Below the pieces are notes generated by a model. It was not told the origin of the DNA and searched no databases. It was given only the letters and a program-made list of their open reading frames with translations. Below are positions 1-64,000 of a stretch of DNA of 64,000 bases, piece after piece. Origin of the DNA: an uncultured Clostridia bacterium. Lineage in GTDB: Bacteria; Bacillota; Clostridia; Christensenellales; DTU072. The DNA lies in NCBI GenBank assembly GCA_934274515.1, contig CAKQTC010000005.1, forward strand, positions 77,193 through 141,192, given 5' to 3'. The translations under genes were made by a program, and so were the position numbers. Within the stretch, counting starts at the first letter, position 1; every line of letters starts with the position of its first letter.

Positions 1-1159
1 TGCTTACTTCGTAGTTGCTGTACCCTGCAAGCAATGCCATTATGTCGTCTTTCTTTATATCGAGTCCTAAACCCTTTACAAGATCGAGAACTTTATCGAG
101 CGAAAGGTTTTTAAGGTCGTTTTGCGTAAGTCCCATTTTGTTGAGCATATCGGTAACGAGTTTTTTGAGATCCTGGCCCAACAAATCAGTCGGAAGTTTG
201 TCGATAACTTTGTTGTCCACGATTTGTACGCCGAGAGCCTTTAATATTTCGCCGAGTCTGTATTCGGTGATCATATAACTGTCGGCTTTTCCTCCCGTAC
301 CGTATGCCGCTTTGTATTCGTCGGTTTTCGTATAGTCTGACCAAGCCTTGCTTTTTTTAGTTTCTTTAATCGCTTTTTCAAGCAACTTGTCCGCGTCTTT
401 CTTCTGAGCCGCGTACTGTTCTCTCGTTTTGTAATAGGTAATGAGAATTTCGTTTGCTACGGGTACGCTGAAAATATAACCGTCGGCATAAAGTCCGTTT
501 TCTTTATAGACGTTGCCTTTTTCGCCGAACCAGTATTCCGGATTTCCTTCCGCGTCCGTGATGGGCGTTTTGCCGTATTCGCTGCCGTCGGTGTTTACTT
601 TGCCTTTTACTTCGGATTGATAACCTATGTTATATACTCTGCAAAACTCGTCTACCATACCGTTAAAATCGCCGGTAAGCGAACTCTTGCTCGTCCACGG
701 AAGATAATGGTTTATTTGGTAGTTGTATTCTTTGATGTCGAGATTCGGGTAGTCTTTAAGGTCAACTTCCGCCTCGTCTGCCAACCCGTTAAGGTCGCGT
801 ACGTAGTTTATCCTCGCCGCGTCTACCTGTTTTTCCGCCCATATATCGAAGTATACGGGACCGCCGACCATAATTATAAGCGTAAATATAATTACGATAA
901 CGCCGCGAGCGGTGCAGTTTTTCGTAACGATAGCCGCTATAATTTGAACAAGCGTAATTACGAGCCACGCGGCAACGCAGACGATAACGCCGTAATACTT
1001 GACCAGTCCGTTAAATCCCGTACCGCTGATAAACGGTATGGAAAAAATGAACGTAACCAAAATCAACAGCGGAAAACCTGCGACGTACGAGAGAGCCCCT
1101 AACACGCGATTTCTGTCGCGCTTAGCGATGACTTTCTTTGCGTTGATTTTTGCATCCAT
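1..1159 (-). CDS. hypothetical multi-pass membrane protein; C-terminal end lies beyond the window edge
   Basis: Missing from the ORF track because the frame has no stop inside the window. ATG at 1159-1157 (minus) with AAGGAGA at 1171-1177. Hand translation MDAKINAKKVIAKRDRNRVLGALSYVAGFPLLILVTFIF... stays open down to base 2 (...DIKKDDIMALLAGYSNYEVS). Several hydrophobic helices in the first ~110 aa, then a hydrophilic domain. Confidence 0.7.
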   Translation of the reverse strand, partial: MDAKINAKKVIAKRDRNRVLGALSYVAGFPLLILVTFIFSIPFISGTGFNGLVKYYGVIVCVAAWLVITLVQIIAAIVTKNCTARGVIVIIFTLIIMVGGPVYFDIWAEKQVDAARINYVRDLNGLADEAEVDLKDYPNLDIKEYNYQINHYLPWTSKSSLTGDFNGMVDEFCRVYNIGYQSEVKGKVNTDGSEYGKTPITDAEGNPEYWFGEKGNVYKENGLYADGYIFSVPVANEILITYYKTREQYAAQKKDADKLLEKAIKETKKSKAWSDYTKTDEYKAAYGTGGKADSYMITEYRLGEILKALGVQIVDNKVIDKLPTDLLGQDLKKLVTDMLNKMGLTQNDLKNLSLDKVLDLVKGLGLDIKKDDIMALLAGYSNYEVS

Positions 1160-1231
1160 AGAAAATTTGTTCTCCTTTTCTTAATTTCTGCTATTATATA
1201 TATTTATATAATTTTAAGACTATCTTAATAG

Positions 1232-1261
1232 AGTATACTACACATACGCCATAAAAGTCAA
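1232..1261 (-). promoter_or_regulatory. candidate sigma-A type promoter for the 1-1159 gene
   Basis: On the minus strand, TTGACT (1261-1256), an 18-nt spacer, then TATACT (1237-1232), about 70 nt upstream of the ATG. Confidence 0.35.
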
Positions 1262-1320
1262 TACTTATAATTTAGAAAGAACGAAGCCTTTTTATTTCTT
1301 TTTCCGCATTATCGCTCCGT

Positions 1321-1337
1321 CGGGCGGGCGGGTGGGG
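1321..1337 (+). repeat. G-quadruplex-type 17-mer CGGGCGGGCGGGTGGGG, copy 1 of 2
   Basis: The exact 17-mer recurs at 44356-44372. Four G-runs separated by 1-nt loops. Lies in a divergent intergenic region. Confidence 0.5.
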
Positions 1338-1600
1338 CGACGCGGTACGTTTTACGGAATAAATATCAAAAAAACCGATTTTTCTTCTCGTTTATAACCA
1401 AAACTCTTGATTTTCGGCTCGCAAAAATTCTTTTACGCTCACAAAACAAATTCACGCGCTCTGCAGAATATTTACCGCTTGCTTCGCAATGTTGCTTTTA
1501 CATAGTTTAGGTGTCTTATTTGTCGCAAACGGGATATTATACTTGTATTTTTTGTTATGCTTTCGAGTAACGACGATGACGATGCCTTTATTTTTCCGCA

Positions 1601-1629
1601 TTGAAAAAAAATTGATTTCGTGTTACAAT
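1601..1629 (+). promoter_or_regulatory. candidate sigma-A type promoter upstream of the sigma-1 operon
   Basis: TTGAAA (1601-1606), a 17-nt spacer ending in TGT (extended -10), then TACAAT (1624-1629). Confidence 0.45.
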
Positions 1630-1651
1630 TTTCTCGAAAAAAATTTTTTTC

Positions 1652-1686
1652 GCAACAAAACGGCGACGTGCGCCGTTTAATAAGCG
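1652..1686 (+). promoter_or_regulatory. ECF-type promoter motif 1, copy A (GCAAC-N17-CGTTTAATAAGCG)
   Basis: GCAAC at 1652-1656 and CGTTTAA at 1674-1680, 17-nt spacing. 31 of 35 positions match copy B at 3586-3620. Fits the AAC-N16/17-CGT pattern of Bacillus ECF promoters. Lies 23 nt upstream of the sigma gene ATG. Confidence 0.55.
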
Positions 1687-1708
1687 GAAGAACGAATGAG
1701 ATGACGGT

Positions 1709-2218
1709 ATGAACGACAAGCAACTGGCGCGGCTACTGCAAGGCGTTGCCGAAGGCGACGGGAATTCTCTCGGCACGCTCTACGAAAAGACGAAGAGGGG
1801 CGTGTTTGCTTTCGTGTATCCTTATTTTAATTCTTTCGCCGACGCGGAAGACTGCGTCGAGGACGTTTTTCTTAAAATAACGAAATACGCCTACACGTTT
1901 AAGCCTACGGGAAGCGCGCGCGGATGGATATTGCAAATAGCAAAAAATACCGCTCTCGACCAAACGGAAAAGCGCAAAAGAACGGTTTATACCGATAAAA
2001 TCCCCGAACGGAGCGAACCTGAGAGAGATTTTACGGTTTTTGAAACGCTTAACACCGCCCTTGCCGAAGACGAACGTTACGTCGTGACGGCGCACGTCTT
2101 ATGGGGGTACAAACATAAAGAAATAGCCGAGTTGCTCGGTTGTCCCGTCGGTACGGTGACTTCCAAATATAAACGCGCGATAGCAAAACTGCAAATAGCG
2201 TTAAAGGAGAAAGAATGA
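1709..2218 (+). CDS. ECF-type (group IV) sigma-70 family RNA polymerase sigma factor, module 1
   Basis: 169 aa. Region 2 (DAEDCVEDVFLKITKY...ARGWILQIAKNTALD) and region 4 HTH (YKHKEIAELLGCPVGTVTSKYKRAIAKLQ) only. Stop overlaps the next start (ATGA at 2215-2218). Confidence 0.9.
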   Translation: MNDKQLARLLQGVAEGDGNSLGTLYEKTKRGVFAFVYPYFNSFADAEDCVEDVFLKITKYAYTFKPTGSARGWILQIAKNTALDQTEKRKRTVYTDKIPERSEPERDFTVFETLNTALAEDERYVVTAHVLWGYKHKEIAELLGCPVGTVTSKYKRAIAKLQIALKEKE

Positions 2219-3576
2219 AATCGTGGAAAAAAAGACTTTTTGACGAACTCGGCGAGATGACGCCGAAAGCGGACGAACGGTTTGCGACAAACGGTTCTCC
2301 TTCGCCGAAAAAAAGTTTCTCTCTCAATAAAAAACGTTTTGCGGCTGCGGTTGCGTCCCTTTCCGTCATCGCCGTAATAGCCGTCGTGCTTTGCGTGACG
2401 CTTATTTCGCCGAGCGGTTCCGGCGCTATTGCCGATAAATCGATTTTTCTTACCGTAGAAATAAACCCCGAAGCGGTTTTCTCCGTGAATAAAGACGGTC
2501 TTGTGGACGCCGTAATCGCGCTTAACGGCGACGCCGACGTCGTTCTCAATTCAAAAAATTCGCCCGTTCTTATAGGCAAACCCGTTTCCGACGCGTTAAA
2601 TTCTTTTCTTGAAGAAACCACTCGTTTAGGGTTTATCGACCCTTACGAGTTGTCCGCCATACGCGTTTCGGCAAGCGAGGACAAATCGCATTCCCTGCCT
2701 GCCATCACCGCGTCGGTAGAAAACTATTTTCGATTGAACGGCTCGAAAACTCTCGTTGCCGACAAGGTTATATCCCGTGACGAACTGTCGAAAAAATGCG
2801 GTTTGCCCGACGGTTCGGACTTAGCCGCCGGAATAAAAAGTCTCTCGCCGTCTTATGCCACGCGAGCGGCAGCCTCTCTCGATGAAAACGCACTCGAAAC
2901 TCTTTACAAAAACGAGTTCGTTCACGGACAAATTAAAACGATTTTATCCGAAAGCATATCTTCTCTTCCCGATAAACTCGCGAAAATCTCGGGTCTTTTA
3001 GACGATATAAAAAGAGGTAACGACAACATACGCGACCACCGCGACAATCCGCTTATTTTTGTCAAAGATTTTTGGTCGGTGAAAAATTCCGGTTACGAAT
3101 TAACAGGCGAGTTTGCCTCTCTCGTAAAAGAAACGGACGATAAATTAACCGAATATACACGTCTTACGGGCAAAAAAATAAATTCTTATTCCGAATTCGT
3201 GATTGCAAGCGAAACGTTTTCCGCCTTTTACGCAACGGTTCCCGTAGACCTTATTAAAAGGCTGTCCGTTTTTATGTCGGACGCGGACTTCGATTATTAC
3301 GTTGACAAATTGCTTGACCTGCTCGACAAGGCGGGAGATAAAACGGGGAAAATTATCGGAGAACTTCTGTCCGTGGACAAACTCGATTTCGATAAATTTT
3401 CTTCTTGCGTTTCAACGGTTTACGAACAAGCGAGAGAAACTCGGTTAATCGCGTTCGGCGAAAAGTTTTCCTTGGACAGGGCGGAAATAAGCGGCGAAGA
3501 ATACGGCTCGTTTATCAAAAAAGTCGTCGCCGAATACGGCTCGTTGGACGCATATTACGAATTTTTGAAAAAATAA
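2215..3576 (+). CDS. single-pass membrane protein, candidate anti-sigma factor of module 1
   Basis: 453 aa with a 4-nt overlap onto the sigma gene. About 40 aa cytoplasmic N-terminus, one TM (AAAVASLSVIAVIAVVLCVTLI), then a large outside domain starting SIFLTVEINPEAVFSVNKDGLVDAVIALNGDADVVL, reminiscent of RsgI-type anti-sigma middle domains. No HxxxCxxC zinc motif. The role is inferred from position and topology. Confidence 0.65.
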   Translation: MKSWKKRLFDELGEMTPKADERFATNGSPSPKKSFSLNKKRFAAAVASLSVIAVIAVVLCVTLISPSGSGAIADKSIFLTVEINPEAVFSVNKDGLVDAVIALNGDADVVLNSKNSPVLIGKPVSDALNSFLEETTRLGFIDPYELSAIRVSASEDKSHSLPAITASVENYFRLNGSKTLVADKVISRDELSKKCGLPDGSDLAAGIKSLSPSYATRAAASLDENALETLYKNEFVHGQIKTILSESISSLPDKLAKISGLLDDIKRGNDNIRDHRDNPLIFVKDFWSVKNSGYELTGEFASLVKETDDKLTEYTRLTGKKINSYSEFVIASETFSAFYATVPVDLIKRLSVFMSDADFDYYVDKLLDLLDKAGDKTGKIIGELLSVDKLDFDKFSSCVSTVYEQARETRLIAFGEKFSLDRAEISGEEYGSFIKKVVAEYGSLDAYYEFLKK

Positions 3577-3585
3577 TTTTTCTTT

Positions 3586-3620
3586 GCAACAAAACGCCGC
3601 GTTGCGCCGTTTAATAAGCG
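3586..3620 (+). promoter_or_regulatory. ECF-type promoter motif 1, copy B
   Basis: GCAAC at 3586-3590 and CGTTTAA at 3608-3614, with the same 17-nt spacing as copy A. Sits in the 73-nt gap between the anti-sigma stop and the lipoprotein ATG. Confidence 0.55.
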
Positions 3621-3649
3621 AAAAATCCATTACAAGGAGATTATTGAAA

Positions 3650-5182
3650 ATGAAAAGGAAACACTTAACGATTATCGTTGCGAGCGCGCTGCTCGCCTGT
3701 TTACTGCTCGTCGGGTTTGCCGGTTGTTCGGACAAGTCCGCGCGTAAATCCGATTCTTTCGTCCGTCTTGACGTCAACCCGTCGATAGAGTTGGTTGTGG
3801 ACGCAAACAATAAAATCGTATCCGTATACGGCGCGAACACCGACGGAACGGTTCTTTTGTACGGCGAAAAAGCAAATCTCGTCGGAAAAGATTTCGACGA
3901 AGTAATCGGAAAACTCACCGATATGGCGGTTAAACTCGGCTATTTGGACGAAAACAACAAAGTAGTTCAATACACCGTTTCTTCCCCCGACGGAGAAAAA
4001 GCGGAAAAAGCACTCTCCGCGTCCATTGACGCGAAAGTCACCGCTACCGCGAAAAGTCTCGGTCTTACCGTCAGCACCGATGCGTCGGGCGCGTACTCCC
4101 TTCTCCGTAGATTTAACGAGTTCAAACAAACTCACCCGGACAACAAAGCCGTACAAAAAATGAGCGTGGCGGAGTTCCGTCTTGCGTTAAGCGCGGCGGA
4201 AACCGGCGAAATCACTTTGGAAGCGGCGGTTGAACTCAACGATGAAGAACTTGTAAAAATCATTAAAAAAGCAAGCGAAGACCTTAAAGAATTCGCTACA
4301 AACGAGTATCAAGCGGCGGTTGCCATTGCCGAAAAAACCTACGAAGCGGCTGTGAGTGCGGCTCTTGACGGAATATACGCGACGTATTACTCCTCGCACT
4401 TTACATCGCACCCCTCGACTTGGTATTACGGATACGTTTACCAAATGTACGCGACTGCGGCGCACGGAACGAAAGCCCTCGAAGGAATGTTTATGCTCAA
4501 AGAAAAAATCTCCGCGATTACGCTCGGCGACGACGCGGTTAAGGCAGTACTTACCGCTCTCGGATTGACCGAAAAAGACGTGGACCTTATCAAAGACGCG
4601 GACGGCAACGTAACTCTCGAAAGCGTTTATGCGTACGCCGACAAGGTATTCAAAAACACAAAACCCGGAGCGGAGTTGGAACAACTTAAACTCAAACTCG
4701 ACGCTGCGCTTAAGAGTGCGGAAACTTATTTCGGAGAAGAAAAGGCGCGTATCTTAAAAGAATACGAACCTCAAATCACCGCGGTATACAACGCGGCAGT
4801 CGCCACCGCGAATGCGGTAAAAGCGTTAATCAATAACCCTACCGCCGCGCTTATCCCCGACAACGTAAAAGCGATAATCAACGAAATGATTGCCGCTTCG
4901 GAAGAACTTAAAAATACTTTGACGAAAGAAAACGTCTCCGCGCAAGACGTGAAAGCGCTTTCCGAAAAATACGCAAAGAAAGCGAACGAAGTACTCGAAC
5001 TTATTAAAAACGACTTAACCGACAGCGAAAAAGCGGAAGTCGAGCGCATAAGAGCGAAAGCGGAAGAAGGACTTGCCAAAGTAAAACAAACGTACGACGA
5101 CGCTATGGCAAAAGCGGAACAATTCGCTCGCGACACCATAGAAAAACTCAGAAAAGAACGTCTTATCGATAACGCTAAGTAA
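3650..5182 (+). CDS. lipoprotein paralogous to the ectodomain of the 2215-3576 protein, with a long helical C-terminal part
   Basis: I prefer ATG 3650 (AAGGAG 12 nt upstream) over the track start 3584. N-terminus MKRKHLTIIVASALLACLLLVGFAGC is a lipobox signal peptide. FVRLDVNPSIELVVDANNKIVSVYGANTDGTVLLYG...KLGYLDENN aligns with the anti-sigma candidate's IFLTVEINPEAVFSVNKDGLVDAVIALNGDADVVL...RLGFIDP. The C-terminal half is rich in A/E/K. Confidence 0.8.
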   Translation: MKRKHLTIIVASALLACLLLVGFAGCSDKSARKSDSFVRLDVNPSIELVVDANNKIVSVYGANTDGTVLLYGEKANLVGKDFDEVIGKLTDMAVKLGYLDENNKVVQYTVSSPDGEKAEKALSASIDAKVTATAKSLGLTVSTDASGAYSLLRRFNEFKQTHPDNKAVQKMSVAEFRLALSAAETGEITLEAAVELNDEELVKIIKKASEDLKEFATNEYQAAVAIAEKTYEAAVSAALDGIYATYYSSHFTSHPSTWYYGYVYQMYATAAHGTKALEGMFMLKEKISAITLGDDAVKAVLTALGLTEKDVDLIKDADGNVTLESVYAYADKVFKNTKPGAELEQLKLKLDAALKSAETYFGEEKARILKEYEPQITAVYNAAVATANAVKALINNPTAALIPDNVKAIINEMIAASEELKNTLTKENVSAQDVKALSEKYAKKANEVLELIKNDLTDSEKAEVERIRAKAEEGLAKVKQTYDDAMAKAEQFARDTIEKLRKERLIDNAK

Positions 5183-5204
5183 AAGTCTTTCTCAAAAATA
5201 CACG

Positions 5205-5233
5205 GACCGCCGTTTTTTCGGCGGTCTTTTTTT
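5205..5233 (+). terminator. intrinsic terminator after the module 1 lipoprotein gene
   Basis: GACCGCCG-TTTTTT-CGGCGGTC stem-loop followed by T7. Confidence 0.8.
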
Positions 5234-5296
5234 GCGGTAAAAACGCTTTTTCGTTGCGTGCGGCACGGCTGCTTTATCTCGGTCAAATTTAAGGTA

Positions 5297-5325
5297 TTGA
5301 CACTTTTCTCGTGTAATATTATAAT
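5297..5325 (+). promoter_or_regulatory. consensus sigma-A type promoter for the 5384 gene
   Basis: TTGACA (5297-5302), a 17-nt spacer, then TATAAT (5320-5325). Confidence 0.6.
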
Positions 5326-5383
5326 AGTTAGTATAATAATAATATAAAATTATGCAAATTTCGGCATAAAAAGAAGGTTAATT

Positions 5384-6427
5384 ATGAAACAGACGGAAAT
5401 TACAAAAATTCAAAAATTGCTCGATAAAGACGGCAATATCGCGCAGGCGGGTTTTGCGAAAAAACTGCTTTGGGAATACAATCGCGGAAACATAACCGCG
5501 AGAAAATCGCTTATTAAGGAATGGGATTACTATTATATCGGCAACGAAAAATGCGCGATATGTCTTACCATTGCGGATATGGGCTATATCGGCGCGCTTA
5601 GCGCAACGGTTATGGACTTCGAAGGAATATGGCAGATTACCAAAAGTTCGGTTATTCTCTTCCCGATGGGCAAAATTAAACTTCCGCGCACTTCCGTCGC
5701 AGGCGACAGCAAATATAAAAACGGCGAAGTCGAAATGACGTTCCTTAACGACGGTACAAAACGCAGAATTTACGGCAAATATCCGAAATTCGGCAAAAAA
5801 GGCGAACCGCTCGTATTCGACGTTACCCTTACCGACGTCCCGGAAGAAAGTATGGTCATCGCCACCCCGTTCGCAAAAAACGGCAGGTTTTATTATAACC
5901 AAAAAATAAACTGTATGACTGCAAACGGTTCTTTCTCTCTCGGTGAAAAAGAATATGTTTTAAGCAAAGATAACGGCGCAATGGCGACGCTCGACTGGGG
6001 TCGCGGCGTATGGACGTACGACAACACTTGGTACTGGGGAAGTTTGCAAACCGCCCTCGAAGACGGCTCGACTTTCGGGTTTAACATCGGTTACGGATTC
6101 GGAAACAACACCGAAGCCACCGAAAATATGCTTTTCTACAACGGGAAAAGCCACAAACTCGACGAAGTGACGTTTAACATTCCGAAGAAACCCGACGGCA
6201 GCGACGACTTTATGTCGCCTTGGACTTTCACTTCCAACGACGGACGGTTCTTTATGGACTTCACTCCGATAATCGACCGTTACGCACCCGTGGATATTAA
6301 GATTTTCTGTATGATTCCGCACCAAGTATTCGGTAAATTTACGGGAAAAGCCGTTTTAGACGACGGAACCGTTATCGAAATCAAAGACAAACTCGGATTT
6401 GCGGAAAAAGTACATAATAAATGGTAA
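5384..6427 (+). CDS. conserved hypothetical protein, possibly DUF2804 family
   Basis: 347-aa ORF with AGAAGG upstream. Soluble, with no signal peptide. Motifs KEWDYYYI and LDWGRGVWTYDNTWYWGS match my recollection of DUF2804. The family call is tentative. Confidence 0.75.
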   Translation: MKQTEITKIQKLLDKDGNIAQAGFAKKLLWEYNRGNITARKSLIKEWDYYYIGNEKCAICLTIADMGYIGALSATVMDFEGIWQITKSSVILFPMGKIKLPRTSVAGDSKYKNGEVEMTFLNDGTKRRIYGKYPKFGKKGEPLVFDVTLTDVPEESMVIATPFAKNGRFYYNQKINCMTANGSFSLGEKEYVLSKDNGAMATLDWGRGVWTYDNTWYWGSLQTALEDGSTFGFNIGYGFGNNTEATENMLFYNGKSHKLDEVTFNIPKKPDGSDDFMSPWTFTSNDGRFFMDFTPIIDRYAPVDIKIFCMIPHQVFGKFTGKAVLDDGTVIEIKDKLGFAEKVHNKW

Positions 6428-6611
6428 CGTTCGCCACCCGCTCGAAAGCCGCCGCCTTTTCTGCAACTTACTCCGCTTGGTATGTCGAGCGCAGTCGAAA
6501 CTTCTTGGCGATAGCCGCAATACAACGCAAAGCGTTGCCGCCGTGCCGACAGAGAAAGCATTTTTCCGCGATATACTTTGCTCGATTACAGGATGCCTCG
6601 TCACGTTGCCG

Positions 6612-6638
6612 ACAGCCTTCCCGTTGCGGGAAGGCTGT
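6612..6638. terminator. 11-bp GC-rich hairpin between convergent genes; weak terminator candidate
   Basis: ACAGCCTTCCC-GTTGC-GGGAAGGCTGT. Only TT follows on the plus strand and no T-run follows on the minus strand. Confidence 0.3.
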
Positions 6639-6664
6639 TTGATGAAAGACGCTGTGCCGAAATA

Positions 6665-7216
6665 TTAGCCGTTATTTTGTTTAAGTTGTTCGAGAATTTG
6701 TTTTAATAATTCTTCCGTGCTTTCGTTTGTTTGGGTTTCCGTAGCGGTTTGTTCGGGTTCCGCAACAGGCGTTTCTACGTGTTTTTCTTCAACGGGTTGT
6801 TCTTCTTTCGTTTCTTGCGGTTCTTCTTTTTTGATGACTTGTTTCAGCGCGCTTTCGGCTTTGTCTTTTGCCTTGTTTCCGGTTTCTTTAAGTTTATTAA
6901 ACAGTTTAATCAACAAGAAAAGCACGATTGCGGTGCAGAGAAAGGTTATTATAGCGGATATTACCGCGCCCCAGTCGAGTATAAGTGCCTCGGTGATTAC
7001 GTTGCCTGCTTCGTCGGTAACCGCCGGGCGAAGAACCGTTTGCAACGCGCCCGTGCCGTCCGCGCCGGGAATCCAGTTGATTAACGGGGTAAGAATTCCC
7101 TTGACGAGAGAATTTACAATTGCGGTGAACGCAGACCCGATAATCATACCTACGGCAAGGTCGAGCACACTACCGCGGTTGATGAATTCTTTGAATTCTT
7201 TGAGTAATTTTTTCAT
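6665..7216 (-). CDS. mscL: large-conductance mechanosensitive channel MscL with an extended acidic C-terminal tail
   Basis: Start moved to ATG 7216 (GGAG upstream). MKKLLKEFKEFINRGSVLDLAVGMIIGSAFTAIVNSLVKGILTPLI is the canonical MscL N-terminus and TM1. 183 aa. Confidence 0.9.
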   Translation of the reverse strand: MKKLLKEFKEFINRGSVLDLAVGMIIGSAFTAIVNSLVKGILTPLINWIPGADGTGALQTVLRPAVTDEAGNVITEALILDWGAVISAIITFLCTAIVLFLLIKLFNKLKETGNKAKDKAESALKQVIKKEEPQETKEEQPVEEKHVETPVAEPEQTATETQTNESTEELLKQILEQLKQNNG

Positions 7217-7268
7217 ATTATCGCTCCGTATGACAGAATTAATCGGACTTTTCGTCCAACCGTGTACA

Positions 7269-7297
7269 ATTATAATACTTTCTATGTCTTTCGGCAA
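7269..7297 (-). promoter_or_regulatory. candidate sigma-A type promoter for mscL
   Basis: On the minus strand, TTGCCG (7297-7292), a 17-nt spacer, then TATAAT (7274-7269). Confidence 0.45.
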
Positions 7298-7390
7298 GAA
7301 AATTTATTTTTTTTGTTACAACCCTAATTTCTACCGTACGAAAAATCGCAAATATGTTATACTTAATAAAAAAAGGAAAATCGTGCAAAA

Positions 7391-7588
7391 ATGAAAATCG
7401 TTTTTAACCCCGACGAAAAAATCGTCGCCGTCGTAAAAGAAGGGCTTCGCCGTACGGGCGGTTACTGTCCGTGCAAGCGCGAGCGCACCGAAGAAAACAA
7501 GTGTATGTGCAAGGAATTTCGCGAACAAGTCGCGGACCCGAACTTCGAAGGGTTTTGCCACTGTATGCTTTACTACAAGTATAAATAA
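7391..7588 (+). CDS. small ferredoxin-thioredoxin reductase catalytic-subunit-like protein
   Basis: 65 aa with three CxC motifs: CPC (26-28), CMC (38-40) and CHC (56-58). This is the signature arrangement of the FTR beta-chain family. AAAGGAAAA lies upstream. Confidence 0.7.
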   Translation: MKIVFNPDEKIVAVVKEGLRRTGGYCPCKRERTEENKCMCKEFREQVADPNFEGFCHCMLYYKYK

Positions 7589-7669
7589 CCGCGTCCGTCG
7601 TTTTCCGTTGCTATACCGCTCGTCCCGTCCTATGCTATCGATGGGGCTTTTATCTGTGCCAAACAAAAA

Positions 7670-7703
7670 ATGCCGTTAAGAACCAAAATTTTCTTAACGG
7701 CAT
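7670..7703 (-). terminator. intrinsic terminator after giant gene 1 (bidirectional hairpin)
   Basis: Perfect 13-bp stem ATGCCGTTAAGAA/TTCTTAACGGCAT. On the minus strand it is followed by TTTTTTG. On the plus strand it also lies downstream of the 7391-7588 gene. Confidence 0.8.
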
Positions 7704-7734
7704 ATTTCATATAATCGGTTTATACTATAAGCGG

Positions 7735-10700
7735 TTATTCGTATAGGGCGTCGTCGCCGTTGTTTTCGTAAACGTTGGCGTTGTTGATGTCCGTTCTTAT
7801 CGGCGTTCCTACGGGCAGGTCAAGCGAAATTCCGTTATACTCGAACCGACATTTTCTTATCGTCAGGTCACCCGTCACGCTTGTTATCGCCGTACCTATA
7901 TTGTTGCCGAATTTAGTTTCGGAGATATTGACGTTGTTTCCGCTCGTCGAAATCACGATACCGTTATAGTTTCTTTCTATCGTGCTTTCTCTTACTTCGA
8001 GCGCGCCGCCGGCAAAGTTTATCGCCATACTCACGTTGTCTATCGTCGTTTTTTCAACGTATACGCTACCCTTGTAATTAATCGAGGTTTCCACTCCCGT
8101 AACGTTGTCCGTTTTGTTCCCCGATTTGGTAATTCTGCAATTATACATACTTACCGCGCCCGCTTCGTCGCCTATAAACAACGCGGAGTTGCCCGACGTG
8201 TCGCTTTCTATCGAGATTATCCTTAGTTCGACTATACCTTTAAGCACGCGTATACCTTTAATCTTCGTTTCGATTTGCCTTACGTCTATTCCGCTTTCGC
8301 TTATGCCGCCGTTCTTCGTATAACCTACTATTTTAAGCCTTACCGCTTTATCGATAACTATCGGGTCGTACGCCGCGACGTTGCCTTCCGCGTCGATAAG
8401 CGACGACAGGTACACTATCTTATAATCACCGTCTTTAAGGTTGGCGATATATTCTTGCAGTTCCGCGTTGCTCGCTACTCCGTCCGAACCGTCTTCGCCT
8501 TCGACTTTGTATATGCCTGCCGCCTTAACGCCGTCGACAAACTCGTGCGTTCTCACAAAGATATTATAGTTCCCAAACAAGTCTATTACCGCCGCGTTTC
8601 CCTCCGCGTCTTTGTACAGGCTTCCTTCTTTGTCATAACTCTTCAACGCGAGTTTCGAGTAAATATACCCGTTAAACCCGTATTGCGCGCTGTCAAGTTC
8701 GGTATACGTCGTCGTCGCCGTCGATGAAGACGCAAGTCCGTCGATAAACGTATAATATGTTCCTACCTTGAAGTAACTGCCGAAAGTTATACCTTCCGCG
8801 TCCGCTGCCGACAGCCTAAGTATGCCTAAATCCGCAAGTTTATCTCCGCCGAGCAGTATGCCTTCTTCTTGTTCGTTTCCGTCTTCGTCGTAAACTTTAA
8901 CGTATTCCGATAAATTCGCGACGTCGGACAGATATTTCTTGTTGATATCCGCAATATCGATAAACACTTTTGCGGCGGATATTCCTATCGGTTGGTCGTT
9001 TATCTTTCCGTCGGGGTAGTTGTTCCCCCCGTCTATTTCGACCGAGCAGATATACGCGCCCGCGTTCTTTATTCCGCTCGTCGGGTTGGTAACGGAGGTG
9101 TTCGCGCTGTCTACGGTAATCTTGTTCACGACGTTACCCGATACGTCCTTAACACCCTCTACCACGACGACGAGAAGTTTTCCGTTTATAACGTACCTAT
9201 ACGTCACTTTAACGCCGAACGGAACCGTTCCGTCTTTGTGCAAATCGCTTATTTCCGGGTTCTGCACCCTGCCGTTGTAGACAAGATTTGCGGTAGCAAA
9301 CGCGTACCTTATGTTTTCGTCGCGTTCTATCCTTAAAGTAACGTTCTTGCTCTTTTCTCCCTCGACGTAGTTCGCGTTGTCTTTATCGAGATTAACCTTA
9401 ACGGTGTAGTTTCCGCAATCGGTAGGAACGTAATCGAGTTGCTCCGTTCCGTAATAATACGTAAACCGAACTTGAATTTCCACAAGCGTTATTCCGGCGT
9501 CCATCTTGCTGTCGTATATCCACGCCTTAATCTTTATGTCTTGCTCTCTGCCGACTCTGTCGTAACCGAACGTCGCCTTGCCTTCTCTGTACCAGGCGTC
9601 GAGCGCGTCTTTCGTTCTGTCCGCCACCCTGTTGTAGATAACGCCGTAAACTTCCGCTTTCGCCTCTTCTTCCGTCATTCCGTCTTTGACGTAGTTGTTA
9701 TACAACCGCGACTTCTCGCCGGGCGCAAACCAACCTGCCGGCGTAAACGCAGGCAATCCTTCGGCTACCGTAAACACGTTCGACGCGCCGTAAACGACGT
9801 TAATCGCCCCGTTCGCGTCTTCTCCGACAAACTTAACTTTGGACATATCCACTACGTACGGCTTTATGGTAAGCGTAAACAGTTTGTCGTTGTCGTATTC
9901 GATATAAACGTTGTAATCGTCCGCTCTTAACCGTACTCTTATATAGTACGTCCCCGCGTCAAGCGGTAGTTGCTCGCTCGACCATGCGTCCGCGCCCTCT
10001 TTCATATACTCTACGACGTAGTTCTCCGCAGGTATAACCGCGTGCGTTCCGTCTTCTCTAAGGAACGCCATGTCGTCTGCTTCGGCGTTAAACGGAAGTT
10101 CGTAGTATTGCGCGTTATACTCTTTTTCGAGCGTCGTGCCTTCGTTTTTCGTTCCGTCCGCTTTGGTAAACCCGATTATATGGTCGGTTATGTTTATCTT
10201 TTCGATGTAAACGCGAAGTCTGACAGACTGCCATATACCGTTCTTTATCATATAATAACCGAGTATTTCCGCTCCGTCGTTCGTCGTAGCGTGGTTCGGC
10301 ACTTCCACGTTCGCCCTGTTGACGTTTAGTCCTGCCAAATCCCAGTCGAGTTTGATTTCCTTGCCCGTTATTCTATCCCTTATCGTCGGCAGGTCGCTTG
10401 CTTTCATCGGCGTGCCTATCTTCCAGTAAATCGCGTCTACGTAATCGGGCGAAGTTTTGCTCTTCGACGTCCACTTCCATTTCTTGCCGGTCGCGTCGGT
10501 GACGAACTCAACGTCGCTTACGTCGCTCCTTTCGTAACTTTCCATCGGCATCGTGAAGTACAGTCCGCGTTTTCTCGTTCCGTTTGCGTCGTAAGCAAGT
10601 TTCGCGTCCGCTTCCTTGTCTATTCCGTAAGTTGCGTAAACGGTAACCGTCGAACCGATAAAATCGTACTGCAACGCGTCGCTTTCCGCGTTAAACGCCG

Positions 10701-13700
10701 CTTTTTCGCCGTCGCTATCCACAAACAGGAACGTATCTCCCATCGCCGCCGGCGATTCTCCCGTACCCGTCGCTTTCTTGCTCCCGTCGCTCGGTATGCT
10801 GTAATAATCGTAGTAAACGAAGTTGTTGTATCCGCCGTCGTACTCGGCATAGTTTTTAAGGTCGATAAGCCTTAAATTAAACTTCACGTTCGCTTCGATA
10901 CCCGCAGTAACGGACGTGCTTCCGATGACCGCCTTGACTTGCTGTATTCCCGTTTCCGTTTTGCTTATCTTGTTTGCGTCTTTAAGCGCAACGGGAACTT
11001 TTTGCCAATTAGGTTTACCCTCTTCTTCTTTGGCAAAGTTAAAGTACATTTCGCCGTAGTTACGTTTGAACTGCGTTCCGTAATCGCCGCCGTCGCGCAT
11101 AAGATAAATCGTTCCGCCGTCAAGCATTTCGCCTATCGGTACGGTTATTTCCATCGCTTTGAACTTAACCTTTATCTCGTATCCGAGGTAATAGAAACTC
11201 GCGTCAAACTTGTAATCCGTGGCTGCGCCCCTTCGAATGTTGTTGAGTTTGGTCAAATCCGGCGCCCAGTCGCTTTGCGTAAGTTCTATGTTCTTACTGC
11301 CGTTCGCAAGCGTAAGTTGCAATTTTTCCGGATATTCGGGATAGTACGGGTTGATTTCCAACGAGTGAGAAGTTGCGTCCGCCGAACTCGACGACGTCGC
11401 TTCCGCTATCGTGTTGTTCGTGTCGCTGTCCGATATTCCCTGCAACGATTGATTTTCGATAACGAGAACGGTGTTCCAGTCAATCATATCGTCTTTGGAC
11501 AGTTCGTATTTGTCCTTCCTCTTCTCTTCGCCCGTATCCTTGTCGTAGGTAGTCATCGTAACCGAGAATTTAGCGTAATCGTACTCTATCTTACGCGTGT
11601 TGCCGTTACCGTCAACGTAACGGTATTCGAGTACTCTCATATCTATTCCCTTGTTATCCGTACCGCTAAGCCCGAATTTGACTTTGCTCATATCCCACAC
11701 TACGTCGGTGAATTCTATCTTTTCGCCTTCGCCGCACTTAACCGTCATCGCAGTCGGCATAGCATAACTCTTTTTCTCGCTAAGCACCAGGTTAACGTTC
11801 GTCGGGTCGACGTAAATAACGTTTTTACCGCTAGTCGCGTTACCCGTCGTTTCGTCGTATTGCGAATACTTATTGACAAACTCGCCGCTCGTTTCGGGTT
11901 TCGCTCTTCCTTTAATGTACGCGCCCGTTTCGAGATAAACTTTCTGTACGTTTCTGTCAAGATACCCTACTCTTATATCGCCCTGTTTTTGGTAAACCGT
12001 TCCGCGCGCTTCTCTTACTTTTATGACGTACGCGTCGTCCGTTTCTGCCTTGATACCTTTATAAACGAGTTTATTGAACTCCTGCGAATACTCCGTAATG
12101 TCCACCTTTCCGAGTTTTATTCCCGCCGCATAGTCGATTGCCGCGCCCGTCTTAACGTAACCTATCGCGTACGCCTTGTCGGGAAGTTCGGGCGCAAGCG
12201 CGTCCAACATAAGAAGATTCTTCTTCTCGTTCGTTTCCATTGCCTTTGCGTACTTCGTCATATCGGTATAATCTATTACCGTATCGCCTTTATCGTCCAC
12301 TCTCGTAGGCTCGTTGTACGGGTTGCTTTCGTCTGCGTCGAAGTATAAATCTATTTCCGTAAAGTCGGACAGCGTATATTTAAGCCCCGTCGCTTTTAGC
12401 GCGTTTGCGTACCCGTAACCGCCGCTTACGTCTACTATTCTGTAAGTTTTACCGTCGTTCGCGATAAACACGTTGCAGTTGTCGTAATACGGATTGTTCC
12501 CTTCTGACCCGGTCGGATTGTCTTCGTTCCATTTCAAACGGTCGAAGTAAACGACGTGCACGTATCCTTTTTCCGCGTGGTCTTCGCTTACAAAATCTCT
12601 TACTTCGACTATTCTCGTTTCCGTCATCAGTTCGAGCGCTAAGGAATAATCGCCATTCGCCTTTTCGAGATATTTGCCGAACGACAACATTCCGAACTCG
12701 TCTTCGCGTTCGAGATCGGTACGCGATATGCCGTAAAGGTTCTTGCCCGTTACTTTAACGTAAATCTTGTCCGCGTAATCGTGCAAAGGATTGCTTGCAA
12801 GTAAATCGTCGGAATGAGAATACTCTTCCGCACCGTAAACCGACGTGTATTCGACGTAATTAACCGCTTTTTCGAGATACCCTAGATAGAACTTTTCCCT
12901 TTCGGCTATCTCTTCTTCGGTAATTTCGCCCGTCTTTATCACGCCGCTTGCCTTGATAAGCACGTTTGCCATAACGTCAACGAGTTGCGACAGCGTCGTG
13001 CTTCCGACAACCGTTCCCGTTCCTGTATATTCGCATAACCGTTTCGCGTCGTTAAGCGCAAGTTCGGTGACGACGGTATTGAGCCTTGCCGCGGCAAGCG
13101 TAAGCGCGTGTCCTTTTTGGTTAAGCAAATCGCCGTCAAGCATAAGCCCGACGATAAACGCCTTATATTCGTCTTCGTTGCCCGCGCTGTAATAATCCGC
13201 AGGAACTTTGCTTTCCTCGTCGTCTTTATCTTGCAGGAACAAATAGATGCTAGTCGTCATCGTCGCGTAAGCGACTTCCGCGCTAAGCGCGCTCGTAAGC
13301 GCACCGCCGGCAAGCGCGTTCGCCTGATAATACGCCTGTCTGTAAATCTGCTCTATAAACGCGCGTTCTTCTTCTCCGAGAACACCGTAAATCGACGCCG
13401 CGGCGGTACCCGCTTTCCACCAATCGGCAAGACGGTTGACTATCCTGCGGGCTTCGCCCGTCGGGTCAACGGCTTGCCCCGCCGCGTACTCGTTCAACGT
13501 GTTTCCTATCATTCCGTCCGCACCGTTAAGGTTGGTTCCGAACAATTCCGCCGCCGCGTTGTCGCTCGTCGCGCCGTTATTGATAAACGCATAGAGTTTG
13601 TACGCAAATTCGCTCGCGGTAAGCGAGAATAACGTTATTTTGTCGTACGTCTTAGCATAAAGCGCGGTCTTAATCGCAAGATTTATCGCATTCTTCGCCG

Positions 13701-16700
13701 CAGACAACTTATCGCTTAACATCGCTTGCTCCGCTTCGTCGAACTTTCTTTTGTCAAACTCTTGCTTGCCCGAGCCTTCAGCCGCTTCTTTCGTCTTTGT
13801 CGCCATTATCTCTTCGAGCGTGGCCCTGTAAACGTAGTTTCCGCTTTCGGATTTAACTTCGCACATACGGTCGTATGCGTACGTCTTGGCGTCAGAATAA
13901 AGCGCGTTCTTTACGGTCGCGTTATATGCGGCGTTGTATTTGATACAATTATTTTCCGCGGTCGCGAGCATTTGCGCACGTATTTTTACCGTGGCGACTT
14001 CTTTTGCCGAATCGAGCGTTCCGCCTTCCAGCGGAGTTCCTTCCGCTTTGCCCGAAAGCACGTTCATCAACCCTGTAAGCCTTGAAATTTCGGCGTTAAA
14101 CGCCGCGTTCTTTTCAATTTGCGACGTTTGCGTCGATTGAATATTCTTCTTCGCCGCTCCGCGCGCCTCTTCGAGCCACTCCGCGTAGTATCTCTCTTTT
14201 ATTTTTTCGACTTCGCCTCTATCGAAATCGTCGCGTTCGTTAAGCGCGTCGTATATCTTAACTCCGAGTTCCGCACCGAGATTGTTTGTCGCCGCCAAAG
14301 CGATAAACTCCGTTTCCGCGTCGCCGCCGTTTATCCTGCGTCCGGTAAACGTCGCTACGACTTCTTCTATCGTCGCTCTGCTCGTCGCGTCCGCGCTCGC
14401 GCAATACTTCGCTATCGAGCGTAGCAACGTATCTTTCATATACGTTTCCGCTATCGCGTTCTTCGCCGTTTCTCCGTACGCAAGCCCTTTCTTTTCAAGT
14501 ATCTTGTCAAGTTCTTCTTTGAGATACGGCACGTCGTGATAATCGTCCGTATAATCGTTTATCGTAAGATACCCTTTCCCTTCGAAATACCCGGCGTAAT
14601 AGTTTTTCGAAATATAACCTATGCCGGTAACCGAAGAATCGCTTTGCTTCTTGCTCTCGTCGTAGTTGGCTTGAATTGCGTCGAGCAGTTCTTTCGATTT
14701 CTTATGTTCGTTTTCCGCGACGTATTCGTCAACGAACGTTTCGTACGCCTTACCGTCCGTCGTGCCGACTTCGATTGCCTTGTTTACGAGCGCACAGAAC
14801 GCAAAGTACGCCAAATTGTTTTGGTTTTGGTTTTCTTTGTCGTAGAAACTAACCAACGCGGCTGTTATCTCTTTGCCTTGCTCTCCGTTCTTTTCTAGCG
14901 CGGAGAACAACCTTTCCATCGCGTCGTTGCCGGCAACGTAACTCGATTCCTTTTCAAACACGGAATAGTAATTGTCCTTATCCTGTTGACTTGCTCTCGA
15001 ATAAAGCGTGTCGTAAAGTTTCATTCTCTTCATCGCGACGGTTATTTCTCTTTCCGTCATTCCGATTGCAGAACTCTTGCTCTTTATCGCGTCGAGATAA
15101 GTTTGGTTCGGCTCGGCATAATAAAGCAGACAGTTTACCGTCGGCAACCCGTTTTCTATCGTTTCTATGCTCGTCGCGGCATATCCGACGCCCGTCGGGT
15201 TCTTCATCATTACGTCGTACGGCGATGTTTTACCTTTTGCGTAACGCGTAAGGAAAGTAAAATACGTTTCCGCCGCTATGCGCAGTTCGGGGTTCTCGCT
15301 CTGTTTCGACAAATACGCGACTATCGCTTTCTTCTGCCGTTTGGTCGAGTGCCTGTCGCACAAATCCGTAAACGCTTCGTTGCTTTGTCCGAACGTCGCT
15401 TCGAGCAGGTCGTACATAACGTCGGTAACCGTAGCGGGATAGGAATACGAGAACAATACGGCGTATCCGACTTCCGGCTCATCGCTTCCCGCTTCGCTCG
15501 CCGCCGCGCGCGCCGCTTTTTTCATTCCTTCGTCCGCCGACGTGGTGACGAGCAACGTGTTTGCCAGCGTCGTCGCTCTCTTTTCTTTTTCCGTGTTTTC
15601 GTATACCTCTTCGAGTTTGCTTACGCTTACGTCGCTTTCTACGAGATACTCGGCTAGGTCGCGTACCGCCTTGTTTCTGCCTTTCTCTTCTTCGACGTCG
15701 TTGTTTTTCTCGATATACGCAAGTTTGTTAAGCGCGATTTCACGGAACGCTTCGAAACGGAACTTCGCTTTTACGGTCGTCCATATCTCTTCGGTGACTT
15801 CGTATTCGTGGTCAGTGGCGTAAATCGCGTTGAGTCCGAGTTTAACGTATGCGTCGCCTATCGTTATTTTAAGTCCGTCGGCGACAAAAGTCGCGAGATA
15901 CCTTACCGCTTGACGGCGGTCTGCCTGTTTCTCGAAATCGAACTTTCCTCTTACGTCCGCGATTTTTCCGTCCGCAATCGAAAGTATGCTCACTTCCTTA
16001 AACGCGTCGGTTATCGCTTTCCATTCGGGTACGGAAACCCCGAAAGTCGCGTCTTCTTTTATGTCGTCGTAACCTTTATTCGTCAACACGCTCACGTTTC
16101 TGACGATAATGCTTATTGCCGCGTCGCGGTAATGCTTGATAAGGGCGTTCCAGAAATTCCGATACTCGTCCTTGTCGTTGCCCTTTATCCACATATCGTA
16201 ATCAAACGCTTTTCCGCCTTTGTTTTTTAACCCGTCGATTATATAATAGTTCCCGTCTTTGTCCGTTTTCTTCGGCGCAATCGCGTTTACTCTGTCTTTA
16301 ATCGCCTGAATTTCGTATTCACCGAGAACTTCGCTCTTCTTCTCTTCTCTGTAAGACGAACGAACCGCCTCTTCCGCTTCTTCGAGCATTCTCTTGTAAA
16401 TTTCGTCGTAACTGAGTTCAAACCGTACGGTAAACGTCTTGTCTATACTTTGGAAGTTAAACTTGTTAAACCTTATCGTCGTGCCGCCGCCCGTCACTTC
16501 TATGCTCGAATATTTGATTACGGGTATGCTTACGTCCGCTTCCGCTCTTTCCCCTTTCGTTCCTATATCGCTCAAAGAAGATACGTCCCTGCGGAAGAAA
16601 TCGCTCGCCATACTCTTACCGCTTCTTCCGTCGTCGTCCGTCGTTTGATACTCTTTTTCGTATCTACTCATCATCTCGCGTTCTACGGGGTTAGCCGCGA

Positions 16701-19700
16701 AATAAACTTCGTCCCAAAGCGCGGAATTCCTGTTGACGTAAAGCGACGCCATTATTGTCTTCTTCTTAGCGTCCAAAGCCGCTTTCTCCGCCGTGTTGAA
16801 CGCGCCTTCTTTGTTGTATATCTTTAAGAAATGCTCCGCTTTCGCTTTTTGGTTCGCGCTGATGTTTCCGCTGTTCTTAACGTCCGCCGCACGATACTCT
16901 TTTATGCACGCGGTCCACGCTTCGTATATGCGCACTCGTATGTCTTTGTCGCCGTTGGTTTCCGTCCACCGATCATAACTGTCCTTTGTCGCAAGATACG
17001 TCCTGTACGCAAGGTATTTCATATCTTCTTCCTTGTTTTTGTCGTACAGTTTTTGGTCTTCTTTATTGATAATCTGCAATATCGCGTCAATAACGGTCGT
17101 CGTCAACGCATATTTATCGTCTTCGCTAAGCGCGCTGCCCGCCGCTATCTCGTCGCTCGTGCCGGTCTTGTTGACCACTATCTTATACGTCGCGAAAATA
17201 ACTTCTTTTTCGAGTTCCGCCGCTTCGTTTTGTATTGCTCGTCTCGCAGCGTCGCTGTACGCGCTCGATATGCTCCCGTTCGCCAAGAACAATTCGTCCC
17301 ATAAAAGCGCGCTCGCAAGCCGTCCGTATTCGGCGTCTTTTTTGAGTTCGTAATACTTAAACAACGCCTTTATTCCCGTGTCGTGACTGTATAAATTACC
17401 GTCTATCGTGCCGACAAACCCTTTGTCCACAAGTTGCTCGAACAGCGTGTCCGGAACTCCGTCGCCGTCCGTGTCGTATTCGCTCGACCATAACATTTCG
17501 GGAACTATCGCGTGGTTCGTCGCAACGCCGTTTTCGTCCTTTCTGCTAAACTCGCCGCCCTCTTCGAGTACGAAGTCGTACGTTCCTTCGCCATACGTCC
17601 TTCTTCCTCCCGCGGAAAACTTCGCCGTGTACCTATCGTAATCGACGAACGCGTTTTCCCCGAAAAGTTGCGGTATGTCTTTGAGCATCGCCGCTATCGG
17701 GTCGATGAAATCGTAATTTACTTTGTACTCGTCTTTAAGTATCGCGCTCGTCCGCAAAGAACGGTTAAGCACTACCATAACGACGTCGAAATATTGCCGC
17801 TCGTCCCCTACGCTTACATATCCGCGTAAAGCGTACGTCTGCCCTTTGTAACTGTCCGTAGACGGGTTGAAATACGACCGCTTGTTCGTGTTGTTATCGT
17901 CAACCGCCGTATAGAACCGCGTAAACGAACTCGGCTTTTTGCCTTCCTTAAACTCTTCGAAATCTTCGTACGCCGATTTGCTGTAATTGTAATACTGCCA
18001 ACCGCTTATGCCGTACTCGACGTACACGCCCGCTTCGGTAGACGCAAACTCGAACGACGCTTTCGTCGGCAACGCAAACGTGGCGGAATTATACGGATCG
18101 ACGAAATAAACCGGCATTCTGCCTTCTTCGTTAAATCCGCTTCCCGAAAACGCGTACTTCGCATATGAATTGTAAGTCTTCTTTAACGGTCGGTTTTCAT
18201 TATAAATTATATTGCCGTTCGCGTCCCTTTCATAGTCGAAAGAACCGTCCGATAGGTATACCGAATTCGGTATTCGGGTGTCCGTAATATTACGTTTAAG
18301 GAATTTAATATTAATCCTTATCCCGTTGTTTTTGCCCATTTCTTCGGAATAACCTCTTACGTAAACTCTTAGATTAAGCCACGTCGGGTCGGGCGTATAG
18401 GCTAGGTCGAGTTTATGTCCGTTCTCGTTATACCCGATAGTGCGAATGTCTTTTTGATACGTCCCTTGGGCATTGAGCAAGCCGTACGAAACGTTGGAGA
18501 ACTTGAATTTTTGTCCTGCGTTAAACGATAGGGTGAGCGTCGAAGGCAGGGTCAACGTACCGTTATTGCCCATCGTGTTGTTGTACGGGTCGATGACAAT
18601 GGTGTTCAGAAGTTCGTCCTCGCCTTCGTTTTGATGCGCGATAACGGTGAAGTTTTCGTCCGCAATCGCGTAAAAACGCATAGGCGCAAGCACCAAACGC
18701 AGTTCGAGCGTTTGCGTAACCTTTTTCCTCGACGAATCGTAGTAACTGTCGAACGAGTAGGTTGCGATAAGCACGCCGTTTTCGTCCGTACCCTGTCGGA
18801 ATATTTTTTCGTCGAACGCCGTTCTCGAATTTCCTTCTTCGTCAAGGAAGTTCCATTTCACGGTGTAAATATCGGACCCGCCCGCTTGATAATTCTGCAC
18901 GTCCGCTATCATTTTTACAACGGTCGGTATCGCGGACAGATTGACGACGTATCTCTTTTCGTCCGTTGCCGCCGGGTCGTACGACAGGAACGTGTAGGTG
19001 TTGTCTACGTTGATTTTGCCTTCTTTTATGTCATAGGTAGAAGTTTGTCCCGAACCGTCAAAGAAAATCGAACGCACGTTCTTTTTGCGGAACTTCACGT
19101 TGTAATAGAACGTATTGTACGTTGCGTTTGCCCCTTCCATATCGGGCAAGACGTAACTAAACGTATAGTCTACGCCGTCTATTATGTTGATATATTCCGC
19201 CGGAATACTCGTCTTTGCCGCTCTGTCGTCCGAGAAATAGTCGCGATACGGCGTCCATTCTTTTACGGCATACGTCGAATTGTACGTCGAACCGTCTTCT
19301 TTTCTGAACCCTACGGTCACTTTTCCCGGCAGGTTATACCTTTCGGGATAAAGTTCGTTAAGGTCCTCGCCGAGCGCGTCTATATAATCTTCTCTTTGTT
19401 TGTCGTCCACCGTGGACTTGTCCGCCGCTACGATGACGAGAGTACGGTCGAGCGCCGAGCCTTCGCTGAACCGTTCGAGTATGATAAACCCGTAACCGAG
19501 AGTTCTTCCCGTTTCGTAATAAACGTCGCCGAATCCGAGAACGTTCTTATTAAAGTAAGCCGCGTCTTTCCCGCCGTAATTTATCGACGCGGACGCGTTT
19601 GCCACTATTGTTTTTCCGCTTGTAAATCTAAGTCTTACCGCACGGAACAGGTATTCGAAATAGTCGGACGGAGCCGCGTAAACGCCGCTCGATTCCCTGC

Positions 19701-22700
19701 TTAGTCTAAACACTTCGCTTACGTCGAAGAACAATACGTTTTCGAACGTGTTGTACTCGAATTTCTTGTCAGGTCCGAAGTAAGCGTCGTATATATCCGC
19801 GCGATAGTATGCCGCGTTGGTTAGTTGTTTGCCTTCTCCTCCGTCAACGACCGTAATCTTGCCGTTGTCGTCTTCGTCGTTTTTAATCTCGTACACGCCT
19901 TTCGACGTCATGGTTTCGCCGGAAACGAGTTCTATCTCCGTTACCGTCGAAGTAACTTCGTCTATGCTTACAAGCACGCTTATCGCGGTTTCGTTAATCG
20001 TGTCGCTGTTTATCGTCCCCGTGAGCGCGAACGACGTCGTTTTTATTTTTTTCGTAAGTCCGCGTTCGATTTCACGCAGTTTTCCTAAGTCCCAACGAAC
20101 TTCTTTCGCGTACAAAACCTTAGGGTCGTCTATCTGTATGAACGAAAAGCCCGCTACTCCCACGCCGCCGTCTTCGATAAGTCGGGCTATTCTGGCGTGT
20201 AACGCCGCGCTGTACTGCGTGTAATAACTTATTTCCGGATACCCTGCCGTAGTCGCGCCGGTATACACCTCGCCGTCCGCTTTCCCCGTGGCGAAGATGT
20301 CTATGTAATCGCTTATCTTGACGTCGCCGTCACGTTCGGATTTTATCGTACGAGAAGCGACGTTTACCGTAACGTATATATCGTTTTTAACCGCGCCCGA
20401 CGCAACGGTCATTTTAAGTTCTGCCTGTCCGCCCCTGCGGTCAAACAGATAATACCCGTCTTTGCCGTAGTATTTGTCGTAACGCGCGTCTTTGTAGTCC
20501 GCTCCGTATTCGGAGTTTCTGTAAACGGGGAATTCGCCGTAGTACCATTCGGTTTCGCCCGATACCGTTTCTCCGCTGCCCAGTTTAGCCTCGAACCGCG
20601 ACGGAAGCACGTCTTCATAACTTAAATACGGGTCGATGGATACCGCCTCGTCCTTGTCCTGCGCTCCGCCGTTTTTCAAATACAATACATATTCTTTTAC
20701 GTTACTTTCCATATTAAGCAACGCCGTCGATATGATTATTTGGCGTTTCGAGTCTTCCGAATTGCCGACGACACCGTAAACTATAAGTTTGGTTTCGTCC
20801 GTTCTCGGGTGCGCAAGCACGAAGTTTCCGTCGTCGTTTTTCTTTATAATGTTAAGTTCTTTTCCCGATACGTCCGTGGTAAGCCACCGCACGGGATATT
20901 CGACCCATTCTTTCGGGCTTTTCTCGCCGCCGTCGTAACCTGCCGGCAAATACAACCATATTCTGTCGGGAAGTCGCGCCGTCTTGTTGTACGGGTTTAT
21001 ACTGAAATAATCTATTTCCGTGATTTTGTCTTTCCCTTCCGGCTCGGTAAACTTAACCATATTCAAGTTTGCGGGCGTCGGAATCGCAGGTTCTCCGCTT
21101 GCGCTCATACTCTTTACGAGCGTGCAATCCATCTCGTCTACCCTATCGGGGGTTCTTCTGGGTGCGAGTACGCTAAGTCTAACCGTCTGAACGCTCATTC
21201 CGAGTTCTTTCCCGAACGTCGCCGTCGTCGTGTTCGTCGTCTGCGAGCCTTCTTCGCCGAACAAACCGATTACGCCGTTCAAATTCAGCCTGTTTTTCGC
21301 TTTTTCCCTTCCTGCCCATTCGAGCGAGCCGTAAACGTACTCGGTGCAGTATCTTTCCGTACTTATGCCTGCCGGTCTGGACAGCGAAACTATCCTCGTC
21401 GTTTCTCGGTCGTCGTTAAATTTAATTTTAACCGTATGCTCCGTAGAAGTGACCGTCGGTATATCGTACGTTTCCGTTTTCAACACGTCCATAACGTAGG
21501 TGTTTTCTTTATCGTCGATAATCACGCTCTTTACTTCCATTTGTTTAACCGTGATTTTTATCGCTATCTTCACGCCGCTGCCGTTTTTCTCGTCGCCGTA
21601 TGTCGCCACGGCATAACGCGTTTCTCCGCCGTAGTAAAAATAATCGTCGGTCAACTCGTTTGCGTTTATAAACTCCCATTCGAGTCCGAGTTCGGTCAAG
21701 AACATATAATTGTACCCTTCTCTGTTATAATAAAGCGGTCTTTTCTTAATTCCTTCGCCGTCGTCGTAACTCTCGTATCCGTACAAACTCTCGAAGTCGA
21801 GCATAACGTTTTGCAAAACGATGTTTTCCGCAAGGTAATCGTATTCCTTGCCTTCCTCGTTCTTTCTTATTCTCTTCATCATCGCGTGCGTGTACGGGTC
21901 GGCGACAAACTGCGCCACAACGGGTATCTGTTCTTCCCCGTTTACAAGCCTGAGTTCGTTCCCGTTGTTGTCCGTAACGGGTTTAACCGTACGATTGACC
22001 ACGCCGACGTAAATTTCTTTCTCTATGCTCGCTATGCTGTCTTTGCCGATTACGAGTTTATATTTCTTTATTCCGTCGGTTTTCTCCGCGAAAAGCGCAA
22101 GATTATACCCGTCGTGCGTCACGTTCGCGTCTTCGAATCCTTCTATTTCGCAATCGAGCGAACCGTATTCTCCTCCTTCGAACATAACGCGTATGGTCTT
22201 CGGCACTCCCGAATAAAACGCCGGGTCTATCATCAAAAACGGCGTCCTGTTCTTGTCCGCGTCGATTATTTCTCTGTCGATAATAACGTTCTTTACGCTG
22301 TAAGTTCCCGTCGTGCTGACTATTTGCAACGCGTACCCGAACTCTTTCCCGAACAACTTAGATACCGGGTTGTACTCCGTCTTTCCCGTAACGATTTTTA
22401 TGCTTTCGGGGTCGTAAGTAACGCGCATATTTATTCTCTTGTCGGAAACGGTAACGGCTACCGTTTCTTTCCACTTACTGCCGTTGGAATAAATGCTCGT
22501 CGCGGACGCGTCGTCGGGCGTATGCACCACGGGCGTGGTGTACTTCTCTTTCTCTACGCCGCTTAAATCCAACGGGTCAAACCCTATTTTGCACTTAACG
22601 CGCGCGTTCGTGTTCTTTATTCCTACGAGTTCGTTTACGGGGTCCTTCTTTTCGGTAACCATAAGGTCAACGCAGAAAAATCCGTCCGTCGTGTACGTCT

Positions 22701-24879
22701 TGGCGTTCTTCTCCGCCGCGTTGTAAATCGCAAGAAACGCGCTTAATCCCGTCTTGCCCGCAAAAATACTGTTCTCGGACAAAGTTTCGAGATTCCGCGC
22801 CACTTCGCTCTTGTCCATAACGTACGCTATGCCGCGCTCGTTCTTACTGTCGCCTACCGGCGTGTACAGTTCGATAAATACTTTGGACAAATCGTCCGAG
22901 TCGGACACTATCGACATAAACTTCGTCGTCGTCTTTTTCCCTTTGTCTTCAAGGAAAAATTCCATATCGAGCGAAGTAACCGCTTTCTTCTTCCCGTCGG
23001 CTCCGACAACGTACCGCTCGCTCATCTTGCCTTTCGCCACGACGTAATGCCCTTCGCTTATTATGTACGGCGTGTTCTTCCCCGTCGCGTCGCCGATAAA
23101 CGAACCTACGAACTCCGACAAACTCACGTTGCGCGCGCCGTACGGATTAAGTTCGATTTCGTATTCCACAGTGACAAGTTCGGGTTCTCTAAACTCGGTA
23201 TAGTTGAGTTCGTTAAGGTCGTCGGGGAATATTACTCCGACGTTTTCGACGGTATGCAAGTCTGTCGATATGACGAGTTTCGTTCCGTCGTATACGTCCA
23301 CTTTTACTATCTTCGTGCCGAAGTTATAGGTTATTACCACGCGCATATTGCGGAAGAAGTCGTCGCCGAGATACTGCCGCAGCAATTCTTCGTCTATACC
23401 GGTTTGTTCCGACATTATTGTAAGCAGACCTTTATCCTCGCCGCGAAGTTCCTTAACGAGGTCTTCGGTGACGGTGACTTTGATTTCCTTTTTCTCGACG
23501 TTGCTTTCCACCGCGTTTATTATCGATTCAAACGCTTTGCTTCCGAGATTGATTTTTCCGCCTATGGTCATTTTGTCCGCGGCTCGCAGTAGGTCGGTAT
23601 ACACTACGGCGAGGAATCCCGATAAATCGAAGTTTTTGAGATAAACCTTAGGCAGTCTGAGCGCGCCGAGAGCGACTGTCGTGCCGATAAAGTCGTACGC
23701 GCCTTTGGTGTTTATGTAAGTGAGCGCGTCCTTATAATAAACGCTTATGATTTCGTTTATATCGTCATATTTTTTTACGCCGACGTTTCCGCTGCTCACG
23801 GACAGGTCGTCGTAAACTCTCATCGTAACTTTGTTTTTCTTGTTGTCCGACGGAACTACGTCGTAGTCGAGCGCGAAGTCGAAGTCGCTTTCTCTCAATT
23901 CGGGTATAGTAGTTTTGCCTTTAAGCGAACCTTTGCCCGGCGACACTTTTTCGTAAACGTACGCGTCGGGTAAGCCCTTTGCCGCGGCGATTTCGTCTAC
24001 GACGACGTCGTGCGCGTATTCCCCTTTAATCATATACTTGCTTTCGTCTATCGTGCCGCGAATATCTATTAATTCCGAATGCACGTCGCCGTTGGTAAGG
24101 TTAAACGACGCTTCTTTTACGCTACAAGATTTGAGTTTGAACATAAGCATTCTGCTTAATCTGAACCCTAAATAATTGTCGGTTATCGCGTCGAACGTCG
24201 TGCCTATCATTGCGTTAAGCGCGGCAAAACGGTCGTTAAACCGTCCCATAATGACTTCCAGGTTTACTCCCGAAGCGGTAATTCTTTCACCTTTTTCCCC
24301 GACTTTTGCATAACTCATATTTTTAACGCCCATAACGGCGGACAAGACGGTATCCGGGGAGAATATATCCTGCATTTCCGTGCCGTAGGCATAGTTGCCC
24401 ATATCCAAAACGTCGATAGCCGACGCAAACGTTTCAAACAAAAGAAGGGTGCTGAAATTATTGATTACGTAGTGCCTTTCGCCTGCGGTAACGTACAAAT
24501 CCGCGGCGTCGTAGTACATTGTAAGTCTGTCTATTCCGTTCTCGTTGTCGAACAACTTTATATAATAATAGTTGCCGTCACGTTTGTTCGTTTTATAAAC
24601 GGCCTCGTACGTGAGCGTGAGGTTTTCTTCTCTCGTCATCAAGGTATATTCGCTCTTGACGTGATAGTCTTTGAGCGCGGCAAGATTTGCCTGTCCGTTT
24701 TTAATGCCTGCGTTCAATTTTTCCATATATTGAACGAAAGTCATTTTTTGGTCGGGCGGCGGAGTCGGGTCATCCTGTTCTTCCGAAGGCTTTTTCTCGC
24801 ACGCTATCATGGCAATCATGGCTACGACTACCATTATCGTAAGCAGCAAAATCAATAATCTTGTACGTTTATTTCGCAT
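7735..24879 (-). CDS. giant surface lipoprotein 1 (5714 aa)
   Basis: One uninterrupted 17,145-nt ORF with GGAGG 5 nt upstream of the ATG. N-terminus MRNKRTRLLILLLTIMVVVAMIAMIAC is a lipobox signal peptide. Many degenerate LP..v.v.f..G....y.V.W modules (Big_4-like Ig). A helical region of about 1,500 aa rich in A/E/K/Y (nt ~12750-17385). MBG-like aGtY.v.v....NY modules (nt ~8740-9960). A C-terminal PbH1-like parallel beta-helix block (nt ~7738-8270). Confidence 0.9.
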   Translation of the reverse strand: MRNKRTRLLILLLTIMVVVAMIAMIACEKKPSEEQDDPTPPPDQKMTFVQYMEKLNAGIKNGQANLAALKDYHVKSEYTLMTREENLTLTYEAVYKTNKRDGNYYYIKLFDNENGIDRLTMYYDAADLYVTAGERHYVINNFSTLLLFETFASAIDVLDMGNYAYGTEMQDIFSPDTVLSAVMGVKNMSYAKVGEKGERITASGVNLEVIMGRFNDRFAALNAMIGTTFDAITDNYLGFRLSRMLMFKLKSCSVKEASFNLTNGDVHSELIDIRGTIDESKYMIKGEYAHDVVVDEIAAAKGLPDAYVYEKVSPGKGSLKGKTTIPELRESDFDFALDYDVVPSDNKKNKVTMRVYDDLSVSSGNVGVKKYDDINEIISVYYKDALTYINTKGAYDFIGTTVALGALRLPKVYLKNFDLSGFLAVVYTDLLRAADKMTIGGKINLGSKAFESIINAVESNVEKKEIKVTVTEDLVKELRGEDKGLLTIMSEQTGIDEELLRQYLGDDFFRNMRVVITYNFGTKIVKVDVYDGTKLVISTDLHTVENVGVIFPDDLNELNYTEFREPELVTVEYEIELNPYGARNVSLSEFVGSFIGDATGKNTPYIISEGHYVVAKGKMSERYVVGADGKKKAVTSLDMEFFLEDKGKKTTTKFMSIVSDSDDLSKVFIELYTPVGDSKNERGIAYVMDKSEVARNLETLSENSIFAGKTGLSAFLAIYNAAEKNAKTYTTDGFFCVDLMVTEKKDPVNELVGIKNTNARVKCKIGFDPLDLSGVEKEKYTTPVVHTPDDASATSIYSNGSKWKETVAVTVSDKRINMRVTYDPESIKIVTGKTEYNPVSKLFGKEFGYALQIVSTTGTYSVKNVIIDREIIDADKNRTPFLMIDPAFYSGVPKTIRVMFEGGEYGSLDCEIEGFEDANVTHDGYNLALFAEKTDGIKKYKLVIGKDSIASIEKEIYVGVVNRTVKPVTDNNGNELRLVNGEEQIPVVAQFVADPYTHAMMKRIRKNEEGKEYDYLAENIVLQNVMLDFESLYGYESYDDGEGIKKRPLYYNREGYNYMFLTELGLEWEFINANELTDDYFYYGGETRYAVATYGDEKNGSGVKIAIKITVKQMEVKSVIIDDKENTYVMDVLKTETYDIPTVTSTEHTVKIKFNDDRETTRIVSLSRPAGISTERYCTEYVYGSLEWAGREKAKNRLNLNGVIGLFGEEGSQTTNTTTATFGKELGMSVQTVRLSVLAPRRTPDRVDEMDCTLVKSMSASGEPAIPTPANLNMVKFTEPEGKDKITEIDYFSINPYNKTARLPDRIWLYLPAGYDGGEKSPKEWVEYPVRWLTTDVSGKELNIIKKNDDGNFVLAHPRTDETKLIVYGVVGNSEDSKRQIIISTALLNMESNVKEYVLYLKNGGAQDKDEAVSIDPYLSYEDVLPSRFEAKLGSGETVSGETEWYYGEFPVYRNSEYGADYKDARYDKYYGKDGYYLFDRRGGQAELKMTVASGAVKNDIYVTVNVASRTIKSERDGDVKISDYIDIFATGKADGEVYTGATTAGYPEISYYTQYSAALHARIARLIEDGGVGVAGFSFIQIDDPKVLYAKEVRWDLGKLREIERGLTKKIKTTSFALTGTINSDTINETAISVLVSIDEVTSTVTEIELVSGETMTSKGVYEIKNDEDDNGKITVVDGGEGKQLTNAAYYRADIYDAYFGPDKKFEYNTFENVLFFDVSEVFRLSRESSGVYAAPSDYFEYLFRAVRLRFTSGKTIVANASASINYGGKDAAYFNKNVLGFGDVYYETGRTLGYGFIILERFSEGSALDRTLVIVAADKSTVDDKQREDYIDALGEDLNELYPERYNLPGKVTVGFRKEDGSTYNSTYAVKEWTPYRDYFSDDRAAKTSIPAEYINIIDGVDYTFSYVLPDMEGANATYNTFYYNVKFRKKNVRSIFFDGSGQTSTYDIKEGKINVDNTYTFLSYDPAATDEKRYVVNLSAIPTVVKMIADVQNYQAGGSDIYTVKWNFLDEEGNSRTAFDEKIFRQGTDENGVLIATYSFDSYYDSSRKKVTQTLELRLVLAPMRFYAIADENFTVIAHQNEGEDELLNTIVIDPYNNTMGNNGTLTLPSTLTLSFNAGQKFKFSNVSYGLLNAQGTYQKDIRTIGYNENGHKLDLAYTPDPTWLNLRVYVRGYSEEMGKNNGIRINIKFLKRNITDTRIPNSVYLSDGSFDYERDANGNIIYNENRPLKKTYNSYAKYAFSGSGFNEEGRMPVYFVDPYNSATFALPTKASFEFASTEAGVYVEYGISGWQYYNYSKSAYEDFEEFKEGKKPSSFTRFYTAVDDNNTNKRSYFNPSTDSYKGQTYALRGYVSVGDERQYFDVVMVVLNRSLRTSAILKDEYKVNYDFIDPIAAMLKDIPQLFGENAFVDYDRYTAKFSAGGRRTYGEGTYDFVLEEGGEFSRKDENGVATNHAIVPEMLWSSEYDTDGDGVPDTLFEQLVDKGFVGTIDGNLYSHDTGIKALFKYYELKKDAEYGRLASALLWDELFLANGSISSAYSDAARRAIQNEAAELEKEVIFATYKIVVNKTGTSDEIAAGSALSEDDKYALTTTVIDAILQIINKEDQKLYDKNKEEDMKYLAYRTYLATKDSYDRWTETNGDKDIRVRIYEAWTACIKEYRAADVKNSGNISANQKAKAEHFLKIYNKEGAFNTAEKAALDAKKKTIMASLYVNRNSALWDEVYFAANPVEREMMSRYEKEYQTTDDDGRSGKSMASDFFRRDVSSLSDIGTKGERAEADVSIPVIKYSSIEVTGGGTTIRFNKFNFQSIDKTFTVRFELSYDEIYKRMLEEAEEAVRSSYREEKKSEVLGEYEIQAIKDRVNAIAPKKTDKDGNYYIIDGLKNKGGKAFDYDMWIKGNDKDEYRNFWNALIKHYRDAAISIIVRNVSVLTNKGYDDIKEDATFGVSVPEWKAITDAFKEVSILSIADGKIADVRGKFDFEKQADRRQAVRYLATFVADGLKITIGDAYVKLGLNAIYATDHEYEVTEEIWTTVKAKFRFEAFREIALNKLAYIEKNNDVEEEKGRNKAVRDLAEYLVESDVSVSKLEEVYENTEKEKRATTLANTLLVTTSADEGMKKAARAAASEAGSDEPEVGYAVLFSYSYPATVTDVMYDLLEATFGQSNEAFTDLCDRHSTKRQKKAIVAYLSKQSENPELRIAAETYFTFLTRYAKGKTSPYDVMMKNPTGVGYAATSIETIENGLPTVNCLLYYAEPNQTYLDAIKSKSSAIGMTEREITVAMKRMKLYDTLYSRASQQDKDNYYSVFEKESSYVAGNDAMERLFSALEKNGEQGKEITAALVSFYDKENQNQNNLAYFAFCALVNKAIEVGTTDGKAYETFVDEYVAENEHKKSKELLDAIQANYDESKKQSDSSVTGIGYISKNYYAGYFEGKGYLTINDYTDDYHDVPYLKEELDKILEKKGLAYGETAKNAIAETYMKDTLLRSIAKYCASADATSRATIEEVVATFTGRRINGGDAETEFIALAATNNLGAELGVKIYDALNERDDFDRGEVEKIKERYYAEWLEEARGAAKKNIQSTQTSQIEKNAAFNAEISRLTGLMNVLSGKAEGTPLEGGTLDSAKEVATVKIRAQMLATAENNCIKYNAAYNATVKNALYSDAKTYAYDRMCEVKSESGNYVYRATLEEIMATKTKEAAEGSGKQEFDKRKFDEAEQAMLSDKLSAAKNAINLAIKTALYAKTYDKITLFSLTASEFAYKLYAFINNGATSDNAAAELFGTNLNGADGMIGNTLNEYAAGQAVDPTGEARRIVNRLADWWKAGTAAASIYGVLGEEERAFIEQIYRQAYYQANALAGGALTSALSAEVAYATMTTSIYLFLQDKDDEESKVPADYYSAGNEDEYKAFIVGLMLDGDLLNQKGHALTLAAARLNTVVTELALNDAKRLCEYTGTGTVVGSTTLSQLVDVMANVLIKASGVIKTGEITEEEIAEREKFYLGYLEKAVNYVEYTSVYGAEEYSHSDDLLASNPLHDYADKIYVKVTGKNLYGISRTDLEREDEFGMLSFGKYLEKANGDYSLALELMTETRIVEVRDFVSEDHAEKGYVHVVYFDRLKWNEDNPTGSEGNNPYYDNCNVFIANDGKTYRIVDVSGGYGYANALKATGLKYTLSDFTEIDLYFDADESNPYNEPTRVDDKGDTVIDYTDMTKYAKAMETNEKKNLLMLDALAPELPDKAYAIGYVKTGAAIDYAAGIKLGKVDITEYSQEFNKLVYKGIKAETDDAYVIKVREARGTVYQKQGDIRVGYLDRNVQKVYLETGAYIKGRAKPETSGEFVNKYSQYDETTGNATSGKNVIYVDPTNVNLVLSEKKSYAMPTAMTVKCGEGEKIEFTDVVWDMSKVKFGLSGTDNKGIDMRVLEYRYVDGNGNTRKIEYDYAKFSVTMTTYDKDTGEEKRKDKYELSKDDMIDWNTVLVIENQSLQGISDSDTNNTIAEATSSSSADATSHSLEINPYYPEYPEKLQLTLANGSKNIELTQSDWAPDLTKLNNIRRGAATDYKFDASFYYLGYEIKVKFKAMEITVPIGEMLDGGTIYLMRDGGDYGTQFKRNYGEMYFNFAKEEEGKPNWQKVPVALKDANKISKTETGIQQVKAVIGSTSVTAGIEANVKFNLRLIDLKNYAEYDGGYNNFVYYDYYSIPSDGSKKATGTGESPAAMGDTFLFVDSDGEKAAFNAESDALQYDFIGSTVTVYATYGIDKEADAKLAYDANGTRKRGLYFTMPMESYERSDVSDVEFVTDATGKKWKWTSKSKTSPDYVDAIYWKIGTPMKASDLPTIRDRITGKEIKLDWDLAGLNVNRANVEVPNHATTNDGAEILGYYMIKNGIWQSVRLRVYIEKINITDHIIGFTKADGTKNEGTTLEKEYNAQYYELPFNAEADDMAFLREDGTHAVIPAENYVVEYMKEGADAWSSEQLPLDAGTYYIRVRLRADDYNVYIEYDNDKLFTLTIKPYVVDMSKVKFVGEDANGAINVVYGASNVFTVAEGLPAFTPAGWFAPGEKSRLYNNYVKDGMTEEEAKAEVYGVIYNRVADRTKDALDAWYREGKATFGYDRVGREQDIKIKAWIYDSKMDAGITLVEIQVRFTYYYGTEQLDYVPTDCGNYTVKVNLDKDNANYVEGEKSKNVTLRIERDENIRYAFATANLVYNGRVQNPEISDLHKDGTVPFGVKVTYRYVINGKLLVVVVEGVKDVSGNVVNKITVDSANTSVTNPTSGIKNAGAYICSVEIDGGNNYPDGKINDQPIGISAAKVFIDIADINKKYLSDVANLSEYVKVYDEDGNEQEEGILLGGDKLADLGILRLSAADAEGITFGSYFKVGTYYTFIDGLASSSTATTTYTELDSAQYGFNGYIYSKLALKSYDKEGSLYKDAEGNAAVIDLFGNYNIFVRTHEFVDGVKAAGIYKVEGEDGSDGVASNAELQEYIANLKDGDYKIVYLSSLIDAEGNVAAYDPIVIDKAVRLKIVGYTKNGGISESGIDVRQIETKIKGIRVLKGIVELRIISIESDTSGNSALFIGDEAGAVSMYNCRITKSGNKTDNVTGVETSINYKGSVYVEKTTIDNVSMAINFAGGALEVRESTIERNYNGIVISTSGNNVNISETKFGNNIGTAITSVTGDLTIRKCRFEYNGISLDLPVGTPIRTDINNANVYENNGDDALYE

Positions 24880-24918
24880 TTCTTCCTCCGCTTTTGAAAG
24901 CGTTATTTTTTTGTTTCC

Positions 24919-24939
24919 GCCGCGACTGTCCGTCGCGGC
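24919..24939 (-). promoter_or_regulatory. GC-rich hairpin in the 68-nt gap between giant genes 2 and 1
   Basis: GCCGCGAC-5 nt-GTCGCGGC. The T-run is on the plus-strand side only, so in the minus-sense RNA it is a hairpin without a U-tract. Function unknown (processing, stability or attenuation). Confidence 0.4.
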
Positions 24940-24947
24940 TCGTTTTT

Positions 24948-27900
24948 TTATTTCAACACAAGTATTAACAAGTTATACTCGTGCGACGTTCCGTCGAGGA
25001 CAAACTTCTTAGACGATAACCTGCTCGTTCCTTCATCGTACACCCACTCTATGTCGGTTATCTTAACGAGTAACTGTTCGTTTCCGTCGCCGCCCGTTAT
25101 TACGTCGTACTTAACTCCGTATTTCCCGCGCGCGGTTCTCTCCGCGTGGATTTGCAGCAGTTTATACATATTCGCGCCGATATCGTCGTACGGAGCCGTC
25201 TTCTCGTCCGTTTCGTAACGCGACTCGTTCTTGTTCTCGTTCCAGTACTCTTTTCTTACCGAAACGTAAATTTCGGGATAGAACGGTCTGCCGCGTTCTA
25301 TCGCTTTCAAGTACTCGGCTTTGCTGAGTGCCGCCACAGGCTCGTACCCGGTACCTTTCTTTTCGTAATACCCGAGCGGACTGTAATCCGCGAAAAGCAC
25401 CTTGACGGGGGTCTGTTTCATATAAATTTCCGACGAGCCTTCCACTCCGACAAGCACGGTTACTTGAACGCTGTTGTTACCGCCGCCTCTAAGTCTTTCC
25501 TTTTCTTTGGCGTAGTCGTACCGTTCGTTTATAGCGAGTAGCGCGTACGCGTCGCGGACGCACATTTCTTCGGTATAAGCGTCGCCGCGATAGTCGTTAA
25601 GCGCGCGTTGATATTTCTTGGCGTTTTCGATTATCTCTAATCTTTCGTTTTCGCTAATGATATCCCACGTCATAAGCAAGTTCTTCGCGTACGTTTTTAC
25701 CGACGCGTCTTCCACGTCGGGATACGCGTATCTTACGAACGCCGAGATACCGTTGATCACCGCGTCGTAGCCGTTGTTCCACAAATACCTTACTCTCAAC
25801 TCTTCCTTGCGGTAAGCGACGTTGATTTCTTTTAGTTTTACCTTGCCCGTCGTCGGGAAATATCCGTCCGGAGACACCACTACGGGCGCTTGTTTTAATT
25901 GTCCCATAATCGCGTCGCCTACTTCTTCAAACAGTTTGCACGCGCGATTTTCGCACTTAACGGTCGCGATTTCTCCGTTTACTTCTACCGTCAGTTTAAC
26001 TTCGCGTCCCGAGCAATTTTCGGTTTTACACACGAGCGACCACTTGTTCGCGCCGAACACCGTCGCGGAGTGCTTTCCTTCACATTCCGAACAGGTAAAC
26101 TCGCCCGTCGCTACGTCGAGATCGTACCTAACGCCCGACTCTTCACAGGTAATCGTCACTACGTTATCCTTAATTTCCGCCGTATGCGCGCCTGCCTCGA
26201 TGAACGACATCTTTTCTATCGACATTCTTTCGCAACTGTACGTCGCCTTCGTCGGAGCGGCAATATCCCCGTATTCTTTCAACCCGTCGAGCGAAGGACG
26301 TCCCACTTCGGAGTTGCCGAGATAAATAAGACAGTTGTTGTCGGTCGTCTGTTCGCTTATTACGCGATTTCTTTTCGGCGCGTCCCAGTAAATTACGTAT
26401 CTCTTTCTCGCGTTTACCGTTTCCATCGACTCGTCGTCAAGTCCGTATTCGAGCAATCTGCTGTCTTCGGGATAGAACAGTTTTCTTATAAATCCGTCGT
26501 TTTTGTCGCGAATTACGACGTCAACGACTTCTCCTTTCTGCTCGAACACTATTCTTCTCACCGCTTTTTCGCCGCTTGCGTCGGGCATATAAATCTTAAC
26601 GCCGAACGTCACCAAATAGTAGTCTTCCGCCGAGTACGCGCTGTACGCCGAGAAATACACGTTAAGCGCGCCCATATAAACGAACCTTTCGGTCGCCGCG
26701 CCTACGACGAACTCTATTCCCGCCTCGGTTTCCGTTTTGCGGTACATTCCGGCGTAGTTCCACTGCGCGACGTATAGGTTCATTTCCACGGTCTGTCCCG
26801 CTTCGCTTCCTATCTTGCCCGTAACCGTCGCTTTCCCGCCGTCTGAGACAGCCGCCACGTTCCCCGTCGGTTGAATACTGAGTTTGCTCCATTTTATTTT
26901 CATTGCGTCGCCGCCGACCATCATCGTCGAAGGCATGTCTTCTTCCGCGCGGAACTCGAACGGGTTATACACGTACATCGACTGCGCGCCGACGTTACCG
27001 TCGTAGTCGTACTCGTTTACCAACGAGTAAATTATCGTACTCGTCGCGTCGTAACCCGAGAACTTATCGATTTTCTTTACGCCGTTTCTTACCGAGTACA
27101 CGAGCGTGTATCGTACCGCGCCGAGAACCGTCTTTCCGCTTTCGTCGTATTCGTACTCGTAGAAGAATATCGTGTTCGCGTTCGCTCCGCCGCCTTCTTT
27201 CATAAGATACTTCTTATCCGACGTCGCCTCTTCTTCGCCCGATTCCTTTCTCGCATACGCTATCGCGTCTTCCGCGTAAACGGTAGTAACGATTTTGTCT
27301 TTGTCCGCAAGCAATCTTTCTCTTGCCGCAACCGCGATATATACCGCTTTCGAGTCGCCCGTAACGGGCGCGGTTATCGTTCCGGCAATCGTACCTTCTC
27401 TGCCTAGATAACTTACCGCTCCGCTTATCGTGTCCGTAGTCCACGTTATTCCCGTTTGATACGGTCTGCCGCTTTCGTCTTCGAGCGAATCGTCGCCTTC
27501 GAAGTACACGAGTATCTTGTGCGGAACCGCCCTGTACGCGTAATACGGCTCGATTAAGTATCTCGCGGTGTACTCGTCGATAAGATCGTTGAACTTCGCC
27601 GCGGAATACGTTCCGCCTTCGTATTTATTCAACGTGAATATCTGTCCGTTTATCGATTGAACGTCCTTAATCGCGTCCATATACTCCGCTTCGAGATAGA
27701 CGTTTCTCGAATAACTCTTTATCCCTGCCGCAATAAGGTTGCGCAATATCGACGTTACCGGCGTTCCGCTCATAAGACTTCTTCTTATCGAGTTAACCGT
27801 GGTAGCGTAGTTCGATATGTAGTTATACGAATACGCGATGACGTTCTCCTCCAACGAGGTAAACTCGTTCCAGGCAGCGCCGTCCGTTGCTATCGAATCG

Positions 27901-30900
27901 GTAAACGTCGCCGCTTCTCTCATCACGTTTACAAGGTACGTCCGCATCGCTTTCTTGGAATACAAGAACTTCTGCGCGCCGTCTTTCGTCGCGTAAGCCC
28001 ATACCGTCGCAAAATTGTTTATGGTATAAGTTTTGTTTTTCGCTCCGGAATAACTCTCTTCCGAGCCGCCTCTCGCCGCGCCTATATCCAAACGGTTTTC
28101 CAACAGTTTTATCACCGTTTCGCGGATTTTAAGGTAATTTTCGTCCTTAACCGCCATCAACCCGTCCGCATACTCGTACGCTTCGAACAACGCCTGTACG
28201 AACGCCGCGTAAGCGAGTTTTTCATAGGTGTATTTCTTCGTCGCGACCAGAGCGTTTCCGTCCGCGCCCTGTTTATACAGTTTTATCGACTTGCCGCGCC
28301 CGTAACTTACTCTCGCCGCTTTTTCTTCTTCTCTCAAACTGTCGTACCTTACTTTTCGTTTGTCTATCAGATAATCGACGTAAACCACTTCAAACCCGAA
28401 CCCGTCTTTTTCGGCAAGCGAAACGTCTATTTGTTTAGCCGCGAGTTCCACGTCCGTGTTCGCGTTTTTGAGAGAACGCAGTTTATACACGTCTTTAATC
28501 ACTTCGTCCGCGTTAAACCCTGCCTCTACCATATTCTTATAATAGATAGCGTCGTTGTAACGTTCGTCCGTAAGTCCTTTTATCTCTTCGCCGAGCAGTT
28601 TGGCGTATTCCCTTTCCACGAGCAACCGTATCGCCGAGTTATACCCGTTCTGCGTGAACGCGTCGAAGTACGAATTTACTCTTTCGTCTATTGCTTTTTG
28701 TTTTGCCGCTTTACTACCGCCGCCGTCTATGGTTTTCTTTATTGCGACTACGACTTCGCCCGCGTCTCCCGTCGTCGGGTCGTAATAAGCGAGCGTCGTC
28801 GCTTCCGCGATAAGATTTGCAAGAGCGTAATTATAACTTTGTTCTTGCGTAAACGCCTCGGTCTTCGGCAATAAGTTTTCGTTATAACTTCCCTTATAAT
28901 TTATCGTCTTTGTCCACGCGAGCAGTTTTTCGCTTATTTCCGCGCTCGTCGTGCCTGCGTTCGGCTCTATTCCGACGTTTGTCGCCGCCGAACGTATCGT
29001 GCTCTTTATTTCTTGCGCCGCCGATATCACCGCTCTAAGGTTGTTTTCTACCCTTATTGTGTTGACTTTTCCGAGCAGCGTCATCTGATACACCGTAAGG
29101 TCGCTTTCGTAATCCGCATAAATCGAGTTTCTTATCGTTTCGTCCGCAATGTCAACCACCGCGCTTACGTCGCTGTAAACTAATTTCGTTTCCAACGTGT
29201 ATATTCCGCCGTCGCGAACGAACTTATACAAACTCGTCCCTTTTATCTTCTCGTTCTTTTCTTCGGTCGTAAGTTTGTCGTACTCTTTACGCACCAAATT
29301 GCCGTTTACGTCGCGTTCGTAGTACTGTTCGCGATAATAAGTAACCGTCGCGACCATGGCAAACCCGTCTTTGTCTTCGATAAACGCCTTTACGTCGCTG
29401 TCCGCTATCGTAAGTTGCTTGTCTTCTTCGCTAAGCAGCGCGTACTTAATCGCGTTTCCGTCGTCGTCGGCATAACGAACGTAACTGACCAAAGGCGTGA
29501 CTTCTTTAACTCTCTTGTTAAAGAAACAGAACCGCACGTTGAGTTGTTGTCCCAACCCGAGGTCTATGGTAAGGTTAAGTCCGCGTTCGGAAAGCATCGA
29601 CGCGTCAACGGACGTAAGGTCGCCGTCTTCGCTCGTCATATACTCCACGTTCATTCCGCGATAGTCGAAATATATCTTGCTCACTTCTCGCGTTCCGCCG
29701 TAAAAATATTTTACTTTCGTAAATTCGAACACGTCTCCGCTCGAATATTGCGCCGGGATTGCCGTAGGCAGTTCCACAAACCACGGTTTTTCTTTCTTGC
29801 CCGTTTCGATGGTGTCGTCTCGACGAATAACGCCGCTTCGTACCGCGTCCGCGTCGTCGTATGCGTCCACGTACACGCGATAGGTAAGTTTTCCGCCGTC
29901 GTTAAGCGTTTCCGTGGCAAGCCCGTTGCCGTATTCTTCGCTTTCCCACGGCAATACCGTAACTTCTGCCGAATTGACTTTTATGTACGCGGAAATCTTC
30001 GTCGCGCCGTACTTGCCGCCGCTCCCGTCCGAACAACCGAGTATATCCGCCGTAGCCATTACGTATCCGCTGCCCGAAGTGCCTTTATAGGTTAATTTGC
30101 TGAGTATCGAGTCCTTCGCTCCGTACCATGCGGAATTGATTTTCCATTCTACGTTGCTTACGGTGACGAGTCTTCCGTTTACTACGACGGTAAGCGTCGT
30201 CGGCAGATAATCCGTTCCTCCGAGATACTCCGTTACGCCGGGGTTAACCAAATCGTACACGTTTTCCACCGTTATAAGCCCGTCTTTTATGGCAAACTTT
30301 TTCGTTTCCGTAAACGGCGCGTCGGGATTTCCTCCCGAGAAATTCCCGGTAAGCGCGCTCGCAAGTTCTTCAAACTCGACGTGTATCTTTACTCTGAACC
30401 CTTCGTTCGTAAGCGAACTGAGCGTTATTTGCCTTGCTTTGCCCGTCGAATATATCGCTTCCGCAGGTATGTTTTGTATAATATCCCCCGCGCCGACGCC
30501 CGTTATGTTCAACGGGTTCCCGTTAATCGTTTCGACGTACCATTTTTCCAGCCGCTCGTCCGTCGCGCTGTTGTTGTACCCGAATATCTTCGTGTTCCCG
30601 GTGCCGTCGTTGACGACGGCGGTAAGCGTCTTGGATATGTTGTTACCCAAAACGTACCCGTTTTCGTACGTCGCCTGTCCGCCCGACGTATAAACGTTTA
30701 CTTTTATCGTGGTAGTGCCTTTGCTGTCGCTCGTAAGGTAATAACCGCCCGCAAAACGCAAATTCGCTTTCATATCGTACGAACCCGCACCCGTTCCGAG
30801 AGAAACGACGTACTTCCCGTCGGGCGCGATTTCTCCCGAACCGACGAGCATATCGTTTACGTCCATTATCTTATACAGATTTTTTATCTCGATGCTCTTG

Positions 30901-33900
30901 CCGGAGATAATCTTCTCCGTTCCGCTCGCCACTCTCGTATAGCGATAATACCTTTCCATTCTGTAAGTAAGTTCTCTGTAAGAAAGAGTATAACTCTTTC
31001 CGTCCGAACTCCTTAGTTCTATCGTTCCGTTTTCCTTTAACCCGAGTTCTTCGTAATACGAGATTTTCTTCGTGTCGGAATTGTATCCGATAAACGCCGA
31101 CAAATTGTCGTTAAACGGTTCTCCCGATGTTCCCGTGCCTTTTCCGTTCACTTTAACAACGCGCATATCGCCGTACTTGACAGCCATATCCTCGCCGATA
31201 AGGTACGCGGCGAGTTCGGCGTAGGTTATCGTTCTCGACGCCGTTGCGGAACGTATCGTAAGCCTTCCGTCGTCGTCTGCGTCCGCAAAGAATTCTTCCC
31301 CTGCCTCGGTTTTGTATTTAAGCGTAACGGACATAACGTCGGAACCGTCCCTGTACGTATACGCTATTTTCGCCACTTTCGATAACGGATAGAACGCCGT
31401 CGAGCCTACCGCGGACTTCATTCTGAGCGACAACCCGTAAATCGACTCTTTTTGTCCGATTATAGACTGACTTCCGAAGTTCATCTCTTCTTTCGTGAGT
31501 TTAAGCGTCGCTCTCGAATACAACGTGGATATCAATTCGTACAATCCGACGCTCTTTTCGAGAATATACCGTCCGCTTTCTTCCCCTCTCGAATACAACG
31601 CGATTTCTCCGCCGTCAACGTCGTCGCTCGCCGCGCCGGTGCTTATATGAATGTACCAGCGTTGCGAGTCCTGTTTGTAATAGCCGAACTCCCTGTTCGA
31701 CACGTTAAACATCTCTCTTATTTGTACTTTTTCTTCTTTTATCGTTCCGCTTTCGTTTTCCACGGTAACGTAATAAAGCCCGAACTCATTGTTGACTTCC
31801 ACGTCCGCCAACTCGAAATTCTCTACGCAAACGACGAGATAAATATCGACGGTTACGCCGCCTTCCGTACCTATCGTGGTAACGAGCGTGACTATGGAAT
31901 CGGGTCTGAACGAGAAACTGCCGCCCGTTTTCGCCACTCTCCAAGAAGGAGCGTAATCTCTCGTATGCCCGACGAACGTCGCGGTAAGGCGCGACGGGAG
32001 TTTGAAGTTTTCAAACGTGTTGACGTAATAGGTATAATACGTCAATTTGGTAATCGACGTACCCGACGTAATCTCCGTCTTCGTCCCGGGCGTGTCGAGT
32101 TTGTTGTTCATATCGTCGTAAAAATCGACGTTTAACGGGTCTTTGCTCAATATCTTGACGGCAACGACGACTTCCCTGTATCCGCTGACCGCGTTGCCTA
32201 TCTTGAACATCGCGCGGAAAACGAGTTCTTCCGTTCTCGTCTTTACGTCTATCGCTACCTTGTATCTCTTCTTCCCGTTTTCGACGACTACGTCGATAAG
32301 GGGTTTCACAAGCCCGTCTTCTTTGTCCACGTAGGTATATACGGGATTGCCGTCCGCGTCGAAGTACGCGCACCATTCAAGTCCGCCGAACACATGCGAC
32401 GAAGTGAAATTTTGGTATTTGAAGAACACTCGCATACTGTCGGGCAAGTACATCGTTTCCGCGTTAAGCGGATCTACTCTGTAATACCCGTGCGCTCCGC
32501 CGCTTACCGTCGGATTAATCTCTTCCACTCTGCTCATCGCAAACGGATTACCCGTAAGTTCGTCGGTTTCTTCCGCTCCCGCGTCGTCCACTTCGAGTTG
32601 CGGACAGTCCGCCGTTATTCTAAGTTCTATCATCGAAAAATCCGTCGTTCCGATAGTTTGGTCGTCGAGTTTATCGGGTTCGATTATCGAGTTTGAAAGC
32701 GTGCTTATCGCGTAAAGTTCGTTGTCGAGCGAGAAGTACAGCCTGAACAAATAATATAAATCCAGTCCTGCCGTGGTCACTTTTTCGGTTATATCCGTGT
32801 TAAACCCGTATTTTGCGCGCATTTCGGGGTCGCCGGTAACGTACTTTTCGTATTCATACTCGTTGAGATAAACCGCTTTCGTCGGGTCTGTTCTGTCGTA
32901 GAAATAGTAGAACGGACGATTTATGAGTTCGGTTGCACCCTCTTCGTCGGTGTTTCTCAGCAACGCGTACCCTTTGCGGTCGGACGCGTATTTCGTCGAT
33001 TTTCCCGTGCCGTATTCGGTGTCGAACACTTTTCCGTCAAGCGCGGTTTCGGATAGTTTATAAACGGAAGTAAGTTCTTTGAACTTAACTTGCGAGCGTT
33101 TCATCGCTCTGCTCGTTACCGAATTCTTAATATACAGATTTTCTTCGGTTACTTCCGCCGTTCCTCCCGACAATCTTATCACTTTGACGAGTTTCGCCCT
33201 TTGCGCGTCGGTAAGCGATTCGTAACGCAATTCCAGTTCGGTAAACGAATCGTCGTAGAGATAGGAATATCCGTATTCGGCATAGCCGGAACCGTTGCTC
33301 GTAACGTTGGTAACGTACGGATTTCCCCAAGTAAGGGCGTACGAACTCTCCACACTGTACGCTCCGGAGTACGTTTCGTCGCTGTTCTTTATCAATCCGC
33401 GAACTATGCTCATATCGAACACGTATTCGTATTTAGACGCGCCGTCGGTAAAGACGAAAATCGGACGCCTGTTTATTTCATAAGTGCTTTCGTCGTAATA
33501 GTTGCCGCGGTAAAGTCCGTTTATCTTGACGTCTTCGTCGTCCGAATTGTAAGTATTCGGGTCAAAATCGTCGTTTTCGTAGAATTTAAGATGAGAAAAT
33601 TCACGCTTGCCGATATTCACTTTAAGCGCGATGAGTTGACCTTTGAACGTGGTGTGCAGGTACAGCGTTCCGCCCGTCGGTGATATGCCGAATTCCCTGT
33701 TTTCGCCGGGTTCGCAGTCAAACTTCCAGTCATATCTCGTTATTACCCCGTTGTCGTTGCTCGAATATTTCTTCGCGACGTATCTGTCGCCTACGTTGTT
33801 GACGTAAAGATAACTCTGCATCCATTTGAACGCGATATCGAACGCGTACTTATCTTGCGAGAAGTACTTGCTCGCAAATTTCGCTACCGCCGCCGCGTAC

Positions 33901-36900
33901 CCTTGTTCCATCGCCTCTCTGCTGTGCAAAACGGCGGGGTTGAAGTTCGTCGTGTCGGACAGGAACTCGTACTTCTTTATCGCGTAATCATACGGGTCAA
34001 CGTCGATTTCGTCCACTACGGGCGTGCTTGTGGACATTCCGTTTTCTTCCGTGTATACGGTAACGTAGTCGTTCGTTTCTATCTCGCGGTTGGTTACGAT
34101 AATCCTTACGGGGAACTTCGTTTCTCCCATCATTCCCGGTGCGATTACGACCTCGGTAACCGTCATATAACCTTTTTTGTCCGACGACGCCCTGTCCCAG
34201 TCGATGACGTATTGTGAGTTAAACGCTTTCAACTGCGTCGTGTTTCCTACCGTCAATACGTTTACTCTCGTCTTGTCGGCGAGCGGCTCGCACGGCTCCA
34301 TTACGTACAAAGATATAGGCGTCTTGGTACTCGATATAAGCACGCCGTCTTTGTCGTACACTTCCACGACGAACTCTTCGTCTTCCTTGCTGTAATATTG
34401 CGGATACCCCGTACTTGCGTCGTAGTAAAGCGTGTTCACTTTGCCGAGTTCGCCGTTGTCTTTACTTTCAAACACCGCAAAATAACGTCTTACCTGTCCC
34501 ATAAAACTTCCGTTCGTTCTCGGCGCGTACTGCGTCTTACACGCTTCGGTAACCGCCACCGAATCCGGGTCGTATTCAAACAGCAGATTTCTATCGGTTT
34601 TCTTCGATATATACGCGTGGTTTCCGTCTTTGTCTTCTATCGCGCGGTTTCTGTCGAAATAATAGAAATTCGCGCCGCTGTCGTGGAACAAAACTTCGTT
34701 TATTCCCAGCCAATAGATGTAAACCGTGCCGTCCGCGCCCGTTTCTATATACTCGCTCTTTACCTGCCGTTGTTTGCCGTAATACGTGCGATAATAGTAT
34801 TTGCCGTCCGATTCGTAAACAAGCATATTGTCTTTGACTTTGTCTTTGGACGGGTCAAGGATAAGTTCGTCCAAAACGAACTTCGTCCTGTAAATATCTT
34901 GGTTGTTGTCGTCTTCCTTGTTAAAGAACGAACTCGCGCCGTATTCTATCGCCTGTCGAGCGATCGACCTGCGCGCGCCGAGTTGATACAGGTAAATCGT
35001 GCCTGCGTAAATCGTGCCTGCGTCGTTGTCGAGAATTACGCTGTCCTTGTATACGAGGAAGTCGTATTTAAGCGGATCGTAGTCGTCCATATAGTCTTCG
35101 TAAAAGTATACGGGAAGTTTGTCGTGCAACGCCGTGTCGTACGGGCTGTTTCCTATGATGTTATCGAAAAACCCGACTTGATACATATAGTATTGAAGTC
35201 TTATGGATTCCAAACCTTTAACCCTGTAATCGAACCCTGCGTCTACTTTGATGTTACCGATAAGTCCGTTTACGCGGAATAGGTTTTGCAACGTTTCGTT
35301 GGAAGAAGTTATTTCGAGTTTGTCCGCCGCGGGAATAACGTACGCGTCTTTGCAAAGCGCGGCTATTATACTCGTAAGGGACAAGTTAAAATCGTTATCC
35401 GCAAAACTCATTACGTCGTCTTCTATCGACGTTTGATTGTTCATATACGCGTACATAGACGCCATAAAGACGTCTTCTCTTATTTTTACCTTAGGTATGA
35501 CCTGAGTTCCGTTTTTCGTAACGCACGCGATGTTTACCCAAACGTAGCCGAGTTCCGCTTCTCGCGCGGGCAAGTTTTTGTAGACTTCGTTGTCGAAACA
35601 TACGTCGTCCGACGCTAGCCCGATGATTATTTCGGTTTCGTTGCTGCCCGTAAGCCAAACGGTAAGTTCAAACGCGCTTCGTTTCGCCTTTTTAAGTCGC
35701 CCGTCCACGACCTGATCTTTGACAAACTGGTCGTAAATAAGATTAAACGTAAGCCCCGCGTTCGTCGCAAGGACGTACGGCGTGTTCAAACCCGAACTCT
35801 CGCCTATGGTGGCGGATAACAGTTTACTTAAATCTACCGTTTCCTGCGAACTGAATATAAACGTGCCGCGGAGCGTTCCCGAATAGGTGTATATCTCCCT
35901 AAGCGGCTTAAAGTTGCTGAAATCGACGCGTTTGATTTTAACCGCTTCGCCGAACTTGACGGGTATGAGTTCGAGCGAGAACAGCATATTGCTCGGTTCT
36001 CCCGCTTTAATGCCGACGTTTGTAAACATTTTTATCGTAAACTCTTGTTTGTCTACGTCCCAAGTAAGGGTAAAGTACGTCTTTTCGAGCATTATTTCCG
36101 CACTCGCTATGCCGAGCATTATCGCTATTTGGTCGAGCGTGTACGGCAACATCGAGTCGAGAATATTGATAATCTGTCGCGTCGAGAACGTTCCCACGCC
36201 CGTTTCTTCGAGCATTTGCTTGATAAGTTCTATATCGACTTGCAACGTTTCGCTGTTTATCGAGAAAATGTCGCCTGCAATTTTTTCGGTAAACGTCGTT
36301 TTTGCCATCAAATATTCCAAAACTTTGTTTTGTTTGTCGCTTGACGCCGGGTTCAAAATGGAATCGACGATTTTTACTATCATATCGTTACACATTCGGT
36401 AGAACTTCCCGAGTACATCGGCAAGATCGAGATGTTCGTCGTAAACCTGCGGAAAACCGAGCGCCTCCACGTCAACCCATCCGTACATATACGATAACCC
36501 GGATATGTCGAGCCACGACCGCTCTTCGCGGTAGTACAACCCCATCATAAGTTCGCCGTTGGCTATGTCGCGGAACTCCATCAACACGTTGTTTGTGCTG
36601 TTGTCGTGTTGCTGCATATCCGTCTTTATCTCCGCGTCGAACTGCGCGTCCCACGACGGAACGTACAGTAATCCGTCGAATTCGTATTTTCCGTATTCGA
36701 ACGGCGTGTAATATTTTGTATCCAAGTCGATGTTATCGGGATACGTCCACCCGTAGTCGAACCGTATTTTCGACGTATAGGTATACAACGTGTCGTAACT
36801 GTTTACCACTCCTCGGAAGTCGAACGCGGCGTTTGTGAGAACGTTGGTGACGCCGCTCTTGTCCGGCGACACGATTGCCTGCATGTCCGCGTCTATCGTC

Positions 36901-37853
36901 TGTACGAGCGCGTTTGCGACCGTGCTGAACTTAAACCCTAAGAATTTTTTTGTCATCGGGTCCCATTTTCTGCCGAACACGCCGAGCAGTTTGTCGATGA
37001 GGTCGTTCACGTTTTGCGCGATTGCGTCGAGAGTAACGGAATAGAAGAACAGGCTTATTTTGTCGTCGTTTACGACTCTCTTGTAGTTTTGTCCGATAAG
37101 GCTGACCATGGTCGAGTTTATCGCGCCCGTACCCGCGTCGCCTTGCAATCCGAGAGATTCCAAAAGTCCCTCTACCGACAGATTGACGAGAAGTCTTATC
37201 ATTTGTTGATACAATACCGTATCGCCGAATTCGGGGAAACTGCGTTTATATCCCTGTATGTTTGCGTAAAGGATATTACCAGGCGTTTCTTCGCTGCTGT
37301 TTACGCCGTCGAAGTAAAGCCCGATAAGAACTTCGTTCGTCGCGCCGTCTTTCCATTCGATGGTAAAGTCCGAACGCTTTATTGCCTCGTTGTGAATTTC
37401 CAAAGCGGACACGAGCGTACGCGTACCCGCTTCGTTGTTCTCGTCGTAGAACACGCCGTTTTCGTAATATTTGTAAATCGGATTGCCCTTTTCGTCTTCG
37501 TAGGGATAAGTATACAGATACGCTTTTACTCCGAGAGTGAAGTGTCCCGCGGTTTTGCCTTCCGGGTCGAGAATGTCGATGTCGAAATCGACGCCCATAT
37601 AATAACCGCTGTCTACGAACGATTCGCTGTCAAGGTATTTTCTTAGCGCGGTAATTGAATCGGTAAATTCGTTAACCGCCTCTTCTCCCGTGGTATGGTC
37701 TTTGTTGTAATAGTTCTCTTTGTTATCGAGCAACTTATACGCTTCGCCTTTCTCGGGGTCTTTAAGTTCGCACCCCGTAAAGACAAACGACAAAACCAAC
37801 GCGAATATCGCGCACAGGAATATTTTTTTGAAAACACCTTTCTTCGTACTCAT
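24948..37853 (-). CDS. giant surface lipoprotein 2 (4301 aa)
   Basis: Uninterrupted 12,906-nt ORF with GGGAGG 9 nt upstream. N-terminus MSTKKGVFKKIFLCAIFALVLSFVFTGC is a lipobox signal peptide. Big_4-like LP...v.W modules (e.g. YLPTTLTVVVNGRLVTVSNVEWKI). A helical region of about 500 aa (nt ~27650-29150). A Cys cluster near the C-terminus (nt ~25931-26160). Confidence 0.9.
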   Translation of the reverse strand: MSTKKGVFKKIFLCAIFALVLSFVFTGCELKDPEKGEAYKLLDNKENYYNKDHTTGEEAVNEFTDSITALRKYLDSESFVDSGYYMGVDFDIDILDPEGKTAGHFTLGVKAYLYTYPYEDEKGNPIYKYYENGVFYDENNEAGTRTLVSALEIHNEAIKRSDFTIEWKDGATNEVLIGLYFDGVNSSEETPGNILYANIQGYKRSFPEFGDTVLYQQMIRLLVNLSVEGLLESLGLQGDAGTGAINSTMVSLIGQNYKRVVNDDKISLFFYSVTLDAIAQNVNDLIDKLLGVFGRKWDPMTKKFLGFKFSTVANALVQTIDADMQAIVSPDKSGVTNVLTNAAFDFRGVVNSYDTLYTYTSKIRFDYGWTYPDNIDLDTKYYTPFEYGKYEFDGLLYVPSWDAQFDAEIKTDMQQHDNSTNNVLMEFRDIANGELMMGLYYREERSWLDISGLSYMYGWVDVEALGFPQVYDEHLDLADVLGKFYRMCNDMIVKIVDSILNPASSDKQNKVLEYLMAKTTFTEKIAGDIFSINSETLQVDIELIKQMLEETGVGTFSTRQIINILDSMLPYTLDQIAIMLGIASAEIMLEKTYFTLTWDVDKQEFTIKMFTNVGIKAGEPSNMLFSLELIPVKFGEAVKIKRVDFSNFKPLREIYTYSGTLRGTFIFSSQETVDLSKLLSATIGESSGLNTPYVLATNAGLTFNLIYDQFVKDQVVDGRLKKAKRSAFELTVWLTGSNETEIIIGLASDDVCFDNEVYKNLPAREAELGYVWVNIACVTKNGTQVIPKVKIREDVFMASMYAYMNNQTSIEDDVMSFADNDFNLSLTSIIAALCKDAYVIPAADKLEITSSNETLQNLFRVNGLIGNIKVDAGFDYRVKGLESIRLQYYMYQVGFFDNIIGNSPYDTALHDKLPVYFYEDYMDDYDPLKYDFLVYKDSVILDNDAGTIYAGTIYLYQLGARRSIARQAIEYGASSFFNKEDDNNQDIYRTKFVLDELILDPSKDKVKDNMLVYESDGKYYYRTYYGKQRQVKSEYIETGADGTVYIYWLGINEVLFHDSGANFYYFDRNRAIEDKDGNHAYISKKTDRNLLFEYDPDSVAVTEACKTQYAPRTNGSFMGQVRRYFAVFESKDNGELGKVNTLYYDASTGYPQYYSKEDEEFVVEVYDKDGVLISSTKTPISLYVMEPCEPLADKTRVNVLTVGNTTQLKAFNSQYVIDWDRASSDKKGYMTVTEVVIAPGMMGETKFPVRIIVTNREIETNDYVTVYTEENGMSTSTPVVDEIDVDPYDYAIKKYEFLSDTTNFNPAVLHSREAMEQGYAAAVAKFASKYFSQDKYAFDIAFKWMQSYLYVNNVGDRYVAKKYSSNDNGVITRYDWKFDCEPGENREFGISPTGGTLYLHTTFKGQLIALKVNIGKREFSHLKFYENDDFDPNTYNSDDEDVKINGLYRGNYYDESTYEINRRPIFVFTDGASKYEYVFDMSIVRGLIKNSDETYSGAYSVESSYALTWGNPYVTNVTSNGSGYAEYGYSYLYDDSFTELELRYESLTDAQRAKLVKVIRLSGGTAEVTEENLYIKNSVTSRAMKRSQVKFKELTSVYKLSETALDGKVFDTEYGTGKSTKYASDRKGYALLRNTDEEGATELINRPFYYFYDRTDPTKAVYLNEYEYEKYVTGDPEMRAKYGFNTDITEKVTTAGLDLYYLFRLYFSLDNELYAISTLSNSIIEPDKLDDQTIGTTDFSMIELRITADCPQLEVDDAGAEETDELTGNPFAMSRVEEINPTVSGGAHGYYRVDPLNAETMYLPDSMRVFFKYQNFTSSHVFGGLEWCAYFDADGNPVYTYVDKEDGLVKPLIDVVVENGKKRYKVAIDVKTRTEELVFRAMFKIGNAVSGYREVVVAVKILSKDPLNVDFYDDMNNKLDTPGTKTEITSGTSITKLTYYTYYVNTFENFKLPSRLTATFVGHTRDYAPSWRVAKTGGSFSFRPDSIVTLVTTIGTEGGVTVDIYLVVCVENFELADVEVNNEFGLYYVTVENESGTIKEEKVQIREMFNVSNREFGYYKQDSQRWYIHISTGAASDDVDGGEIALYSRGEESGRYILEKSVGLYELISTLYSRATLKLTKEEMNFGSQSIIGQKESIYGLSLRMKSAVGSTAFYPLSKVAKIAYTYRDGSDVMSVTLKYKTEAGEEFFADADDDGRLTIRSATASRTITYAELAAYLIGEDMAVKYGDMRVVKVNGKGTGTSGEPFNDNLSAFIGYNSDTKKISYYEELGLKENGTIELRSSDGKSYTLSYRELTYRMERYYRYTRVASGTEKIISGKSIEIKNLYKIMDVNDMLVGSGEIAPDGKYVVSLGTGAGSYDMKANLRFAGGYYLTSDSKGTTTIKVNVYTSGGQATYENGYVLGNNISKTLTAVVNDGTGNTKIFGYNNSATDERLEKWYVETINGNPLNITGVGAGDIIQNIPAEAIYSTGKARQITLSSLTNEGFRVKIHVEFEELASALTGNFSGGNPDAPFTETKKFAIKDGLITVENVYDLVNPGVTEYLGGTDYLPTTLTVVVNGRLVTVSNVEWKINSAWYGAKDSILSKLTYKGTSGSGYVMATADILGCSDGSGGKYGATKISAYIKVNSAEVTVLPWESEEYGNGLATETLNDGGKLTYRVYVDAYDDADAVRSGVIRRDDTIETGKKEKPWFVELPTAIPAQYSSGDVFEFTKVKYFYGGTREVSKIYFDYRGMNVEYMTSEDGDLTSVDASMLSERGLNLTIDLGLGQQLNVRFCFFNKRVKEVTPLVSYVRYADDDGNAIKYALLSEEDKQLTIADSDVKAFIEDKDGFAMVATVTYYREQYYERDVNGNLVRKEYDKLTTEEKNEKIKGTSLYKFVRDGGIYTLETKLVYSDVSAVVDIADETIRNSIYADYESDLTVYQMTLLGKVNTIRVENNLRAVISAAQEIKSTIRSAATNVGIEPNAGTTSAEISEKLLAWTKTINYKGSYNENLLPKTEAFTQEQSYNYALANLIAEATTLAYYDPTTGDAGEVVVAIKKTIDGGGSKAAKQKAIDERVNSYFDAFTQNGYNSAIRLLVEREYAKLLGEEIKGLTDERYNDAIYYKNMVEAGFNADEVIKDVYKLRSLKNANTDVELAAKQIDVSLAEKDGFGFEVVYVDYLIDKRKVRYDSLREEEKAARVSYGRGKSIKLYKQGADGNALVATKKYTYEKLAYAAFVQALFEAYEYADGLMAVKDENYLKIRETVIKLLENRLDIGAARGGSEESYSGAKNKTYTINNFATVWAYATKDGAQKFLYSKKAMRTYLVNVMREAATFTDSIATDGAAWNEFTSLEENVIAYSYNYISNYATTVNSIRRSLMSGTPVTSILRNLIAAGIKSYSRNVYLEAEYMDAIKDVQSINGQIFTLNKYEGGTYSAAKFNDLIDEYTARYLIEPYYAYRAVPHKILVYFEGDDSLEDESGRPYQTGITWTTDTISGAVSYLGREGTIAGTITAPVTGDSKAVYIAVAARERLLADKDKIVTTVYAEDAIAYARKESGEEEATSDKKYLMKEGGGANANTIFFYEYEYDESGKTVLGAVRYTLVYSVRNGVKKIDKFSGYDATSTIIYSLVNEYDYDGNVGAQSMYVYNPFEFRAEEDMPSTMMVGGDAMKIKWSKLSIQPTGNVAAVSDGGKATVTGKIGSEAGQTVEMNLYVAQWNYAGMYRKTETEAGIEFVVGAATERFVYMGALNVYFSAYSAYSAEDYYLVTFGVKIYMPDASGEKAVRRIVFEQKGEVVDVVIRDKNDGFIRKLFYPEDSRLLEYGLDDESMETVNARKRYVIYWDAPKRNRVISEQTTDNNCLIYLGNSEVGRPSLDGLKEYGDIAAPTKATYSCERMSIEKMSFIEAGAHTAEIKDNVVTITCEESGVRYDLDVATGEFTCSECEGKHSATVFGANKWSLVCKTENCSGREVKLTVEVNGEIATVKCENRACKLFEEVGDAIMGQLKQAPVVVSPDGYFPTTGKVKLKEINVAYRKEELRVRYLWNNGYDAVINGISAFVRYAYPDVEDASVKTYAKNLLMTWDIISENERLEIIENAKKYQRALNDYRGDAYTEEMCVRDAYALLAINERYDYAKEKERLRGGGNNSVQVTVLVGVEGSSEIYMKQTPVKVLFADYSPLGYYEKKGTGYEPVAALSKAEYLKAIERGRPFYPEIYVSVRKEYWNENKNESRYETDEKTAPYDDIGANMYKLLQIHAERTARGKYGVKYDVITGGDGNEQLLVKITDIEWVYDEGTSRLSSKKFVLDGTSHEYNLLILVLK

Positions 37854-37910
37854 CTAGAAGTACCTCCCGGGCAAAAAGAGCGTAGTATACCCCTTTTTGC
37901 TAATGTAATA

Positions 37911-37939
37911 ATTATATATACGAATACGCTTTCTGTCAA
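37911..37939 (-). promoter_or_regulatory. consensus sigma-A type promoter for giant gene 2 (and probably gene 1)
   Basis: On the minus strand, TTGACA (37939-37934), a 17-nt spacer, then TATAAT (37916-37911), about 55 nt upstream of ATG 37853. Confidence 0.65.
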
Positions 37940-38098
37940 GACGCGCAGGAAAGATAAATATTATTTTAATTATACGAAAAACAACGCCCGCGTTTTGCGC
38001 GCGATTAGCGCAATTCGCACGCGTTTTACGCACGCGTTCGTTCTCTCTCCCCCCGAATTAGTTGCTTTTTGAGCCGCAGTATGCTAGACTTAGGCAAT

Positions 38099-38929
38099 AT
38101 GTCGATTATCGAGATTAAAAATGTCGATTTTTCATACAAAACCGACGATATGCTCACTACGGGCGTAAAAAACGTTTCGCTTTCCGTCGAAGAAGGCGAG
38201 TTTTTCGTGTTGCTCGGACACAACGGCAGCGGCAAAAGCACGCTCGCCAAGTTAATCAACGGGTTTCTTTCCCCCGACAACGGCGAAATTATCGTAAACG
38301 GCGTAAACACCGCCGACGAAGAGCGAATTTTCGACCTGCGCTCCACCGTAGGTATGGTATTCCAGAACCCCGACAACCAAATGGTCGCGTCCGTCATCGA
38401 AGACGACGTCGCGTTCGGTTGCGAAAATTTAGGCGTTCCGCCGGACGAAATCCGTCGGCGCGTCGATTGGGCGTTACAAACGGTAGGTATGTTCGACCGC
38501 AAAGACGGCACCCCGTTCAAACTGAGCGGCGGACAAAAACAGCGCGTCGCCATCGCCGCCATCTTGGCAATGCTCCCGAAAGTCCTCATTCTCGACGAAA
38601 GCACCTCGATGCTGGACCCGGAAGGAAGAAGGGAAGTTCTCGATACCGTTTCCACCTTAAACAAACAACACGGCATGACCGTTATTTTAATAACTCACTA
38701 TATGGACGAAGCGATTTCCGCGGACAGAATAGGCGTTATGAACGGCGGAGAACTTGTCTATACGGGTACCCCTAACGCTGTTTTCGGGCAGCCCGAACTC
38801 TTAAATAAAGCAAAACTCGAATTGCCGTTTTCGGCGGCGGTTTCCTTGGAAATGCAGCGACGCGGCTATCCCGTGTCGGTTTGTCTTGACGACGAAACGC
38901 TTACGGAGGAACTATGCCGATTAAAGTAG
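38099..38929 (+). CDS. ecfA1: energy-coupling factor transporter ATPase EcfA1
   Basis: Walker A GHNGSGKST, signature LSGGQKQRVAIA, Walker B ILILDEST. Start chosen at MSIIEIKNVDFSYK. TTG 38069 and ATG 38081 are alternatives, and no start has a good SD. Confidence 0.85.
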   Translation: MSIIEIKNVDFSYKTDDMLTTGVKNVSLSVEEGEFFVLLGHNGSGKSTLAKLINGFLSPDNGEIIVNGVNTADEERIFDLRSTVGMVFQNPDNQMVASVIEDDVAFGCENLGVPPDEIRRRVDWALQTVGMFDRKDGTPFKLSGGQKQRVAIAAILAMLPKVLILDESTSMLDPEGRREVLDTVSTLNKQHGMTVILITHYMDEAISADRIGVMNGGELVYTGTPNAVFGQPELLNKAKLELPFSAAVSLEMQRRGYPVSVCLDDETLTEELCRLK

Positions 38930-39783
38930 AAGGTTTATCATACACTTACGGCAAAAAATCCCCGTTCGAGAAAAAGGCTCTCGACGACGTTTCTTTTACG
39001 ATTAACGACGGGGAGTTCGTGGGGATAGTCGGTTGCACGGGTAGCGGGAAAAGCACGCTCGTGCAGCATCTCAACGCGCTTATTCGCCTTACCGACGGCA
39101 AAATCGAAGTGGACGACGTGGATTTAACCAAACGCAAACCCGATTTGCAAAAACTTCGTAAAAAAATCGGTATGCTGTTTCAATACCCCGAGTATCAACT
39201 ATTTGCCGAAACCGTACTCGACGACGTCAAGTTCGGACCTAAAAACTTCGGAATGAAAGACGAAGAAGCCACCGACGCGGCAGCGGACGCGATAAGGCTC
39301 GTCGGGCTGGACTTCGACGAAATCAAAGACCGCTCGCCGATAGAAATAAGCGGCGGACAAAAACGTCGCGTCGCGGTAGCGGGCGTTATCGCGTACAAAC
39401 CCGACGTTCTTATTTTGGACGAACCGACCGCAGGGCTTGATCCGCTCGGAAAACGGGATATGCTCGACCTTCTTACCTATTTAAGAAATTCGGGCGCGGT
39501 AAAAACGGTAATAATGGTAAGTCACAATATGGACGAAATCGCAGAATACGCCGACCGCGTAATCGCTCTCGACCAAGGCAAAGTTATCGCCGACGGCTCG
39601 CCCGAAGAATTCTTTTATTCTTCGGTTTGCCCTCCCGCGCTCACGCCGCCGCACGCCGTGTCCATAACGAAAAAACTTGCGGAAAACGGCATCGTTCTTC
39701 CCTGCCGTCCGCTCACGAAAAAGCAACTTATTTCCGCTCTTCTCGATTACTTCGGCAAAGCGAAAGGAGGCGAAAATGGGTAA
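38914..39783 (+). CDS. ecfA2: energy-coupling factor transporter ATPase EcfA2
   Basis: Walker A GCTGSGKST, signature ISGGQKRRVAVA, Walker B VLILDEPTAGLD. Overlaps the end of ecfA1. Confidence 0.9.
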   Translation: MPIKVEGLSYTYGKKSPFEKKALDDVSFTINDGEFVGIVGCTGSGKSTLVQHLNALIRLTDGKIEVDDVDLTKRKPDLQKLRKKIGMLFQYPEYQLFAETVLDDVKFGPKNFGMKDEEATDAAADAIRLVGLDFDEIKDRSPIEISGGQKRRVAVAGVIAYKPDVLILDEPTAGLDPLGKRDMLDLLTYLRNSGAVKTVIMVSHNMDEIAEYADRVIALDQGKVIADGSPEEFFYSSVCPPALTPPHAVSITKKLAENGIVLPCRPLTKKQLISALLDYFGKAKGGENG

Positions 39784-40606
39784 AGACATCGTTTACGGTC
39801 AATACTACCCGGCGTCGTCGTTTATTCACAAACTCGACCCGCGTCTTAAACTTTTTGCCTCCGTAATCTTCATCGCCGCTATTTTCGTGTGCGACACTTT
39901 CTATTCGTACGCCGCGTGTTATGCGTTTCTTTTAATCGTAATTTTGGTATCCAAAGTTCCGCTTTTGAGTGTCCTAAAAACCGTAAAAGCGGTTTTATTT
40001 ATCGTCATTCTCACAGCGGTGATAAACGTATTTTTCTATAAGGACGGGACGGTTCTTGCAGAGTGGAAGATTTTTCGCATAACGGACGCAGGACTTATTT
40101 ACGCGGCGAAAATGGCGTTGCGGATACTTTTCCTTGTCATATCCACTTCGATGGTGAGTTTCACCAGCACGCCGATGGCTCTTACCGACGGAATGGAAAG
40201 TCTTATGAAACCGCTAAAACTCGTTCGTTTCCCCGTTCACGACGTGGCGGTAATAATGAGTACGGCGTTACGTTTTATCCCTACTCTTATGGAAGAAGTC
40301 AACAAGATAATAATGGCGCAAAAAGCGCGCGGCGCGCACTTTGACAACGGCGGTTTGCTTAAACGAGCGAAAGCGCTGTTGCCGGTGCTTATTCCACTAT
40401 TCGTATCCACTTTCCGACGGGCGGACGAACTCGCGATGGCTCTCGACGCAAGGTGTTACAACGCGACCCCGAACCGCACGAAAATGAAACCGTTGCGTTT
40501 TACCTATCGCGACCTTATCGCGCTTATTTTGCTTGCGATTTTTCTTACCGTTATCATCCTTCTCAAAGTCGGATTTTTCGGACTTATTCCGCAAGGCACG
40601 ATATGA
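39776..40606 (+). CDS. ecfT: energy-coupling factor transporter transmembrane protein EcfT
   Basis: Start moved to ATG 39776 (AAAGGAGG upstream), giving 276 aa. Multi-pass membrane protein with the two conserved Ala-Arg motifs (AQKARGA, ALDARCY). Confidence 0.85.
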   Translation: MGKDIVYGQYYPASSFIHKLDPRLKLFASVIFIAAIFVCDTFYSYAACYAFLLIVILVSKVPLLSVLKTVKAVLFIVILTAVINVFFYKDGTVLAEWKIFRITDAGLIYAAKMALRILFLVISTSMVSFTSTPMALTDGMESLMKPLKLVRFPVHDVAVIMSTALRFIPTLMEEVNKIIMAQKARGAHFDNGGLLKRAKALLPVLIPLFVSTFRRADELAMALDARCYNATPNRTKMKPLRFTYRDLIALILLAIFLTVIILLKVGFFGLIPQGTI

Positions 40607-41361
40607 AACGCATACTTCTCACGATAGAATACGACGGGACGAACTTTTCCGGGTGGCAAATTCAACCCGAAAAACGCACGGTACAAGGAGAACTGGAAAC
40701 GGTATTAACCGCTCTTTTCGGAGAGAAAATAACTCTTAAAGCGAGCGGTCGCACGGACGCCGGCGTTCACGCTCTCGCGCAAAAAGCGCATTTCGACGCG
40801 AATTTTTCCATTCCGACGGACAAACTTTGCTATGCCGTCAACGTTCGATTGCCGTCCGACGTGGCGGTTCGACGCGCGGAAGAAGTTCCTTCGGATTTCG
40901 AAGCGAGATTTTCCGCCAAAGAAAAAACTTACAAGTATACTTTTTATTTTGACAAAATAACCCGTCCTCTTATCGACAGATACGCGGCGAGAGTCGCTTA
41001 CGACGAAAATAAATTTAACGTGGAAAAAGCGAAAACCGCTTTGAAAAAAATTGTAGGAACGCACGACTTTTCCGCGTTCTCTTCCACCGGCAGACCCGTA
41101 TCGGACGCAACGCGCACTATTTATGCCGCGTCGCTCGAAAAAACCGACGAGGCTTTTTCCCTTACCGTCACGGGCAACGGGTTCCTTTACAATATGGTAC
41201 GCATAATCGCAGGCACGATTATCGAAGTCGGGCTCGGTCTTATCCCGGAAACCAACGTCGAACTCGCCCTGCGTTCTCCCGACCGAGCCTTGCTCGGCAA
41301 AACGTACCCTGCGCGCGGACTTTGCCTTACGTCGGTAATCTATCCGAACCGCCTCGAATAA
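40603..41361 (+). CDS. truA: tRNA pseudouridine(38-40) synthase TruA
   Basis: Start at ATG 40603 (ATGA overlap with the ecfT stop), giving 252 aa. MKRILLTIEYDGTNFSGWQIQ and the catalytic motif SGRTDAGVHA. Confidence 0.9.
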   Translation: MKRILLTIEYDGTNFSGWQIQPEKRTVQGELETVLTALFGEKITLKASGRTDAGVHALAQKAHFDANFSIPTDKLCYAVNVRLPSDVAVRRAEEVPSDFEARFSAKEKTYKYTFYFDKITRPLIDRYAARVAYDENKFNVEKAKTALKKIVGTHDFSAFSSTGRPVSDATRTIYAASLEKTDEAFSLTVTGNGFLYNMVRIIAGTIIEVGLGLIPETNVELALRSPDRALLGKTYPARGLCLTSVIYPNRLE

Positions 41362-41383
41362 CGTCCTCGACCGCTCCGCTCTC

Positions 41384-42235
41384 TCAGTACGTCGTTTTTA
41401 CCGCTTTGCGTTTTTCGACGTCTTTTTTTATGTCTTTCCACCCCCAAGTCAAGCCTATGACGTGTACGAGTATTTCGCCGTACACCATCAACGGGCAAAA
41501 CAACCACACCAAGGGCCAGTAAAAATCGCCCGTTCTGTACCCGAACCCGTGTTTCATAAAATCGGGAACGAGCGCAGTGACGAATTTCAATTTATCCGCC
41601 ATTTGCGGCGTAAGACCGAAAATATAGCAACTGTTTCTTTCCGTCGGGTCAAGCACCATGTCTTCGAGCGTTTGGTCGGTAAACCCGACCGCTCGCAACA
41701 CGAGTTCGTTAAGCGCGATTACCCCCAACACGACGAACAGGCTTATCGGTACTTTCCAGAACCGCTTATAATTCGGACGGTGCAGTCCGTACGCAAACGT
41801 GTACGCGCCTTGCATCAAAAGCAAAACGTGCGACAAATAAAATCTTATCGTTTCCGCTCGGAACGGTTTATACCCCCACGCGCCTGTCGGAACGAAAATC
41901 GCAGCAAGTCCTCCGATAACGCTCAAAAACACGACGTAGTCTTTTGCGCCGTTCGACTTGCTCGCCATAACGAACGGGTAAATAAGCACGCTCACCGCGC
42001 AAATGTTTTCAAACGTGCATTTTCGCCAACTCATCGGATAATCGCCGCGGTATTCCGGCAAAAGCATTTTCAAAAAATGCACCGCAAGGTTAACGAGCGA
42101 TAAAACCATAACAAACGCGTACTGCGTTTTCTTATTCGCCTTTCTCAACGGGAAATATCCCGCTACCGCTATCGCAAGGCAAATAACCATATATAAAAAA
42201 TACCAAACGTTTCCCAGTTCCAACGTGGACGGCAT
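41384..42235 (-). CDS. multi-pass integral membrane protein of unknown function (possibly YwaF/TMEM164-like)
   Basis: 283 aa with AGGAG upstream and about 7 hydrophobic helices. Last gene of the ABC-2 operon. The family guess has low confidence. Confidence 0.7.
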   Translation of the reverse strand: MPSTLELGNVWYFLYMVICLAIAVAGYFPLRKANKKTQYAFVMVLSLVNLAVHFLKMLLPEYRGDYPMSWRKCTFENICAVSVLIYPFVMASKSNGAKDYVVFLSVIGGLAAIFVPTGAWGYKPFRAETIRFYLSHVLLLMQGAYTFAYGLHRPNYKRFWKVPISLFVVLGVIALNELVLRAVGFTDQTLEDMVLDPTERNSCYIFGLTPQMADKLKFVTALVPDFMKHGFGYRTGDFYWPLVWLFCPLMVYGEILVHVIGLTWGWKDIKKDVEKRKAVKTTY

Positions 42236-42266
42236 AATTTAATCTTTTCTCCTTTTTTTGCGCGCA

Positions 42267-43295
42267 TCAATACACGTCGCGCTTGTTTGTCACGACAAAA
42301 GCCGCCACTATCGAAATTGCCCACCAGAACAACACGATTGCAAGCGATATGAAGAAATTGCCGTTCCGCGGCACTTCGTTTATCCCGAAATATACGGAAA
42401 AGTCAAGCGACGAAGACAGTAAAAACGCGCTTATTCCCGTTTGTCCGAGGAAGTTTCCCACGTTAAACATTATCACTATCGACGGAACGATTCCGGCAGT
42501 CAACGAGCGAGTTACGGTTGCCAAACCGAAAGATACGGTTGCCATAACAAGCACGTTTATAAAATTATTCATAATCATTCCGAACGTTATCGCGCCGAGA
42601 GTCGTCATCGAAGCGGTCGTTGCGTTAAAGGAAGAAATTATTTTGGTAGACGCTTTCGAGCCGAACGCTATGCCGCCGTAAGCGAACCCGATTAAAGCGG
42701 GTATAAAAAACATCGCGGCAAGCACGGCATACATCGAAAGCAGTTTTGCCGCGGTAACGCTCGTTTTCGTGACCGGACGCGTCATAACGAGTTTTATCGT
42801 GCCGCTTTTATACTCGTTGCAGTACATTGACGCACCTAAAATAACGCCGTAAATTAGTACGATTATAGTAACTATACTTACGTAAATTACGGTGAAGCCT
42901 TCCGCGCTCAAACTCATCGTGTCAAAATTAAATCCTGCTATTTTGACGGGTTTGTCGTAATATCCGTGTTCCAGCGCGTATTTCAGCGAGATAATTTGAC
43001 TTTTTACTTCAAACCGCGCCGAGTACACGTTTTCGCCTTTCTTTTCGCGTTCGTCCAGTTCGGTTAATTGTTTTTCGCCCGACGCTATATATTGCATAAT
43101 TTCTTCTTTGGTAAGCGGACTTTCTTCAGGTTTCACAGGTCCGTCCATTCCGCCTTGCAAACCTTGGAACAAGTCGCTAATCGAGTTGTACGCGATAGCG
43201 AACAGCACGAGCAACGCTATCATCGCCACGCCTATTCCGATAAGGGCGTTTTTCTTAACGTTTTTCTTTATTTCCCAAATAAATAAGTTTTTCAT
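42267..43295 (-). CDS. ABC-2 type transporter permease
   Basis: 342 aa. N-terminal TM, an outside loop of about 100 aa, then a cluster of 5 TMs. ATGA overlap with the upstream ATPase gene. Confidence 0.8.
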   Translation of the reverse strand: MKNLFIWEIKKNVKKNALIGIGVAMIALLVLFAIAYNSISDLFQGLQGGMDGPVKPEESPLTKEEIMQYIASGEKQLTELDEREKKGENVYSARFEVKSQIISLKYALEHGYYDKPVKIAGFNFDTMSLSAEGFTVIYVSIVTIIVLIYGVILGASMYCNEYKSGTIKLVMTRPVTKTSVTAAKLLSMYAVLAAMFFIPALIGFAYGGIAFGSKASTKIISSFNATTASMTTLGAITFGMIMNNFINVLVMATVSFGLATVTRSLTAGIVPSIVIMFNVGNFLGQTGISAFLLSSSLDFSVYFGINEVPRNGNFFISLAIVLFWWAISIVAAFVVTNKRDVY

Positions 43296-44269
43296 TCGTT
43301 TTTGCTCCCTTCTTCGCTTTTTTCGCTATGCGTTACGCTCATAAAGAATTCTTCGAGAGTGGTTTCTTTGCGAGTAATGCCAAGCACGCTTACTCCCCTT
43401 AAAATGAGGTCTTTTGCTATGTCGTTGACGGGTTTGTCGGTAGCAAATTCGATTTTGCCGTTTCCGAGTATCGTGCTGTCAAGACACATATCGTCTTTTA
43501 GCACGTCGCGCGCCTTGATTACGTCTTCCGTGGTAAGAATTATTTTCGTTTCTCCGCCGAGCGCGGCGATGTCAGAAGCGGTAAACACGCCCGTAACCCG
43601 ACCTTTGTCTATGATAACGTACTTGTCGCACATCGCCTGTATTTCGCTCAACAAGTGACTGCTCACAAGCACAGCCATTCCGTATTCTTTGCTTATTTTA
43701 CGCAAAATATCCCTTACTTCCATTATTCCGTTCGGGTCAAGTCCGTTCGTCGGCTCGTCAAGAACGAGCAAGTCCGGTCGCGCCAACAACGCCTGCGCTA
43801 TGCCGACGCGTTGCTTCATTCCGAGAGAATACTTCCTTATTTGGTCGTTCCGCCTGTCGTACACACCGACCATTTTAAGCAAATCCTCAGAGCGTTGTTT
43901 TACCGCGGCTTTCCTTTCCGCACCTTTACCGAACTCTTCGCAATGCGATATCGCCGCAAAATATTCGAGGTTTTTCATCGCGCTCCACTCGCGGTACAAA
44001 TCGGGGTTTTCTATAATGCACCCGACTTTTTCAAGTGCTTTTACGCGGTTTTTCCGTATGTCGTAACCGTTTATCCTGACCGAACCCGAAGTAGGCTCGG
44101 CAAGCCCGGTAACGATTTTGAGCGTAGTGCTTTTGCCTGCGCCGTTCTGTCCGATAAACCCGACGACTTCTCCCTTGTCCACGGTAAAACTAACGTCTTC
44201 CGCGGCGGTCACAGTTCGCCCTTTGCTTTTGTAAACTTTCGTTATGCCGTCTATTTCCAAAACAGCCAT
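43292..44269 (-). CDS. ABC transporter ATP-binding protein (ABC-2 exporter type)
   Basis: Walker A GQNGAGKST, signature YSLGMKQRVGIA, Walker B LLVLDEPTNGLD. GGAGG upstream. C-terminal extension of about 90 aa. Confidence 0.9.
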   Translation of the reverse strand: MAVLEIDGITKVYKSKGRTVTAAEDVSFTVDKGEVVGFIGQNGAGKSTTLKIVTGLAEPTSGSVRINGYDIRKNRVKALEKVGCIIENPDLYREWSAMKNLEYFAAISHCEEFGKGAERKAAVKQRSEDLLKMVGVYDRRNDQIRKYSLGMKQRVGIAQALLARPDLLVLDEPTNGLDPNGIMEVRDILRKISKEYGMAVLVSSHLLSEIQAMCDKYVIIDKGRVTGVFTASDIAALGGETKIILTTEDVIKARDVLKDDMCLDSTILGNGKIEFATDKPVNDIAKDLILRGVSVLGITRKETTLEEFFMSVTHSEKSEEGSKNE

Positions 44270-44323
44270 ATTGTCCTCCTTTTCCGCTTCCGGCGGAACA
44301 GTAAATTATTTTCGTAACGCGCG

Positions 44324-44359
44324 AAAAACCCGAATAAAACTTTTTCTTTTTTATTCGGG
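44324..44359 (-). terminator. intrinsic terminator after giant gene 3
   Basis: On the minus strand, CCCGAATAAAA-9 nt-TTTTATTCGGG followed by TTTTT. The stem is AT-rich, so read-through into the ABC operon is plausible. Confidence 0.6.
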
Positions 44360-44372
44360 CGGGCGGGTGGGG
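44356..44372 (+). repeat. G-quadruplex-type 17-mer CGGGCGGGCGGGTGGGG, copy 2 of 2
   Basis: Exact copy of 1321-1337. Overlaps the 5-prime arm of the terminator hairpin. Confidence 0.5.
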
Positions 44373-44392
44373 TCCGCTTTTCGTTAAATCGG

Positions 44393-47300
44393 TTATTTTT
44401 CGGGGTTCGTCCACAGGACTAGTATACGGAACGTTTTTGTAATGCTCTCGTTATTCCTTTCAAACGCCTTAACTTCCCACGCGTAATATTTTGCGTCAAC
44501 CAGCGGCACTGCCTCGTTGTTCCATTGAGCACCCTCCGCCGTTCCATCGTCCGTCGTCTTGCCCGTAGGACGATAGAACCGCATATCTTCTTCGCTCATA
44601 AGTTCGTCCTCTCCGTCTTGGAGCGGCCACGGTTTTACTATGCCGCCTATCCGATACTCCTTGCCGTCGAGCCTTAGGTAATACGTCTTTTTGCCCGTCG
44701 CGGAGTTTACCTCGCTGTTCGTGGCGTACGTTTCGATATATTTGTTAAGCGCGGTTTCGAGCGTTGCGTTTTTGCCCGTTACCGTCGCCACGTTTTCAAA
44801 TCCGTCGCCGCAAATAAGACACGACCTTTCCACTACCGTCAAATCTACTTCTTCGTAATTTTCTCCGAATACGCCTTTTACAAACGCATAACGATAAAGG
44901 TTTTCCTTCCTTCCTCCTATAACCTGCGTTTGCGGTTCGTGTTTCAATTCGAACTCGCTTTCAAACTTCCTGACTTCTCCCCAAACGAACAACGTGTCTT
45001 TGCACAGCAATTCGTTGGTGACCGAATTCGTCGAACAGTGGTATTCTTCGCTGTAATTAATCGCTTTTAACGCGACGGTAACGTCGTTTATCCATACGGA
45101 AGCAAGCCCGTCGGAACTCAAAATAAGGTACGTCAGCACGTCTGCGCCCGTTTCGTTCCTTACCGCGATAGGGAATACGAACGAGCCGTTGTCGGTGTAG
45201 AAGCAACCGTTATCGAGCGCTTCGTTCGTCGTTGCGCTCCCTGCGGCTATATTCGCTCTGTGCCGATTATACTCCGCCACCAAATCTTTCGCATAGTTCA
45301 TAAATTCTTCTTTGTCGCTAAATCCGTATAAATTCGCTATCGCCGCCTGTAAATCGACGGTTTCGGGAACGGTGTCCGCTTTTCTCGTTATGGCATACGG
45401 GTAATTCGCTCCTACCACCACGCTCTTGTTGTAATCGCCGCCTTCGGTGTCGAACGTCGCAACCGCCCCTTTATAAACGTCTATCGCTTTTTGATAAAGA
45501 TTGCTAAACGCGTTTAACGTCGAGAGAGAAACCGTTCCCGCGTATTCCGTTCCGTCCGTCGGTATCGTATGGTGCGACATAAACGTTGCGAACTGCGTGC
45601 TTAGCGTCTTTATTTTTCCGATCGTATCGGCAGACGGCGTCTTCGTCGTATGTTTGGTAAGGTTTTCGATATTTCCGAACTTTCCTGCTATCATTCCGAA
45701 GGGGTTGCAGTCGTCGTATTTGACGTAAACGTTCTCCCCGTTGTATCCCACTAGTTCGCTTTCGTACAGTTTGGAACAACGCCTGTTTCTGCACTGCTCC
45801 ACCGCGCAATAGTGTTCGGTCGCGGTTTCTTCGGTCGTGCCGCTGATAAACTCGCTGCAAACGTGTTTAACGAATATCTCCGCCATTATCTCGCTCCGTC
45901 CTTCCGTCGTCGCGAAACTTACGTAGAACACGTTGTAAAGCGTTCCGTCGTACCCTTCGGATAGGTCGTAGAACATTCCGTCGTCGTCCATCGTCACCAT
46001 TCCGTTATACGCTCTAAACATCGCGTCGTCGCGCCACGCTCTTCCTATATCGTTGGCAAATCTCGGCGTAACGGTGGCGTTGGATATAATTGTACCGTCA
46101 TATCCGACCATCTTTTCAAGCACCGCGTTAATCGCGGATACGTTTGCCCTCATCGCCGTTACCAAATTGTTTTTCGCTCTGTATCCCGTTTGTTCGCCCG
46201 TTCCGTAACTTTCGTATTCGATTTGTTGTTGCCCTAAATCGAACGTAACGGGAACTACCGTGTCGCAGTGTTTACACGGTCTGCCGAGCACCGTCCTTCC
46301 GAAATAATTCGCCACGACGTACGGTTTGGTTTCGTCCGCTTCGTGCGCGCCTATGTCCGCGATTTTTCCGCAAGAAGAACATCTGTGAATAATCGAGGTT
46401 CCGTTGTTATACGGTTGATAAGAATTACAAATATGGTTAATTTTCGCGGTGTACGAACCCGTTGTCGAAACGCTGAGCGTTTTGCCCGTTTCCGCGTCAA
46501 CGAGAACGACGTAGATAAGGTCGTACGCTACTTTGAGCGTTTCGTCGCCGTTAAGCACCCTTTCCGTTCTCTCTCGCAACTCGGTAAGGGGCGTCGTGAC
46601 ATCGCCTACGTTCGCTCTTGCAAAGTACGACTTACCGTCTATAAAGAACGCGTACCCTTTCAACGCCTCGTTCAAGTCTTCCGCCGTTCTCATATCCCCG
46701 ACGACGGTAAATTCTACCGACGGGGCGTCTTCTCTCGTGCAACGCGCGCACGCGTGGGTCAGCACTTTGTCTCCGCTGTCCACGTATCCGAAAGTATACC
46801 CCGGCAACCCGTCTTGTCCGAACGACGTCGCGTTTAGCGTCCCTCGTTCTTCGCAAGCGTGTTCGGGCGAATACGCCGCTTTGCAGCCGTCCGTAGCGCA
46901 AACGTATTTTCCGCTCGTTCCGTCGTAAACGTATGCGTTGTGGTTATGTTTTACGCCGATTATTATCTTATGTTCGGAGCCGACTCTCGTCGCCGCGACT
47001 CCGAAATATTCTATGCCGCCGAATACGAACATAAACAAGTAGTTATCTCCGACCGTTCCGCTCGTAGCGTCAATCGTCACGTTATATTGCGCGTTTATCT
47101 CGTTTTGCATACTTGCGATTTGCGTATCGCCGTCGTGCTGTCCGACGTTGAGTATTCCGTTGGAATCGCCGCAATTTTGACAAACGTACTCTATCGCGTA
47201 ATAATCCGTTCCCGCAAATCTGTCGATAAACGTTTCTTTCGTGCTATCGTATTCGTGGTTGGCTTGTTCTCCCTGCGCCTCTTCTCCGCAACCGATACAA

Positions 47301-50300
47301 ACGTGTTTACCGTTTTCACAGATATAATAGTGGTTTTCGTCCGTATGCTCGATAAGAATATAGTTGGTATCGGGCTCGCTGTCCACGTCTATCGGTATGG
47401 CGTAGTATTTTTTCGTTTTGTCTACGGTAAGGTCGTCTTTTTTAAGATAAACGAGTTTTCTTTCCGCGTATTTAATTAACGGTTCGTCTTTGTCGAACGC
47501 GAAGTTTACCTTGACGAACACCCTTTTGCGTTCTCCGTTGTCTAAAATTTCCACGCGGTGCAGATAATTCATCGCATTAAATTGTTTAATCGTAGTCGAA
47601 GCGTCCGCAATGGCTATTCCCTTGCTCGTTTTATACGCGCAGTAATCGCAACTCTCGCCGTAAACGCCCAGCGCGTTTTCATTTGCGTCGTCAACGAAAC
47701 ACGCGTTTCCGAGGCGGCTTAGGTTTTTCTTTTCGTAAGTGTGTTGTTCTTCCCAACCGCATACGCTGCAATAATGTCCGCTGCCGTCCGCCTTAGGAAT
47801 GAACGTGTGCAATCCCGTCGCCGGGGTGACGTTTTTCCTTTCGTGACGAATTTCAATCTTCGTGCCGTCTTCCAGCGTGCCGACGTACTCGTAAATACAT
47901 CTGTCGCCGCCTTCTTCTCCGCAAGTCGCCGAATGCGTCTTGTACGACGCGGCGGTGCAGTTGCTTACCACAAAACCGCTCGTTTTGCCGAAAATCTCGT
48001 ACTCGTATTTTACGGTTTTTATATCTTCCGACTTAACTTTGCCGGTATTTGTGCCGTTGTCGTACCCGATAAAACTGTTTCCTTCGAGTTCGTCCGCGCT
48101 ACCGACGAACATCCAACCGCGATTGTCGATAAACACGCCGCTTACGGCAAGGTTCGTTCCCATCTCAAAAGAAACTTTATGCACGGTAAGCGTTCCGAAA
48201 TAATGTTCCGCGCCGCCGCCGTTCATAAGATAAAACTCTTCCGCGTGTACGTCCGCACCGTTTTGAAGAACAATCCTGCCTTCTCTTACGTCGTCGCCGG
48301 TTATAACCAACTGCCCGTACTTGCTTGCTTCCGCGTTGTTTATCTTAACTTCGATTTTCGCGCGGACTTTTATCTTCCCGTATACGAACATAGCGTTGCT
48401 CTTTTTCGTAAAGAACTTCGTATCGCCGTTAATATCCGCGTCGTATCTCGTTGTTCCCTCTATGCTTATCTCGTTGCCTGCGCCCGACAACGTAAGCGTC
48501 TTAGGCTGTCTTTCGTCGCTAAGCGCAACCGAACCGTTTATCACGACTTTCTCGGTAAATTCCGTGTTTGCGCCTAACAAAAGTTTCTCGTTTATCGTAA
48601 ACTTTCCGCCAAGAGCGACGTCGTTACCGTACACGGAAACGATTCTCGTCGTAATCTCGGTCTCTTTCGGGTTCACCGTCGTCGCATTGCCGTTTTTCCT
48701 TATTTCCACGGTTGCGTCAGTAAGCGTCAACTCGCTTATATAAGCGTCTTCGTATAGAATAATCTTTCCTCCGAACACTTCTACCTTGCCCGACAACGAC
48801 GAATACTCTATATCGGCTTCGTCCTGATCGTAAACGTCGTTCCCTATCGATATCGTGCCGTAGTTTTCGATAACGCCTTTTTCCGACAACGCTAAACGTC
48901 TGAAAAAGTTCGCGCTTGCGCTCTCGTTGATCGTCATTCCCGAAGTAAGATCGATCGTACCGTAGTTTCCTTCGGCGGTCTTCGTCACACTAAACGCTCC
49001 GCCGACGATAAGTTCTTTTCCTTCTAAGGCGGATTTAGCCCCGATTATTCTTCCGCTTGCGGACACGTTTCCGCTTGCTGTCACCGCTCCTCCGACTATG
49101 CCGAGCGTTCCCGATACGTTTCCGTTACTCCACACCAAGTCTTGAGCAACCACCAGCGTTTTCTCTTTTTCGACGTCGCCGCCGTAAGTAAGTCCGCCGC
49201 CGATTACTCTTACGTAGTTCGAAAAATTCAGCGCTTCCGCTACGTCGGTATGCTCCGTTACGTAACGAACGGTACTTAACGTTCCCGTCGCGACTTCGAG
49301 GGAAAGAACCGAGCAGTTTTGGAAAATTCTCGTCCTGCTGCCGTTATACTCGTACACGCCGTCGCCCGCGCCGAACTCCGCCGCGTTTTTATAAAGTACA
49401 ATTTCGTCCCCGACAAGCGAATACTGTTCTGCGTCGTCGCTTGCTCCGCTCTTTACGTCAAACGTCTGTACGAGGGCGGCTTTTCTTCCGATAATCGTTG
49501 CCGTACTTAATTCGAGGGTTTTTCTCGCCGTTCCGTCGTTAAGCACTTCTTCTCTGTCGTACCCGACGTACAATATCGCGTCGCCGTTTTCGTTTTTCGC
49601 CGTAGCGGTCGCGGTCAATTCCGCGCTTACGTTGTTGCCTGCCTGCCCTTTGTCTTTTTCGACGATGACTATCGCGCCTTTATACAGCCCGTTGTTTTCC
49701 GCATTAACTCCCCTCTCGGCGGTCGCGGTTACCTCTCCTTTAAGCAGGTACTTCCCTGCTCCGACGAGTATCGCGCCTGCGTCCGTTCCCGCGATAACGC
49801 TGCCCGCTTCCGCGACCAACGCCGCGTCGGAATCGGACGGTTCTCCCGTTTCGCTTATGTATAGCGCGGTTTTACCCGTTATCGAACCCGTTCCTAAAAG
49901 TTTGACTTCCAACGCCCGCCCGACTATCTTGACGGCAGTTCCGCCAACGGATTCCACGACGCCGCCTATTTCCGCTTTCGCGCCGATTGCGCTGCTTTCC
50001 ATAAGCAATCCGTACGTCTTGCCTCTTACCGCGCCGTTTATCGTCGCTTTGTCGCACATAAGAGCAACGCCTTCTTCGCTTATTATCTCCGCGCCGCTCT
50101 CGACGGTAACGTGTAATTTGGCGTCTATCGCGTTGTTCTTCGCTTTAATCGTTCCGCTTTCCACGAAAAGATAGCCCGTATCCGCTTGCCCTCTTATTAT
50201 CGCTCCGCCGTTTTCGGTCGCCTTAAAGTCGGCGTTTTGTATCCTTAAATTGCCGAAAAGGGTCATTCCGCCGTTTTTAATCGATAAAGTATACCCGTTA

Positions 50301-53300
50301 AAATCGAGCGTCGTGTCCGCTTTGGGCGTTTGTACGTTGAACTCGTCGTACGTCGCGCTCCTTTCCAAAACAATCGTTCTCTTCTCGTTCGCCGAATCGT
50401 TAAACCCTTTTTCAAGCGACCCGAAATAACTCTTTACGTTGTTTCCGAGAGCGGACACCGCCGCCGATACCGTCCACTTAACGCCGCTTGCCGCGCCGCC
50501 GTACTCTTTCAATCTCAGCACCGCGTCGTCCTCTATCGCAAGGAACGAACCGCTTTCCGCCGTATACGTAGAAAGCGTCGCGGTAAAGTCTACCGCAAGC
50601 GTCGCGTCTTTTTTTACGCCTATCCCGTAACTCGAATCCTGCGTGTAGTCTTTGTTAATTCTCAATTCGCCCGTGACTACGGTATAAGTAAACCGCGATC
50701 CGTTGGAATACAACTCGGTCGTTCCGCTCGTTACTCTCAAACCGCTGTCGGTCGCGCTAAGGTCTACGCCGTCGTTGAAAAATTTCTTTCCGTCTACCGT
50801 AACCGCCGCGTTTTCCGTTACGCGAATTCTGCCTACGAGTCTACCTTTCGCGTTAAGCGTTTTTCCGCTCATCGTACAAGACGAGCCCGTTTCCGTAACC
50901 ACTTTGAACGTGTTTACCGACAATTCGTAACTGTCGCCGCTAAACGTTACTTTCGCTCCCTCGTTTATCGTAAACTCTTCGCCGTTTACGACAAGATTTT
51001 CCGTAAAGTCCATATCCGCCGCGATTACCCTGTGCGTGTATTCGGCGTACGCGTTTTTCTCGCCGAAATCGTCTTTGGTAAACGCAATCGCCCTGAATAC
51101 GACGTTTTCGTCTTTCTTCTCGACGTTCGAGCCGGTTTCGGGCGTAAACTTACCCTTTATCGTGGTTTCCGCGGCGATATTGAGTTTCGCTCCCGTCGCC
51201 ACGACGAGTTCGTCTTCCTTTTCCACTGTAACGGAGCCGTTCGTCTTCATCGCGCCGTTTATCGTCGCCTTTATCCCGGTTCCCGTCTTGACCGCGTTTA
51301 CCGCGCCGTCTTCGTTTTCCGCGACAAACCACACCCCGTTCATGCTTTTCCCGAACGCTCTTATCGTGTTTATCTTTCCTTTTATCGAACTAAACGCATA
51401 CGCATCGACGGAAATTTCGCTCACGTCCTCGTTTATGGCGACGCTGTTTATCGACGCTCCGCGGAACGCGTATTTACCTACCGAAAGAGATTGTCTTACG
51501 GGAATATTTACCGTGGTGACGCCCGTTTCCGCAAACGCGCTCGCTCCGATAACAAGCGGCTTGACCGCGTCCGCCGCGATTACAAACCTTGTAAGTCTTT
51601 CGGTTTTTGAAAACGCGTTTTCTTTTATTTTCGTTACGTTATTGCCGAATCTGACCGTCATTCCGCTTTCCGCGCCCGACCCGTAGAACGGGTTTGCCGT
51701 GCTGCTCATTTCATAATCGTCGCCGTTAATTTCAAAATCGATTTCACTAAGCGCGTTCATATGCGCAAACGCGTACGCACCGATACTCGCGACGTTGGAC
51801 GGAACGGCAATTTTCTTTACCGACCCGACGTTGTAAAACATTCTTGCAGGAACGCGTTTCACGTTCGCGCCTATCGTAATCGCGACGTCTCCGATACTTT
51901 GCATATTCATAAACGGCGAAGAATCGGTTGAACTTACGTCGCCGCCGTTTTCCACGTCGTACGTTATGTTTTTAATTCCGCGCGCGCCTTCGAACACGCT
52001 AACGCCTATATATGCTTTTTTACCGCCTAAATAAACGGTTTTTACGCCTACCGCGCCGTAAAACGCCTGTTTCCCCAACGTTACCGTGTTCGGAAGTTTT
52101 ATTTCGTCCGCAGGGGTTTCTTTATCGCGCTCGGTAATCGAAGTAAAGCGTCTTAACGCGCTTATTGCGCTCGTCGCGCTTCCGCCGCCTGCGGCGAACG
52201 CCCTTTCTTCTATTGCGGTTATACCGTTTTCTCCGCGATAATACACCGACTCCAAGTCCATGCAGTTTGAAAATGCGGCTACGCCTATCGACGTTATTTC
52301 TTCGGACAGTATGACGGTTTTTAATTTGCTGTTCGCGAATGAGGACGCGTCAACCGCTGTAAGTCCGCTTCCTTCGAAGTCGAACTCGGTAAAGTTTTTA
52401 CATCCTTCGAACGCGCTCGATTTTATGCTTTTCAGTCTGCCGTTCGGTTCGAGCGTTCTCATTCCCGAATATGCAAAAGCCCCTTCCCCTATCGTAACGG
52501 ATTTCTCTTTTCCTTGCTCGAAAACGACGGAAAAAAGGTATTTCGCGCTTTTTTCGTTCGACCCGCCGAACAATCCCTTGGGGACGACCGTAACCGCCGA
52601 CCCGATCGTAAGCGTAATTCCGCTCGTGTTCTCTCCGGCGTCGTCGAATACGTTTATTCCGATAGAATGATTTACCGTCTGTACGGAATTGTAGAAAATG
52701 TTCGTTAAGTTACTCGTTTTCTCGAACGCTTTCGCGCCTATGTTATTCACGTTTTTTCCGAGATAAACTTCGCTAATCGCGCTACACCCGGAATACGCTC
52801 TTCCGCCTATTTCGACAACCGCGTCGGTAATTCCCGTTTCGGCAAGGGATATGCACCCTTCGAACGCGCTTGCTCCTATGGTTTTTATCGTGTTCGGAAG
52901 AGTAACTTTCACCAGGCTTCTCATCCCCTTAAACGCTTCGTTCGCTATCGTAACGACTTCTTTTCCGTCCGAGCCTTTTTCGGGTACGGTTATCTCGTTG
53001 TAATGCATACGGAAATATTGAGAATAGTTAGGCGTGTCTTTTATCGTTCCGTTAAGTTTGCCTTCGCCCTCGTACGTTTTTACGAGCCTTATAAGATAGC
53101 ACGACAAATAAACGTGCGACGGGGCTTTGTTCGATTTTTTCTCGTGCGTGTATTTCCACGTGCCGTCCGGATTCGCCCCGTTCTCTTTGAACCCTTCTCC
53201 TTCGGCATCCGTCGAAAGAAGCGCGTTTTTATCGTACCAACCGCTAAACATAGCGCCTTCGTATTCGAGCCCTTCCGCGGCGGCGATTTGTTTCACTCTT

Positions 53301-56300
53301 TCCTCGGTTGCCAACGAAACGGTTTGTTTGAGTTTTACCGTGTAATACGCTCCGTCGTTGTCTTGACAAGTCGTAACGAAACGGTTGTTTAGCGATTTTA
53401 GCGAATCCGACGCCGTATAAACGGTATAATAAATTCGATAATCTATGTCTTCTTTTTCCGTTACTACTTCCACGGAATTCGTATATTGTTTCGTTCTTCC
53501 GCGCGCTTCGGGGCTTGTTTCCGTGCCGTAGGGATAAGAAAGCGTTTCTTCGTCAAACCCCGTCGGTATGGTTTCTTTCTCCGCCGTCGCGTCGGACGCG
53601 TCGGAAATAACGAAAGCGGTTACTTTCCTGCCCGACATCATCATATCTCGGCAGGAATATTTTATTTTTAACGCGCTGCCGTACTCGAAAGATATAGCCG
53701 TAGCGTACTCTTCGCTGCCGTCAACGGCTATTTGCGTTTCGTCTTTCGACGTCGCCGTAAACGTTTTTACGGAAAATCCCGCTTTTATTTTGCAGTCGTC
53801 GGTAAGGAACAGCGTAATCGTGTCGTCGTCGTTTACCCTGTATTTGAACGTGTATCTACCCGAATACGCGGTTGCCGATAAAATCTTGCCTACTTCCGCG
53901 CCCGTTACGGTAAACTCCGCGTAATCGTTGATGTTCGACCCGGCGGTTATGCGCCATCTCGTGAAGTCGTAACCCGTGGGGGAATGTCTTTTTATCGTGT
54001 ATTCCGAAAAATACAACCGTTTACTCACCGTGTACTCTCCGTCGTCGTAGTTCGTTTCCGAACCCCCTTCGACTATTTTTTTAACTTCCGCGGTGTTGAT
54101 TGCCGTCCCCGCGTTCCCGTCGAAACGGAAAGTGTCCTTTTCCAACGTTACGCTGTATTTTCTCAGGTTAAGCGTGCCGTACGCCCATAAATCGCCGTCG
54201 GGCATGGTTGCGCCTGAATACGGCTTGTCGTCAAACATTCTCGACCAGCCGCCGAAATCGTACCGTGCCTTAGTCGCGTTGATAAGCGCGTCCGCCACCG
54301 AATCGTTATAAACAAGACCCGTTATCGTAGCGTCGCGCAGATACTCGTCCTGCCCGACCAAAAGTTTGTTAAGTTTATAATATTTTTCTCCGTCTACGAG
54401 TTTGTACTCGTTTTTGTCGATTTCCGCACACGCGCTGAGCGGATTTTCCTCGTCGTTCTGCTCGTAGTCCGTTCTGACATAGTATGTAATCGTAAACTCG
54501 TTTTGTTTGGACGAAAACGAATAAACGACATTGTCCGCGTCGGATACGAGGGCAAACGTCGCTTCCCCTTTGTACCTGTCGTCAGAGTTTTCGACGTATG
54601 AATACCCTTCTTCCGCGTCAAGAGTTTTGCCGTTTGCCTGTACGCCGTCTATCGAGCGACCCCTTTCGAGCGACACCGAAAAGACGAACTTCGCTCCGTA
54701 AGGAACGATATAACTGTCTGCGCCGTATTTGTATTTTTCGGGCGAATTGCCGTTTATCGTCTTTATTTCGGGCTTTATTCCTTCTTTAAGGGAAATCGTG
54801 ACGTTATGGCTCTTTATCGTACAGACCGAACGTACTACGACGTCTTTTTTCGGCATACTGAACTCGCCGCTTACGTCCAACCCCTCGCCGTCGGCGACCC
54901 AGTCGCTTACCGTCCAGTGCTTCGCTTCGAATTTAAGCGCAAGGTCGTACGCCGCGTTCTCCCCGCCTTTAATCGTATATTTATCGTCAAGGGTAACCTT
55001 TTCGCCGTACTTTTTCGACACAACTCTTACCGCATAACCTTCTTTGTACGTACCGGGCATAAAAAACGTTTCGTCGTTCGTTACGTCCGTTCCGTCGTAA
55101 ATCATTTTGAAAATATAAGTTATGGTATATCTCCTGTTTTGGAAAACGCAGGTAAATTTTTCGTTGCCTTTAACCGTGTAAAAGAAAGAATACGTTATTC
55201 TTTCTCCTTTTACGGGTTCTTCTTTGCTCTCGATTCTGTCGCTCGCATCTTTTTCTTCCGTGTCTTTCCACTGCAAAAATTCGTACCCTTCAAACGCAAC
55301 GACGTAGAATTCGATAATGCTGCCGTAGGCATAGGAACCGCTCTTTACTCCGTTCGAACCGCCTATTCTCGCTTCGCCGTACTCGGACATAACGCCCGAT
55401 AAATCGACAAGGTATCTTCTCGCGGAAAACGAACCGGTAACTTGCACGTTTCTGTTCGGCATATTCGACGGCGTCTTTCCCTCTCCGACGCTTTGCCATT
55501 GTCCGAATTCGTAATGCTCCATCTCCGGCACTTTCGCAAGCATAATCCCGTCGTTGTAGTTATAATGCTCTTCTTTGACGAAAATTCCGTTTTCGCGCTT
55601 CTCGAACCCTGCGCCGATAATCGCTTTTTCCATATCTTCGTCAAGAAAATATTTGCCGTTTATGTTACAGTTAAGCGTATAGGTAAGTAAATAATCCTTG
55701 TCTTCGAACCTGCCGCGTATGAGCGTGTTCGACCCGCCCGCAATCTTTACGCCGAGTTTTTCGAGTTCGGCAAGCGTAAACGAACCGCTTTCGGGTATGC
55801 TCGTAGCCGATACGTCGGCAGCCGCAACGGTAACGACGGTTTTTTCTTTTTCGGAATAATAAACCGCTTTCTTTTCTCCGCCGTCTTCTTCGTAAACGAG
55901 ACAGAACGAGCCGTCGCCGGTACGCGCAAGCACCGCCGTTTTTCCTCCGTAAGCAATCGTCCAATCAAGAAAATTCTTACCCGTAGGCACCGCGCCGATT
56001 AACACGATGTCTTCGTTTTTTCCGTACGAACCGCTGCCTCCGCCGCTTACGACGGTAACTTTATACGCTTCGCGGTACTTCGCCGAAAACGTGTACGTCT
56101 TATTCGCTTTTACAAATTCCTGATTTAAGTCAAAATAGAAACTCGATACGGTCGCTATGCTCTGTTTTATCTCTTTTTCCGTCCCGTTTTCGATTTCCGT
56201 ATAAGATAATTCCCAGCCGAAACACGCCATATCCGTTATTTCGTCCGCTTTTATTTCCACCGAACCGTCTTCGACGTAGGCTTTGAATTTGCGCTGTTCT

Positions 56301-57097
56301 TCGCCGGTGCCGCCGTTTTTGATGACGACGTAAACGTACGGGTTCTCTTCGTAAACGGCGACGAAAAGCGTGCTTGTTCCGTCATACGGTTCGAGCGAAA
56401 CGCCGTTTTTGTCGGTAACCTTTTTGCCGTTTGCTTCCCAACAAACGAATTTATGCCTGTCTTTGACGGGAACGGGCAAAGAATAGTCGTATCCGCTAAG
56501 CAACGCGCCGTCGTACGACGCCGTCGAGCCGAACGCCGTTACCGTTACGTTCTGATTGTCCGCTTTCCCTCCGTTGTAAGACAAAGTAATCTTCTTATCG
56601 CTCGCGTAAACGGCACGCACCACCGCGTCTTCCGTTACGACGTATTCCGCGTTCCGCTCGTACGACAACGGTTTGTCGTTTGCCACCCAACAAACGAATT
56701 TCATATCCGCGACCAAATCGGCGGAAAGAGCGATTTTCGTCCCGTATGCGTACGCTCTCGACCGGTTATTCTCTCCGCTTATTATCTGCACGGTTCTCAC
56801 CGCGTCGGAAAACACCCCTCGAATAGTGACGTCGGTCGTAACTTTGTAGACCAAACTCTTTTCCGTCGAATAACGCTCCCCGTTTACTTCCCAGTACTCG
56901 AACTCCTGTCCTTGCGCAACGTTCGGGGTAAGGGTAATCGTCGCTCCGACGTCGTACTCCTTGGTTTCGGTAAACGAACCGTTGACAATCGTAACAGTCT
57001 TCTTCCCCGATAAATCCTGCTCGGAACAAGCCGTAATCCCGAAAGCGAAAATTATCGCCGCGATAATTACGAAAACGACCGTCAATTTGCGTTTCAT
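44393..57097 (-). CDS. giant surface lipoprotein 3 (4234 aa) with Listeria-Bacteroides repeats, BspA-type LRRs, beta-helix-like repeats and Cys/His-rich modules
   Basis: Start moved to ATG 57097 (GGAGG 7 nt upstream). MKRKLTVVFVIIAAIIFAFGITAC is a lipobox signal peptide. Flg_new-type repeats with F.GW/F..W motifs (nt ~53100-57000). LRR_5-type repeats such as TLPNTIKTIGASAFEGC and IKSSAFEGCKNF (nt ~51355-52990). G/T/A/V-rich beta repeats (nt ~48000-51350). CxxC/His modules (nt ~44800-47950). Confidence 0.9.
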   Translation of the reverse strand: MKRKLTVVFVIIAAIIFAFGITACSEQDLSGKKTVTIVNGSFTETKEYDVGATITLTPNVAQGQEFEYWEVNGERYSTEKSLVYKVTTDVTIRGVFSDAVRTVQIISGENNRSRAYAYGTKIALSADLVADMKFVCWVANDKPLSYERNAEYVVTEDAVVRAVYASDKKITLSYNGGKADNQNVTVTAFGSTASYDGALLSGYDYSLPVPVKDRHKFVCWEANGKKVTDKNGVSLEPYDGTSTLFVAVYEENPYVYVVIKNGGTGEEQRKFKAYVEDGSVEIKADEITDMACFGWELSYTEIENGTEKEIKQSIATVSSFYFDLNQEFVKANKTYTFSAKYREAYKVTVVSGGGSGSYGKNEDIVLIGAVPTGKNFLDWTIAYGGKTAVLARTGDGSFCLVYEEDGGEKKAVYYSEKEKTVVTVAAADVSATSIPESGSFTLAELEKLGVKIAGGSNTLIRGRFEDKDYLLTYTLNCNINGKYFLDEDMEKAIIGAGFEKRENGIFVKEEHYNYNDGIMLAKVPEMEHYEFGQWQSVGEGKTPSNMPNRNVQVTGSFSARRYLVDLSGVMSEYGEARIGGSNGVKSGSYAYGSIIEFYVVAFEGYEFLQWKDTEEKDASDRIESKEEPVKGERITYSFFYTVKGNEKFTCVFQNRRYTITYIFKMIYDGTDVTNDETFFMPGTYKEGYAVRVVSKKYGEKVTLDDKYTIKGGENAAYDLALKFEAKHWTVSDWVADGEGLDVSGEFSMPKKDVVVRSVCTIKSHNVTISLKEGIKPEIKTINGNSPEKYKYGADSYIVPYGAKFVFSVSLERGRSIDGVQANGKTLDAEEGYSYVENSDDRYKGEATFALVSDADNVVYSFSSKQNEFTITYYVRTDYEQNDEENPLSACAEIDKNEYKLVDGEKYYKLNKLLVGQDEYLRDATITGLVYNDSVADALINATKARYDFGGWSRMFDDKPYSGATMPDGDLWAYGTLNLRKYSVTLEKDTFRFDGNAGTAINTAEVKKIVEGGSETNYDDGEYTVSKRLYFSEYTIKRHSPTGYDFTRWRITAGSNINDYAEFTVTGAEVGKILSATAYSGRYTFKYRVNDDDTITLFLTDDCKIKAGFSVKTFTATSKDETQIAVDGSEEYATAISFEYGSALKIKYSCRDMMMSGRKVTAFVISDASDATAEKETIPTGFDEETLSYPYGTETSPEARGRTKQYTNSVEVVTEKEDIDYRIYYTVYTASDSLKSLNNRFVTTCQDNDGAYYTVKLKQTVSLATEERVKQIAAAEGLEYEGAMFSGWYDKNALLSTDAEGEGFKENGANPDGTWKYTHEKKSNKAPSHVYLSCYLIRLVKTYEGEGKLNGTIKDTPNYSQYFRMHYNEITVPEKGSDGKEVVTIANEAFKGMRSLVKVTLPNTIKTIGASAFEGCISLAETGITDAVVEIGGRAYSGCSAISEVYLGKNVNNIGAKAFEKTSNLTNIFYNSVQTVNHSIGINVFDDAGENTSGITLTIGSAVTVVPKGLFGGSNEKSAKYLFSVVFEQGKEKSVTIGEGAFAYSGMRTLEPNGRLKSIKSSAFEGCKNFTEFDFEGSGLTAVDASSFANSKLKTVILSEEITSIGVAAFSNCMDLESVYYRGENGITAIEERAFAAGGGSATSAISALRRFTSITERDKETPADEIKLPNTVTLGKQAFYGAVGVKTVYLGGKKAYIGVSVFEGARGIKNITYDVENGGDVSSTDSSPFMNMQSIGDVAITIGANVKRVPARMFYNVGSVKKIAVPSNVASIGAYAFAHMNALSEIDFEINGDDYEMSSTANPFYGSGAESGMTVRFGNNVTKIKENAFSKTERLTRFVIAADAVKPLVIGASAFAETGVTTVNIPVRQSLSVGKYAFRGASINSVAINEDVSEISVDAYAFSSIKGKINTIRAFGKSMNGVWFVAENEDGAVNAVKTGTGIKATINGAMKTNGSVTVEKEDELVVATGAKLNIAAETTIKGKFTPETGSNVEKKDENVVFRAIAFTKDDFGEKNAYAEYTHRVIAADMDFTENLVVNGEEFTINEGAKVTFSGDSYELSVNTFKVVTETGSSCTMSGKTLNAKGRLVGRIRVTENAAVTVDGKKFFNDGVDLSATDSGLRVTSGTTELYSNGSRFTYTVVTGELRINKDYTQDSSYGIGVKKDATLAVDFTATLSTYTAESGSFLAIEDDAVLRLKEYGGAASGVKWTVSAAVSALGNNVKSYFGSLEKGFNDSANEKRTIVLERSATYDEFNVQTPKADTTLDFNGYTLSIKNGGMTLFGNLRIQNADFKATENGGAIIRGQADTGYLFVESGTIKAKNNAIDAKLHVTVESGAEIISEEGVALMCDKATINGAVRGKTYGLLMESSAIGAKAEIGGVVESVGGTAVKIVGRALEVKLLGTGSITGKTALYISETGEPSDSDAALVAEAGSVIAGTDAGAILVGAGKYLLKGEVTATAERGVNAENNGLYKGAIVIVEKDKGQAGNNVSAELTATATAKNENGDAILYVGYDREEVLNDGTARKTLELSTATIIGRKAALVQTFDVKSGASDDAEQYSLVGDEIVLYKNAAEFGAGDGVYEYNGSRTRIFQNCSVLSLEVATGTLSTVRYVTEHTDVAEALNFSNYVRVIGGGLTYGGDVEKEKTLVVAQDLVWSNGNVSGTLGIVGGAVTASGNVSASGRIIGAKSALEGKELIVGGAFSVTKTAEGNYGTIDLTSGMTINESASANFFRRLALSEKGVIENYGTISIGNDVYDQDEADIEYSSLSGKVEVFGGKIILYEDAYISELTLTDATVEIRKNGNATTVNPKETEITTRIVSVYGNDVALGGKFTINEKLLLGANTEFTEKVVINGSVALSDERQPKTLTLSGAGNEISIEGTTRYDADINGDTKFFTKKSNAMFVYGKIKVRAKIEVKINNAEASKYGQLVITGDDVREGRIVLQNGADVHAEEFYLMNGGGAEHYFGTLTVHKVSFEMGTNLAVSGVFIDNRGWMFVGSADELEGNSFIGYDNGTNTGKVKSEDIKTVKYEYEIFGKTSGFVVSNCTAASYKTHSATCGEEGGDRCIYEYVGTLEDGTKIEIRHERKNVTPATGLHTFIPKADGSGHYCSVCGWEEQHTYEKKNLSRLGNACFVDDANENALGVYGESCDYCAYKTSKGIAIADASTTIKQFNAMNYLHRVEILDNGERKRVFVKVNFAFDKDEPLIKYAERKLVYLKKDDLTVDKTKKYYAIPIDVDSEPDTNYILIEHTDENHYYICENGKHVCIGCGEEAQGEQANHEYDSTKETFIDRFAGTDYYAIEYVCQNCGDSNGILNVGQHDGDTQIASMQNEINAQYNVTIDATSGTVGDNYLFMFVFGGIEYFGVAATRVGSEHKIIIGVKHNHNAYVYDGTSGKYVCATDGCKAAYSPEHACEERGTLNATSFGQDGLPGYTFGYVDSGDKVLTHACARCTREDAPSVEFTVVGDMRTAEDLNEALKGYAFFIDGKSYFARANVGDVTTPLTELRERTERVLNGDETLKVAYDLIYVVLVDAETGKTLSVSTTGSYTAKINHICNSYQPYNNGTSIIHRCSSCGKIADIGAHEADETKPYVVANYFGRTVLGRPCKHCDTVVPVTFDLGQQQIEYESYGTGEQTGYRAKNNLVTAMRANVSAINAVLEKMVGYDGTIISNATVTPRFANDIGRAWRDDAMFRAYNGMVTMDDDGMFYDLSEGYDGTLYNVFYVSFATTEGRSEIMAEIFVKHVCSEFISGTTEETATEHYCAVEQCRNRRCSKLYESELVGYNGENVYVKYDDCNPFGMIAGKFGNIENLTKHTTKTPSADTIGKIKTLSTQFATFMSHHTIPTDGTEYAGTVSLSTLNAFSNLYQKAIDVYKGAVATFDTEGGDYNKSVVVGANYPYAITRKADTVPETVDLQAAIANLYGFSDKEEFMNYAKDLVAEYNRHRANIAAGSATTNEALDNGCFYTDNGSFVFPIAVRNETGADVLTYLILSSDGLASVWINDVTVALKAINYSEEYHCSTNSVTNELLCKDTLFVWGEVRKFESEFELKHEPQTQVIGGRKENLYRYAFVKGVFGENYEEVDLTVVERSCLICGDGFENVATVTGKNATLETALNKYIETYATNSEVNSATGKKTYYLRLDGKEYRIGGIVKPWPLQDGEDELMSEEDMRFYRPTGKTTDDGTAEGAQWNNEAVPLVDAKYYAWEVKAFERNNESITKTFRILVLWTNPEK

Positions 57098-57170
57098 AGT
57101 AAAACCTCCGTGTCGGGGCGTTCCCCGCATACGCGCGCGTCTTGCGCTCGCGAAAATAGTCTAATTTAAT

Positions 57171-57198
57171 ATTATAATATAAACCTTAAAAAAGTCAA
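57171..57198 (-). promoter_or_regulatory. near-consensus sigma-A type promoter for giant gene 3
   Basis: On the minus strand, TTGACT (57198-57193), a 16-nt spacer, then TATAAT (57176-57171), about 70 nt upstream of ATG 57097. Confidence 0.55.
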
Positions 57199-57281
57199 TA
57201 GCCCCGCCCCATCCTTTCACGCGTCGAAAATCGTCGTTATTCCGCTTAAATTTCATCGATTTTTCCTCCGCTTGCGAATTC

Positions 57282-57310
57282 TTGACTTCCTCTTACTTTT
57301 TTTATATGAT
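57282..57310 (+). promoter_or_regulatory. candidate sigma-A type promoter upstream of the sigma-2 operon
   Basis: TTGACT (57282-57287), a 17-nt spacer, then TATGAT (57305-57310). Confidence 0.45.
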
Positions 57311-57368
57311 GTAGGCGTAGGTAAACGGTATTGCTTTATTATATCCGAAAAAATAAACTAAAAATTGT

Positions 57369-57400
57369 CCAACAATTCGACCTTTTACTATTGTTAATAT
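57369..57400 (+). promoter_or_regulatory. ECF-type promoter motif 2, copy A (CCAACAATTCG-N-TTGTTA)
   Basis: CCAAC at 57369-57373 and TTGTTA at 57391-57396, 17-nt spacing. The same 12-mer TCCAACAATTCG and the same spacing recur at 59286-59314. Confidence 0.5.
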
Positions 57401-57411
57401 TTTGATGAATC

Positions 57412-57939
57412 ATGATTCACGACAAACTTGAAAAAAAAGTCATAAAATTGAAAAACGGCGACACCTCTGCGTTCGACTATATTTACGAACGCACCAACCG
57501 TTCTGTCTATTTTACGATTTTTCGCATAGTTAAAGACAAGATGTCTGCCGAAGACGTGCTGCAAGACACCTATATGCGCGCGATTTCCGCCATTGAGCAA
57601 TATAGAGAAGGAACCAACTTTATCGGTTGGTTATGTTCTATCGGAAAATCTCTTGCCTTAAACCGCCTTAAAAAATACAGGCGCGAAATCTCTACCGATT
57701 TTGAAGCGCAAGCCTACAAATACGGTACAGAAGAACCCGAACTCCCTTATATTTTCGATATAGCGTCGAAAATTCTATCGGAGGACGAATACAAAATCGT
57801 TATGCTCTGTCACGTTTCGGGGTATAAACGTCGCGAAGTTTCGGATATGCTCGGTCTTCCCGTCGGAACGGTTACTTGGAAAAACAACGAAGCATTGAAA
57901 AAACTCAAATCCTATCTTGAAAAGGAGGACCGCTTATGA
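57412..57939 (+). CDS. ECF-type (group IV) sigma-70 family RNA polymerase sigma factor, module 2
   Basis: 175 aa. Region 2 (AEDVLQDTYMRAISAIEQY...FIGWLCSIGKSLALNRL) and region 4 (YKRREVSDMLGLPVGTVTWKNNEALKKLK). ATGA overlap with the next gene. Confidence 0.9.
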   Translation: MIHDKLEKKVIKLKNGDTSAFDYIYERTNRSVYFTIFRIVKDKMSAEDVLQDTYMRAISAIEQYREGTNFIGWLCSIGKSLALNRLKKYRREISTDFEAQAYKYGTEEPELPYIFDIASKILSEDEYKIVMLCHVSGYKRREVSDMLGLPVGTVTWKNNEALKKLKSYLEKEDRL

Positions 57940-59156
57940 AAAACGTAAAAAAACTCTTGGCGCGATACAAGTCGGAAATTTTACCCGACGAAAAAATAAA
58001 AGATAACATAAAACGCGAACTCGGTTTTGACGACAAGGAACGTTCCCTTGTTTATGCAAACGGCGGAGAACGGGTAGCGGACTCGCACCGCCGCAATAAA
58101 ATCATTACGGTTTGCGCCTCCGCTCTGATCGTTATACTGGTTCTCGGAATACTTATTCCCGTTTTGCTAAACAAACATCGAGATACGGAGTTTCCCTCTA
58201 TCGTAAATAAGTTTACTCAAATAACTGACGCCGATTCTTTCTACGCCTACGGCGCGGTTTCCGTCGGAACCATACTCTCTTCTTCGGTTTCGCAATCCGT
58301 TTCTCCGTCCGCACGGTCGGTTTGCAAAATCGTAAGTGCGTCCGTTCCCGAAAAAACAAACTCGGCAAAACTTTCCGCCGCCGCCGACAACGACCCCGAA
58401 CAACTGGCAAACGTCAATCGCTATATGCCCTTGGTCGAAAGTTTGTTGAGCGAAAAGAAAATCGAGGCGTCCTCTATCTCCGGCGAATACGGGTATAACT
58501 ACGGTATGACGGCAACCTACACGGATTTACGCGGAATTTCCGTATCTTACCGATTATTCTACGACAAGTTCCCGGTCAAAACGGATTCGGATGACGATAA
58601 ATCGAAAAAAAACTATTCTATATCGGGTATTCTCCTAATCGGAACCGCCGAATATCCGGCGGAAGGATTATACAAAACGGAAACGGATGACGACGAAACG
58701 GAAAGCGACCTTTACTTTAAGGCTTTTACGAATGCCGACAAAACTTCTTATATCGAAGCGCGCCATAAATACGAAACCGAAAAAGAAAAGGACAAAACCG
58801 AAATCGAACAGGAATTCGTTTACTCCGTCTACAAAAACAATAAATTAATCGAACGAACGGTAGTCGAATACGAATCGGAAAAAGACGAACTCGAATTAAA
58901 AATGTCTATTTCGAAAGACGGAAAAACGGATACCCTTAAATTCAAAGGAAAAATTGAAAACGGCAAAAATATCCTTATTGCCGAAGGCATTATAAACGGT
59001 CAATCTCTACGTTTTCGCGTCCTTATGCAACAGGACGGCTATCGTTACGTCTTCGACGACGGCTCGTTCTCGGATTTAGATCGCGACGACATCGACGACG
59101 ATGACGACGATAGTTCCGACGATGACGGCTCCGACGACGATGACGACGACGATTGA
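57936..59156 (+). CDS. single-pass membrane protein, candidate anti-sigma factor of module 2, with a poly-Asp C-terminus
   Basis: 406 aa, translationally coupled to the sigma gene. About 55 aa cytoplasmic N-terminus, one TM (IITVCASALIVILVLGILIPVLL), an outside domain, and a tail DRDDIDDDDDDSSDDDGSDDDDDDD. No zinc anti-sigma motif. The role is inferred. Confidence 0.65.
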   Translation: MKNVKKLLARYKSEILPDEKIKDNIKRELGFDDKERSLVYANGGERVADSHRRNKIITVCASALIVILVLGILIPVLLNKHRDTEFPSIVNKFTQITDADSFYAYGAVSVGTILSSSVSQSVSPSARSVCKIVSASVPEKTNSAKLSAAADNDPEQLANVNRYMPLVESLLSEKKIEASSISGEYGYNYGMTATYTDLRGISVSYRLFYDKFPVKTDSDDDKSKKNYSISGILLIGTAEYPAEGLYKTETDDDETESDLYFKAFTNADKTSYIEARHKYETEKEKDKTEIEQEFVYSVYKNNKLIERTVVEYESEKDELELKMSISKDGKTDTLKFKGKIENGKNILIAEGIINGQSLRFRVLMQQDGYRYVFDDGSFSDLDRDDIDDDDDDSSDDDGSDDDDDDD

Positions 59157-59175
59157 CAAACCGTATTTTAATCAT

Positions 59176-59202
59176 AAAAACCGCCGAAAAACGGCGGTTT
59201 TT
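59176..59202 (+). terminator. intrinsic terminator after the sigma-2 operon
   Basis: AAAAACCGCCG-AAAAA-CGGCGGTTTTT, with further Ts downstream. Confidence 0.7.
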
Positions 59203-59286
59203 CTCGCTTTTTTATGAACGCTACTCTCTGCGTTCCGTCCGTTTTTTCTTCTCGGATAAACTTTTTGGAATTTTTTTATTTTTTTT

Positions 59287-59318
59287 CCAACAATTCGGCG
59301 TTGCCGCTTTGTTATATA
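59287..59318 (+). promoter_or_regulatory. ECF-type promoter motif 2, copy B
   Basis: CCAAC at 59287-59291 and TTGTTA at 59309-59314, 17-nt spacing. About 60 nt upstream of the lipoprotein ATG 59377. Confidence 0.5.
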
Positions 59319-59376
59319 GATGAATGCGGAAAAATTCCGGAGTTTCCGTCTTAAAAAACAAAAAGGAGTTTTCGTT

Positions 59377-60408
59377 ATGAAAAAATTATTTATGATTATA
59401 TCACTATCGTTGGTGCTTGTGCTCGCATTCGGGCTTGTCGCTTGCAAAGTCACTCTTCCCGACGGTCCCGACGACAAAAACGACAAAGGAAAATTTACAA
59501 ATCTGACAACCGCCGAATCCGTATTCGGGTTCAGCGCCGCTTCGGCAGGAATGATTGTTTCTTCTATGTCCGACGGAGCCGCCGTCAATCTTTCTTCGGA
59601 AAATCTCTCGACGACGAGCAATCCGTCGGCAACGACTCTTTCCGTCGCGATATCCGACAACGCTTCGCTCGGAAAAACATCCGACGTATCCGATGTTCCC
59701 GACGCCGAAAAAACTCCCGATTTCGACGGTATCGAAACGACGGAACTCGATAGATACATGGCTTTGGTGGAAAGTTTGCTGAGCGACGGCGGCTTCAACA
59801 TCGATTCTCAGCCTTCGGAAAGAGAAGGTTTTTCCGAAAAAACGGTCGTTTCTTACAAAGATATGAAAGGTAATTCTTTACAATACGTAATGTACTACAA
59901 TCAAATTCTTAAAGGAACCGAAACGGATGACGACGGCGAAATCGAAGAAAATTATTCCATCGAGGGCGTTATGGTCATCGACGGAAAAGATTATGAAATT
60001 CGCGGAGAAAAAACCAACGAAACCGAACTTGACGAAAGCGAAACCGAAACCGAATTCGTGGTTAAACTCAGCGATACGCGCTATATCCGCGTCGAACAAA
60101 GCGTCGAAACGGAAAACGGCGAATCCGAGCAAGAATACAGTTATTCCGTATATGACAACGGTCGCCTTATCGAGCGCAGTACGTTCTCTTACGAAACCGA
60201 GCAGAACGAAACCGAATTAAAAATGACTTCTTTCAAAGACGGAAAAACACAAGTTTTCTATTTTGAAAAAGAACTCAAAAAAGGCGAGGAAGTCATTGAA
60301 ATACATATCGGCAACGGAAAAAGCGGCAAAGGGTACATAGTGCGCATAGAAACCGACGAAAACGGCAACAATCGCTACGTATACGAACCTACGAAATTCG
60401 ACGACTGA
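59377..60408 (+). CDS. lipoprotein, collinear paralog of the ectodomain of the 57936-59156 protein
   Basis: Start moved to ATG 59377 (AAAGGAG upstream). MKKLFMIISLSLVLVLAFGLVAC is a lipobox signal peptide. Matching blocks, this protein first: ESVFGFSAASAGMIVSS/DSFYAYGAVSVGTILSS, DRYMALVESLLS/NRYMPLVESLLS, ENYSIEGVMVIDG/KNYSISGILLIGT, EQEYSYSVYDNGRLIERSTFSYETEQNETELKMTSFKDGKT/EQEFVYSVYKNNKLIERTVVEYESEKDELELKMSISKDGKT. Confidence 0.85.
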   Translation: MKKLFMIISLSLVLVLAFGLVACKVTLPDGPDDKNDKGKFTNLTTAESVFGFSAASAGMIVSSMSDGAAVNLSSENLSTTSNPSATTLSVAISDNASLGKTSDVSDVPDAEKTPDFDGIETTELDRYMALVESLLSDGGFNIDSQPSEREGFSEKTVVSYKDMKGNSLQYVMYYNQILKGTETDDDGEIEENYSIEGVMVIDGKDYEIRGEKTNETELDESETETEFVVKLSDTRYIRVEQSVETENGESEQEYSYSVYDNGRLIERSTFSYETEQNETELKMTSFKDGKTQVFYFEKELKKGEEVIEIHIGNGKSGKGYIVRIETDENGNNRYVYEPTKFDD

Positions 60409-60443
60409 TCACCGCAGAACCGCTCTAAAAACCTTAACGAACT

Positions 60444-60474
60444 CGCTCCGTAAAATCATTGCGGAGCGTTTTTT
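60444..60474 (+). terminator. intrinsic terminator after the module 2 lipoprotein gene
   Basis: CGCTCCG-11 nt-CGGAGCG followed by T6. Confidence 0.7.
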
Positions 60475-60671
60475 ACGATATCGGCTTTTTTCTCCGTCGC
60501 AAAACGCCGATTTTTTTCCTTTTCGCGTCGCTTTGTCAAAACTCTATAAAAACGTTTTACGTTTTCATCTCGTTTTTCCCCTGCCGCAATGTCTTTTCGG
60601 AGATTATTTTCGCAAAAAAATTTTGGCGGTTAAATTATGGTAAAACGCGTTTCGGCGATTCTCTCGCTTGC

Positions 60672-60700
60672 TTGACTTTATCCGGGCAAGTCACTAAACT
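60672..60700 (+). promoter_or_regulatory. candidate sigma-A type promoter for the MATE gene
   Basis: TTGACT (60672-60677), a 17-nt spacer, then TAAACT (60695-60700). Confidence 0.4.
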
Positions 60701-60727
60701 ACGGCTCGGGAAAAGGGTAAACTATTA

Positions 60728-62248
60728 ATGGAAAAAGCAATAAAAAAGCGCGGATTAGGCGAGTTAATAAAAAATATGTTCCGTCCGATAGATATGACGG
60801 AAGGGTCGATATGGAAAGTGATATCGCAATTTTCCGTCCCTATAATTTTGTCGTACGTTTTGCAACAACTTTACGTTTTGAGCGACGCGGCTATTTGCGG
60901 ACAGACGCTTTCGGCAAACGAAGTCGCCGGCGTAAACGACACGTCGCCCATAGTGTTTATCTTCATGCAGTTTGCGTTCGGTTGCACCGCGGGGTTCGGC
61001 GTTATCGTTTCCAACGCGGTCGGCTCGAAAGACGAAGCGGCTATACGCCGTTCGTTCGCCACGCAAATCGTTTTATGCTCTATAATCACGGTTTTGCTGA
61101 CGATTGTTTCCGTTTTTTGCATAAAACCGATGCTTGCCTGGGTAAACGTAACAGAGCAGAACCCCGAAGTTTATCGCGCGGCGTACACTTACTGTTTCGT
61201 TATTTTTCTCGGCGTCGGCGCGCAACTGTTTTTTAACTTTATTCTTTCTATTTTGCGAGGTATCGGCGACTCGGTCACTCCCCTGATGTTTTTGCTTGCG
61301 TCCGCCGTGCTCAACGTCGGGCTTGACATTTTGTTTATCAAGGCTTTTCGCTTCGGCGTCGCCGGCGCGGCGGGAGCAACCGTGCTTACCCAACTTCTTT
61401 GCACCGCGGCGTGTTTCGTCTACGCTCGGTTCCGATACAAAAATCTCGCTCTCAAAAAAGACGATTTTCGTTTTACCGAAAAAGACATAACCGAGCATCT
61501 AAAACAAGGAATTCCGCTCGGACTTCAATTTTCGATACTGTCCGTAGGTCTTATCGTAATGCTTGCGGAAACGGTAAAATTCGACCTGCTCCCCGACGGG
61601 TCTATGGTCGTCGGCAACCCTGCTCAAAACGGCATGGGCGCGGCAAACAAACTACTTTCGCTTGCGATGGCTCCTCTGTCCGCTCTCGGCACGGCTTTGG
61701 TAAGTTTCAACGCGCAAAATCTCGGCGCAAACAACCGCGAACGGATAAGAAAAGGCACGAACTGCGCCCTGCTTATTTCTTTGATTTTGTTCGTTTTCTG
61801 CGCGGGAACGGGTCTGCTTTTGACGATAAACGGCGCGTATCAAAGAATATTTTTAAGTCCGGACAAAATTTCCGCTCGCTCGCTGTATTTCGGCACGACT
61901 TATCTCGAAATCGACTTCGGATTGTTTGCCGTGCTCGGCGCGTTGTTCGTATTGCGCAACGCCGTCCAAGGCGTCGGCAAATCCGTTTGGACGCTCGCCG
62001 CAGGCGGCGGCGAACTCGTCGCGAGAGTTCTTATATGCTCGTTCCTTCCGTCGTTGTTTAACGGCGGCGCGGTAAACGCTCTCGCTTCGGAAAGCGCGTT
62101 CATCGCGCTGTGTTTCGGCGACCCCGGAGCCTGGTTCGTCGCGGTAGCGATTCTTATCGTGCCTTACATAAAATATATCGTTTTACCCGACCGTCGATTC
62201 CATAGACACACCCGCGATATTCGTAGATTTTACGCTCGCCAGCATTAA
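60728..62248 (+). CDS. MATE family efflux transporter
   Basis: 506 aa with about 12 TMs. The N-terminal pattern (IWKVISQFSVPIILSYVLQQLYVLSDAAICGQTLSANEVAGV) is typical of MATE/NorM-like proteins. Confidence 0.85.
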   Translation: MEKAIKKRGLGELIKNMFRPIDMTEGSIWKVISQFSVPIILSYVLQQLYVLSDAAICGQTLSANEVAGVNDTSPIVFIFMQFAFGCTAGFGVIVSNAVGSKDEAAIRRSFATQIVLCSIITVLLTIVSVFCIKPMLAWVNVTEQNPEVYRAAYTYCFVIFLGVGAQLFFNFILSILRGIGDSVTPLMFLLASAVLNVGLDILFIKAFRFGVAGAAGATVLTQLLCTAACFVYARFRYKNLALKKDDFRFTEKDITEHLKQGIPLGLQFSILSVGLIVMLAETVKFDLLPDGSMVVGNPAQNGMGAANKLLSLAMAPLSALGTALVSFNAQNLGANNRERIRKGTNCALLISLILFVFCAGTGLLLTINGAYQRIFLSPDKISARSLYFGTTYLEIDFGLFAVLGALFVLRNAVQGVGKSVWTLAAGGGELVARVLICSFLPSLFNGGAVNALASESAFIALCFGDPGAWFVAVAILIVPYIKYIVLPDRRFHRHTRDIRRFYARQH

Positions 62249-62362
62249 TCGCCGTTATATTCGTTCGTTTTGCGCGCGCCCTCTTGCTTTTACTCTCGTT
62301 TCGTATTATCATATTTACGACAATTTTTTTTAACGGGCAAAAAACCCGTTGCGAGGACGCAA

Positions 62363-63601
62363 ATGGAACTAAAAAACTTTTTATCTTCTTCCCTTACCTC
62401 TTATCACGCCGTTTCTCTATCCGCTCGTTTTCTCGAAGAAAACGGATTTGAAAAAATAACACTTGCGGACAAACGAACGCTCGAAATCGGCGGCAAGTAC
62501 TACGTCGAAAAAAACGATTCGTCATTAATCGCTTTCCGCATCGGGAAAAACTTTGCGTTTAACGTAGCGACAAGTCACACCGACTCCCCGTCCCTTCGCG
62601 TCAAAGGTCGCTCCTTATCTCCTTCACCTGCCGGAATGCGCCTGAACGTAGAAAAATACGGCGGTCTTATCCTGTACTCGATTATGGACTCTCCCCTTAA
62701 AATCGCCGGCAGGCTTATCGTCGAACGCAACGGAAAACTCGTAAAAAAACTCGTCGAAAGCCCCTACTTCGTCACGGTCCCGTCAGTGGCAATTCACCAC
62801 AACCCGACCGTAAACGACGGTTGTTTGCTCAACGTGCAGAGCGATATGTTGCCGCTTTTAGGCTCCGTAACAGATATTTACGGGAGCCTAACCGACGAAA
62901 AAGTTGTTGACGCAGACCTTTACGTCGTACCGGCGATCTCGCCGTACGAAAGCGGCGCAAAAAGCGAATTTTTATGCTCGCCGAGAATAGATAATCTTAC
63001 GAGCGTGTACTCTTCCTTGACCGCCTTAACGTTATGCTCGCCGCAATCGATAGCGGTTTGTTGTTGTTTCGACAACGAAGAAATCGGCAGCGAAACGAAA
63101 CAAGGCGCGAACTCGGTTTTCATCGAACGCGTTCTTAAAAAGATAACTTTTGGGTTGGGCAAAACCGACGAAGACTACTTTGCGGCGTGTGAAAACGGCT
63201 TCGTCGCGTCGGTAGACAACGCGCACGCGACGCACCCCGCTCACCCCGAAAAATCCGACCCGGAGAATAAAGTTTTGCTTAACAAAGGAATAGTCGTAAA
63301 ACACCACGTCAACTACTCCACGGACGGAGTGTCTTCCGCGATATTCAAGACTTTACTCGATAAAGCGGATGTCGAATATCAAGACTATTATAACCGCTCG
63401 GACCTGCGGTGCGGCGGCACCATCGGACTGACGTTAAGCACGAAATTAGGAATGGACGCGTGCGACATAGGTCTTGCGCAACTCGCGATGCATTCGGGCG
63501 TGGAAACCGTAGGAGCAAGCGACGTAGATAAAATGACAGCCGGACTAACCGCGTTTTTCAACGCGAAAATAACCCGAACAAACGACGAAATCGTCGTTTA
63601 A
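62363..63601 (+). CDS. M18 family aminopeptidase
   Basis: Start moved to ATG 62363 (GAGGA upstream), giving 412 aa. Motifs ATSHTDSPSLRVK, FDNEEIGSETKQGA and NAHATHPAHPEK match the M18 metal-binding blocks. Confidence 0.85.
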   Translation: MELKNFLSSSLTSYHAVSLSARFLEENGFEKITLADKRTLEIGGKYYVEKNDSSLIAFRIGKNFAFNVATSHTDSPSLRVKGRSLSPSPAGMRLNVEKYGGLILYSIMDSPLKIAGRLIVERNGKLVKKLVESPYFVTVPSVAIHHNPTVNDGCLLNVQSDMLPLLGSVTDIYGSLTDEKVVDADLYVVPAISPYESGAKSEFLCSPRIDNLTSVYSSLTALTLCSPQSIAVCCCFDNEEIGSETKQGANSVFIERVLKKITFGLGKTDEDYFAACENGFVASVDNAHATHPAHPEKSDPENKVLLNKGIVVKHHVNYSTDGVSSAIFKTLLDKADVEYQDYYNRSDLRCGGTIGLTLSTKLGMDACDIGLAQLAMHSGVETVGASDVDKMTAGLTAFFNAKITRTNDEIVV

Positions 63602-63644
63602 CCCGCGTTTTATATACGCGTTTTTTCTTAGTTATAACAAAAAA

Positions 63645-63672
63645 ACACACGTTTTTTTCGTGTGTTTTTTTG
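63645..63672. terminator. bidirectional intrinsic terminator
   Basis: ACACACG-TTTTTTT-CGTGTGT, flanked by an A-run upstream and T7 downstream. Sits between convergent genes. Confidence 0.75.
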
Positions 63673-63705
63673 AAAACATTACGTTTTTCTCGACTTATAA
63701 CCGTA

Positions 63706-64000
63706 TTAGAACCGCTCTTTTTTCGAGTTCTTTTTGCTCGCCAGTATTATCGTTGCCGAGATTAACAATATGAGAACCACGCTTAAAACAATAAATATGT
63801 TTTTGTATATGTTTGCGTTTTTCTCGCTTTCGGTTTGCAAAGCGTTAATTTTTTCTTCTAACTCGTTGTCCCTTTTCTCCAAATCACGTTTCGCCGCATC
63901 GAGATTTTCTTGCACCCGACGTATCCCTGCCAAAAGCGCGTCGTCCGCATTCGCATACGCTTTTTCTAACGCGACAATCTTTTTTTCAAGTTCCGCGTCT
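63706..64000 (-). CDS. coiled-coil protein with a C-terminal membrane anchor; N-terminus lies beyond the window edge
   Basis: The frame of track ORF 63706-63933 stays open upstream to the window end (DAELEKKIVALEKAYANADDALLAGIRRVQENLDAAKRDLEKRDNELEEKINALQ...). It ends in the hydrophobic IFIVLSVVLILLISATIILA followed by a basic tail. Confidence 0.6.
   Translation of the reverse strand, partial: DAELEKKIVALEKAYANADDALLAGIRRVQENLDAAKRDLEKRDNELEEKINALQTESEKNANIYKNIFIVLSVVLILLISATIILASKKNSKKERF

Follow-up and report, generated by a model that had tools for sequence, protein, structure and literature searches.

Two probably independent ECF sigma factor cassettes beside the giant lipoprotein genes of a human-gut Clostridia genome

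Gene content of the locus

The 64,000-bp stretch of DNA analysed here (the window), from a human-gut Clostridia genome, contains three giant lipoprotein genes (G1, G2 and G3, all three with a Gram-positive lipobox) flanked by two ECF sigma factor modules, module 1 (1709-5182) and module 2 (57412-60408). Both modules lie on the plus strand and all the giants on the minus strand (Table 1), as an earlier note on this DNA had described.

Table 1. Positions of the genes, putative promoters and terminators of the window.
Feature	Position	Strand	Description
sigma-A-like promoter before sigma-1	1601..1629	+	TTGAAA-17-TACAAT, extended TG; consensus match only
M1 copy 1	1651..1683	+	CGCAACAAAACG-N-CCGTTTAATAA; 26 nt before sigma-1 ATG; PWM 36 bits
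sigma-1	1709..2218	+	ECF (group IV) sigma factor, 169 aa; Pfam Sigma70_r2 + Sigma70_r4_2
as1	2215..3576	+	single-pass anti-sigma candidate, 453 aa
M1 copy 2	3585..3617	+	TGCAACAAAACG-N-CCGTTTAATAA; upstream of lp1; PWM 38 bits
lp1	3650..5182	+	lipoprotein, 510 aa, lipobox VGFAGC
Terminator closing module 1	5204-5227	.	bidirectional, intrinsic, strong; 9-bp stem, 7 GC pairs, T-run
DUF2804 gene	5384-6427	+	within lp1-G1 gap
mscL		-	within lp1-G1 gap
Terminator of G1	7703-7670	-	within lp1-G1 gap
G1	7735-24879	-	giant lipoprotein, 5714 aa; outside the cassettes
G2	24948-37853	-	giant lipoprotein, 4301 aa; tandem with G1, 68-nt gap
G2(-G1) promoter	37939..37911	-	TTGACA-17-TATAAT, sigma-A consensus 12/12
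G3	44393-57097	-	giant lipoprotein, 4234 aa; BspA-type LRR_5 + InlB-B-repeat-like domains
G3 promoter	57198..57171	-	TTGACT-16-TATAAT, sigma-A-like 11/12
sigma-A-like promoter facing sigma-2	57282..57310	+	TTGACT-17-TATGAT; consensus match only
M2 copy 1	57368..57401	+	TCCAACAATTC-N-TTGTTAATATT; 11 nt before sigma-2 ATG; PWM 31.6 bits
sigma-2	57412..57939	+	ECF sigma factor, 175 aa
as2	57936..59156	+	single-pass anti-sigma candidate, 406 aa
Terminator after as2	59176..59202	+	intrinsic; 11-bp stem, T-run
M2 copy 2	59286..59319	+	TCCAACAATTC-N-TTGTTATATAG; upstream of lp2; PWM 32.4 bits
lp2	59377..60408	+	lipoprotein, 343 aa, lipobox FGLVAC
Terminator closing module 2	60444..60468	+	intrinsic

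The gap between lp1 and G1, whose stop codon begins at 7735, measures 2552 nt, in agreement with the distance of about 2.5 kb first given, and holds two unrelated transcription units and two terminators. At the other end, the intergenic region shared by the divergent sigma-2 and G3 genes does span the 314 nt proposed (57098-57411), provided that G3 starts at ATG 57097. A GGAGG lies 8 nt ahead of this ATG, and the mechanically called ORF start (57130) lacks an RBS. The bracketing of the giants by the modules is thus correct as a statement of position, but not as an arrangement beyond chance. The giants occupy 42,756 of the 64,000 bp (66.8%) and leave only three other stretches, two of them taken by the modules, so that any gene of the window adjoins a giant and adjacency is expected.

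G1 and G2 are distant paralogues, alike at the N-terminus only, and no Pfam domain at all was found in either of them. Their family, with about 65 representatives mostly of 3.5-6.9 kaa, is widespread among relatives. G3 is unrelated to both, and the giants consequently do not form one ligand class; the contig of its sole homologue found is 5.9 kb long and includes 218 nt of upstream sequence. The LRR_5 and InlB-B-repeat-like domains of G3 recall BspA-type LRR surface proteins, and the non-repetitive G1 and G2, at more than 4,000 aa each, recall the 'giant gene' products of uncultivated bacteria (bioRxiv 10.1101/2023.11.21.568195). Unlike these, however, the three proteins are lipid-anchored through their lipobox rather than LPXTG- or S-layer-anchored, G1 and G2 are devoid of Pfam domains, and no dedicated regulator could be linked to any of the three. 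As the near-consensus sites noticed earlier suggest (12 of 12 matching bases for G2, 11 of 12 for G3), the giants appear to be transcribed from their own sigma-A promoters, G2 and G1 as a tandem, and G3 probably together with the downstream ABC genes.

Composition of the two cassettes

Each module encodes an ECF sigma factor, a single-pass anti-sigma candidate and a lipoprotein. In module 1, sigma-1 scores 75.7 bits against TIGR02937 (cut-off 42.9), and the start of as1 overlaps its stop codon (ATGA). The as1 protein consists of a short conserved N-terminal helix, a TM helix (~46-64), a SEAL/RsgI-PD domain (77-186; Pfam RsgI_M, 3.1e-9) and an all-helical C-terminal domain, with an E-I-N-P motif at 82-85 that is invariant in the as1 alignment. 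Its AF2 model (pLDDT 81.6) matched B. subtilis RsgI (8t9n) and C. thermocellum RsgI2-PD (8hdj) in Foldseek, both with a probability of 1.0. The lipoprotein lp1 carries a SEAL domain of its own (RsgI_M, 7e-19; 22% identity to that of as1), with D-V-N-P right behind the lipid anchor and a long helical region after it. Module 1 would therefore combine, according to domain models and predicted structure, an RsgI-type SEAL autoproteolytic domain with its Asn-Pro site in both as1 and lp1, yet with an ECF sigma factor as partner.

Module 2 has the same gene order with different parts. Sigma-2 is 28% identical to sigma-1, and as2 displays a conserved N-terminal MKNVKK...KSEILPD helix, a TM helix (~56-74), a beta-rich ectodomain and a poly-Asp tail. 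No Pfam or NCBIfam match was obtained for as2, and Pfam, NCBIfam and PDB searches detected no relatives of its ectodomain. The entire as2 ectodomain has a paralogue in lp2 (32% identity over 350 aa, E 7e-43). The cytoplasmic parts of as1 and as2 are short (~40-55 aa) and matched no known anti-sigma domain model, including ASD/ZAS. For both lipoproteins the start codon was revised, to ATG 3650 (from 3584) for lp1 and to ATG 59377 (from 59320) for lp2, and in each case the 5' extension removed holds a promoter motif.

Putative cassette-specific promoter motifs

The motif of module 1 (M1) reads GCAACAAA-N-GTTTAAT and that of module 2 (M2) CCAACAA-N15-TTGTTATATA. Exactly two copies of each occur in the window, against 0.15-0.2 expected, one before the sigma gene and one before the lipoprotein gene. 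Position-weight matrices (PWM) built from orthologous sites (11 for M1, 16 for M2) assigned 31-38 bits to these four sites and at most 16 to all other window positions on either strand, all of which fall under the shuffled-sequence maxima (≤ 16 bits). Across 468 kb of related loci, the strict patterns matched only sigma-upstream and lipoprotein-upstream positions. M1 copy 1 is kept before the sigma-1 orthologues of ten related loci (L018, L021, L023, L024, L026 and L029-33), M1 copy 2 before the lp1 orthologues of all relatives, and M2 copy 1 in 11/11 non-conspecific loci. In ECF promoters the -35 core is AAC and the -10 core GT-rich (GTT), and we infer that M1 and M2 are the promoters used by their cognate sigma factors. 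A sigma-A-like site lies 5' of M1 copy 1 (1601..1629) and might possibly serve sigma-1 as a basal promoter.

The two motifs could instead be operators of a DNA-binding repressor or activator, as they contain an imperfect inverted repeat (AACAA-N15-TTGTT) with roughly two helical turns between its half-sites. We regard this as unlikely: the palindrome is not preserved, in that M1 retains an invariant 3' block (GTTTAAT) while the symmetry bases vary (e.g. L029-33), and the blocks are asymmetric, with a CC or GC prefix and an ATATA or AATA extension. Moreover, both motifs always point the same way as the downstream gene and stand as far from its start codon as a promoter would, their spacing agrees with a 6-17-6 geometry with AAC/GTT cores matching the ECF layout, and each sigma factor has its own motif variant. 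Operators would in any case leave the conclusion on the giants unaffected.

The PWM scan of the window found no ECF motif above shuffle background upstream of any giant on the minus strand, which upholds the previous failure to find one. Sigma-2 and G3 are divergent, with back-to-back promoters about 84 nt apart, and the partly palindromic M2 (CAACAA...TTGTT) makes weak reverse activity conceivable, so that the sigma factors might still regulate giants through over-degenerate promoters, or by read-through or antisense action within the 314-nt region. Besides the scan, the near-perfect sigma-A promoters of the giants stand against this, as does the arrangement in the distant relatives L014-L017, where lp2 is divergent from sigma-2, in the place that G3 takes in the window, and bears its own separately oriented copy, indicating that M2 is directional. 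Such control is very improbable. The three intrinsic terminators of the modules, together with the giants' sigma-A promoters, would insulate each cassette, which, as read from the sequence, visibly controls in cis only itself and its own lipoprotein.

Linkage of modules and giants among relatives

Beyond this species, 8 GTDB species (L010-L017) and metagenome contigs (L007-L009) retain the module 2 trio, with anti-sigma identities of 40-62%. Within flanks of up to 10 kb, these 11 non-conspecific loci revealed no giant ORF and no tblastn match to G1, G2 or G3; the largest ORFs outside the trio reach no more than about 1,700 aa, and upstream neighbours include an aro operon and a Na/Pi transporter, among others. 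The module 1 trio is likewise kept (L018-L021, L023, L024, L026, L028-L033; 27-65% identity), and its local flanks in at least 6 lineages contain no giants beside it but glycoside hydrolases, housekeeping genes or MatE/TetR. Conversely, in a related species (L035-L037), a syntenic block conserves the G2-G1 tandem (G2-like 57% and G1-like 49% amino acid identity) with MscL (71%) and DUF2804 (86%), and the 10 kb beyond G1 held neither a module-protein homologue (E ≤ 1e-3) nor a motif. In all relatives lp2 adjoins the sigma/anti-sigma pair, even where relocated.

The neighbourhood of modules and giants is thus confined to one species, across whose strains it is stable (L001-L006, L025, L034), and within the flanks available the two are never linked outside it. 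These results support the statement of the earlier note that the link is positional only, and allow it in stronger terms. Linkage was assessed locally (flanks ≤ 10 kb); given the wide distribution of the G1/G2 family, many genomes may nevertheless carry both modules and giants.

As a hypothesis, the same note had proposed the condition of a giant-protein layer as what the modules sense. The idea found no support here: within the flanks covered, modules and giants are unlinked outside the species in both directions, and related genomes without such linkage are what the note itself had named as refuting it. A lineage-specific form would have the as and lp ectodomains touch the layer, whose integrity, ligand binding or shedding frees the ectodomain and activates sigma; in module 1, this could act through a pull on the autocleaved SEAL domain. 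The stable adjacency within the species and the anchoring of giants and module proteins on one membrane face would suit it, as would the proposal that SEAL-domain anti-sigma factors are mechanotransducers requiring an extracellular tether (PMC10556640). We nevertheless consider it improbable. All other lineages examined, whether from the module or the giant side, lack the linkage, and the adjacency was to be expected from the share of the window (67%) that the giants cover. Between strains, module 1 DNA identity is 93-98% and falls to 72-86% at the G1 boundary, and in L025 as1 is 98% identical to that of the window against 79% for the neighbouring G1, which argues against co-variation. The transcription units and terminators parting module 1 from G1, and the heterogeneity of the giants as potential ligands, point the same way. 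We consider it likely that the modules are two independent, self-contained ECF signalling cassettes, whose place beside the giants reflects chance in the gene order of this one species rather than functional coupling.

Proposed mechanism and comparison with known systems

In each cassette, an ECF sigma factor would be accompanied by a translationally coupled single-pass anti-sigma factor and by a lipoprotein paralogous to the anti-sigma ectodomain, with motif copy 1 driving the sigma/anti-sigma pair, suggesting positive autoregulation, and copy 2 driving the lipoprotein gene, which would be the sole output visible in cis. SEAL/RsgI domains undergo Asn-Pro autocleavage, which has a role in intramembrane proteolysis (PMC10328401, PMC10556640). 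The RsgI-type SEAL domains of as1 and lp1, with their membrane-near Asn-Pro site, suggest that signalling in cassette 1 likely starts with constitutive autoproteolysis, the ectodomain being retained non-covalently. Force or a ligand would then release the ectodomain, site-2 (RasP/RseP-type) intramembrane cleavage would follow, and sigma would be set free. Finally, the induced lipoprotein may modulate the sensor in a feedback loop, for instance as its competitor, or its partner, for one and the same extracellular ligand.

Module 1 resembles the SigI/RsgI systems of Bacilli and Clostridia in the position of the as1 SEAL/RsgI-PD directly after a single TM helix and in its conserved Asn-Pro motif, and the expected logic is the same, from constitutive autoproteolysis through signal-driven ectodomain release and site-2 proteolysis to sigma release and autoregulation (PMC10328401, PMC10556640). 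In C. thermocellum, nine RsgI factors control cellulosome genes, and such systems turn on the genes of large surface assemblies, the analogy behind the earlier giant-layer idea. Module 1 differs, however, in that its sigma factor is an ordinary ECF protein (r2 + r4_2, 169 aa, TIGR02937) and not SigI, no RsgI_N domain was detected, and as1 has a folded, helical C-terminal domain (AF2 model) with neither a disordered region nor a carbohydrate-binding module. In addition, it includes a second SEAL protein, lp1, with its own promoter copy, and the promoter motif is missing from the neighbouring genes for large surface proteins.

Both modules also resemble cassettes that work by regulated intramembrane proteolysis, such as the SigW-RsiW and SigV-RsiV pairs of B. 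subtilis and RpoE-RseA-RseB of E. coli, with a small two-domain sigma factor, an overlapping, co-transcribed gene for a single-pass anti-sigma factor, a promoter for autoregulation whose core is AAC at -35 and GT-rich at -10, and an accessory extracytoplasmic protein whose gene neighbours the pair. The closest parallel to lp1 and lp2 is RseB, a protein that binds the ectodomain of RseA. They depart from these canonical cassettes in the very short cytoplasmic anti-sigma segments without ASD/ZAS match and in the module 2 ectodomain without detectable relatives, but also in that the accessory protein is here a lipoprotein paralogous to the anti-sigma ectodomain itself, with its own sigma-specific promoter copy rather than mere co-transcription.

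Adjacency of the sigma modules and the giant genes

The adjacency between the two sigma modules (sigma-1, the anti-sigma candidate as1 and the lipoprotein lp1 in module 1; sigma-2, as2 and lp2 in module 2) and the three giant lipoprotein genes (G1, G2 and G3) is confined to one species, with neither common promoters nor co-variation, and is to be expected in a window of which three genes take up two-thirds (42,756 bp, 66.8%). This uncultivated member of the class Clostridia comes from the human gut, and identical genes were found on contigs from Hadza and other gut metagenomes. The positional statements of the earlier note all proved correct: both modules lie on the plus strand and the three giants on the minus strand, the distance of about 2.5 kb between module 1 and G1 is 2552 nt from the end of lp1 to the G1 stop codon, and the intergenic region shared by sigma-2 and G3 measures 314 nt, provided that G3 begins at the ATG retained here, the mechanical ORF start at 57130 having no ribosome-binding site. 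The sigma-A promoters ascribed to the giants were likewise recovered, with 12/12 and 11/12 consensus positions. Between module 1 and the giants lie a strong terminator, DUF2804 with its own perfect sigma-A promoter, mscL and the G1 terminator, which together insulate the module.

Features of the window discussed in the text
Feature	Position	Strand	Description
Left non-giant stretch			module 1, DUF2804, mscL
520-aa protein	start ATG 1159 (window 1-1261)	-	no assigned function; divergent from sigma-1
Promoter of the 520-aa gene	1261..1232	-	sigma-A-like
M1 copy before sigma-1	1651-1683	+	module 1 motif
M1 copy before lp1	3585-3617	+	module 1 motif
lp1 start	ATG 3650	+
Terminator	5204-5227		strong
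DUF2804 promoter	5297-5325		sigma-A, perfect
G1 terminator	7703-7670	-
G1	7735-24879	-	giant lipoprotein, 5714 aa
G2	24948-37853	-	giant lipoprotein, 4301 aa
Promoter of giants	37939..37911	-	sigma-A, TTGACA-17-TATAAT
Middle non-giant stretch			ecfA-ecfA-ecfT-truA, then (-) ABC ATPase, ABC-2 permease and TMEM164-like gene, 3' of G3
TMEM164-like membrane protein	41384-42235	-
ABC-2 permease	42267-43295	-
ABC ATPase	43292-44269	-
G3	44393-57097	-	giant lipoprotein, 4234 aa; start ATG 57097, GGAGG 8 nt upstream
Promoter of giants	57198..57171	-	sigma-A, TTGACT-16-TATAAT
Right non-giant stretch			module 2, MatE, M18 peptidase
M2 copy before sigma-2	57368-57401	+	module 2 motif
as2 C-terminal tail	59078-59156	+	residues 381-406
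M2 copy before lp2	59286-59319	+	module 2 motif
lp2 start	ATG 59377	+

Giant genes and their own neighbours

A lipobox signal following the G+LPPv2 pattern was matched by 5/5 of the lipoproteins (lp1, lp2, G1, G2 and G3). G1 and G2 carried neither a Pfam domain nor internal repeats, and G3 combined BspA-type LRR_5 with InlB-B-repeat-like domains. The three do not form one family, G1 and G2 sharing only 22% identity over ~310 N-terminal residues and G3 being unrelated. Since the gap from G2 to G1 spans 68 nt and holds no T-run terminator, both probably belong to a single operon. The ABC ATPase, ABC-2 permease and TMEM164-like genes begin 123 nt past the G3 stop on the same strand; they are probably co-transcribed with G3, and are more plausible functional partners for it than module 2. 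Module 2 is not alone in diverging from a large gene, because sigma-1 also has a divergent neighbour, the gene of 520 aa, which is followed at locus L004 by one encoding a 444-aa protein, likewise of no assigned function. Other long reading frames were rejected as genes. The one at 38026-38676 (-) arises as an antisense shadow of ecfA, and those running antisense to ecfA and all along the giants (up to 608 aa, many on the plus strand) are frame shadows with no family matches.

Two ECF cassettes with their own putative promoter motifs

The two sigma genes encode ordinary ECF (group IV) sigma factors by their domain content: at 169 aa (sigma-1) and 175 aa (sigma-2), both comprise only regions 2 and 4 (Sigma70_r2 and Sigma70_r4_2/r4), and score 75.7 and 69.4 bits, respectively, against TIGR02937 (cut-off 42.9). 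They share 28% identity. In both modules the start codon of the following gene, as1 or as2, shares bases with the sigma stop (ATGA). Both products are single-pass membrane proteins that carry a short conserved helix at the N-terminus. Because no anti-sigma-domain model of Pfam or NCBIfam matched either protein, we name them candidate anti-sigma factors from position and topology.

When the sequences preceding orthologous sigma and lipoprotein genes were aligned, each module proved to have a single bipartite motif, present in two copies, before the sigma gene and before the lipoprotein gene: GCAACAAA(A)-N-(C/T)GTTTAAT for module 1 (M1) and CCAACAA-N15-TTGTTATATA for module 2 (M2). As these copies lie upstream of them, the lipoprotein starts could be placed at the ATG codons listed in the table. 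Both copies recurred in nearly all relatives for which the sequence extends that far, the strict pattern missing the copy upstream of sigma in L019/L020, L025 and L028. AAC and GTT cores, with AAC in the -35 and a GT-rich -10, are typical of ECF promoters. The blocks are asymmetric, always oriented like the downstream gene and spaced from the start codon as promoters are; together with the conservation and the AAC/GTT cores, these traits make promoters, presumably read by the cognate sigma, a likelier reading than operators.

Position weight matrices built from the orthologous sites gave 31-38 bits for the four module sites and no more than 16 bits, a level within the range of shuffled sequence, for any other position in the window; strict M1/M2 patterns matched nothing else in 468 kb of relatives' loci. 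As only the four module sites exceed the shuffled level, these explicit matrix and pattern scans confirm the earlier note in finding no ECF motif upstream of G1, G2 or G3. In cis, no output is visible beyond the genes of the cassette itself.

Lipoproteins paralogous to the anti-sigma candidate ectodomains

In both modules, the third gene encodes a lipoprotein paralogous to the ectodomain of the preceding protein. lp2 aligned with as2 at 32% identity over 350 residues (E 7e-43), and lp1 and as1 have a common juxtamembrane domain (22% over 107 aa) matched by Pfam RsgI_M in each (as1 3.1e-9, lp1 7e-19). The AlphaFold model of as1 (pLDDT 81.6) comprised a transmembrane helix, an alpha/beta domain at 77-186 and an all-helical domain. 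Using Foldseek, the alpha/beta domain matched the SEAL domain of Bacillus subtilis RsgI (8t9n; prob 1.0, E 8.7e-5, TM 0.69-0.77) and the periplasmic domain of Clostridium thermocellum RsgI2 (8hdj; prob 1.0). An E-I-N-P sequence, invariant across 13 as1 homologues, falls in the turn between beta1 and beta2 (strands E77-82 and E87-91 in the model), and lp1 has D-V-N-P at the equivalent place. In RsgI, the Asn-Pro pair is the point of self-cleavage, which is needed for signalling (PMC10328401, PMC10556640).

Module 1 is thus SigI/RsgI-like at its sensor end, with a SEAL/RsgI periplasmic domain beside the membrane and an Asn-Pro site at which cleavage is predicted here, yet stands outside that family. 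Its sigma factor is of ECF type, the best 25 NCBIfam matches all being ECF or sigma-70-family models and none SigI, with r2 + r4_2 as its domain make-up; as1 has no RsgI_N (RsgI_M being its sole Pfam match at E<=0.01), a cytoplasmic part of ~40 aa, and neither a disordered region nor a carbohydrate-binding module. Module 1 further differs by adding a SEAL-bearing lipoprotein partner, lp1, with its own promoter copy. Module 2 is built alike, around an ectodomain to which no fold could be assigned. The AF2 model of as2, of low confidence (pLDDT 56), arranged residues 177-373 as an antiparallel beta meander of 14 strands, and a Foldseek search of the PDB returned nothing significant (best E 0.025, TM <=0.2). 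The extracellular part of as2 ends in a poly-Asp/Glu tail, DRDDIDDDDDDSSDDDGSDDDDDDD, whose character is kept at variable length in all orthologues and which lp2 does not have; it could possibly bind cations or the cell wall. Both modules are variants, not previously known, of the well-known ECF sigma/anti-sigma kind.

Linkage examined from the modules and from the giants

Linkage was examined within loci of +/-10 kb. Aligning as2 orthologues against a one-genome-per-species collection yielded eight other species (L010-L017, 40-62% identity), to which L007-L009 were added by exact-protein look-ups. The sigma, anti-sigma and lipoprotein genes occurred together wherever the contig sufficed, L010 ending just past the anti-sigma gene. 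Across L007-L017, tblastn gave no match to any of G1-G3, and ORFs other than those of the trio reached ~1,700 aa at most; the place of G3 was taken by an aro operon in L007 and by a Na/Pi cotransporter in L009. In L014-L017, which are the four most distant species, lp2 itself fills that place, upstream of sigma-2 and divergent from it, each gene with its own motif copy, and the trio is kept together despite this rearrangement. The conserved partner of sigma-2 is the lipoprotein, not a giant.

Module 1 was rarer, with 16 homologues, and the loci of its relatives were searched through a back-translated alignment of six as1 sequences. The trio and, save for the missed sigma-upstream copies named above, both motif copies were kept in L018-L021, L023, L024, L026 and L028-L033 (27-65% identity), next to glycoside hydrolases, housekeeping genes or MatE/TetR. 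For both modules, the flanks of the non-conspecific loci contained neither a giant ORF nor a homologue of G1-G3.

The giants gave the reciprocal picture. The first 1200 residues of G1, searched against 1.84 billion proteins, retrieved 65 cluster representatives (50% level), nearly all 3.5-6.9 kaa long with an alignment that starts at residue 1, so that G1 and G2 represent a genuine giant-lipoprotein family. The closest representative, P0138 (5662 aa), is encoded on L035-L037, contigs 81-189 kb long, where the gene order is G2-like (4292 aa), G1-like, RhuM, a small FeThRed_B-like ORF, MscL, TrkH, TrkA, DUF2804 and an amino-acid ABC transporter. This block is syntenic with the window, since the order is kept and tblastn matched G2 (57% identity), G1 (49%), MscL (71%) and DUF2804 (86%); the tandem of a G2-type (~4.3 kaa) and a G1-type (~5.7 kaa) gene is kept in a related species, its giants being far more diverged than the flanking DUF2804 and MscL. 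In the 10 kb beyond G1 on these contigs, the module proteins had no match at E<=1e-3 and the motif was also absent, the place of module 1 being occupied by other genes. Fewer sequences informed on G3: its N-terminal 1000 aa had a single homologue, P0137 (43% identity), on a 5.9-kb contig that extends 218 nt upstream, short of the sigma position, and scanning metagenomes with the G3/P0137 alignment gave no match.

Differences between strains pointed the same way. In L025, as1 was 98% identical to that of the window at the amino-acid level versus 79% for G1 (over 2123 residues), and DNA identity was 93-98% over module 1, DUF2804 and mscL, with a local dip to 84-90% in lp1 (3500-4500), before falling abruptly to 72-86% inside G1 (window 7000-14000). 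G1 resembles a surface-protein allele that diverges fast or recombines, and the evolutionary histories of giant and module are separate.

Interpretation of the cassettes

Conserved linkage between modules and giants in relatives thus fails from both sides, no non-conspecific module locus having a giant in its flanks and the G2-G1 block of L035-L037 having no module. The earlier note had qualified the link as positional only, a description borne out by the lack of common promoters and by the absence of linkage in other species. Its hypothesis that the modules sense the state of the giant-protein layer found no positive evidence and appears very unlikely; on present evidence, a functional link between modules and giants is not real. 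A recruitment restricted to this one species might be imagined, with the cassettes as mechanosensors of a coat of giant lipoproteins: G1 or G2 would serve as tether for the autocleaved SEAL ectodomain of as1 (and of lp1), and G3 for its beta-rich counterpart in as2 (and lp2), so that pulling, shedding or damage of a giant would strip the ectodomain and free the sigma factor. We regard such a recruitment as highly improbable.

The best-supported reading is one of two independent ECF cassettes, each autoregulating and inducing a lipoprotein paralogous to its own sensor domain. In module 1, an RsgI-like mechanism is suggested by the SEAL domain together with the NP site, by analogy with the cited RsgI work. 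Autoproteolysis would leave the ectodomain attached non-covalently, force or a ligand would then release it, and site-2 cleavage would finally free the sigma factor. The lipoprotein may exert feedback: as a decoy or a co-sensor, it would provide a simple built-in feedback on a proteolytic, otherwise irreversible switch.

This negative result removes a tempting but unsupported story of dedicated sigma factors guarding giant surface proteins, adjacency being uninformative where genes of this size dominate the window. It also defines, for uncultivated gut Clostridia, a compact recurrent cassette made of an ECF sigma, an anti-sigma, an ectodomain-paralogous lipoprotein and two copies of a sigma-specific promoter. 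In its module 1 version, a putatively autoproteolytic SEAL domain, hitherto tied to SigI/RsgI mechanotransduction, is joined to an ECF sigma and duplicated on a lipid-anchored partner. The promoter motifs offer a direct handle for regulon prediction in complete genomes.

Additional observations

Rfam models at the gathering threshold gave zero matches across the window, so its intergenic regions hold no riboswitch or known sRNA. In the strain of L034 (97.8% DNA identity), the MatE efflux gene (60728-62248) is absent and lp2 directly precedes the M18 peptidase gene (compared region 60477-62261). The right end of the window (63706-64000) runs into the 3' end of a further large minus-strand gene, which encodes 1762 aa in L001 (15771-21059), and envelope proteins of very large size appear to be numerous in this genome.

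Follow-up and report, generated by a model that had tools for sequence, protein, structure and literature searches.

Why should the presumed anti-sigma partner of a small sigma factor share an extracytoplasmic domain with a lipoprotein encoded by the very next gene? The question is raised by three adjacent genes at positions 1709 to 5182 of a 64,000-nucleotide stretch of DNA from an uncultured Clostridia bacterium (GCA_934274515.1 CAKQTC010000005.1:77193-141192), referred to here as the window. To answer it, we consider what the three genes encode, what the shared domain is and how expression of the lipoprotein gene appears to be controlled.

A three-gene cassette in gut Clostridia

The first gene (1709..2218, + strand) encodes a 169-amino acid protein made up of regions 2 and 4.2 only (Pfam Sigma70_r2 and Sigma70_r4_2), which scores 75.7 bits against the NCBIfam sigma70-ECF model TIGR02937 (cut-off 42.9) and is thus an ECF sigma factor, as the initial annotation had proposed. 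Regions 2 and 4 alone, a length of about 170-200 amino acids and matches to ECF models characterise ECF group 4, and this protein has all three. A SigI identity was also considered and rejected, as ECF models match and no SigI model is found among the best 25 of the 81 NCBIfam families matching the protein.

The second gene (2215-3576, + strand) encodes a 453-amino acid membrane protein, the presumed anti-sigma factor, and overlaps the sigma gene by 4 nt, just as first annotated. The overlap takes the form ATGA (context ...GAATGAAA...), with the sigma stop codon TGA at 2216-2218 lying within it and a ribosome-binding site, AAAGGAG, ahead of the membrane-protein gene at 2203-2209; six of eight related gene-called loci have the same 4-nt overlap. 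The third gene was listed as an ORF at 3584-5182 with a TTG start. The true start is almost certainly the ATG at 3650 (gene 3650-5182, + strand), judging from the sequence, since AAGGAG precedes this ATG and the TTG falls within a promoter element. An intrinsic-terminator-like hairpin of 9 bp, 7 of them GC, followed by a T-run (5204..5227, + strand), closes the cassette.

ECF sigma, membrane anti-sigma and lipoprotein genes form, in this order, a unit that is conserved in gut Clostridia. The order is kept in 67 of 80 species-level genomes, between which the flanking genes are unrelated. All six loci seeded with relatives of the anti-sigma factor have a sigma gene upstream, and an RsgI_M protein is encoded downstream in five, a contig end cutting the sixth. 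Because synteny is conserved so widely, the coupling of the three genes is not accidental. The lipoprotein has a larger family than the anti-sigma factor. The complete cassette is absent from 14 of 85 loci: two of them (L012 and L070) are cut by contig ends, and in about 12 the lipoprotein gene truly stands alone.

The shared domain and its two carriers

According to the initial annotation, the N-terminal domain of the lipoprotein aligns with the start of the outside domain of the membrane protein. This is borne out both by BLASTP (membrane protein residues 68-169 against lipoprotein residues 22-127, 22% identity, E 9e-5) and by profile-profile comparison of the two families (probability 99%, E 2.9e-18, 104 columns). 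Outside this block of about 105 residues neither method aligns the two proteins, and homology between their distal helical C-terminal regions is not detectable. The initial annotation had gone further, seeing in the lipoprotein a copy of the ectodomain, which would thus exist in two forms, and had itself made this reading depend on how far the alignment extends; as nothing aligns significantly past the block that it quoted, the reading falls.

Sequence profiles and structural models identify the block as a SEAL (RsgI periplasmic) domain, PF23750, a predicted autoproteolytic joint next to the membrane. The RsgI_M model scores 38.0 bits with the anti-sigma factor and 69.3 bits with the lipoprotein, against a Pfam gathering score of 25.3. 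AlphaFold2 (AF2) gives both proteins a SEA-like alpha/beta fold, with a pLDDT within the SEAL domain of about 90 or higher, and the best PDB matches of both models in Foldseek are 8t9n (the B. subtilis RsgI SEAL) and 8hdj (RsgI2-PD), each with probability 1.00 and with target TM-scores of 0.53-0.77. The reference residues of SEAL domains are an Asn-Pro in the beta1-beta2 hairpin, an Asp or Glu at -2 and an N-x-D motif (PMC10328401, PMC10556640). The scissile Asn-Pro is kept in 71/71 anti-sigma and 85/85 lipoprotein relatives and N-x-D in 71/71 and 84/85, while position -2 is occupied by E82 in the anti-sigma factor and D41 in the lipoprotein. We therefore reject the idea that the block is itself a sensor, as first annotated: it matches an autoproteolytic domain, and its scissile Asn-Pro is invariant. 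The SEAL domain of RsgI cleaves itself constitutively between Asn and Pro, and the ectodomain is retained until dislodged (PMC10556640, PMC10328401); by analogy, both domains described here would be autoproteolytic. They are only ~20% identical and lie about as far from one another as either does from RsgI2, which points to an old paralogy within the domain family, not a recent copy.

The anti-sigma factor begins with a short cytoplasmic segment (residues 1-41; 2215..2337, + strand) bearing the conserved pattern MKSWKKRLxxELxxxxP (family alignments A1 and A4). This is presumed to be the sigma-binding part, by analogy with RsgI, and is modelled by AF2 at low confidence. Pfam matches nothing in residues 1-70, even with the threshold relaxed to E<=10, and a search with the whole protein at E<=0.01 returns RsgI_M alone, RsgI_N (PF12791) being absent. 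Neither His nor Cys occurs among residues 1-41, hence there is no HxxxCxxC zinc motif, and no zf-HC2 match is found by Pfam, so that the zinc-binding (ZAS) class can be rejected. Many Firmicute anti-sigma factors lack this motif, and its absence is therefore unremarkable on its own; the earlier description of the protein as a non-canonical anti-sigma factor without a zinc motif holds in that it is likely to be an anti-sigma factor, while the missing motif does not set it apart. A single transmembrane helix follows, at residues 42-64 as read from the sequence (2338..2406, + strand) and 42-62 in the AF2 model, with the Lys/Arg-rich side preceding it and the N-terminus inside. Next comes the SEAL domain (residues 77-186; 2443..2772, + strand), recognised by Pfam PF23750, by PDB profile (8her_B), by AF2 (pLDDT about 90) and by Foldseek. 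The predicted scissile bond, in the context E82-I83-N84-P85 (translation checked), joins N84 to P85 (codons 2464-2469) in the modelled hairpin between strands 77-82 and 87-91. The remainder (residues 188-453; 2776..3573, + strand) is the candidate signal-receiving part, modelled entirely as helices at a pLDDT of about 90, with no significant structural match in the PDB by Foldseek and no Pfam match. This helical domain is present in 118 clusters from a search of 1.84 billion representatives, in proteins of ~450 amino acids that hold it at a constant position, a few short and apparently partial exceptions aside. The protein is not an RsgI anti-sigma-I factor, having no RsgI_N, no SigI partner and a folded, helical distal part.

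The product of the third gene was rightly annotated as a lipoprotein. Its signal peptide and lipobox (GFAG before the Cys; 3650..3727, + strand) read MKRKHLTIIVASALLACLLLVGFAG followed by C, the latter being Cys26 of the FAGC motif (codon 3725-3727), which is invariant in family alignments A2 and A5. All 85 relatives have a lipobox-like Cys upstream of the Asn-Pro. In 83 of them Ala, Gly or Ser stands at -1 (most commonly in LTAC, LAAC or LAGC), and the other two sequences (DMRC and GNQC) look like mis-picked Cys residues, so that on sequence grounds the assignment appears sound. A complete SEAL domain (residues 36-205; 3755..4264, + strand) is recognised by the same four approaches, the family profile matching RsgI-PD chains 8hep_B, 8her_B, 8heq_B, 8hdj_B, 8u9o_B and 8t9n. 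The predicted scissile bond between N43 and P44 (codons 3776-3781), in the context D41-V42-N43-P44 and between AF2 strands 36-41 and 45-50, lies 17 residues past the predicted lipidated Cys; the median distance from Cys to Asn among the 85 relatives is 18. In the alignment of the family profile, Pro44 is paired with the first residue of the cleaved C-terminal chain as deposited in the PDB. Beyond the SEAL domain extends a long helical, apolipoprotein-like region predicted by AF2 (residues 206-510 and stop codon; 4265..5182, + strand), with weak matches alone to apolipoproteins and helical bundles and a probability of <=0.25 against ClyA, SmhA and McpZ.

The first interpretation of this locus is thus partly supported: the coupling, the ECF sigma factor, the likely anti-sigma factor and the homologous lipoprotein stand, while the sensor and copy readings do not.

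Apparent promoter elements of the cassette

Upstream of the sigma gene, a consensus scan picks out a weak sigma-70-like candidate (TTGAAA-17-TACAAT with TG; 1601..1629, + strand) that may serve as a basal promoter. Closer to the gene, 23 nt before its start codon, lies an ECF-type promoter element, P1 (GCAACAAAACGGCGACGTGCGCCGTTTAATAAGCG; 1652..1686, + strand), presumed to be autoregulatory, and a second such element, P2 (GCAACAAAACGCCGCGTTGCGCCGTTTAATAAGCG; 3586..3620, + strand), precedes the start codon of the lipoprotein gene by 30 nt. The 35-nt element thus occurs twice in the window, where 0 copies are expected by chance. In 39 related loci, a -35 block, GCAACAAA, and a -10 block, GT[TA]TAA, are found upstream of the sigma gene at fixed spacing, with a variable spacer between them. 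In 1.65 Mb of related loci, the combined motif GCAAC-N18-GT[TA]TAA occurs 86 times, where 1.3 occurrences would be expected, and 84 of the 86 are directly upstream of a sigma gene (39) or a lipoprotein gene (45), the other two being at equivalent places. Together with the ATGA-coupled membrane-protein gene, a motif of this kind 5' of the sigma gene fits the pattern of an ECF sigma factor with a co-transcribed anti-sigma factor and a putative autoregulatory promoter of the AAC...CGT type.

Of the 71 related loci with the full cassette, 44 have the motif ahead of the lipoprotein gene, and 17 lack its strict form at both positions. The motif is also missing from most solo lipoprotein genes, from which it follows that the protein can function independently of the circuit. 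The -10 block (TTTAAT or TATAAT) resembles a housekeeping -10 as well, and it is accordingly position, spacing and co-conservation that carry the assignment of these promoters to the cassette sigma factor. Ahead of the lipoprotein gene there is thus a separate copy of the apparent promoter of the sigma factor.

A proposed circuit and its alternatives

By analogy with RsgI (PMC10556640, PMC10328401), the cassette is probably a self-contained, autoregulated ECF sigma unit that uses the RsgI-type SEAL mechanism. The membrane protein would sequester the sigma factor through its short N-terminus, and its SEAL domain would cleave itself constitutively between N84 and P85, a shared beta-sheet keeping the ectodomain attached. 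Force on the helical domain, or a partner binding to it, would be the stimulus that dislodges the ectodomain and leaves a stub of ~20 residues for processing by a site-2 protease (RasP/RseP), freeing the sigma factor; no gene for such a protease was found among the window ORFs scanned, which are part of the total. Once free, the sigma factor would use P1 to transcribe its own operon and P2 to transcribe the lipoprotein gene. The lipoprotein in turn would cleave itself between N43 and P44, so that its 467-residue body would be held by an 18-residue lipopeptide strand alone and could be shed from the cell.

Much of this resembles SigI/RsgI of Bacillus subtilis and Clostridium (Hungateiclostridium) thermocellum (PMC10556640, PMC10328401, PMC9732909): a single-pass, N-in anti-sigma factor with a juxtamembrane SEAL domain, a conserved Asn-Pro as the scissile site in the beta1-beta2 hairpin, an extracytoplasmic stub that is likewise short and, by inference, constitutive autocleavage followed by ectodomain release and RasP/RseP processing. 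Here, however, the partner is a 169-aa ECF sigma factor and not SigI, the cytoplasmic part is 41 residues long and does not match RsgI_N, a folded helical domain almost confined to this anti-sigma family takes the place of a distal intrinsically disordered (IDR) or carbohydrate-binding (CBM) part, and the operon adds a second SEAL protein, a lipoprotein, apparently under the same type of promoter. SEAL domains outside RsgI-type anti-sigma factors are known from the SEAL-PepSY proteins, some of which lack an anti-sigma domain or a transmembrane segment (Brogan et al. 2023, PMC10556640). In contrast to these, the cassette lipoprotein appends a long helical region, not PepSY, is anchored by a predicted lipidated Cys ~18 residues before the predicted scissile bond and is encoded in a sigma/anti-sigma cassette that apparently controls it. 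A search of a limited body of literature found no description of a SEAL lipoprotein with a helical region in such a cassette. At one related locus, L008, an ECF sigma factor is accompanied by a SEAL-PepSY membrane protein.

Small ECF sigma factors with co-transcribed single-pass anti-sigma factors, autoregulation through AAC...CGT-type promoters and site-2 proteolysis after ectodomain loss are familiar from SigW/RsiW and SigV/RsiV, in which site-1 cleavage depends on a distinct enzyme, either PrsW or, once lysozyme has bound, signal peptidase. The cassette would share all of these features except the last, its site-1 step being predicted to be built in as SEAL autoproteolysis. MAIN (microbial GAIN-like) domains likewise hold surface proteins non-covalently after autoproteolysis until force releases them; they belong to a GAIN-like fold family and not to SEAL, and the portion of the source at hand draws no link to a sigma/anti-sigma circuit (bioRxiv 10.64898/2026.05.12.724683).

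Other explanations have to be weighed against this circuit. The third genes of ECF operons are often co-regulators, and accessory proteins, among them RseB and a lipoprotein, CseA, are modulators in other ECF systems. The lipoprotein might accordingly be a sensor component, besides or instead of an output, its helical region binding the helical ectodomain of the anti-sigma factor and modulating its retention; in a more exotic version, the cleaved SEAL body of the lipoprotein would cap the beta-1 stub of the anti-sigma factor as negative feedback. The regular presence of an RsgI_M protein downstream of the anti-sigma gene favours this, as does the fact that both proteins are placed on the outer side of the membrane, their common joint lying equally far from it. 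We nevertheless consider it unlikely, given that the lipoprotein family is the larger of the two and includes solo members, that the gene has its own sigma-type promoter, as is typical of a target gene, and that the beta-1 strands, conserved inside each family, differ between them (TVEINP vs SLDINP).

A homologous extracytoplasmic domain common to neighbouring gene products could also be a ligand sensor in two forms, in which case the lipoprotein would bind the same ligand as a decoy or as a second receptor. Such logic is conceivable for a second module in the window, which shares a whole ectodomain, but is most improbable here, where the shared block is a SEAL domain with an invariant scissile bond and the distal helical domains have no detectable relation. 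In RsgI, moreover, sensing falls to the distal IDR or CBM parts, the SEAL domain being the joint for cleavage and retention (PMC10556640, PMC10328401). Least credible of all is a lack of any functional coupling, with two members of one common Firmicute domain family lying next to each other and the 35-nt element being a local duplication or the site of another regulator. SEAL domains are indeed common in Firmicutes (PMC10556640) and the -10 block is like that of housekeeping promoters, yet gene order and orientation persist despite different flanking genes, the motif is far in excess of expectation, and blocks at fixed spacing recur at the same two positions, with variable spacers, among loci whose proteins are only 28-40% identical.

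We thus return to the reading that the analogy makes likely: regulated proteolysis of the RsgI kind is linked to an ECF sigma factor, and its conserved output is a lipoprotein that is tethered through a SEAL domain and might be shed. The self-cleaving joint known from RsgI is here paired with an ECF sigma factor and a SEAL lipoprotein, making the cassette a variant of a known system. The same window contains a second module (57368-60408) of the same design, in which a whole ectodomain of unrelated fold is shared and sigma-type promoters are again duplicated. More speculatively, since the anti-sigma factor and the protein under its control would share a detachable joint, whatever strips the lipoprotein might also strip the anti-sigma ectodomain and so bring about resynthesis. 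Only tentatively, and with some doubt, can this be extended to a general 'sentinel' design, in which an ECF anti-sigma factor shares a vulnerable extracellular module with the lipoprotein that it controls, so that parallel loss is sensed and corrected by resynthesis. A more exotic sub-case would have cleaved SEAL bodies and beta-1 stubs exchanging between the two proteins. In the cassette described here, the shared part would be the self-cleaved SEAL joint, and the lipoprotein would be releasable by force.

Gene layout and the SEAL domain

The cassette comprises three plus-strand genes: one for an ECF sigma factor of 169 aa (1709-2218), one for a membrane protein of 453 aa referred to here as the anti-sigma (2215-3576) and a third ORF (3584-5182) whose plausible start, ATG 3650, is preceded by AAGGAG and gives a lipoprotein of 510 aa. 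The ORF list and the ATGA junction of the first two genes, with an AAAGGAG ribosome-binding site inside the 3' end of the sigma gene, confirm the ORFs and the 4-nt overlap reported in the initial annotation. A strong terminator-like hairpin (5204-5227) closes the unit. Beyond it a perfect sigma-70 consensus promoter (TTGACA-17-TATAAT, 5297-5325) precedes the gene for a DUF2804 protein. This protein (5384-6427), a minus-strand MscL mechanosensitive channel with a long acidic C-terminal extension (6665-7297) and a small ferredoxin-thioredoxin-reductase-beta-like protein (7391-7588) adjoin the cassette; their genes are absent from related loci.

The alignment by which the initial annotation linked the membrane protein to the lipoprotein reflects real homology. 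BLASTP finds a single significant segment, in which residues 68-169 of the membrane protein align with 22-127 of the lipoprotein (22% identity, E 9e-5). When the family alignments (15 and 25 sequences) are compared as profiles, the match is again limited to this block (probability 99%, E 2.9e-18, 104 columns). In both proteins Pfam PF23750, the 'Anti-sigma factor RsgI-like central domain', exceeds its gathering score. The common block is real, then, but it is the known SEAL domain, which is autoproteolytic at an Asn-Pro bond next to the membrane, and not the putative sensor domain in two forms that had been proposed.

With E values of 4e-8 to 7e-5, the lipoprotein family profile matches solved structures of the periplasmic domains of several C. 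thermocellum RsgI proteins and of the SEAL domain of B. subtilis RsgI and, as the match spans ~160 residues, the lipoprotein carries a complete SEAL domain; the anti-sigma family profile matches 8her_B more weakly (E 1.3e-4). In the deposited entries the 'B' chains are C-terminal autocleavage products, and their residue 1 falls opposite Pro44 of the lipoprotein profile. RsgI proteins self-cleave at N97|P98, in the same turn as the SEAL Asn-Pro found here, and both an acidic residue at -2 from the Asn and an N-x-D some 20 residues further on, as listed for RsgI, are present (PMC10556640, PMC10328401). All 71 anti-sigma relatives retain the Asn-Pro and the N-x-D; among 85 lipoprotein relatives the counts are 85 and 84, respectively. 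The lipoprotein begins with the lipoprotein signal MKRKHLTIIVASALLACLLLVGFAG|C, with Cys26 invariant across its family, and the median distance from the lipidated Cys to the scissile Asn in the lipoproteins is 18 residues.

AlphaFold2 models built from the family alignments were confident over the ectodomains and had a mean pLDDT of 82.5 for the anti-sigma (SEAL ~90) and 84.7 for the lipoprotein (SEAL 90 or more). In Foldseek searches of the PDB, the anti-sigma model retrieved 8t9n (B. subtilis RsgI SEAL; target TM 0.69-0.77) and then 8hdj (RsgI2 periplasmic domain; ~0.54), and the lipoprotein model 8hdj (0.53) and then 8t9n (0.75), in each case with probability 1.00. The predicted scissile bonds are N84|P85 in the anti-sigma and N43|P44 in the lipoprotein, each modelled in a tight turn between the first two strands (77-82 and 87-91, and 36-41 and 45-50, respectively).

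The rest of each protein, C-terminal to SEAL, is a long helical region (anti-sigma 188-453, lipoprotein 206-510); neither BLASTP nor comparison of the family profiles found homology between the two regions. Pfam at E<=10 returned nothing meaningful for anti-sigma residues 1-70, for its helical domain or for the lipoprotein helical region, NCBIfam had no match for either protein, and Foldseek found no significant PDB match to either helical region; PaxB, ClyA, SmhA and McpZ were rejected as relatives, their probabilities (<=0.3) being usual for long helical bundles. Run exhaustively against 1.84 billion representatives, phmmer placed the anti-sigma helical domain in 118 clusters, and because these are proteins of ~450 aa with the domain in the same position, barring a few short and apparently partial ones, the domain appears to belong to this anti-sigma family alone. 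The two SEAL domains are 22% identical to each other, and in structural alignments each is 19-22% identical to RsgI2; being about as distant from one another as from RsgI2, they show that the lipoprotein is not a recent copy of the ectodomain. The anti-sigma helical domain has a second Asn-Pro, within D277-N278-P279 ... D285-Y286-W287 (residues 277-287, window 3043-3075), which is invariant in the closer relatives (alignment A4). Only 38 of 71 relatives carry D277-N278-P279, and we rejected it as a second cleavage site; its role is probably structural.

The sigma factor, made up of regions 2 and 4.2 alone, passes the TIGR02937 ECF superfamily model, with no SigI model among the best 25 of its 81 NCBIfam matches. 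The anti-sigma consists of 41 basic cytoplasmic residues, a single hydrophobic helix (~42-64) and a large extracytoplasmic part; it has the RsgI joint without being a member of RsgI. Its conserved N-terminus, MKSWKKRLxxELxxxxP, matches neither RsgI_N nor a zinc-binding domain in Pfam and the cytoplasmic residues include no His or Cys, in agreement with the initial observation that the zinc motif is missing. Three observations lead us to infer that this N-terminus binds the sigma factor: the two genes are translationally coupled, the protein has a suitable topology, and SEAL domains are already known from anti-sigma factors.

The duplicated promoter element and conservation of the cassette

The same 35-nt element lies before the sigma gene (P1, 1652-1686) and before the lipoprotein gene (P2, 3586-3620); it matches nowhere else in the window, and chance alone would give 0 matches. 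Across related loci the outer blocks keep both their sequence and their distance, and the spacer is free to vary. An earlier pattern, AAC-N15-18-CGT, was too strict and lost most sites; it was replaced by GCAAC-N18-GT[AT]TAA, drawn up after inspection of all GCAACA occurrences. Across 1.65 Mb of related loci this pattern matches 86 times, where 1.3 matches would be expected. A short way before a sigma gene there are 39 of these sites, and 45 lie likewise before a lipoprotein gene; the remaining two are equivalent in place, one inside an over-called sigma ORF and the other just after an anti-sigma gene. Both sites are found at 29 loci, and 17 full loci have the strict motif at neither position. 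The architecture, an 'AAC' -35 followed 17 nt later by xGT, is one that we take to match the ECF promoters of B. subtilis SigM, SigX and SigW. Position and phylogenetic footprinting together suggest that P1 is autoregulatory and that the copy at P2 makes the lipoprotein gene a direct target. A GC-rich hairpin in the spacer of the two window copies was discarded as a candidate RNA element or terminator, since spacers are not conserved elsewhere and Rfam has no match in window positions 1-8000.

On the contigs of six different anti-sigma relatives (28-31% identical) that were examined, an ECF sigma gene always lies directly upstream. An RsgI_M protein is encoded directly downstream in five, the downstream gene of the sixth being cut by the contig end, and the flanking genes differ at each. 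In a collection of 185,579 species, each represented by one genome, the lipoprotein profile revealed 406 places encoding a relative, most of them in gut or rumen MAGs of Clostridia or Christensenellaceae, the best match (91% identity) being in an 'uncultured Catabacter sp.' MAG. On HMM re-annotation of 80 retained loci, 67 had sigma, anti-sigma and lipoprotein in order on one strand, and about 12 had the lipoprotein alone.

These solo genes are at loci L005, L035, L046, L048, L050, L060, L074, L078, L079, L084, L086 and L088; that at L060 keeps the promoter motif upstream, the others lack it under the strict pattern, and the one at L005 is followed by a gene for a 600-aa protein without a Pfam match. 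In a Christensenella-like MAG (L027, 1521-3155) an extra, divergent lipoprotein paralogue lies directly upstream of the sigma gene, besides the usual downstream one. At L090 (1305-2990) a gene for a PrsW-family protease lies ~500 nt upstream of the sigma gene, PrsW being the site-1 protease of B. subtilis RsiW; as none is found at other loci, its presence there is probably coincidental. At L008 (4426-6536; P0069, also P0070) an ECF sigma gene is followed by one for a 511-aa RsgI_M plus PepSY protein, an architecture mentioned by Brogan et al. (PMC10556640), which shows that pairings of ECF sigma factors with SEAL domains reach beyond the family studied here.

A second module and its surroundings

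Module 2, whose proteins have no homology to those of the cassette, comprises an ECF sigma gene (57412-57939), a gene overlapping it by 4 nt that encodes a 406-aa membrane protein without Pfam or NCBIfam matches (57936-59156), and a lipoprotein ORF (59320-60408) with a likely start at ATG 59377. Here the lipoprotein does align with the whole membrane-protein ectodomain (32% identity over 350 aa, E 1e-42). A 29-nt element, TCCAACAATTCG-N11-TTGTTA, occurs exactly twice (0.01 expected by chance): one copy precedes the sigma gene (57368-57396) and the other the lipoprotein gene (59286-59314). The latter copy is separated from the anti-sigma gene by a terminator-like hairpin (~59178-59205). Two further contigs, L092 and L093, have the same gene order, and in L092, the one tested, the two proteins are again paralogous. 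A shared design in two unrelated families makes it more probable that the design is functional, and a second, unrelated module of the same logic hints at a recurring regulatory principle.

Three giant ORFs occupy the minus strand at 7735-24879 (5714 aa, starting with a lipoprotein-like signal, …MIAMIAC), 24948-37853 (4301 aa, no Pfam match) and 44393-57130 (4245 aa, with BspA-type leucine-rich repeats and an InlB B-repeat-like domain). The promoter elements of the two modules do not occur in their vicinity.

A possible mechanism and its meaning

By analogy with RsgI (PMC10556640, PMC10328401), the anti-sigma would self-cleave at N84|P85 soon after folding, its helical ectodomain being retained through the beta-sheet and so blocking the site-2 protease. 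A stimulus acting on the helical domain would remove the ectodomain and leave a stub of ~20 residues for processing by RasP/RseP, and the sigma factor released in this way would drive P1 and P2. The lipoprotein, once cleaved at N43|P44, would be held solely by the lipopeptide C26-N43, and hence would be releasable.

What such a pairing is for can be read in several ways. A decoy or second receptor, as a domain present in two forms might suggest, conflicts with the identity of that domain as SEAL. A co-sensor role for the lipoprotein has a low but appreciable probability. That the genes adjoin by chance has a negligible probability, the conserved synteny and the promoter data ruling it out. Because sensor and output have a common joint, the simplest logic is a replenishment loop, in which whatever strips SEAL-tethered surface proteins also activates the sigma factor; this is speculative. 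A partial precedent for a module common to sensor and effector is provided by the IDRs on RsgI and PBP1 in B. subtilis (PMC9732909).

Earlier work has established the SEAL domain, its self-cleavage and the part it plays in signalling by anti-sigma factors, and has noted some SEAL proteins without an anti-sigma domain or TM segment (PMC10556640). The literature searched contained no description of a SEAL domain coupled to an ECF sigma factor via a minimal N-terminus, of the family-specific helical ectodomain, of a lipid-anchored SEAL protein or of a conserved three-gene, two-promoter cassette.

SEAL autoproteolysis was first described in 2023, nearly all of it for SigI/RsgI. The cassette would extend it to ECF sigma factors via a minimal anti-sigma segment distinct from both RsgI_N and zinc-binding domains, and would add a lipoprotein whose whole body hangs by a short lipopeptide after self-cleavage, which would be a new way of making a surface protein releasable. 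It would also form a compact circuit whose sensor and output have the same breakable joint. Its small size, three genes with a pair of short promoters, would allow transfer to a tractable host for direct tests of mechanotransduction and shedding models. Among uncultured gut Clostridia (Christensenellales-like MAGs) the cassette is widespread.

Follow-up and report, generated by a model that had tools for sequence, protein, structure and literature searches.

A conserved pair of giant lipoprotein genes as a candidate surface-fibre system in uncultured gut Clostridia

We analysed a 64-kb stretch of DNA from an uncultured Clostridia bacterium (the window; positions are counted from its first letter, and every feature given with coordinates lies on the minus strand), of which 42.8 kb is taken up by three giant genes, A, B and C. 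Two of them, B followed by A, make up a conserved unit of two genes that has so far been seen in uncultured gut Clostridia of the Christensenellales type and nowhere else. We propose, at a probability of roughly 55%, that the B-A pair represents a new family of paired, length-matched and probably associated surface fibres that are anchored by lipid and carry a glycan-directed tip. This proposal follows from features of the encoded proteins, most of them predicted: export, a lipid anchor, a shared base, a long chain and a beta-helix end. Christensenellales are widespread gut bacteria, mostly uncultured, and to our knowledge nothing is known of their surface structures. Literature searches on the surface proteins of Christensenella and on giant lipoproteins of bacteria returned nothing relevant.

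Gene A (7735..24879) is a 17,145-nt open reading frame for a lipoprotein of 5714 aa and 639 kDa, gene B (24948..37853) is a 12,906-nt open reading frame for a lipoprotein of 4301 aa and 484 kDa, and gene C (44393..57097) encodes a mosaic lipoprotein of 4234 aa and 462 kDa. The open reading frame of gene C as called runs from 44393 to 57130. We preferred the start at 57097, which the first-pass annotation had given, because a GGAGG sequence lies 8 nt upstream of it, whereas the ATG at 57130 has no Shine-Dalgarno (SD) sequence. With SD sites of the GGAGG type 5' of A, B and C, the view of the first-pass annotation that these are three intact minus-strand genes, each preceded by an SD site, was upheld. 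Its description of the products as megadalton-scale was too generous, since the computed masses are only 0.46-0.64 MDa each. A and B are acidic, with a predicted pI of 4.8-4.9.

Relatives of A are rare, with only 65 among 1.84 billion protein representatives. The complete ones are nearly all lipoproteins of 3.5-6.9 thousand aa that are collinear with A from end to end, and the NCBI label for one family member is just "hypothetical protein." The A-family alignment was phmmer-anchored and comprised 44 full-length proteins, while loci were found with an alignment of four sequences; scans of metagenome contigs returned nothing for the A family or for C. A B orthologue lies directly upstream of the A orthologue in every related locus that has upstream DNA (14/14), and these B orthologues are collinear with B. 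The gap between the two genes ranges from -4 to 114 nt across the other loci and is 68 nt here. The lengths of B and A co-vary across seven lineages (r = 0.81, p = 0.03). The genes flanking the pair are unrelated between loci.

The B-A pair would be transcribed as one operon, from a promoter at 37939-37911 to a terminator at 7703-7670. The promoter of B (37911..37939) is of the sigma-70 type and matches the consensus at 12 of 12 positions (TTGACA-17-TATAAT). The intrinsic terminator past A (7670..7703) has a stem of 13 bp and then a T-run, and mscL comes after it. Between B and A, the 68-nt spacer contains a GC-rich hairpin (24919..24939). Because this hairpin lacks a U-tract on the mRNA, it is no terminator in the B-to-A direction. 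Gene C has a sigma-70-type promoter as well (57171..57198; TTGACT-16-TATAAT, 11/12). Genes for an ECF sigma factor and an RsgI-like protein adjoin the B-A pair only in a near-identical sister strain, and the downstream neighbours in six other lineages are unrelated. A search for ECF-type promoters gave no convincing motif common to the giant-gene promoters and the upstream regions of the sigma genes. The three giant genes had been taken initially for one system with dedicated regulators. We rejected that idea because C is unrelated to the other two genes and the regulators are not kept; what stands is a dedicated unit of at least two of the three genes, B and A.

Gene C is, on the evidence of its sequence, a separate and conventional mosaic lipoprotein of the adhesin type, built from Flg_new domains and a BspA-type leucine-rich repeat (LRR) region. 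Pfam identified a Flg_new_2 domain (InlB B-repeat-like) at 56804..56992, further Flg_new and Flg_new_2 copies at about aa 509-616, and the LRR region at about aa 1380-1640 (52178..52960; LRR_5, 2e-65). The LRR region also matched BspA-type LRR proteins in the PDB (4fs7 at 3e-26), and there was a partial NCBIfam match to HupY/LrrG. In these respects C is like the known BspA-like LRR and Listeria-Bacteroides-repeat proteins, from which it differs in its lipobox anchor and in its dark C-terminal half: the approximately 2,300 C-terminal residues are without a match and hold at least three CxxC-(33-38)-CxxC modules. No similarity of C to A, B or their relatives was detected, and a housekeeping ecfA-ecfA'-ecfT-truA operon lies between C and B. 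The ABC-2 transporter genes that lie downstream (42267-44269) may share a transcript with C.

Substrates of signal peptidase II have a positively charged n-region, a hydrophobic h-region and a lipobox, [LVI][ASTVI][GAS]-C, no further than about 35 residues into the protein, and the N-termini of all three giants conform to the G+LPPv2 and PROSITE PS51257 patterns. The signal peptide and lipobox of A (24799..24879; MIAC, Cys27) are followed by an acidic, Pro-rich tether; those of B (37770..37853; FTGC, Cys28) and C (57026..57097; ITAC, Cys24) match the same rules. The lipobox is kept in about 45 members of the A family, at residues 23-30 in nearly all the complete ones, and in three divergent B orthologues, among them L012 (LVAC) and L016 (LIAC). 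Neither a second hydrophobic segment nor an LPXTG motif was found in A, B or C, and Pfam detected no SLH or choline-binding domains in the giants. The motif and Pfam checks thus had the same outcome as the first reading of the sequence, which had seen none of these three anchors, and the call of lipoproteins was borne out by the rule-conforming and conserved lipoboxes. Together, these observations support the prediction that A, B and C are lipid-anchored giant surface proteins.

Beyond their N-termini, A and B are nearly featureless to sequence searches. Neither protein had a match in Pfam, NCBIfam or the sequences of the PDB, and A cut into 600-aa tiles gave no Pfam match even at E<=10, in keeping with the earlier remark that long stretches match nothing known. 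Recognisable adhesin modules had also been claimed for the giants, which is correct for C and only marginally so for A and B. Of 16 A orthologues, seven gave a Pfam hit to MBG_3, six to Beta_helix and four to NosD, and of 12 B orthologues two gave one to Big_4; the MBG and beta-helix modules of A and the Big_4 module of B were thus found in orthologues and not in the A and B of the window. B carries a cluster of cysteines (C3921xxC ... C3942xxxxC ... C3967xxxxC; 25938..26093) that is kept in 7-8 of the 12 aligned B-family sequences. The C-terminal block of A and the C-terminus of B are unrelated by hhalign.

At the distal end of A, a stalk at about aa 4760-5459 (8503..10602) is predicted to consist of successive Ig-like/cadherin-like beta-sandwiches together with a single helical insert, and the C-terminus (about aa 5460-5714; 7738..8502) is predicted to adopt a right-handed parallel beta-helix fold of the pectate-lyase type. 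The AlphaFold2 model of this distal region had a mean pLDDT of 86.8, with beta-helix block means mostly of 85-95. In Foldseek searches, the stalk matched the neck of GhpA, cadherin ectodomains and the S-layer protein SbsC (probability 0.38-0.75 for SbsC), and the tip matched PL6, PL3 and PL1 lyases and Lam55A at probabilities of 0.99-1.00. Each Ig-like domain between aa 4760 and 5460 is unique in sequence. PbH1-like repeats are visible in the C-terminal sequence of A, although the beta-helix of the window's own A stays below Pfam thresholds; the PbH1 beta-helix noted at the outset was recovered through the structural model and through Pfam matches in orthologues. A profile search of the C-terminal block against PDB sequences returned only noise, and a Foldseek search against viral structures gave nothing meaningful.

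The similarity of the tip to enzymes raises the possibility that the main role of A is that of a polysaccharide lyase or hydrolase anchored to the cell, with its catalytic beta-helix held off the surface and B serving as an accessory scaffold. The nearest structures are indeed enzymes (PL6 alginate lyase, PL3/PL1 pectate/pectin lyases, chondroitinase B and the Lam55A glucanase), and the tip is conserved across the family. However, adhesins and tailspikes without catalytic activity have this fold just as often, and Beta_helix and NosD, both generic, were the only Pfam families of this kind to be matched, with none of the CAZyme type. A search for shorter relatives of the tip, which also missed the giants' own clusters, detected none. 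We regard a primarily enzymatic role as rather unlikely.

A second possibility concerns the other end of the proteins. A and B share a module of about 700 aa near the anchor (A, about aa 110-806, 22462..24552; B, aa 169-920, 35094..37349), and the two copies are paralogous by hhalign (probability 99.8%, E 5e-30). Nothing else in the family is as well conserved as this basal module, which is also the sole part common to A and B. The AlphaFold2 model of the A copy (mean pLDDT 82.9) predicts alpha/beta domains with about 11 long antiparallel strands plus helices. Foldseek repeatedly matched it to LolB, LolA, RseB, DUF1329 and BFA1 at probabilities of 0.75-0.98, with TM-scores of only 0.15-0.38 and an rmsd of 9-22 Å; the LolA/LolB-like barrels among them scored probabilities of 0.84-0.98 at TM 0.29-0.38, and matches to vitellogenin and LPS-binding protein were weaker (probability 0.06-0.16). 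LolA/LolB/RseB-type domains, open antiparallel beta-barrels with a helical lid and a hydrophobic cavity, are usually found in diderm bacteria as small proteins of the periplasm and not within chains of 5,000 aa. These matches to lipid-handling folds fit a simple anchoring role of the basal module only loosely.

From these matches, A and B could be read as a scaffold for handling envelope lipids or lipoproteins, in which tandem LolA/LolB-like half-barrels bind acyl chains or lipid-linked polymers and the proteins act as envelope-organising or transfer devices instead of adhesins. The conservation of the basal module and its presence in both proteins favour such a role. Yet its low TM-scores are accompanied by no sequence or profile similarity to LolA, LolB or RseB: none of 18 members had a LolA-type Pfam match in the basal block or any consistent family per member, and a profile search of the N-terminal block of A against PDB sequences gave only noise. 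Moreover, about 85% of each protein lies outside the basal module, A ends in an Ig-like stalk and beta-helix typical of outward-facing fibres, and no transporter is kept beside the pair in other loci. This explanation therefore seems distinctly unlikely to us.

A third possibility is that the two proteins contribute to a coat resembling an S-layer or a sheath and do not form discrete fibres. The SbsC matches, the strong sigma-70 consensus promoter and the acidic pI would suit a coat protein, but the similarity to SbsC is weak, no SLH domain or other wall-binding domain is present, and a stalk-plus-tip build with lengths of 4-7 thousand aa is untypical of lattice-forming S-layer proteins. We consider a coat improbable.

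A contact-dependent weapon or polymorphic toxin on a giant stalk was considered as well, given the giant size and extracellular location of the proteins and the resemblance of the Ig-like chain to GhpA, the grappling-hook protein of a bacterial predator. We rejected it as very improbable because the C-terminus of A is conserved and not polymorphic, Pfam found no toxin domain, and A is followed by its terminator and mscL instead of an immunity-like gene, with different downstream genes in each lineage.

The probable origin of the sequence in a metagenome-assembled genome makes an assembly artefact or decaying pseudogenes worth weighing, and this we reject as having next to no chance: several independent contigs from NCBI, ENA and Logan carry identical sequences, the sister strain carries the same genes uninterrupted, intact orthologues exist at 14 or more loci, and no repeats able to cause mis-assembly were found at the DNA or protein level (BLASTP detected no internal repeats in the giants even at E<=5). 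The dN/dS ratios, each measured against three relatives, were 0.11-0.22 for A and 0.13-0.25 for B and indicate that both genes are under purifying selection.

The reading that we favour, paired surface fibres, would work as follows. A and B would be exported by Sec, as their signal peptides suggest, and the lipobox cysteine would be lipidated, tethering each protein on the outer face of the cytoplasmic membrane, consistent with the lipobox rules and their conservation. Each protein opens with a short acidic tether and the basal module of about 700 aa, which sequence comparison shows to be of common descent in the two. The remainder would be a very long chain of unique, non-repeated and mostly beta-rich domains (a description based on AlphaFold models for 1,915 of the 5,714 residues of A and extrapolated to the rest of both proteins), which, if extended, would reach far past the cell wall. 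The tip of A, with its predicted beta-helix of the pectate-lyase/tailspike type, would bind or cut a polysaccharide, be it on food particles, in host mucus or on other microbes, while the basal modules would hold or organise both chains at the membrane. A and B probably associate physically, judging from their synteny, their paralogy and a length correlation of seven points.

The fibres proposed here can be compared with several known systems. Fibrillar adhesins of Firmicutes consist of a stalk, an adhesive domain and an anchor (Monzon et al. 2022, PMC9210967). A and B are like them in being very long, acidic and extracellular, and A further has an MBG-type Ig-like stalk and a distinct distal domain, with an anchor at one end and a putative binding domain at the other. 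They differ in having no tandem sequence repeats anywhere and hardly any of the stalk or adhesive domains known to Pfam, and in forming an obligate pair of unlike giants with a common basal module. The polarity is also reversed, since the lipid anchor of A and B is N-terminal whereas the LPXTG anchor of fibrillar adhesins is C-terminal. The tandem giant genes of Apilactobacillus kunkeei make up a sizeable share of the genome and encode proteins with an N-terminal export signal and a conserved 60-residue C-terminal sequence, without recognisable domains or database homologues; they occur as arrays of six positional orthologue families, whose members are more alike than neighbours are (Tamarit et al. 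2015, PMC4494060). Compared by description only, A and B resemble them in adjacency, size, share of the genome, export signal and dark content and in the closer likeness of positional orthologues than of neighbours, and differ in comprising exactly two genes, in the lipobox, in an N-proximal common module and in the beta-helix C-terminus of A. GhpA of Aureispira (PDB 9flp), an Ig-like chain in a giant surface filament, was the top structural match of the distal stalk of A. However, the match is weak (E 4e-5, TM about 0.1, 9% identity) and comes from another phylum, and A and B show no sign of hooks or predation. The pair also differs from the repeat-built Clostridia giants described so far in being non-repetitive and collinear from end to end.

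A bolder extension of the fibre proposal, to which we give a low chance, is that B and A form a two-subunit, undescribed surface organelle of Christensenellales. It would be a heterodimeric, length-matched fibre of about 10,000 unique residues, with a beta-helix tip that mediates cell-cell or cell-glycan contacts. At the membrane, the two LolA-like paralogous basal modules would pair, and in doing so might each shelter the lipid anchor of the other or bind lipids of the envelope. Whatever its exact form, the B-A unit represents about 10,000 residues per genome that are kept under purifying selection in many lineages with no domain annotation, and its basal module of about 700 aa, along with several other blocks, provides candidate new domain families. 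Studies by cryo-ET, surface proteomics and glycan binding have a defined target in this locus. If the pair does build such an organelle, it would constitute a new class of giant fibre, non-repetitive and anchored by lipid, and not a variant adhesin, and the contacts made by its tip would underlie the ecology of host-associated Christensenellales.

Genes A (7735-24879, 5714 aa) and B (24948-37853, 4301 aa) of the window are intact minus-strand ORFs, as is C, whose longest ORF spans 44393-57130 on the same strand. For C we prefer the first-pass start at 57097 (4234 aa) to the ATG at 57130 because GGAGG lies 8 nt upstream, whereas the earlier ATG has no Shine-Dalgarno (SD) site; GGAGG-type SD sites also precede A and B. 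The N-termini of all three proteins satisfy the lipobox rules of G+LPPv2 and PROSITE PS51257 (Cys at 27, 28 and 24, respectively), and neither a second hydrophobic segment nor an LPXTG motif was found in any of them. The first-pass annotation was thus correct in describing three intact giant ORFs with SD sites, lipobox cysteines and no LPXTG anchor. It had also placed the proteins at megadalton scale; their masses are 639 (A), 484 (B) and 462 kDa (C), with pI 4.8-4.95, and they are therefore large, yet below megadalton size.

An assembly artefact or pseudogenes can be effectively excluded. The exact A, B and C protein sequences recur on a number of independent contigs (NCBI, ENA and Logan; up to 321 kb), and the near-identical sister strain (L001) carries the same genes, intact and in unchanged order. 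A and B are under selection, with dN/dS values of 0.11-0.22 and 0.13-0.25, respectively, against three relatives at rising distance. Within the genes, no tandem or dispersed DNA repeats were detected except the LRR units of C, and self-comparison revealed no internal protein repeats, even at E<=5.

The B-A pair, with B first, is a conserved cassette. A giant same-strand ORF lies directly upstream of the A-like gene in all related loci for which upstream DNA is available (L001-L004, L006-L014 and L016-L018); contig ends cut the view at L005 and L015 only. In L001-L004, L006-L012 and L014, BLASTP identified this ORF as a collinear B orthologue (28-98% identity), and, L012 (the most distant locus) apart, the orthologues checked in this way align up to the last residues of B. 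The B-like call in L013 and L016-L018 is based on the called gene and its size and, for L016, also on a lipobox. The B orthologues of two distant lineages start with the lipoboxes LVAC and LIAC. Across loci the B-A intergenic gap is -4 to 114 nt, and in seven lineages the lengths of the B-like and A-like proteins (4301/5714, 6418/6703, 2846/4351, 3803/5249, 3164/3782, 4301/6803 and 4365/5672 aa) are correlated (r=0.81, p=0.03). The genes 3' of the pair vary everywhere (mscL in the window; also ldh/fumarase, prfB/uvrD, an oxidoreductase, rnpA/yidC and secG), and therefore only the B-A pair is conserved. In the window, a perfect TTGACA-17-TATAAT promoter (37939-37911, minus strand) precedes the pair, a strong predicted terminator (7703-7670, minus strand) follows it, and the 68-nt B-A spacer contains a hairpin without a U-tract. 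In one distant lineage, represented by L012 (23053-30948) and L013 (GCA_965340135.1 / GCA_965337965.1), B-A is translationally coupled to four extra genes, absent from the window, that could encode accessory or assembly factors: a 1665-aa protein with an N-terminal TM helix, a 235-aa lipoprotein and a 549-aa protein, none of which matched Pfam, and a type I signal peptidase S26.

With A aa 1-1200 as query, HMMER run exhaustively against 1.84 billion representatives found only 65 A relatives; almost all of the complete proteins among them have lengths of 3466-6860 aa. By BLASTP these align collinearly with A, from residue 1 to about residue 5710, with identities of 22-49%. Conservation divides A into three zones: the N-block (aa 1 to about 1400) and the C-block (aa about 4200-5714) are conserved, and the middle (aa about 2900-4200) is dispensable, occurring in close relatives only. 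In almost all complete members a lipobox is found at residues 23-30 and an acidic tether rich in Gly and Pro comes after it; A and B are probably lipidated. NCBI names one member only as 'hypothetical protein [Clostridia bacterium]'. A scan of GTDB species genomes gave nine A-family loci, all in MAGs labelled uncultured Catabacter sp. (82% identity), Christensenella sp., Christensenellales bacterium or Clostridia bacterium. Two A-family MAGs probably originate from a human (Hadza) sample and roe-deer rumen, and a gene neighbouring the giants has a cluster-mate likewise from Christensenellales.

A and B are paralogous in the basal module, the ~700-aa region near the membrane anchor. Pairwise BLAST gave weak N-proximal similarity only, and profile comparison identified A aa ~110-806 as homologous to B aa 169-920 (probability 99.8%, E 5e-30), with common motifs that include FDxxTxxYLGFxLS, LPKVY and IGDxTGxNTPY. 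The C-terminal blocks of the two proteins, when compared, are unrelated. Neither A nor B matched a Pfam family at E<=0.01 or any NCBIfam entry, A in 600-aa tiles gave noise only against Pfam at E<=10, and B had no match among PDB sequences. The B family is even darker in known domains than the A family; for B and 11 orthologues the sole Pfam match was Big_4, in two members. C has a BspA-type LRR_5 region at about aa 1380-1640 (2e-65) and Flg_new_2 and Flg_new domains close to its N-terminus, with no known-family match from about aa 2000 onward. These searches agree with the earlier description of long stretches that match nothing known. The MBG and PbH1 modules reported alongside are right for the A family because Pfam recovered MBG_3 (7/16), Beta_helix (6/16) and NosD (4/16) in orthologue C-blocks; A of the window itself is below threshold. 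Separately, B aa 3921-3972 (25938-26093, minus strand) contain a Cys cluster, CxxC ... CxxxxC ... CxxxxC, conserved in 7 to 8 of 12 aligned B-family sequences, which looks like a zinc-ribbon-type knuckle within an extracellular protein.

The folds of the domains in some 1,900 A residues, the terminal beta-helix included, are predicted by AlphaFold2 with good confidence. The N-block model (aa 41-1000, 18-sequence alignment; mean pLDDT 82.9, pTM 0.61) begins with several alpha/beta domains, built of helices and antiparallel strands of 10-15 residues, and continues with small beta-sandwiches. Foldseek against PDB returned the Ig-rich BbgIII, then recurrent open-barrel lipid-handling folds (LolB, LolA, RseB, DUF1329 and BFA1; probability 0.75-0.98, TM-scores only 0.15-0.38), with vitellogenin and LBP at low probability. 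Sequence and profile searches of the N-block gave no support for a LolA/LolB-type likeness, and we treat the open-barrel matches as a lead and do not claim membership. That the pair forms a surface organelle of its own, heterodimeric and with basal modules that bind lipid, seems to us unlikely. The C-block model (aa 4760-5714, 16 sequences; pLDDT 86.8) contains some seven beta-sandwich domains and a single helical insert, and ends in a beta-solenoid. Foldseek matched the Ig-like stalk to the GhpA grappling-hook neck, cadherin ectodomains and the S-layer protein SbsC, and the beta-helical tip to PL6, PL3 and PL1 lyases, chondroitinase B and Lam55A (probability 0.99-1.00); the tip may bind or cleave glycans. 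The alternatives to a fibre, all less likely, are a scaffold that handles lipids, a surface enzyme, a coat resembling an S-layer, and a toxin.

C stands apart, showing no similarity to A, B or their relatives, and the three-gene system first proposed reduces to the conserved B-A pair. Between B and C lie ecfA-ecfA'-ecfT-truA and a TMEM164-like gene. The housekeeping ecfA1-ecfA2-ecfT-truA operon (38069-41361, plus strand), a gene order typical of Firmicutes, is divergent from B, and B-A and C are thus separate transcription units. C has its own upstream sigma-70 promoter (11/12). Directly downstream are genes for an ABC ATPase, an ABC-2 permease and a TMEM164-family membrane protein (41384-44269, minus strand); no terminator was predicted in the 123-nt gap after C, and these genes may be co-transcribed with C. 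Upstream of C, a 31-codon ORF (MKFKRNNDDFRRVKGWGGAIDFFKVYIIILN; 57161-57256, minus strand) shares its exact SD context (AAGCGGAGGAA) with A. It overlaps the predicted -35/-10 elements of C and could either encode a leader peptide or have arisen by chance. In C aa 3110-3611 (~46264-47770, minus strand) there are at least three CxxC-(33-38)-CxxC modules (pattern C[SI]xCG...CxxC), and 33 of the 53 cysteines of C fall within the last about 1,200 residues; the modules, in the Pfam-dark half, may be repeated metal-binding mini-domains. The regulators that had been called dedicated are real genes: an ECF sigma gene followed consecutively by two RsgI_M anti-sigma-like genes (453 and 532 aa; 1709-5182, plus strand), whose C-terminal sensor regions matched nothing in Pfam, and a second ECF sigma gene (57412-57939), then an unannotated 406-aa gene. 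Such genes adjoin the giants only in the window and the sister strain, and no ECF-type motif common to the sigma-gene and giant-gene upstream regions was found, which argues against dedicated regulation.

Giant extracellular fibres or adhesins are already known as a class, and our literature search found no mention of the B-A family. Its closest analogue in organisation is the L. kunkeei giant-gene array (PMC4494060). Fibrillar adhesins (PMC9210967) are the closest class conceptually, but the repetitive stalk that defines them was tested for and is absent from B-A, whose anchor also has the opposite polarity. West-Roberts et al. described giant proteins in Clostridia; these are built of repeats (RCC1, Flg_new, LRR and similar domains). 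The evidence best supports reading B-A as a new family of giant surface fibres that are paired, non-repetitive and lipid-anchored at the N-terminus, in which A and B would associate with each other and extend past the cell wall.
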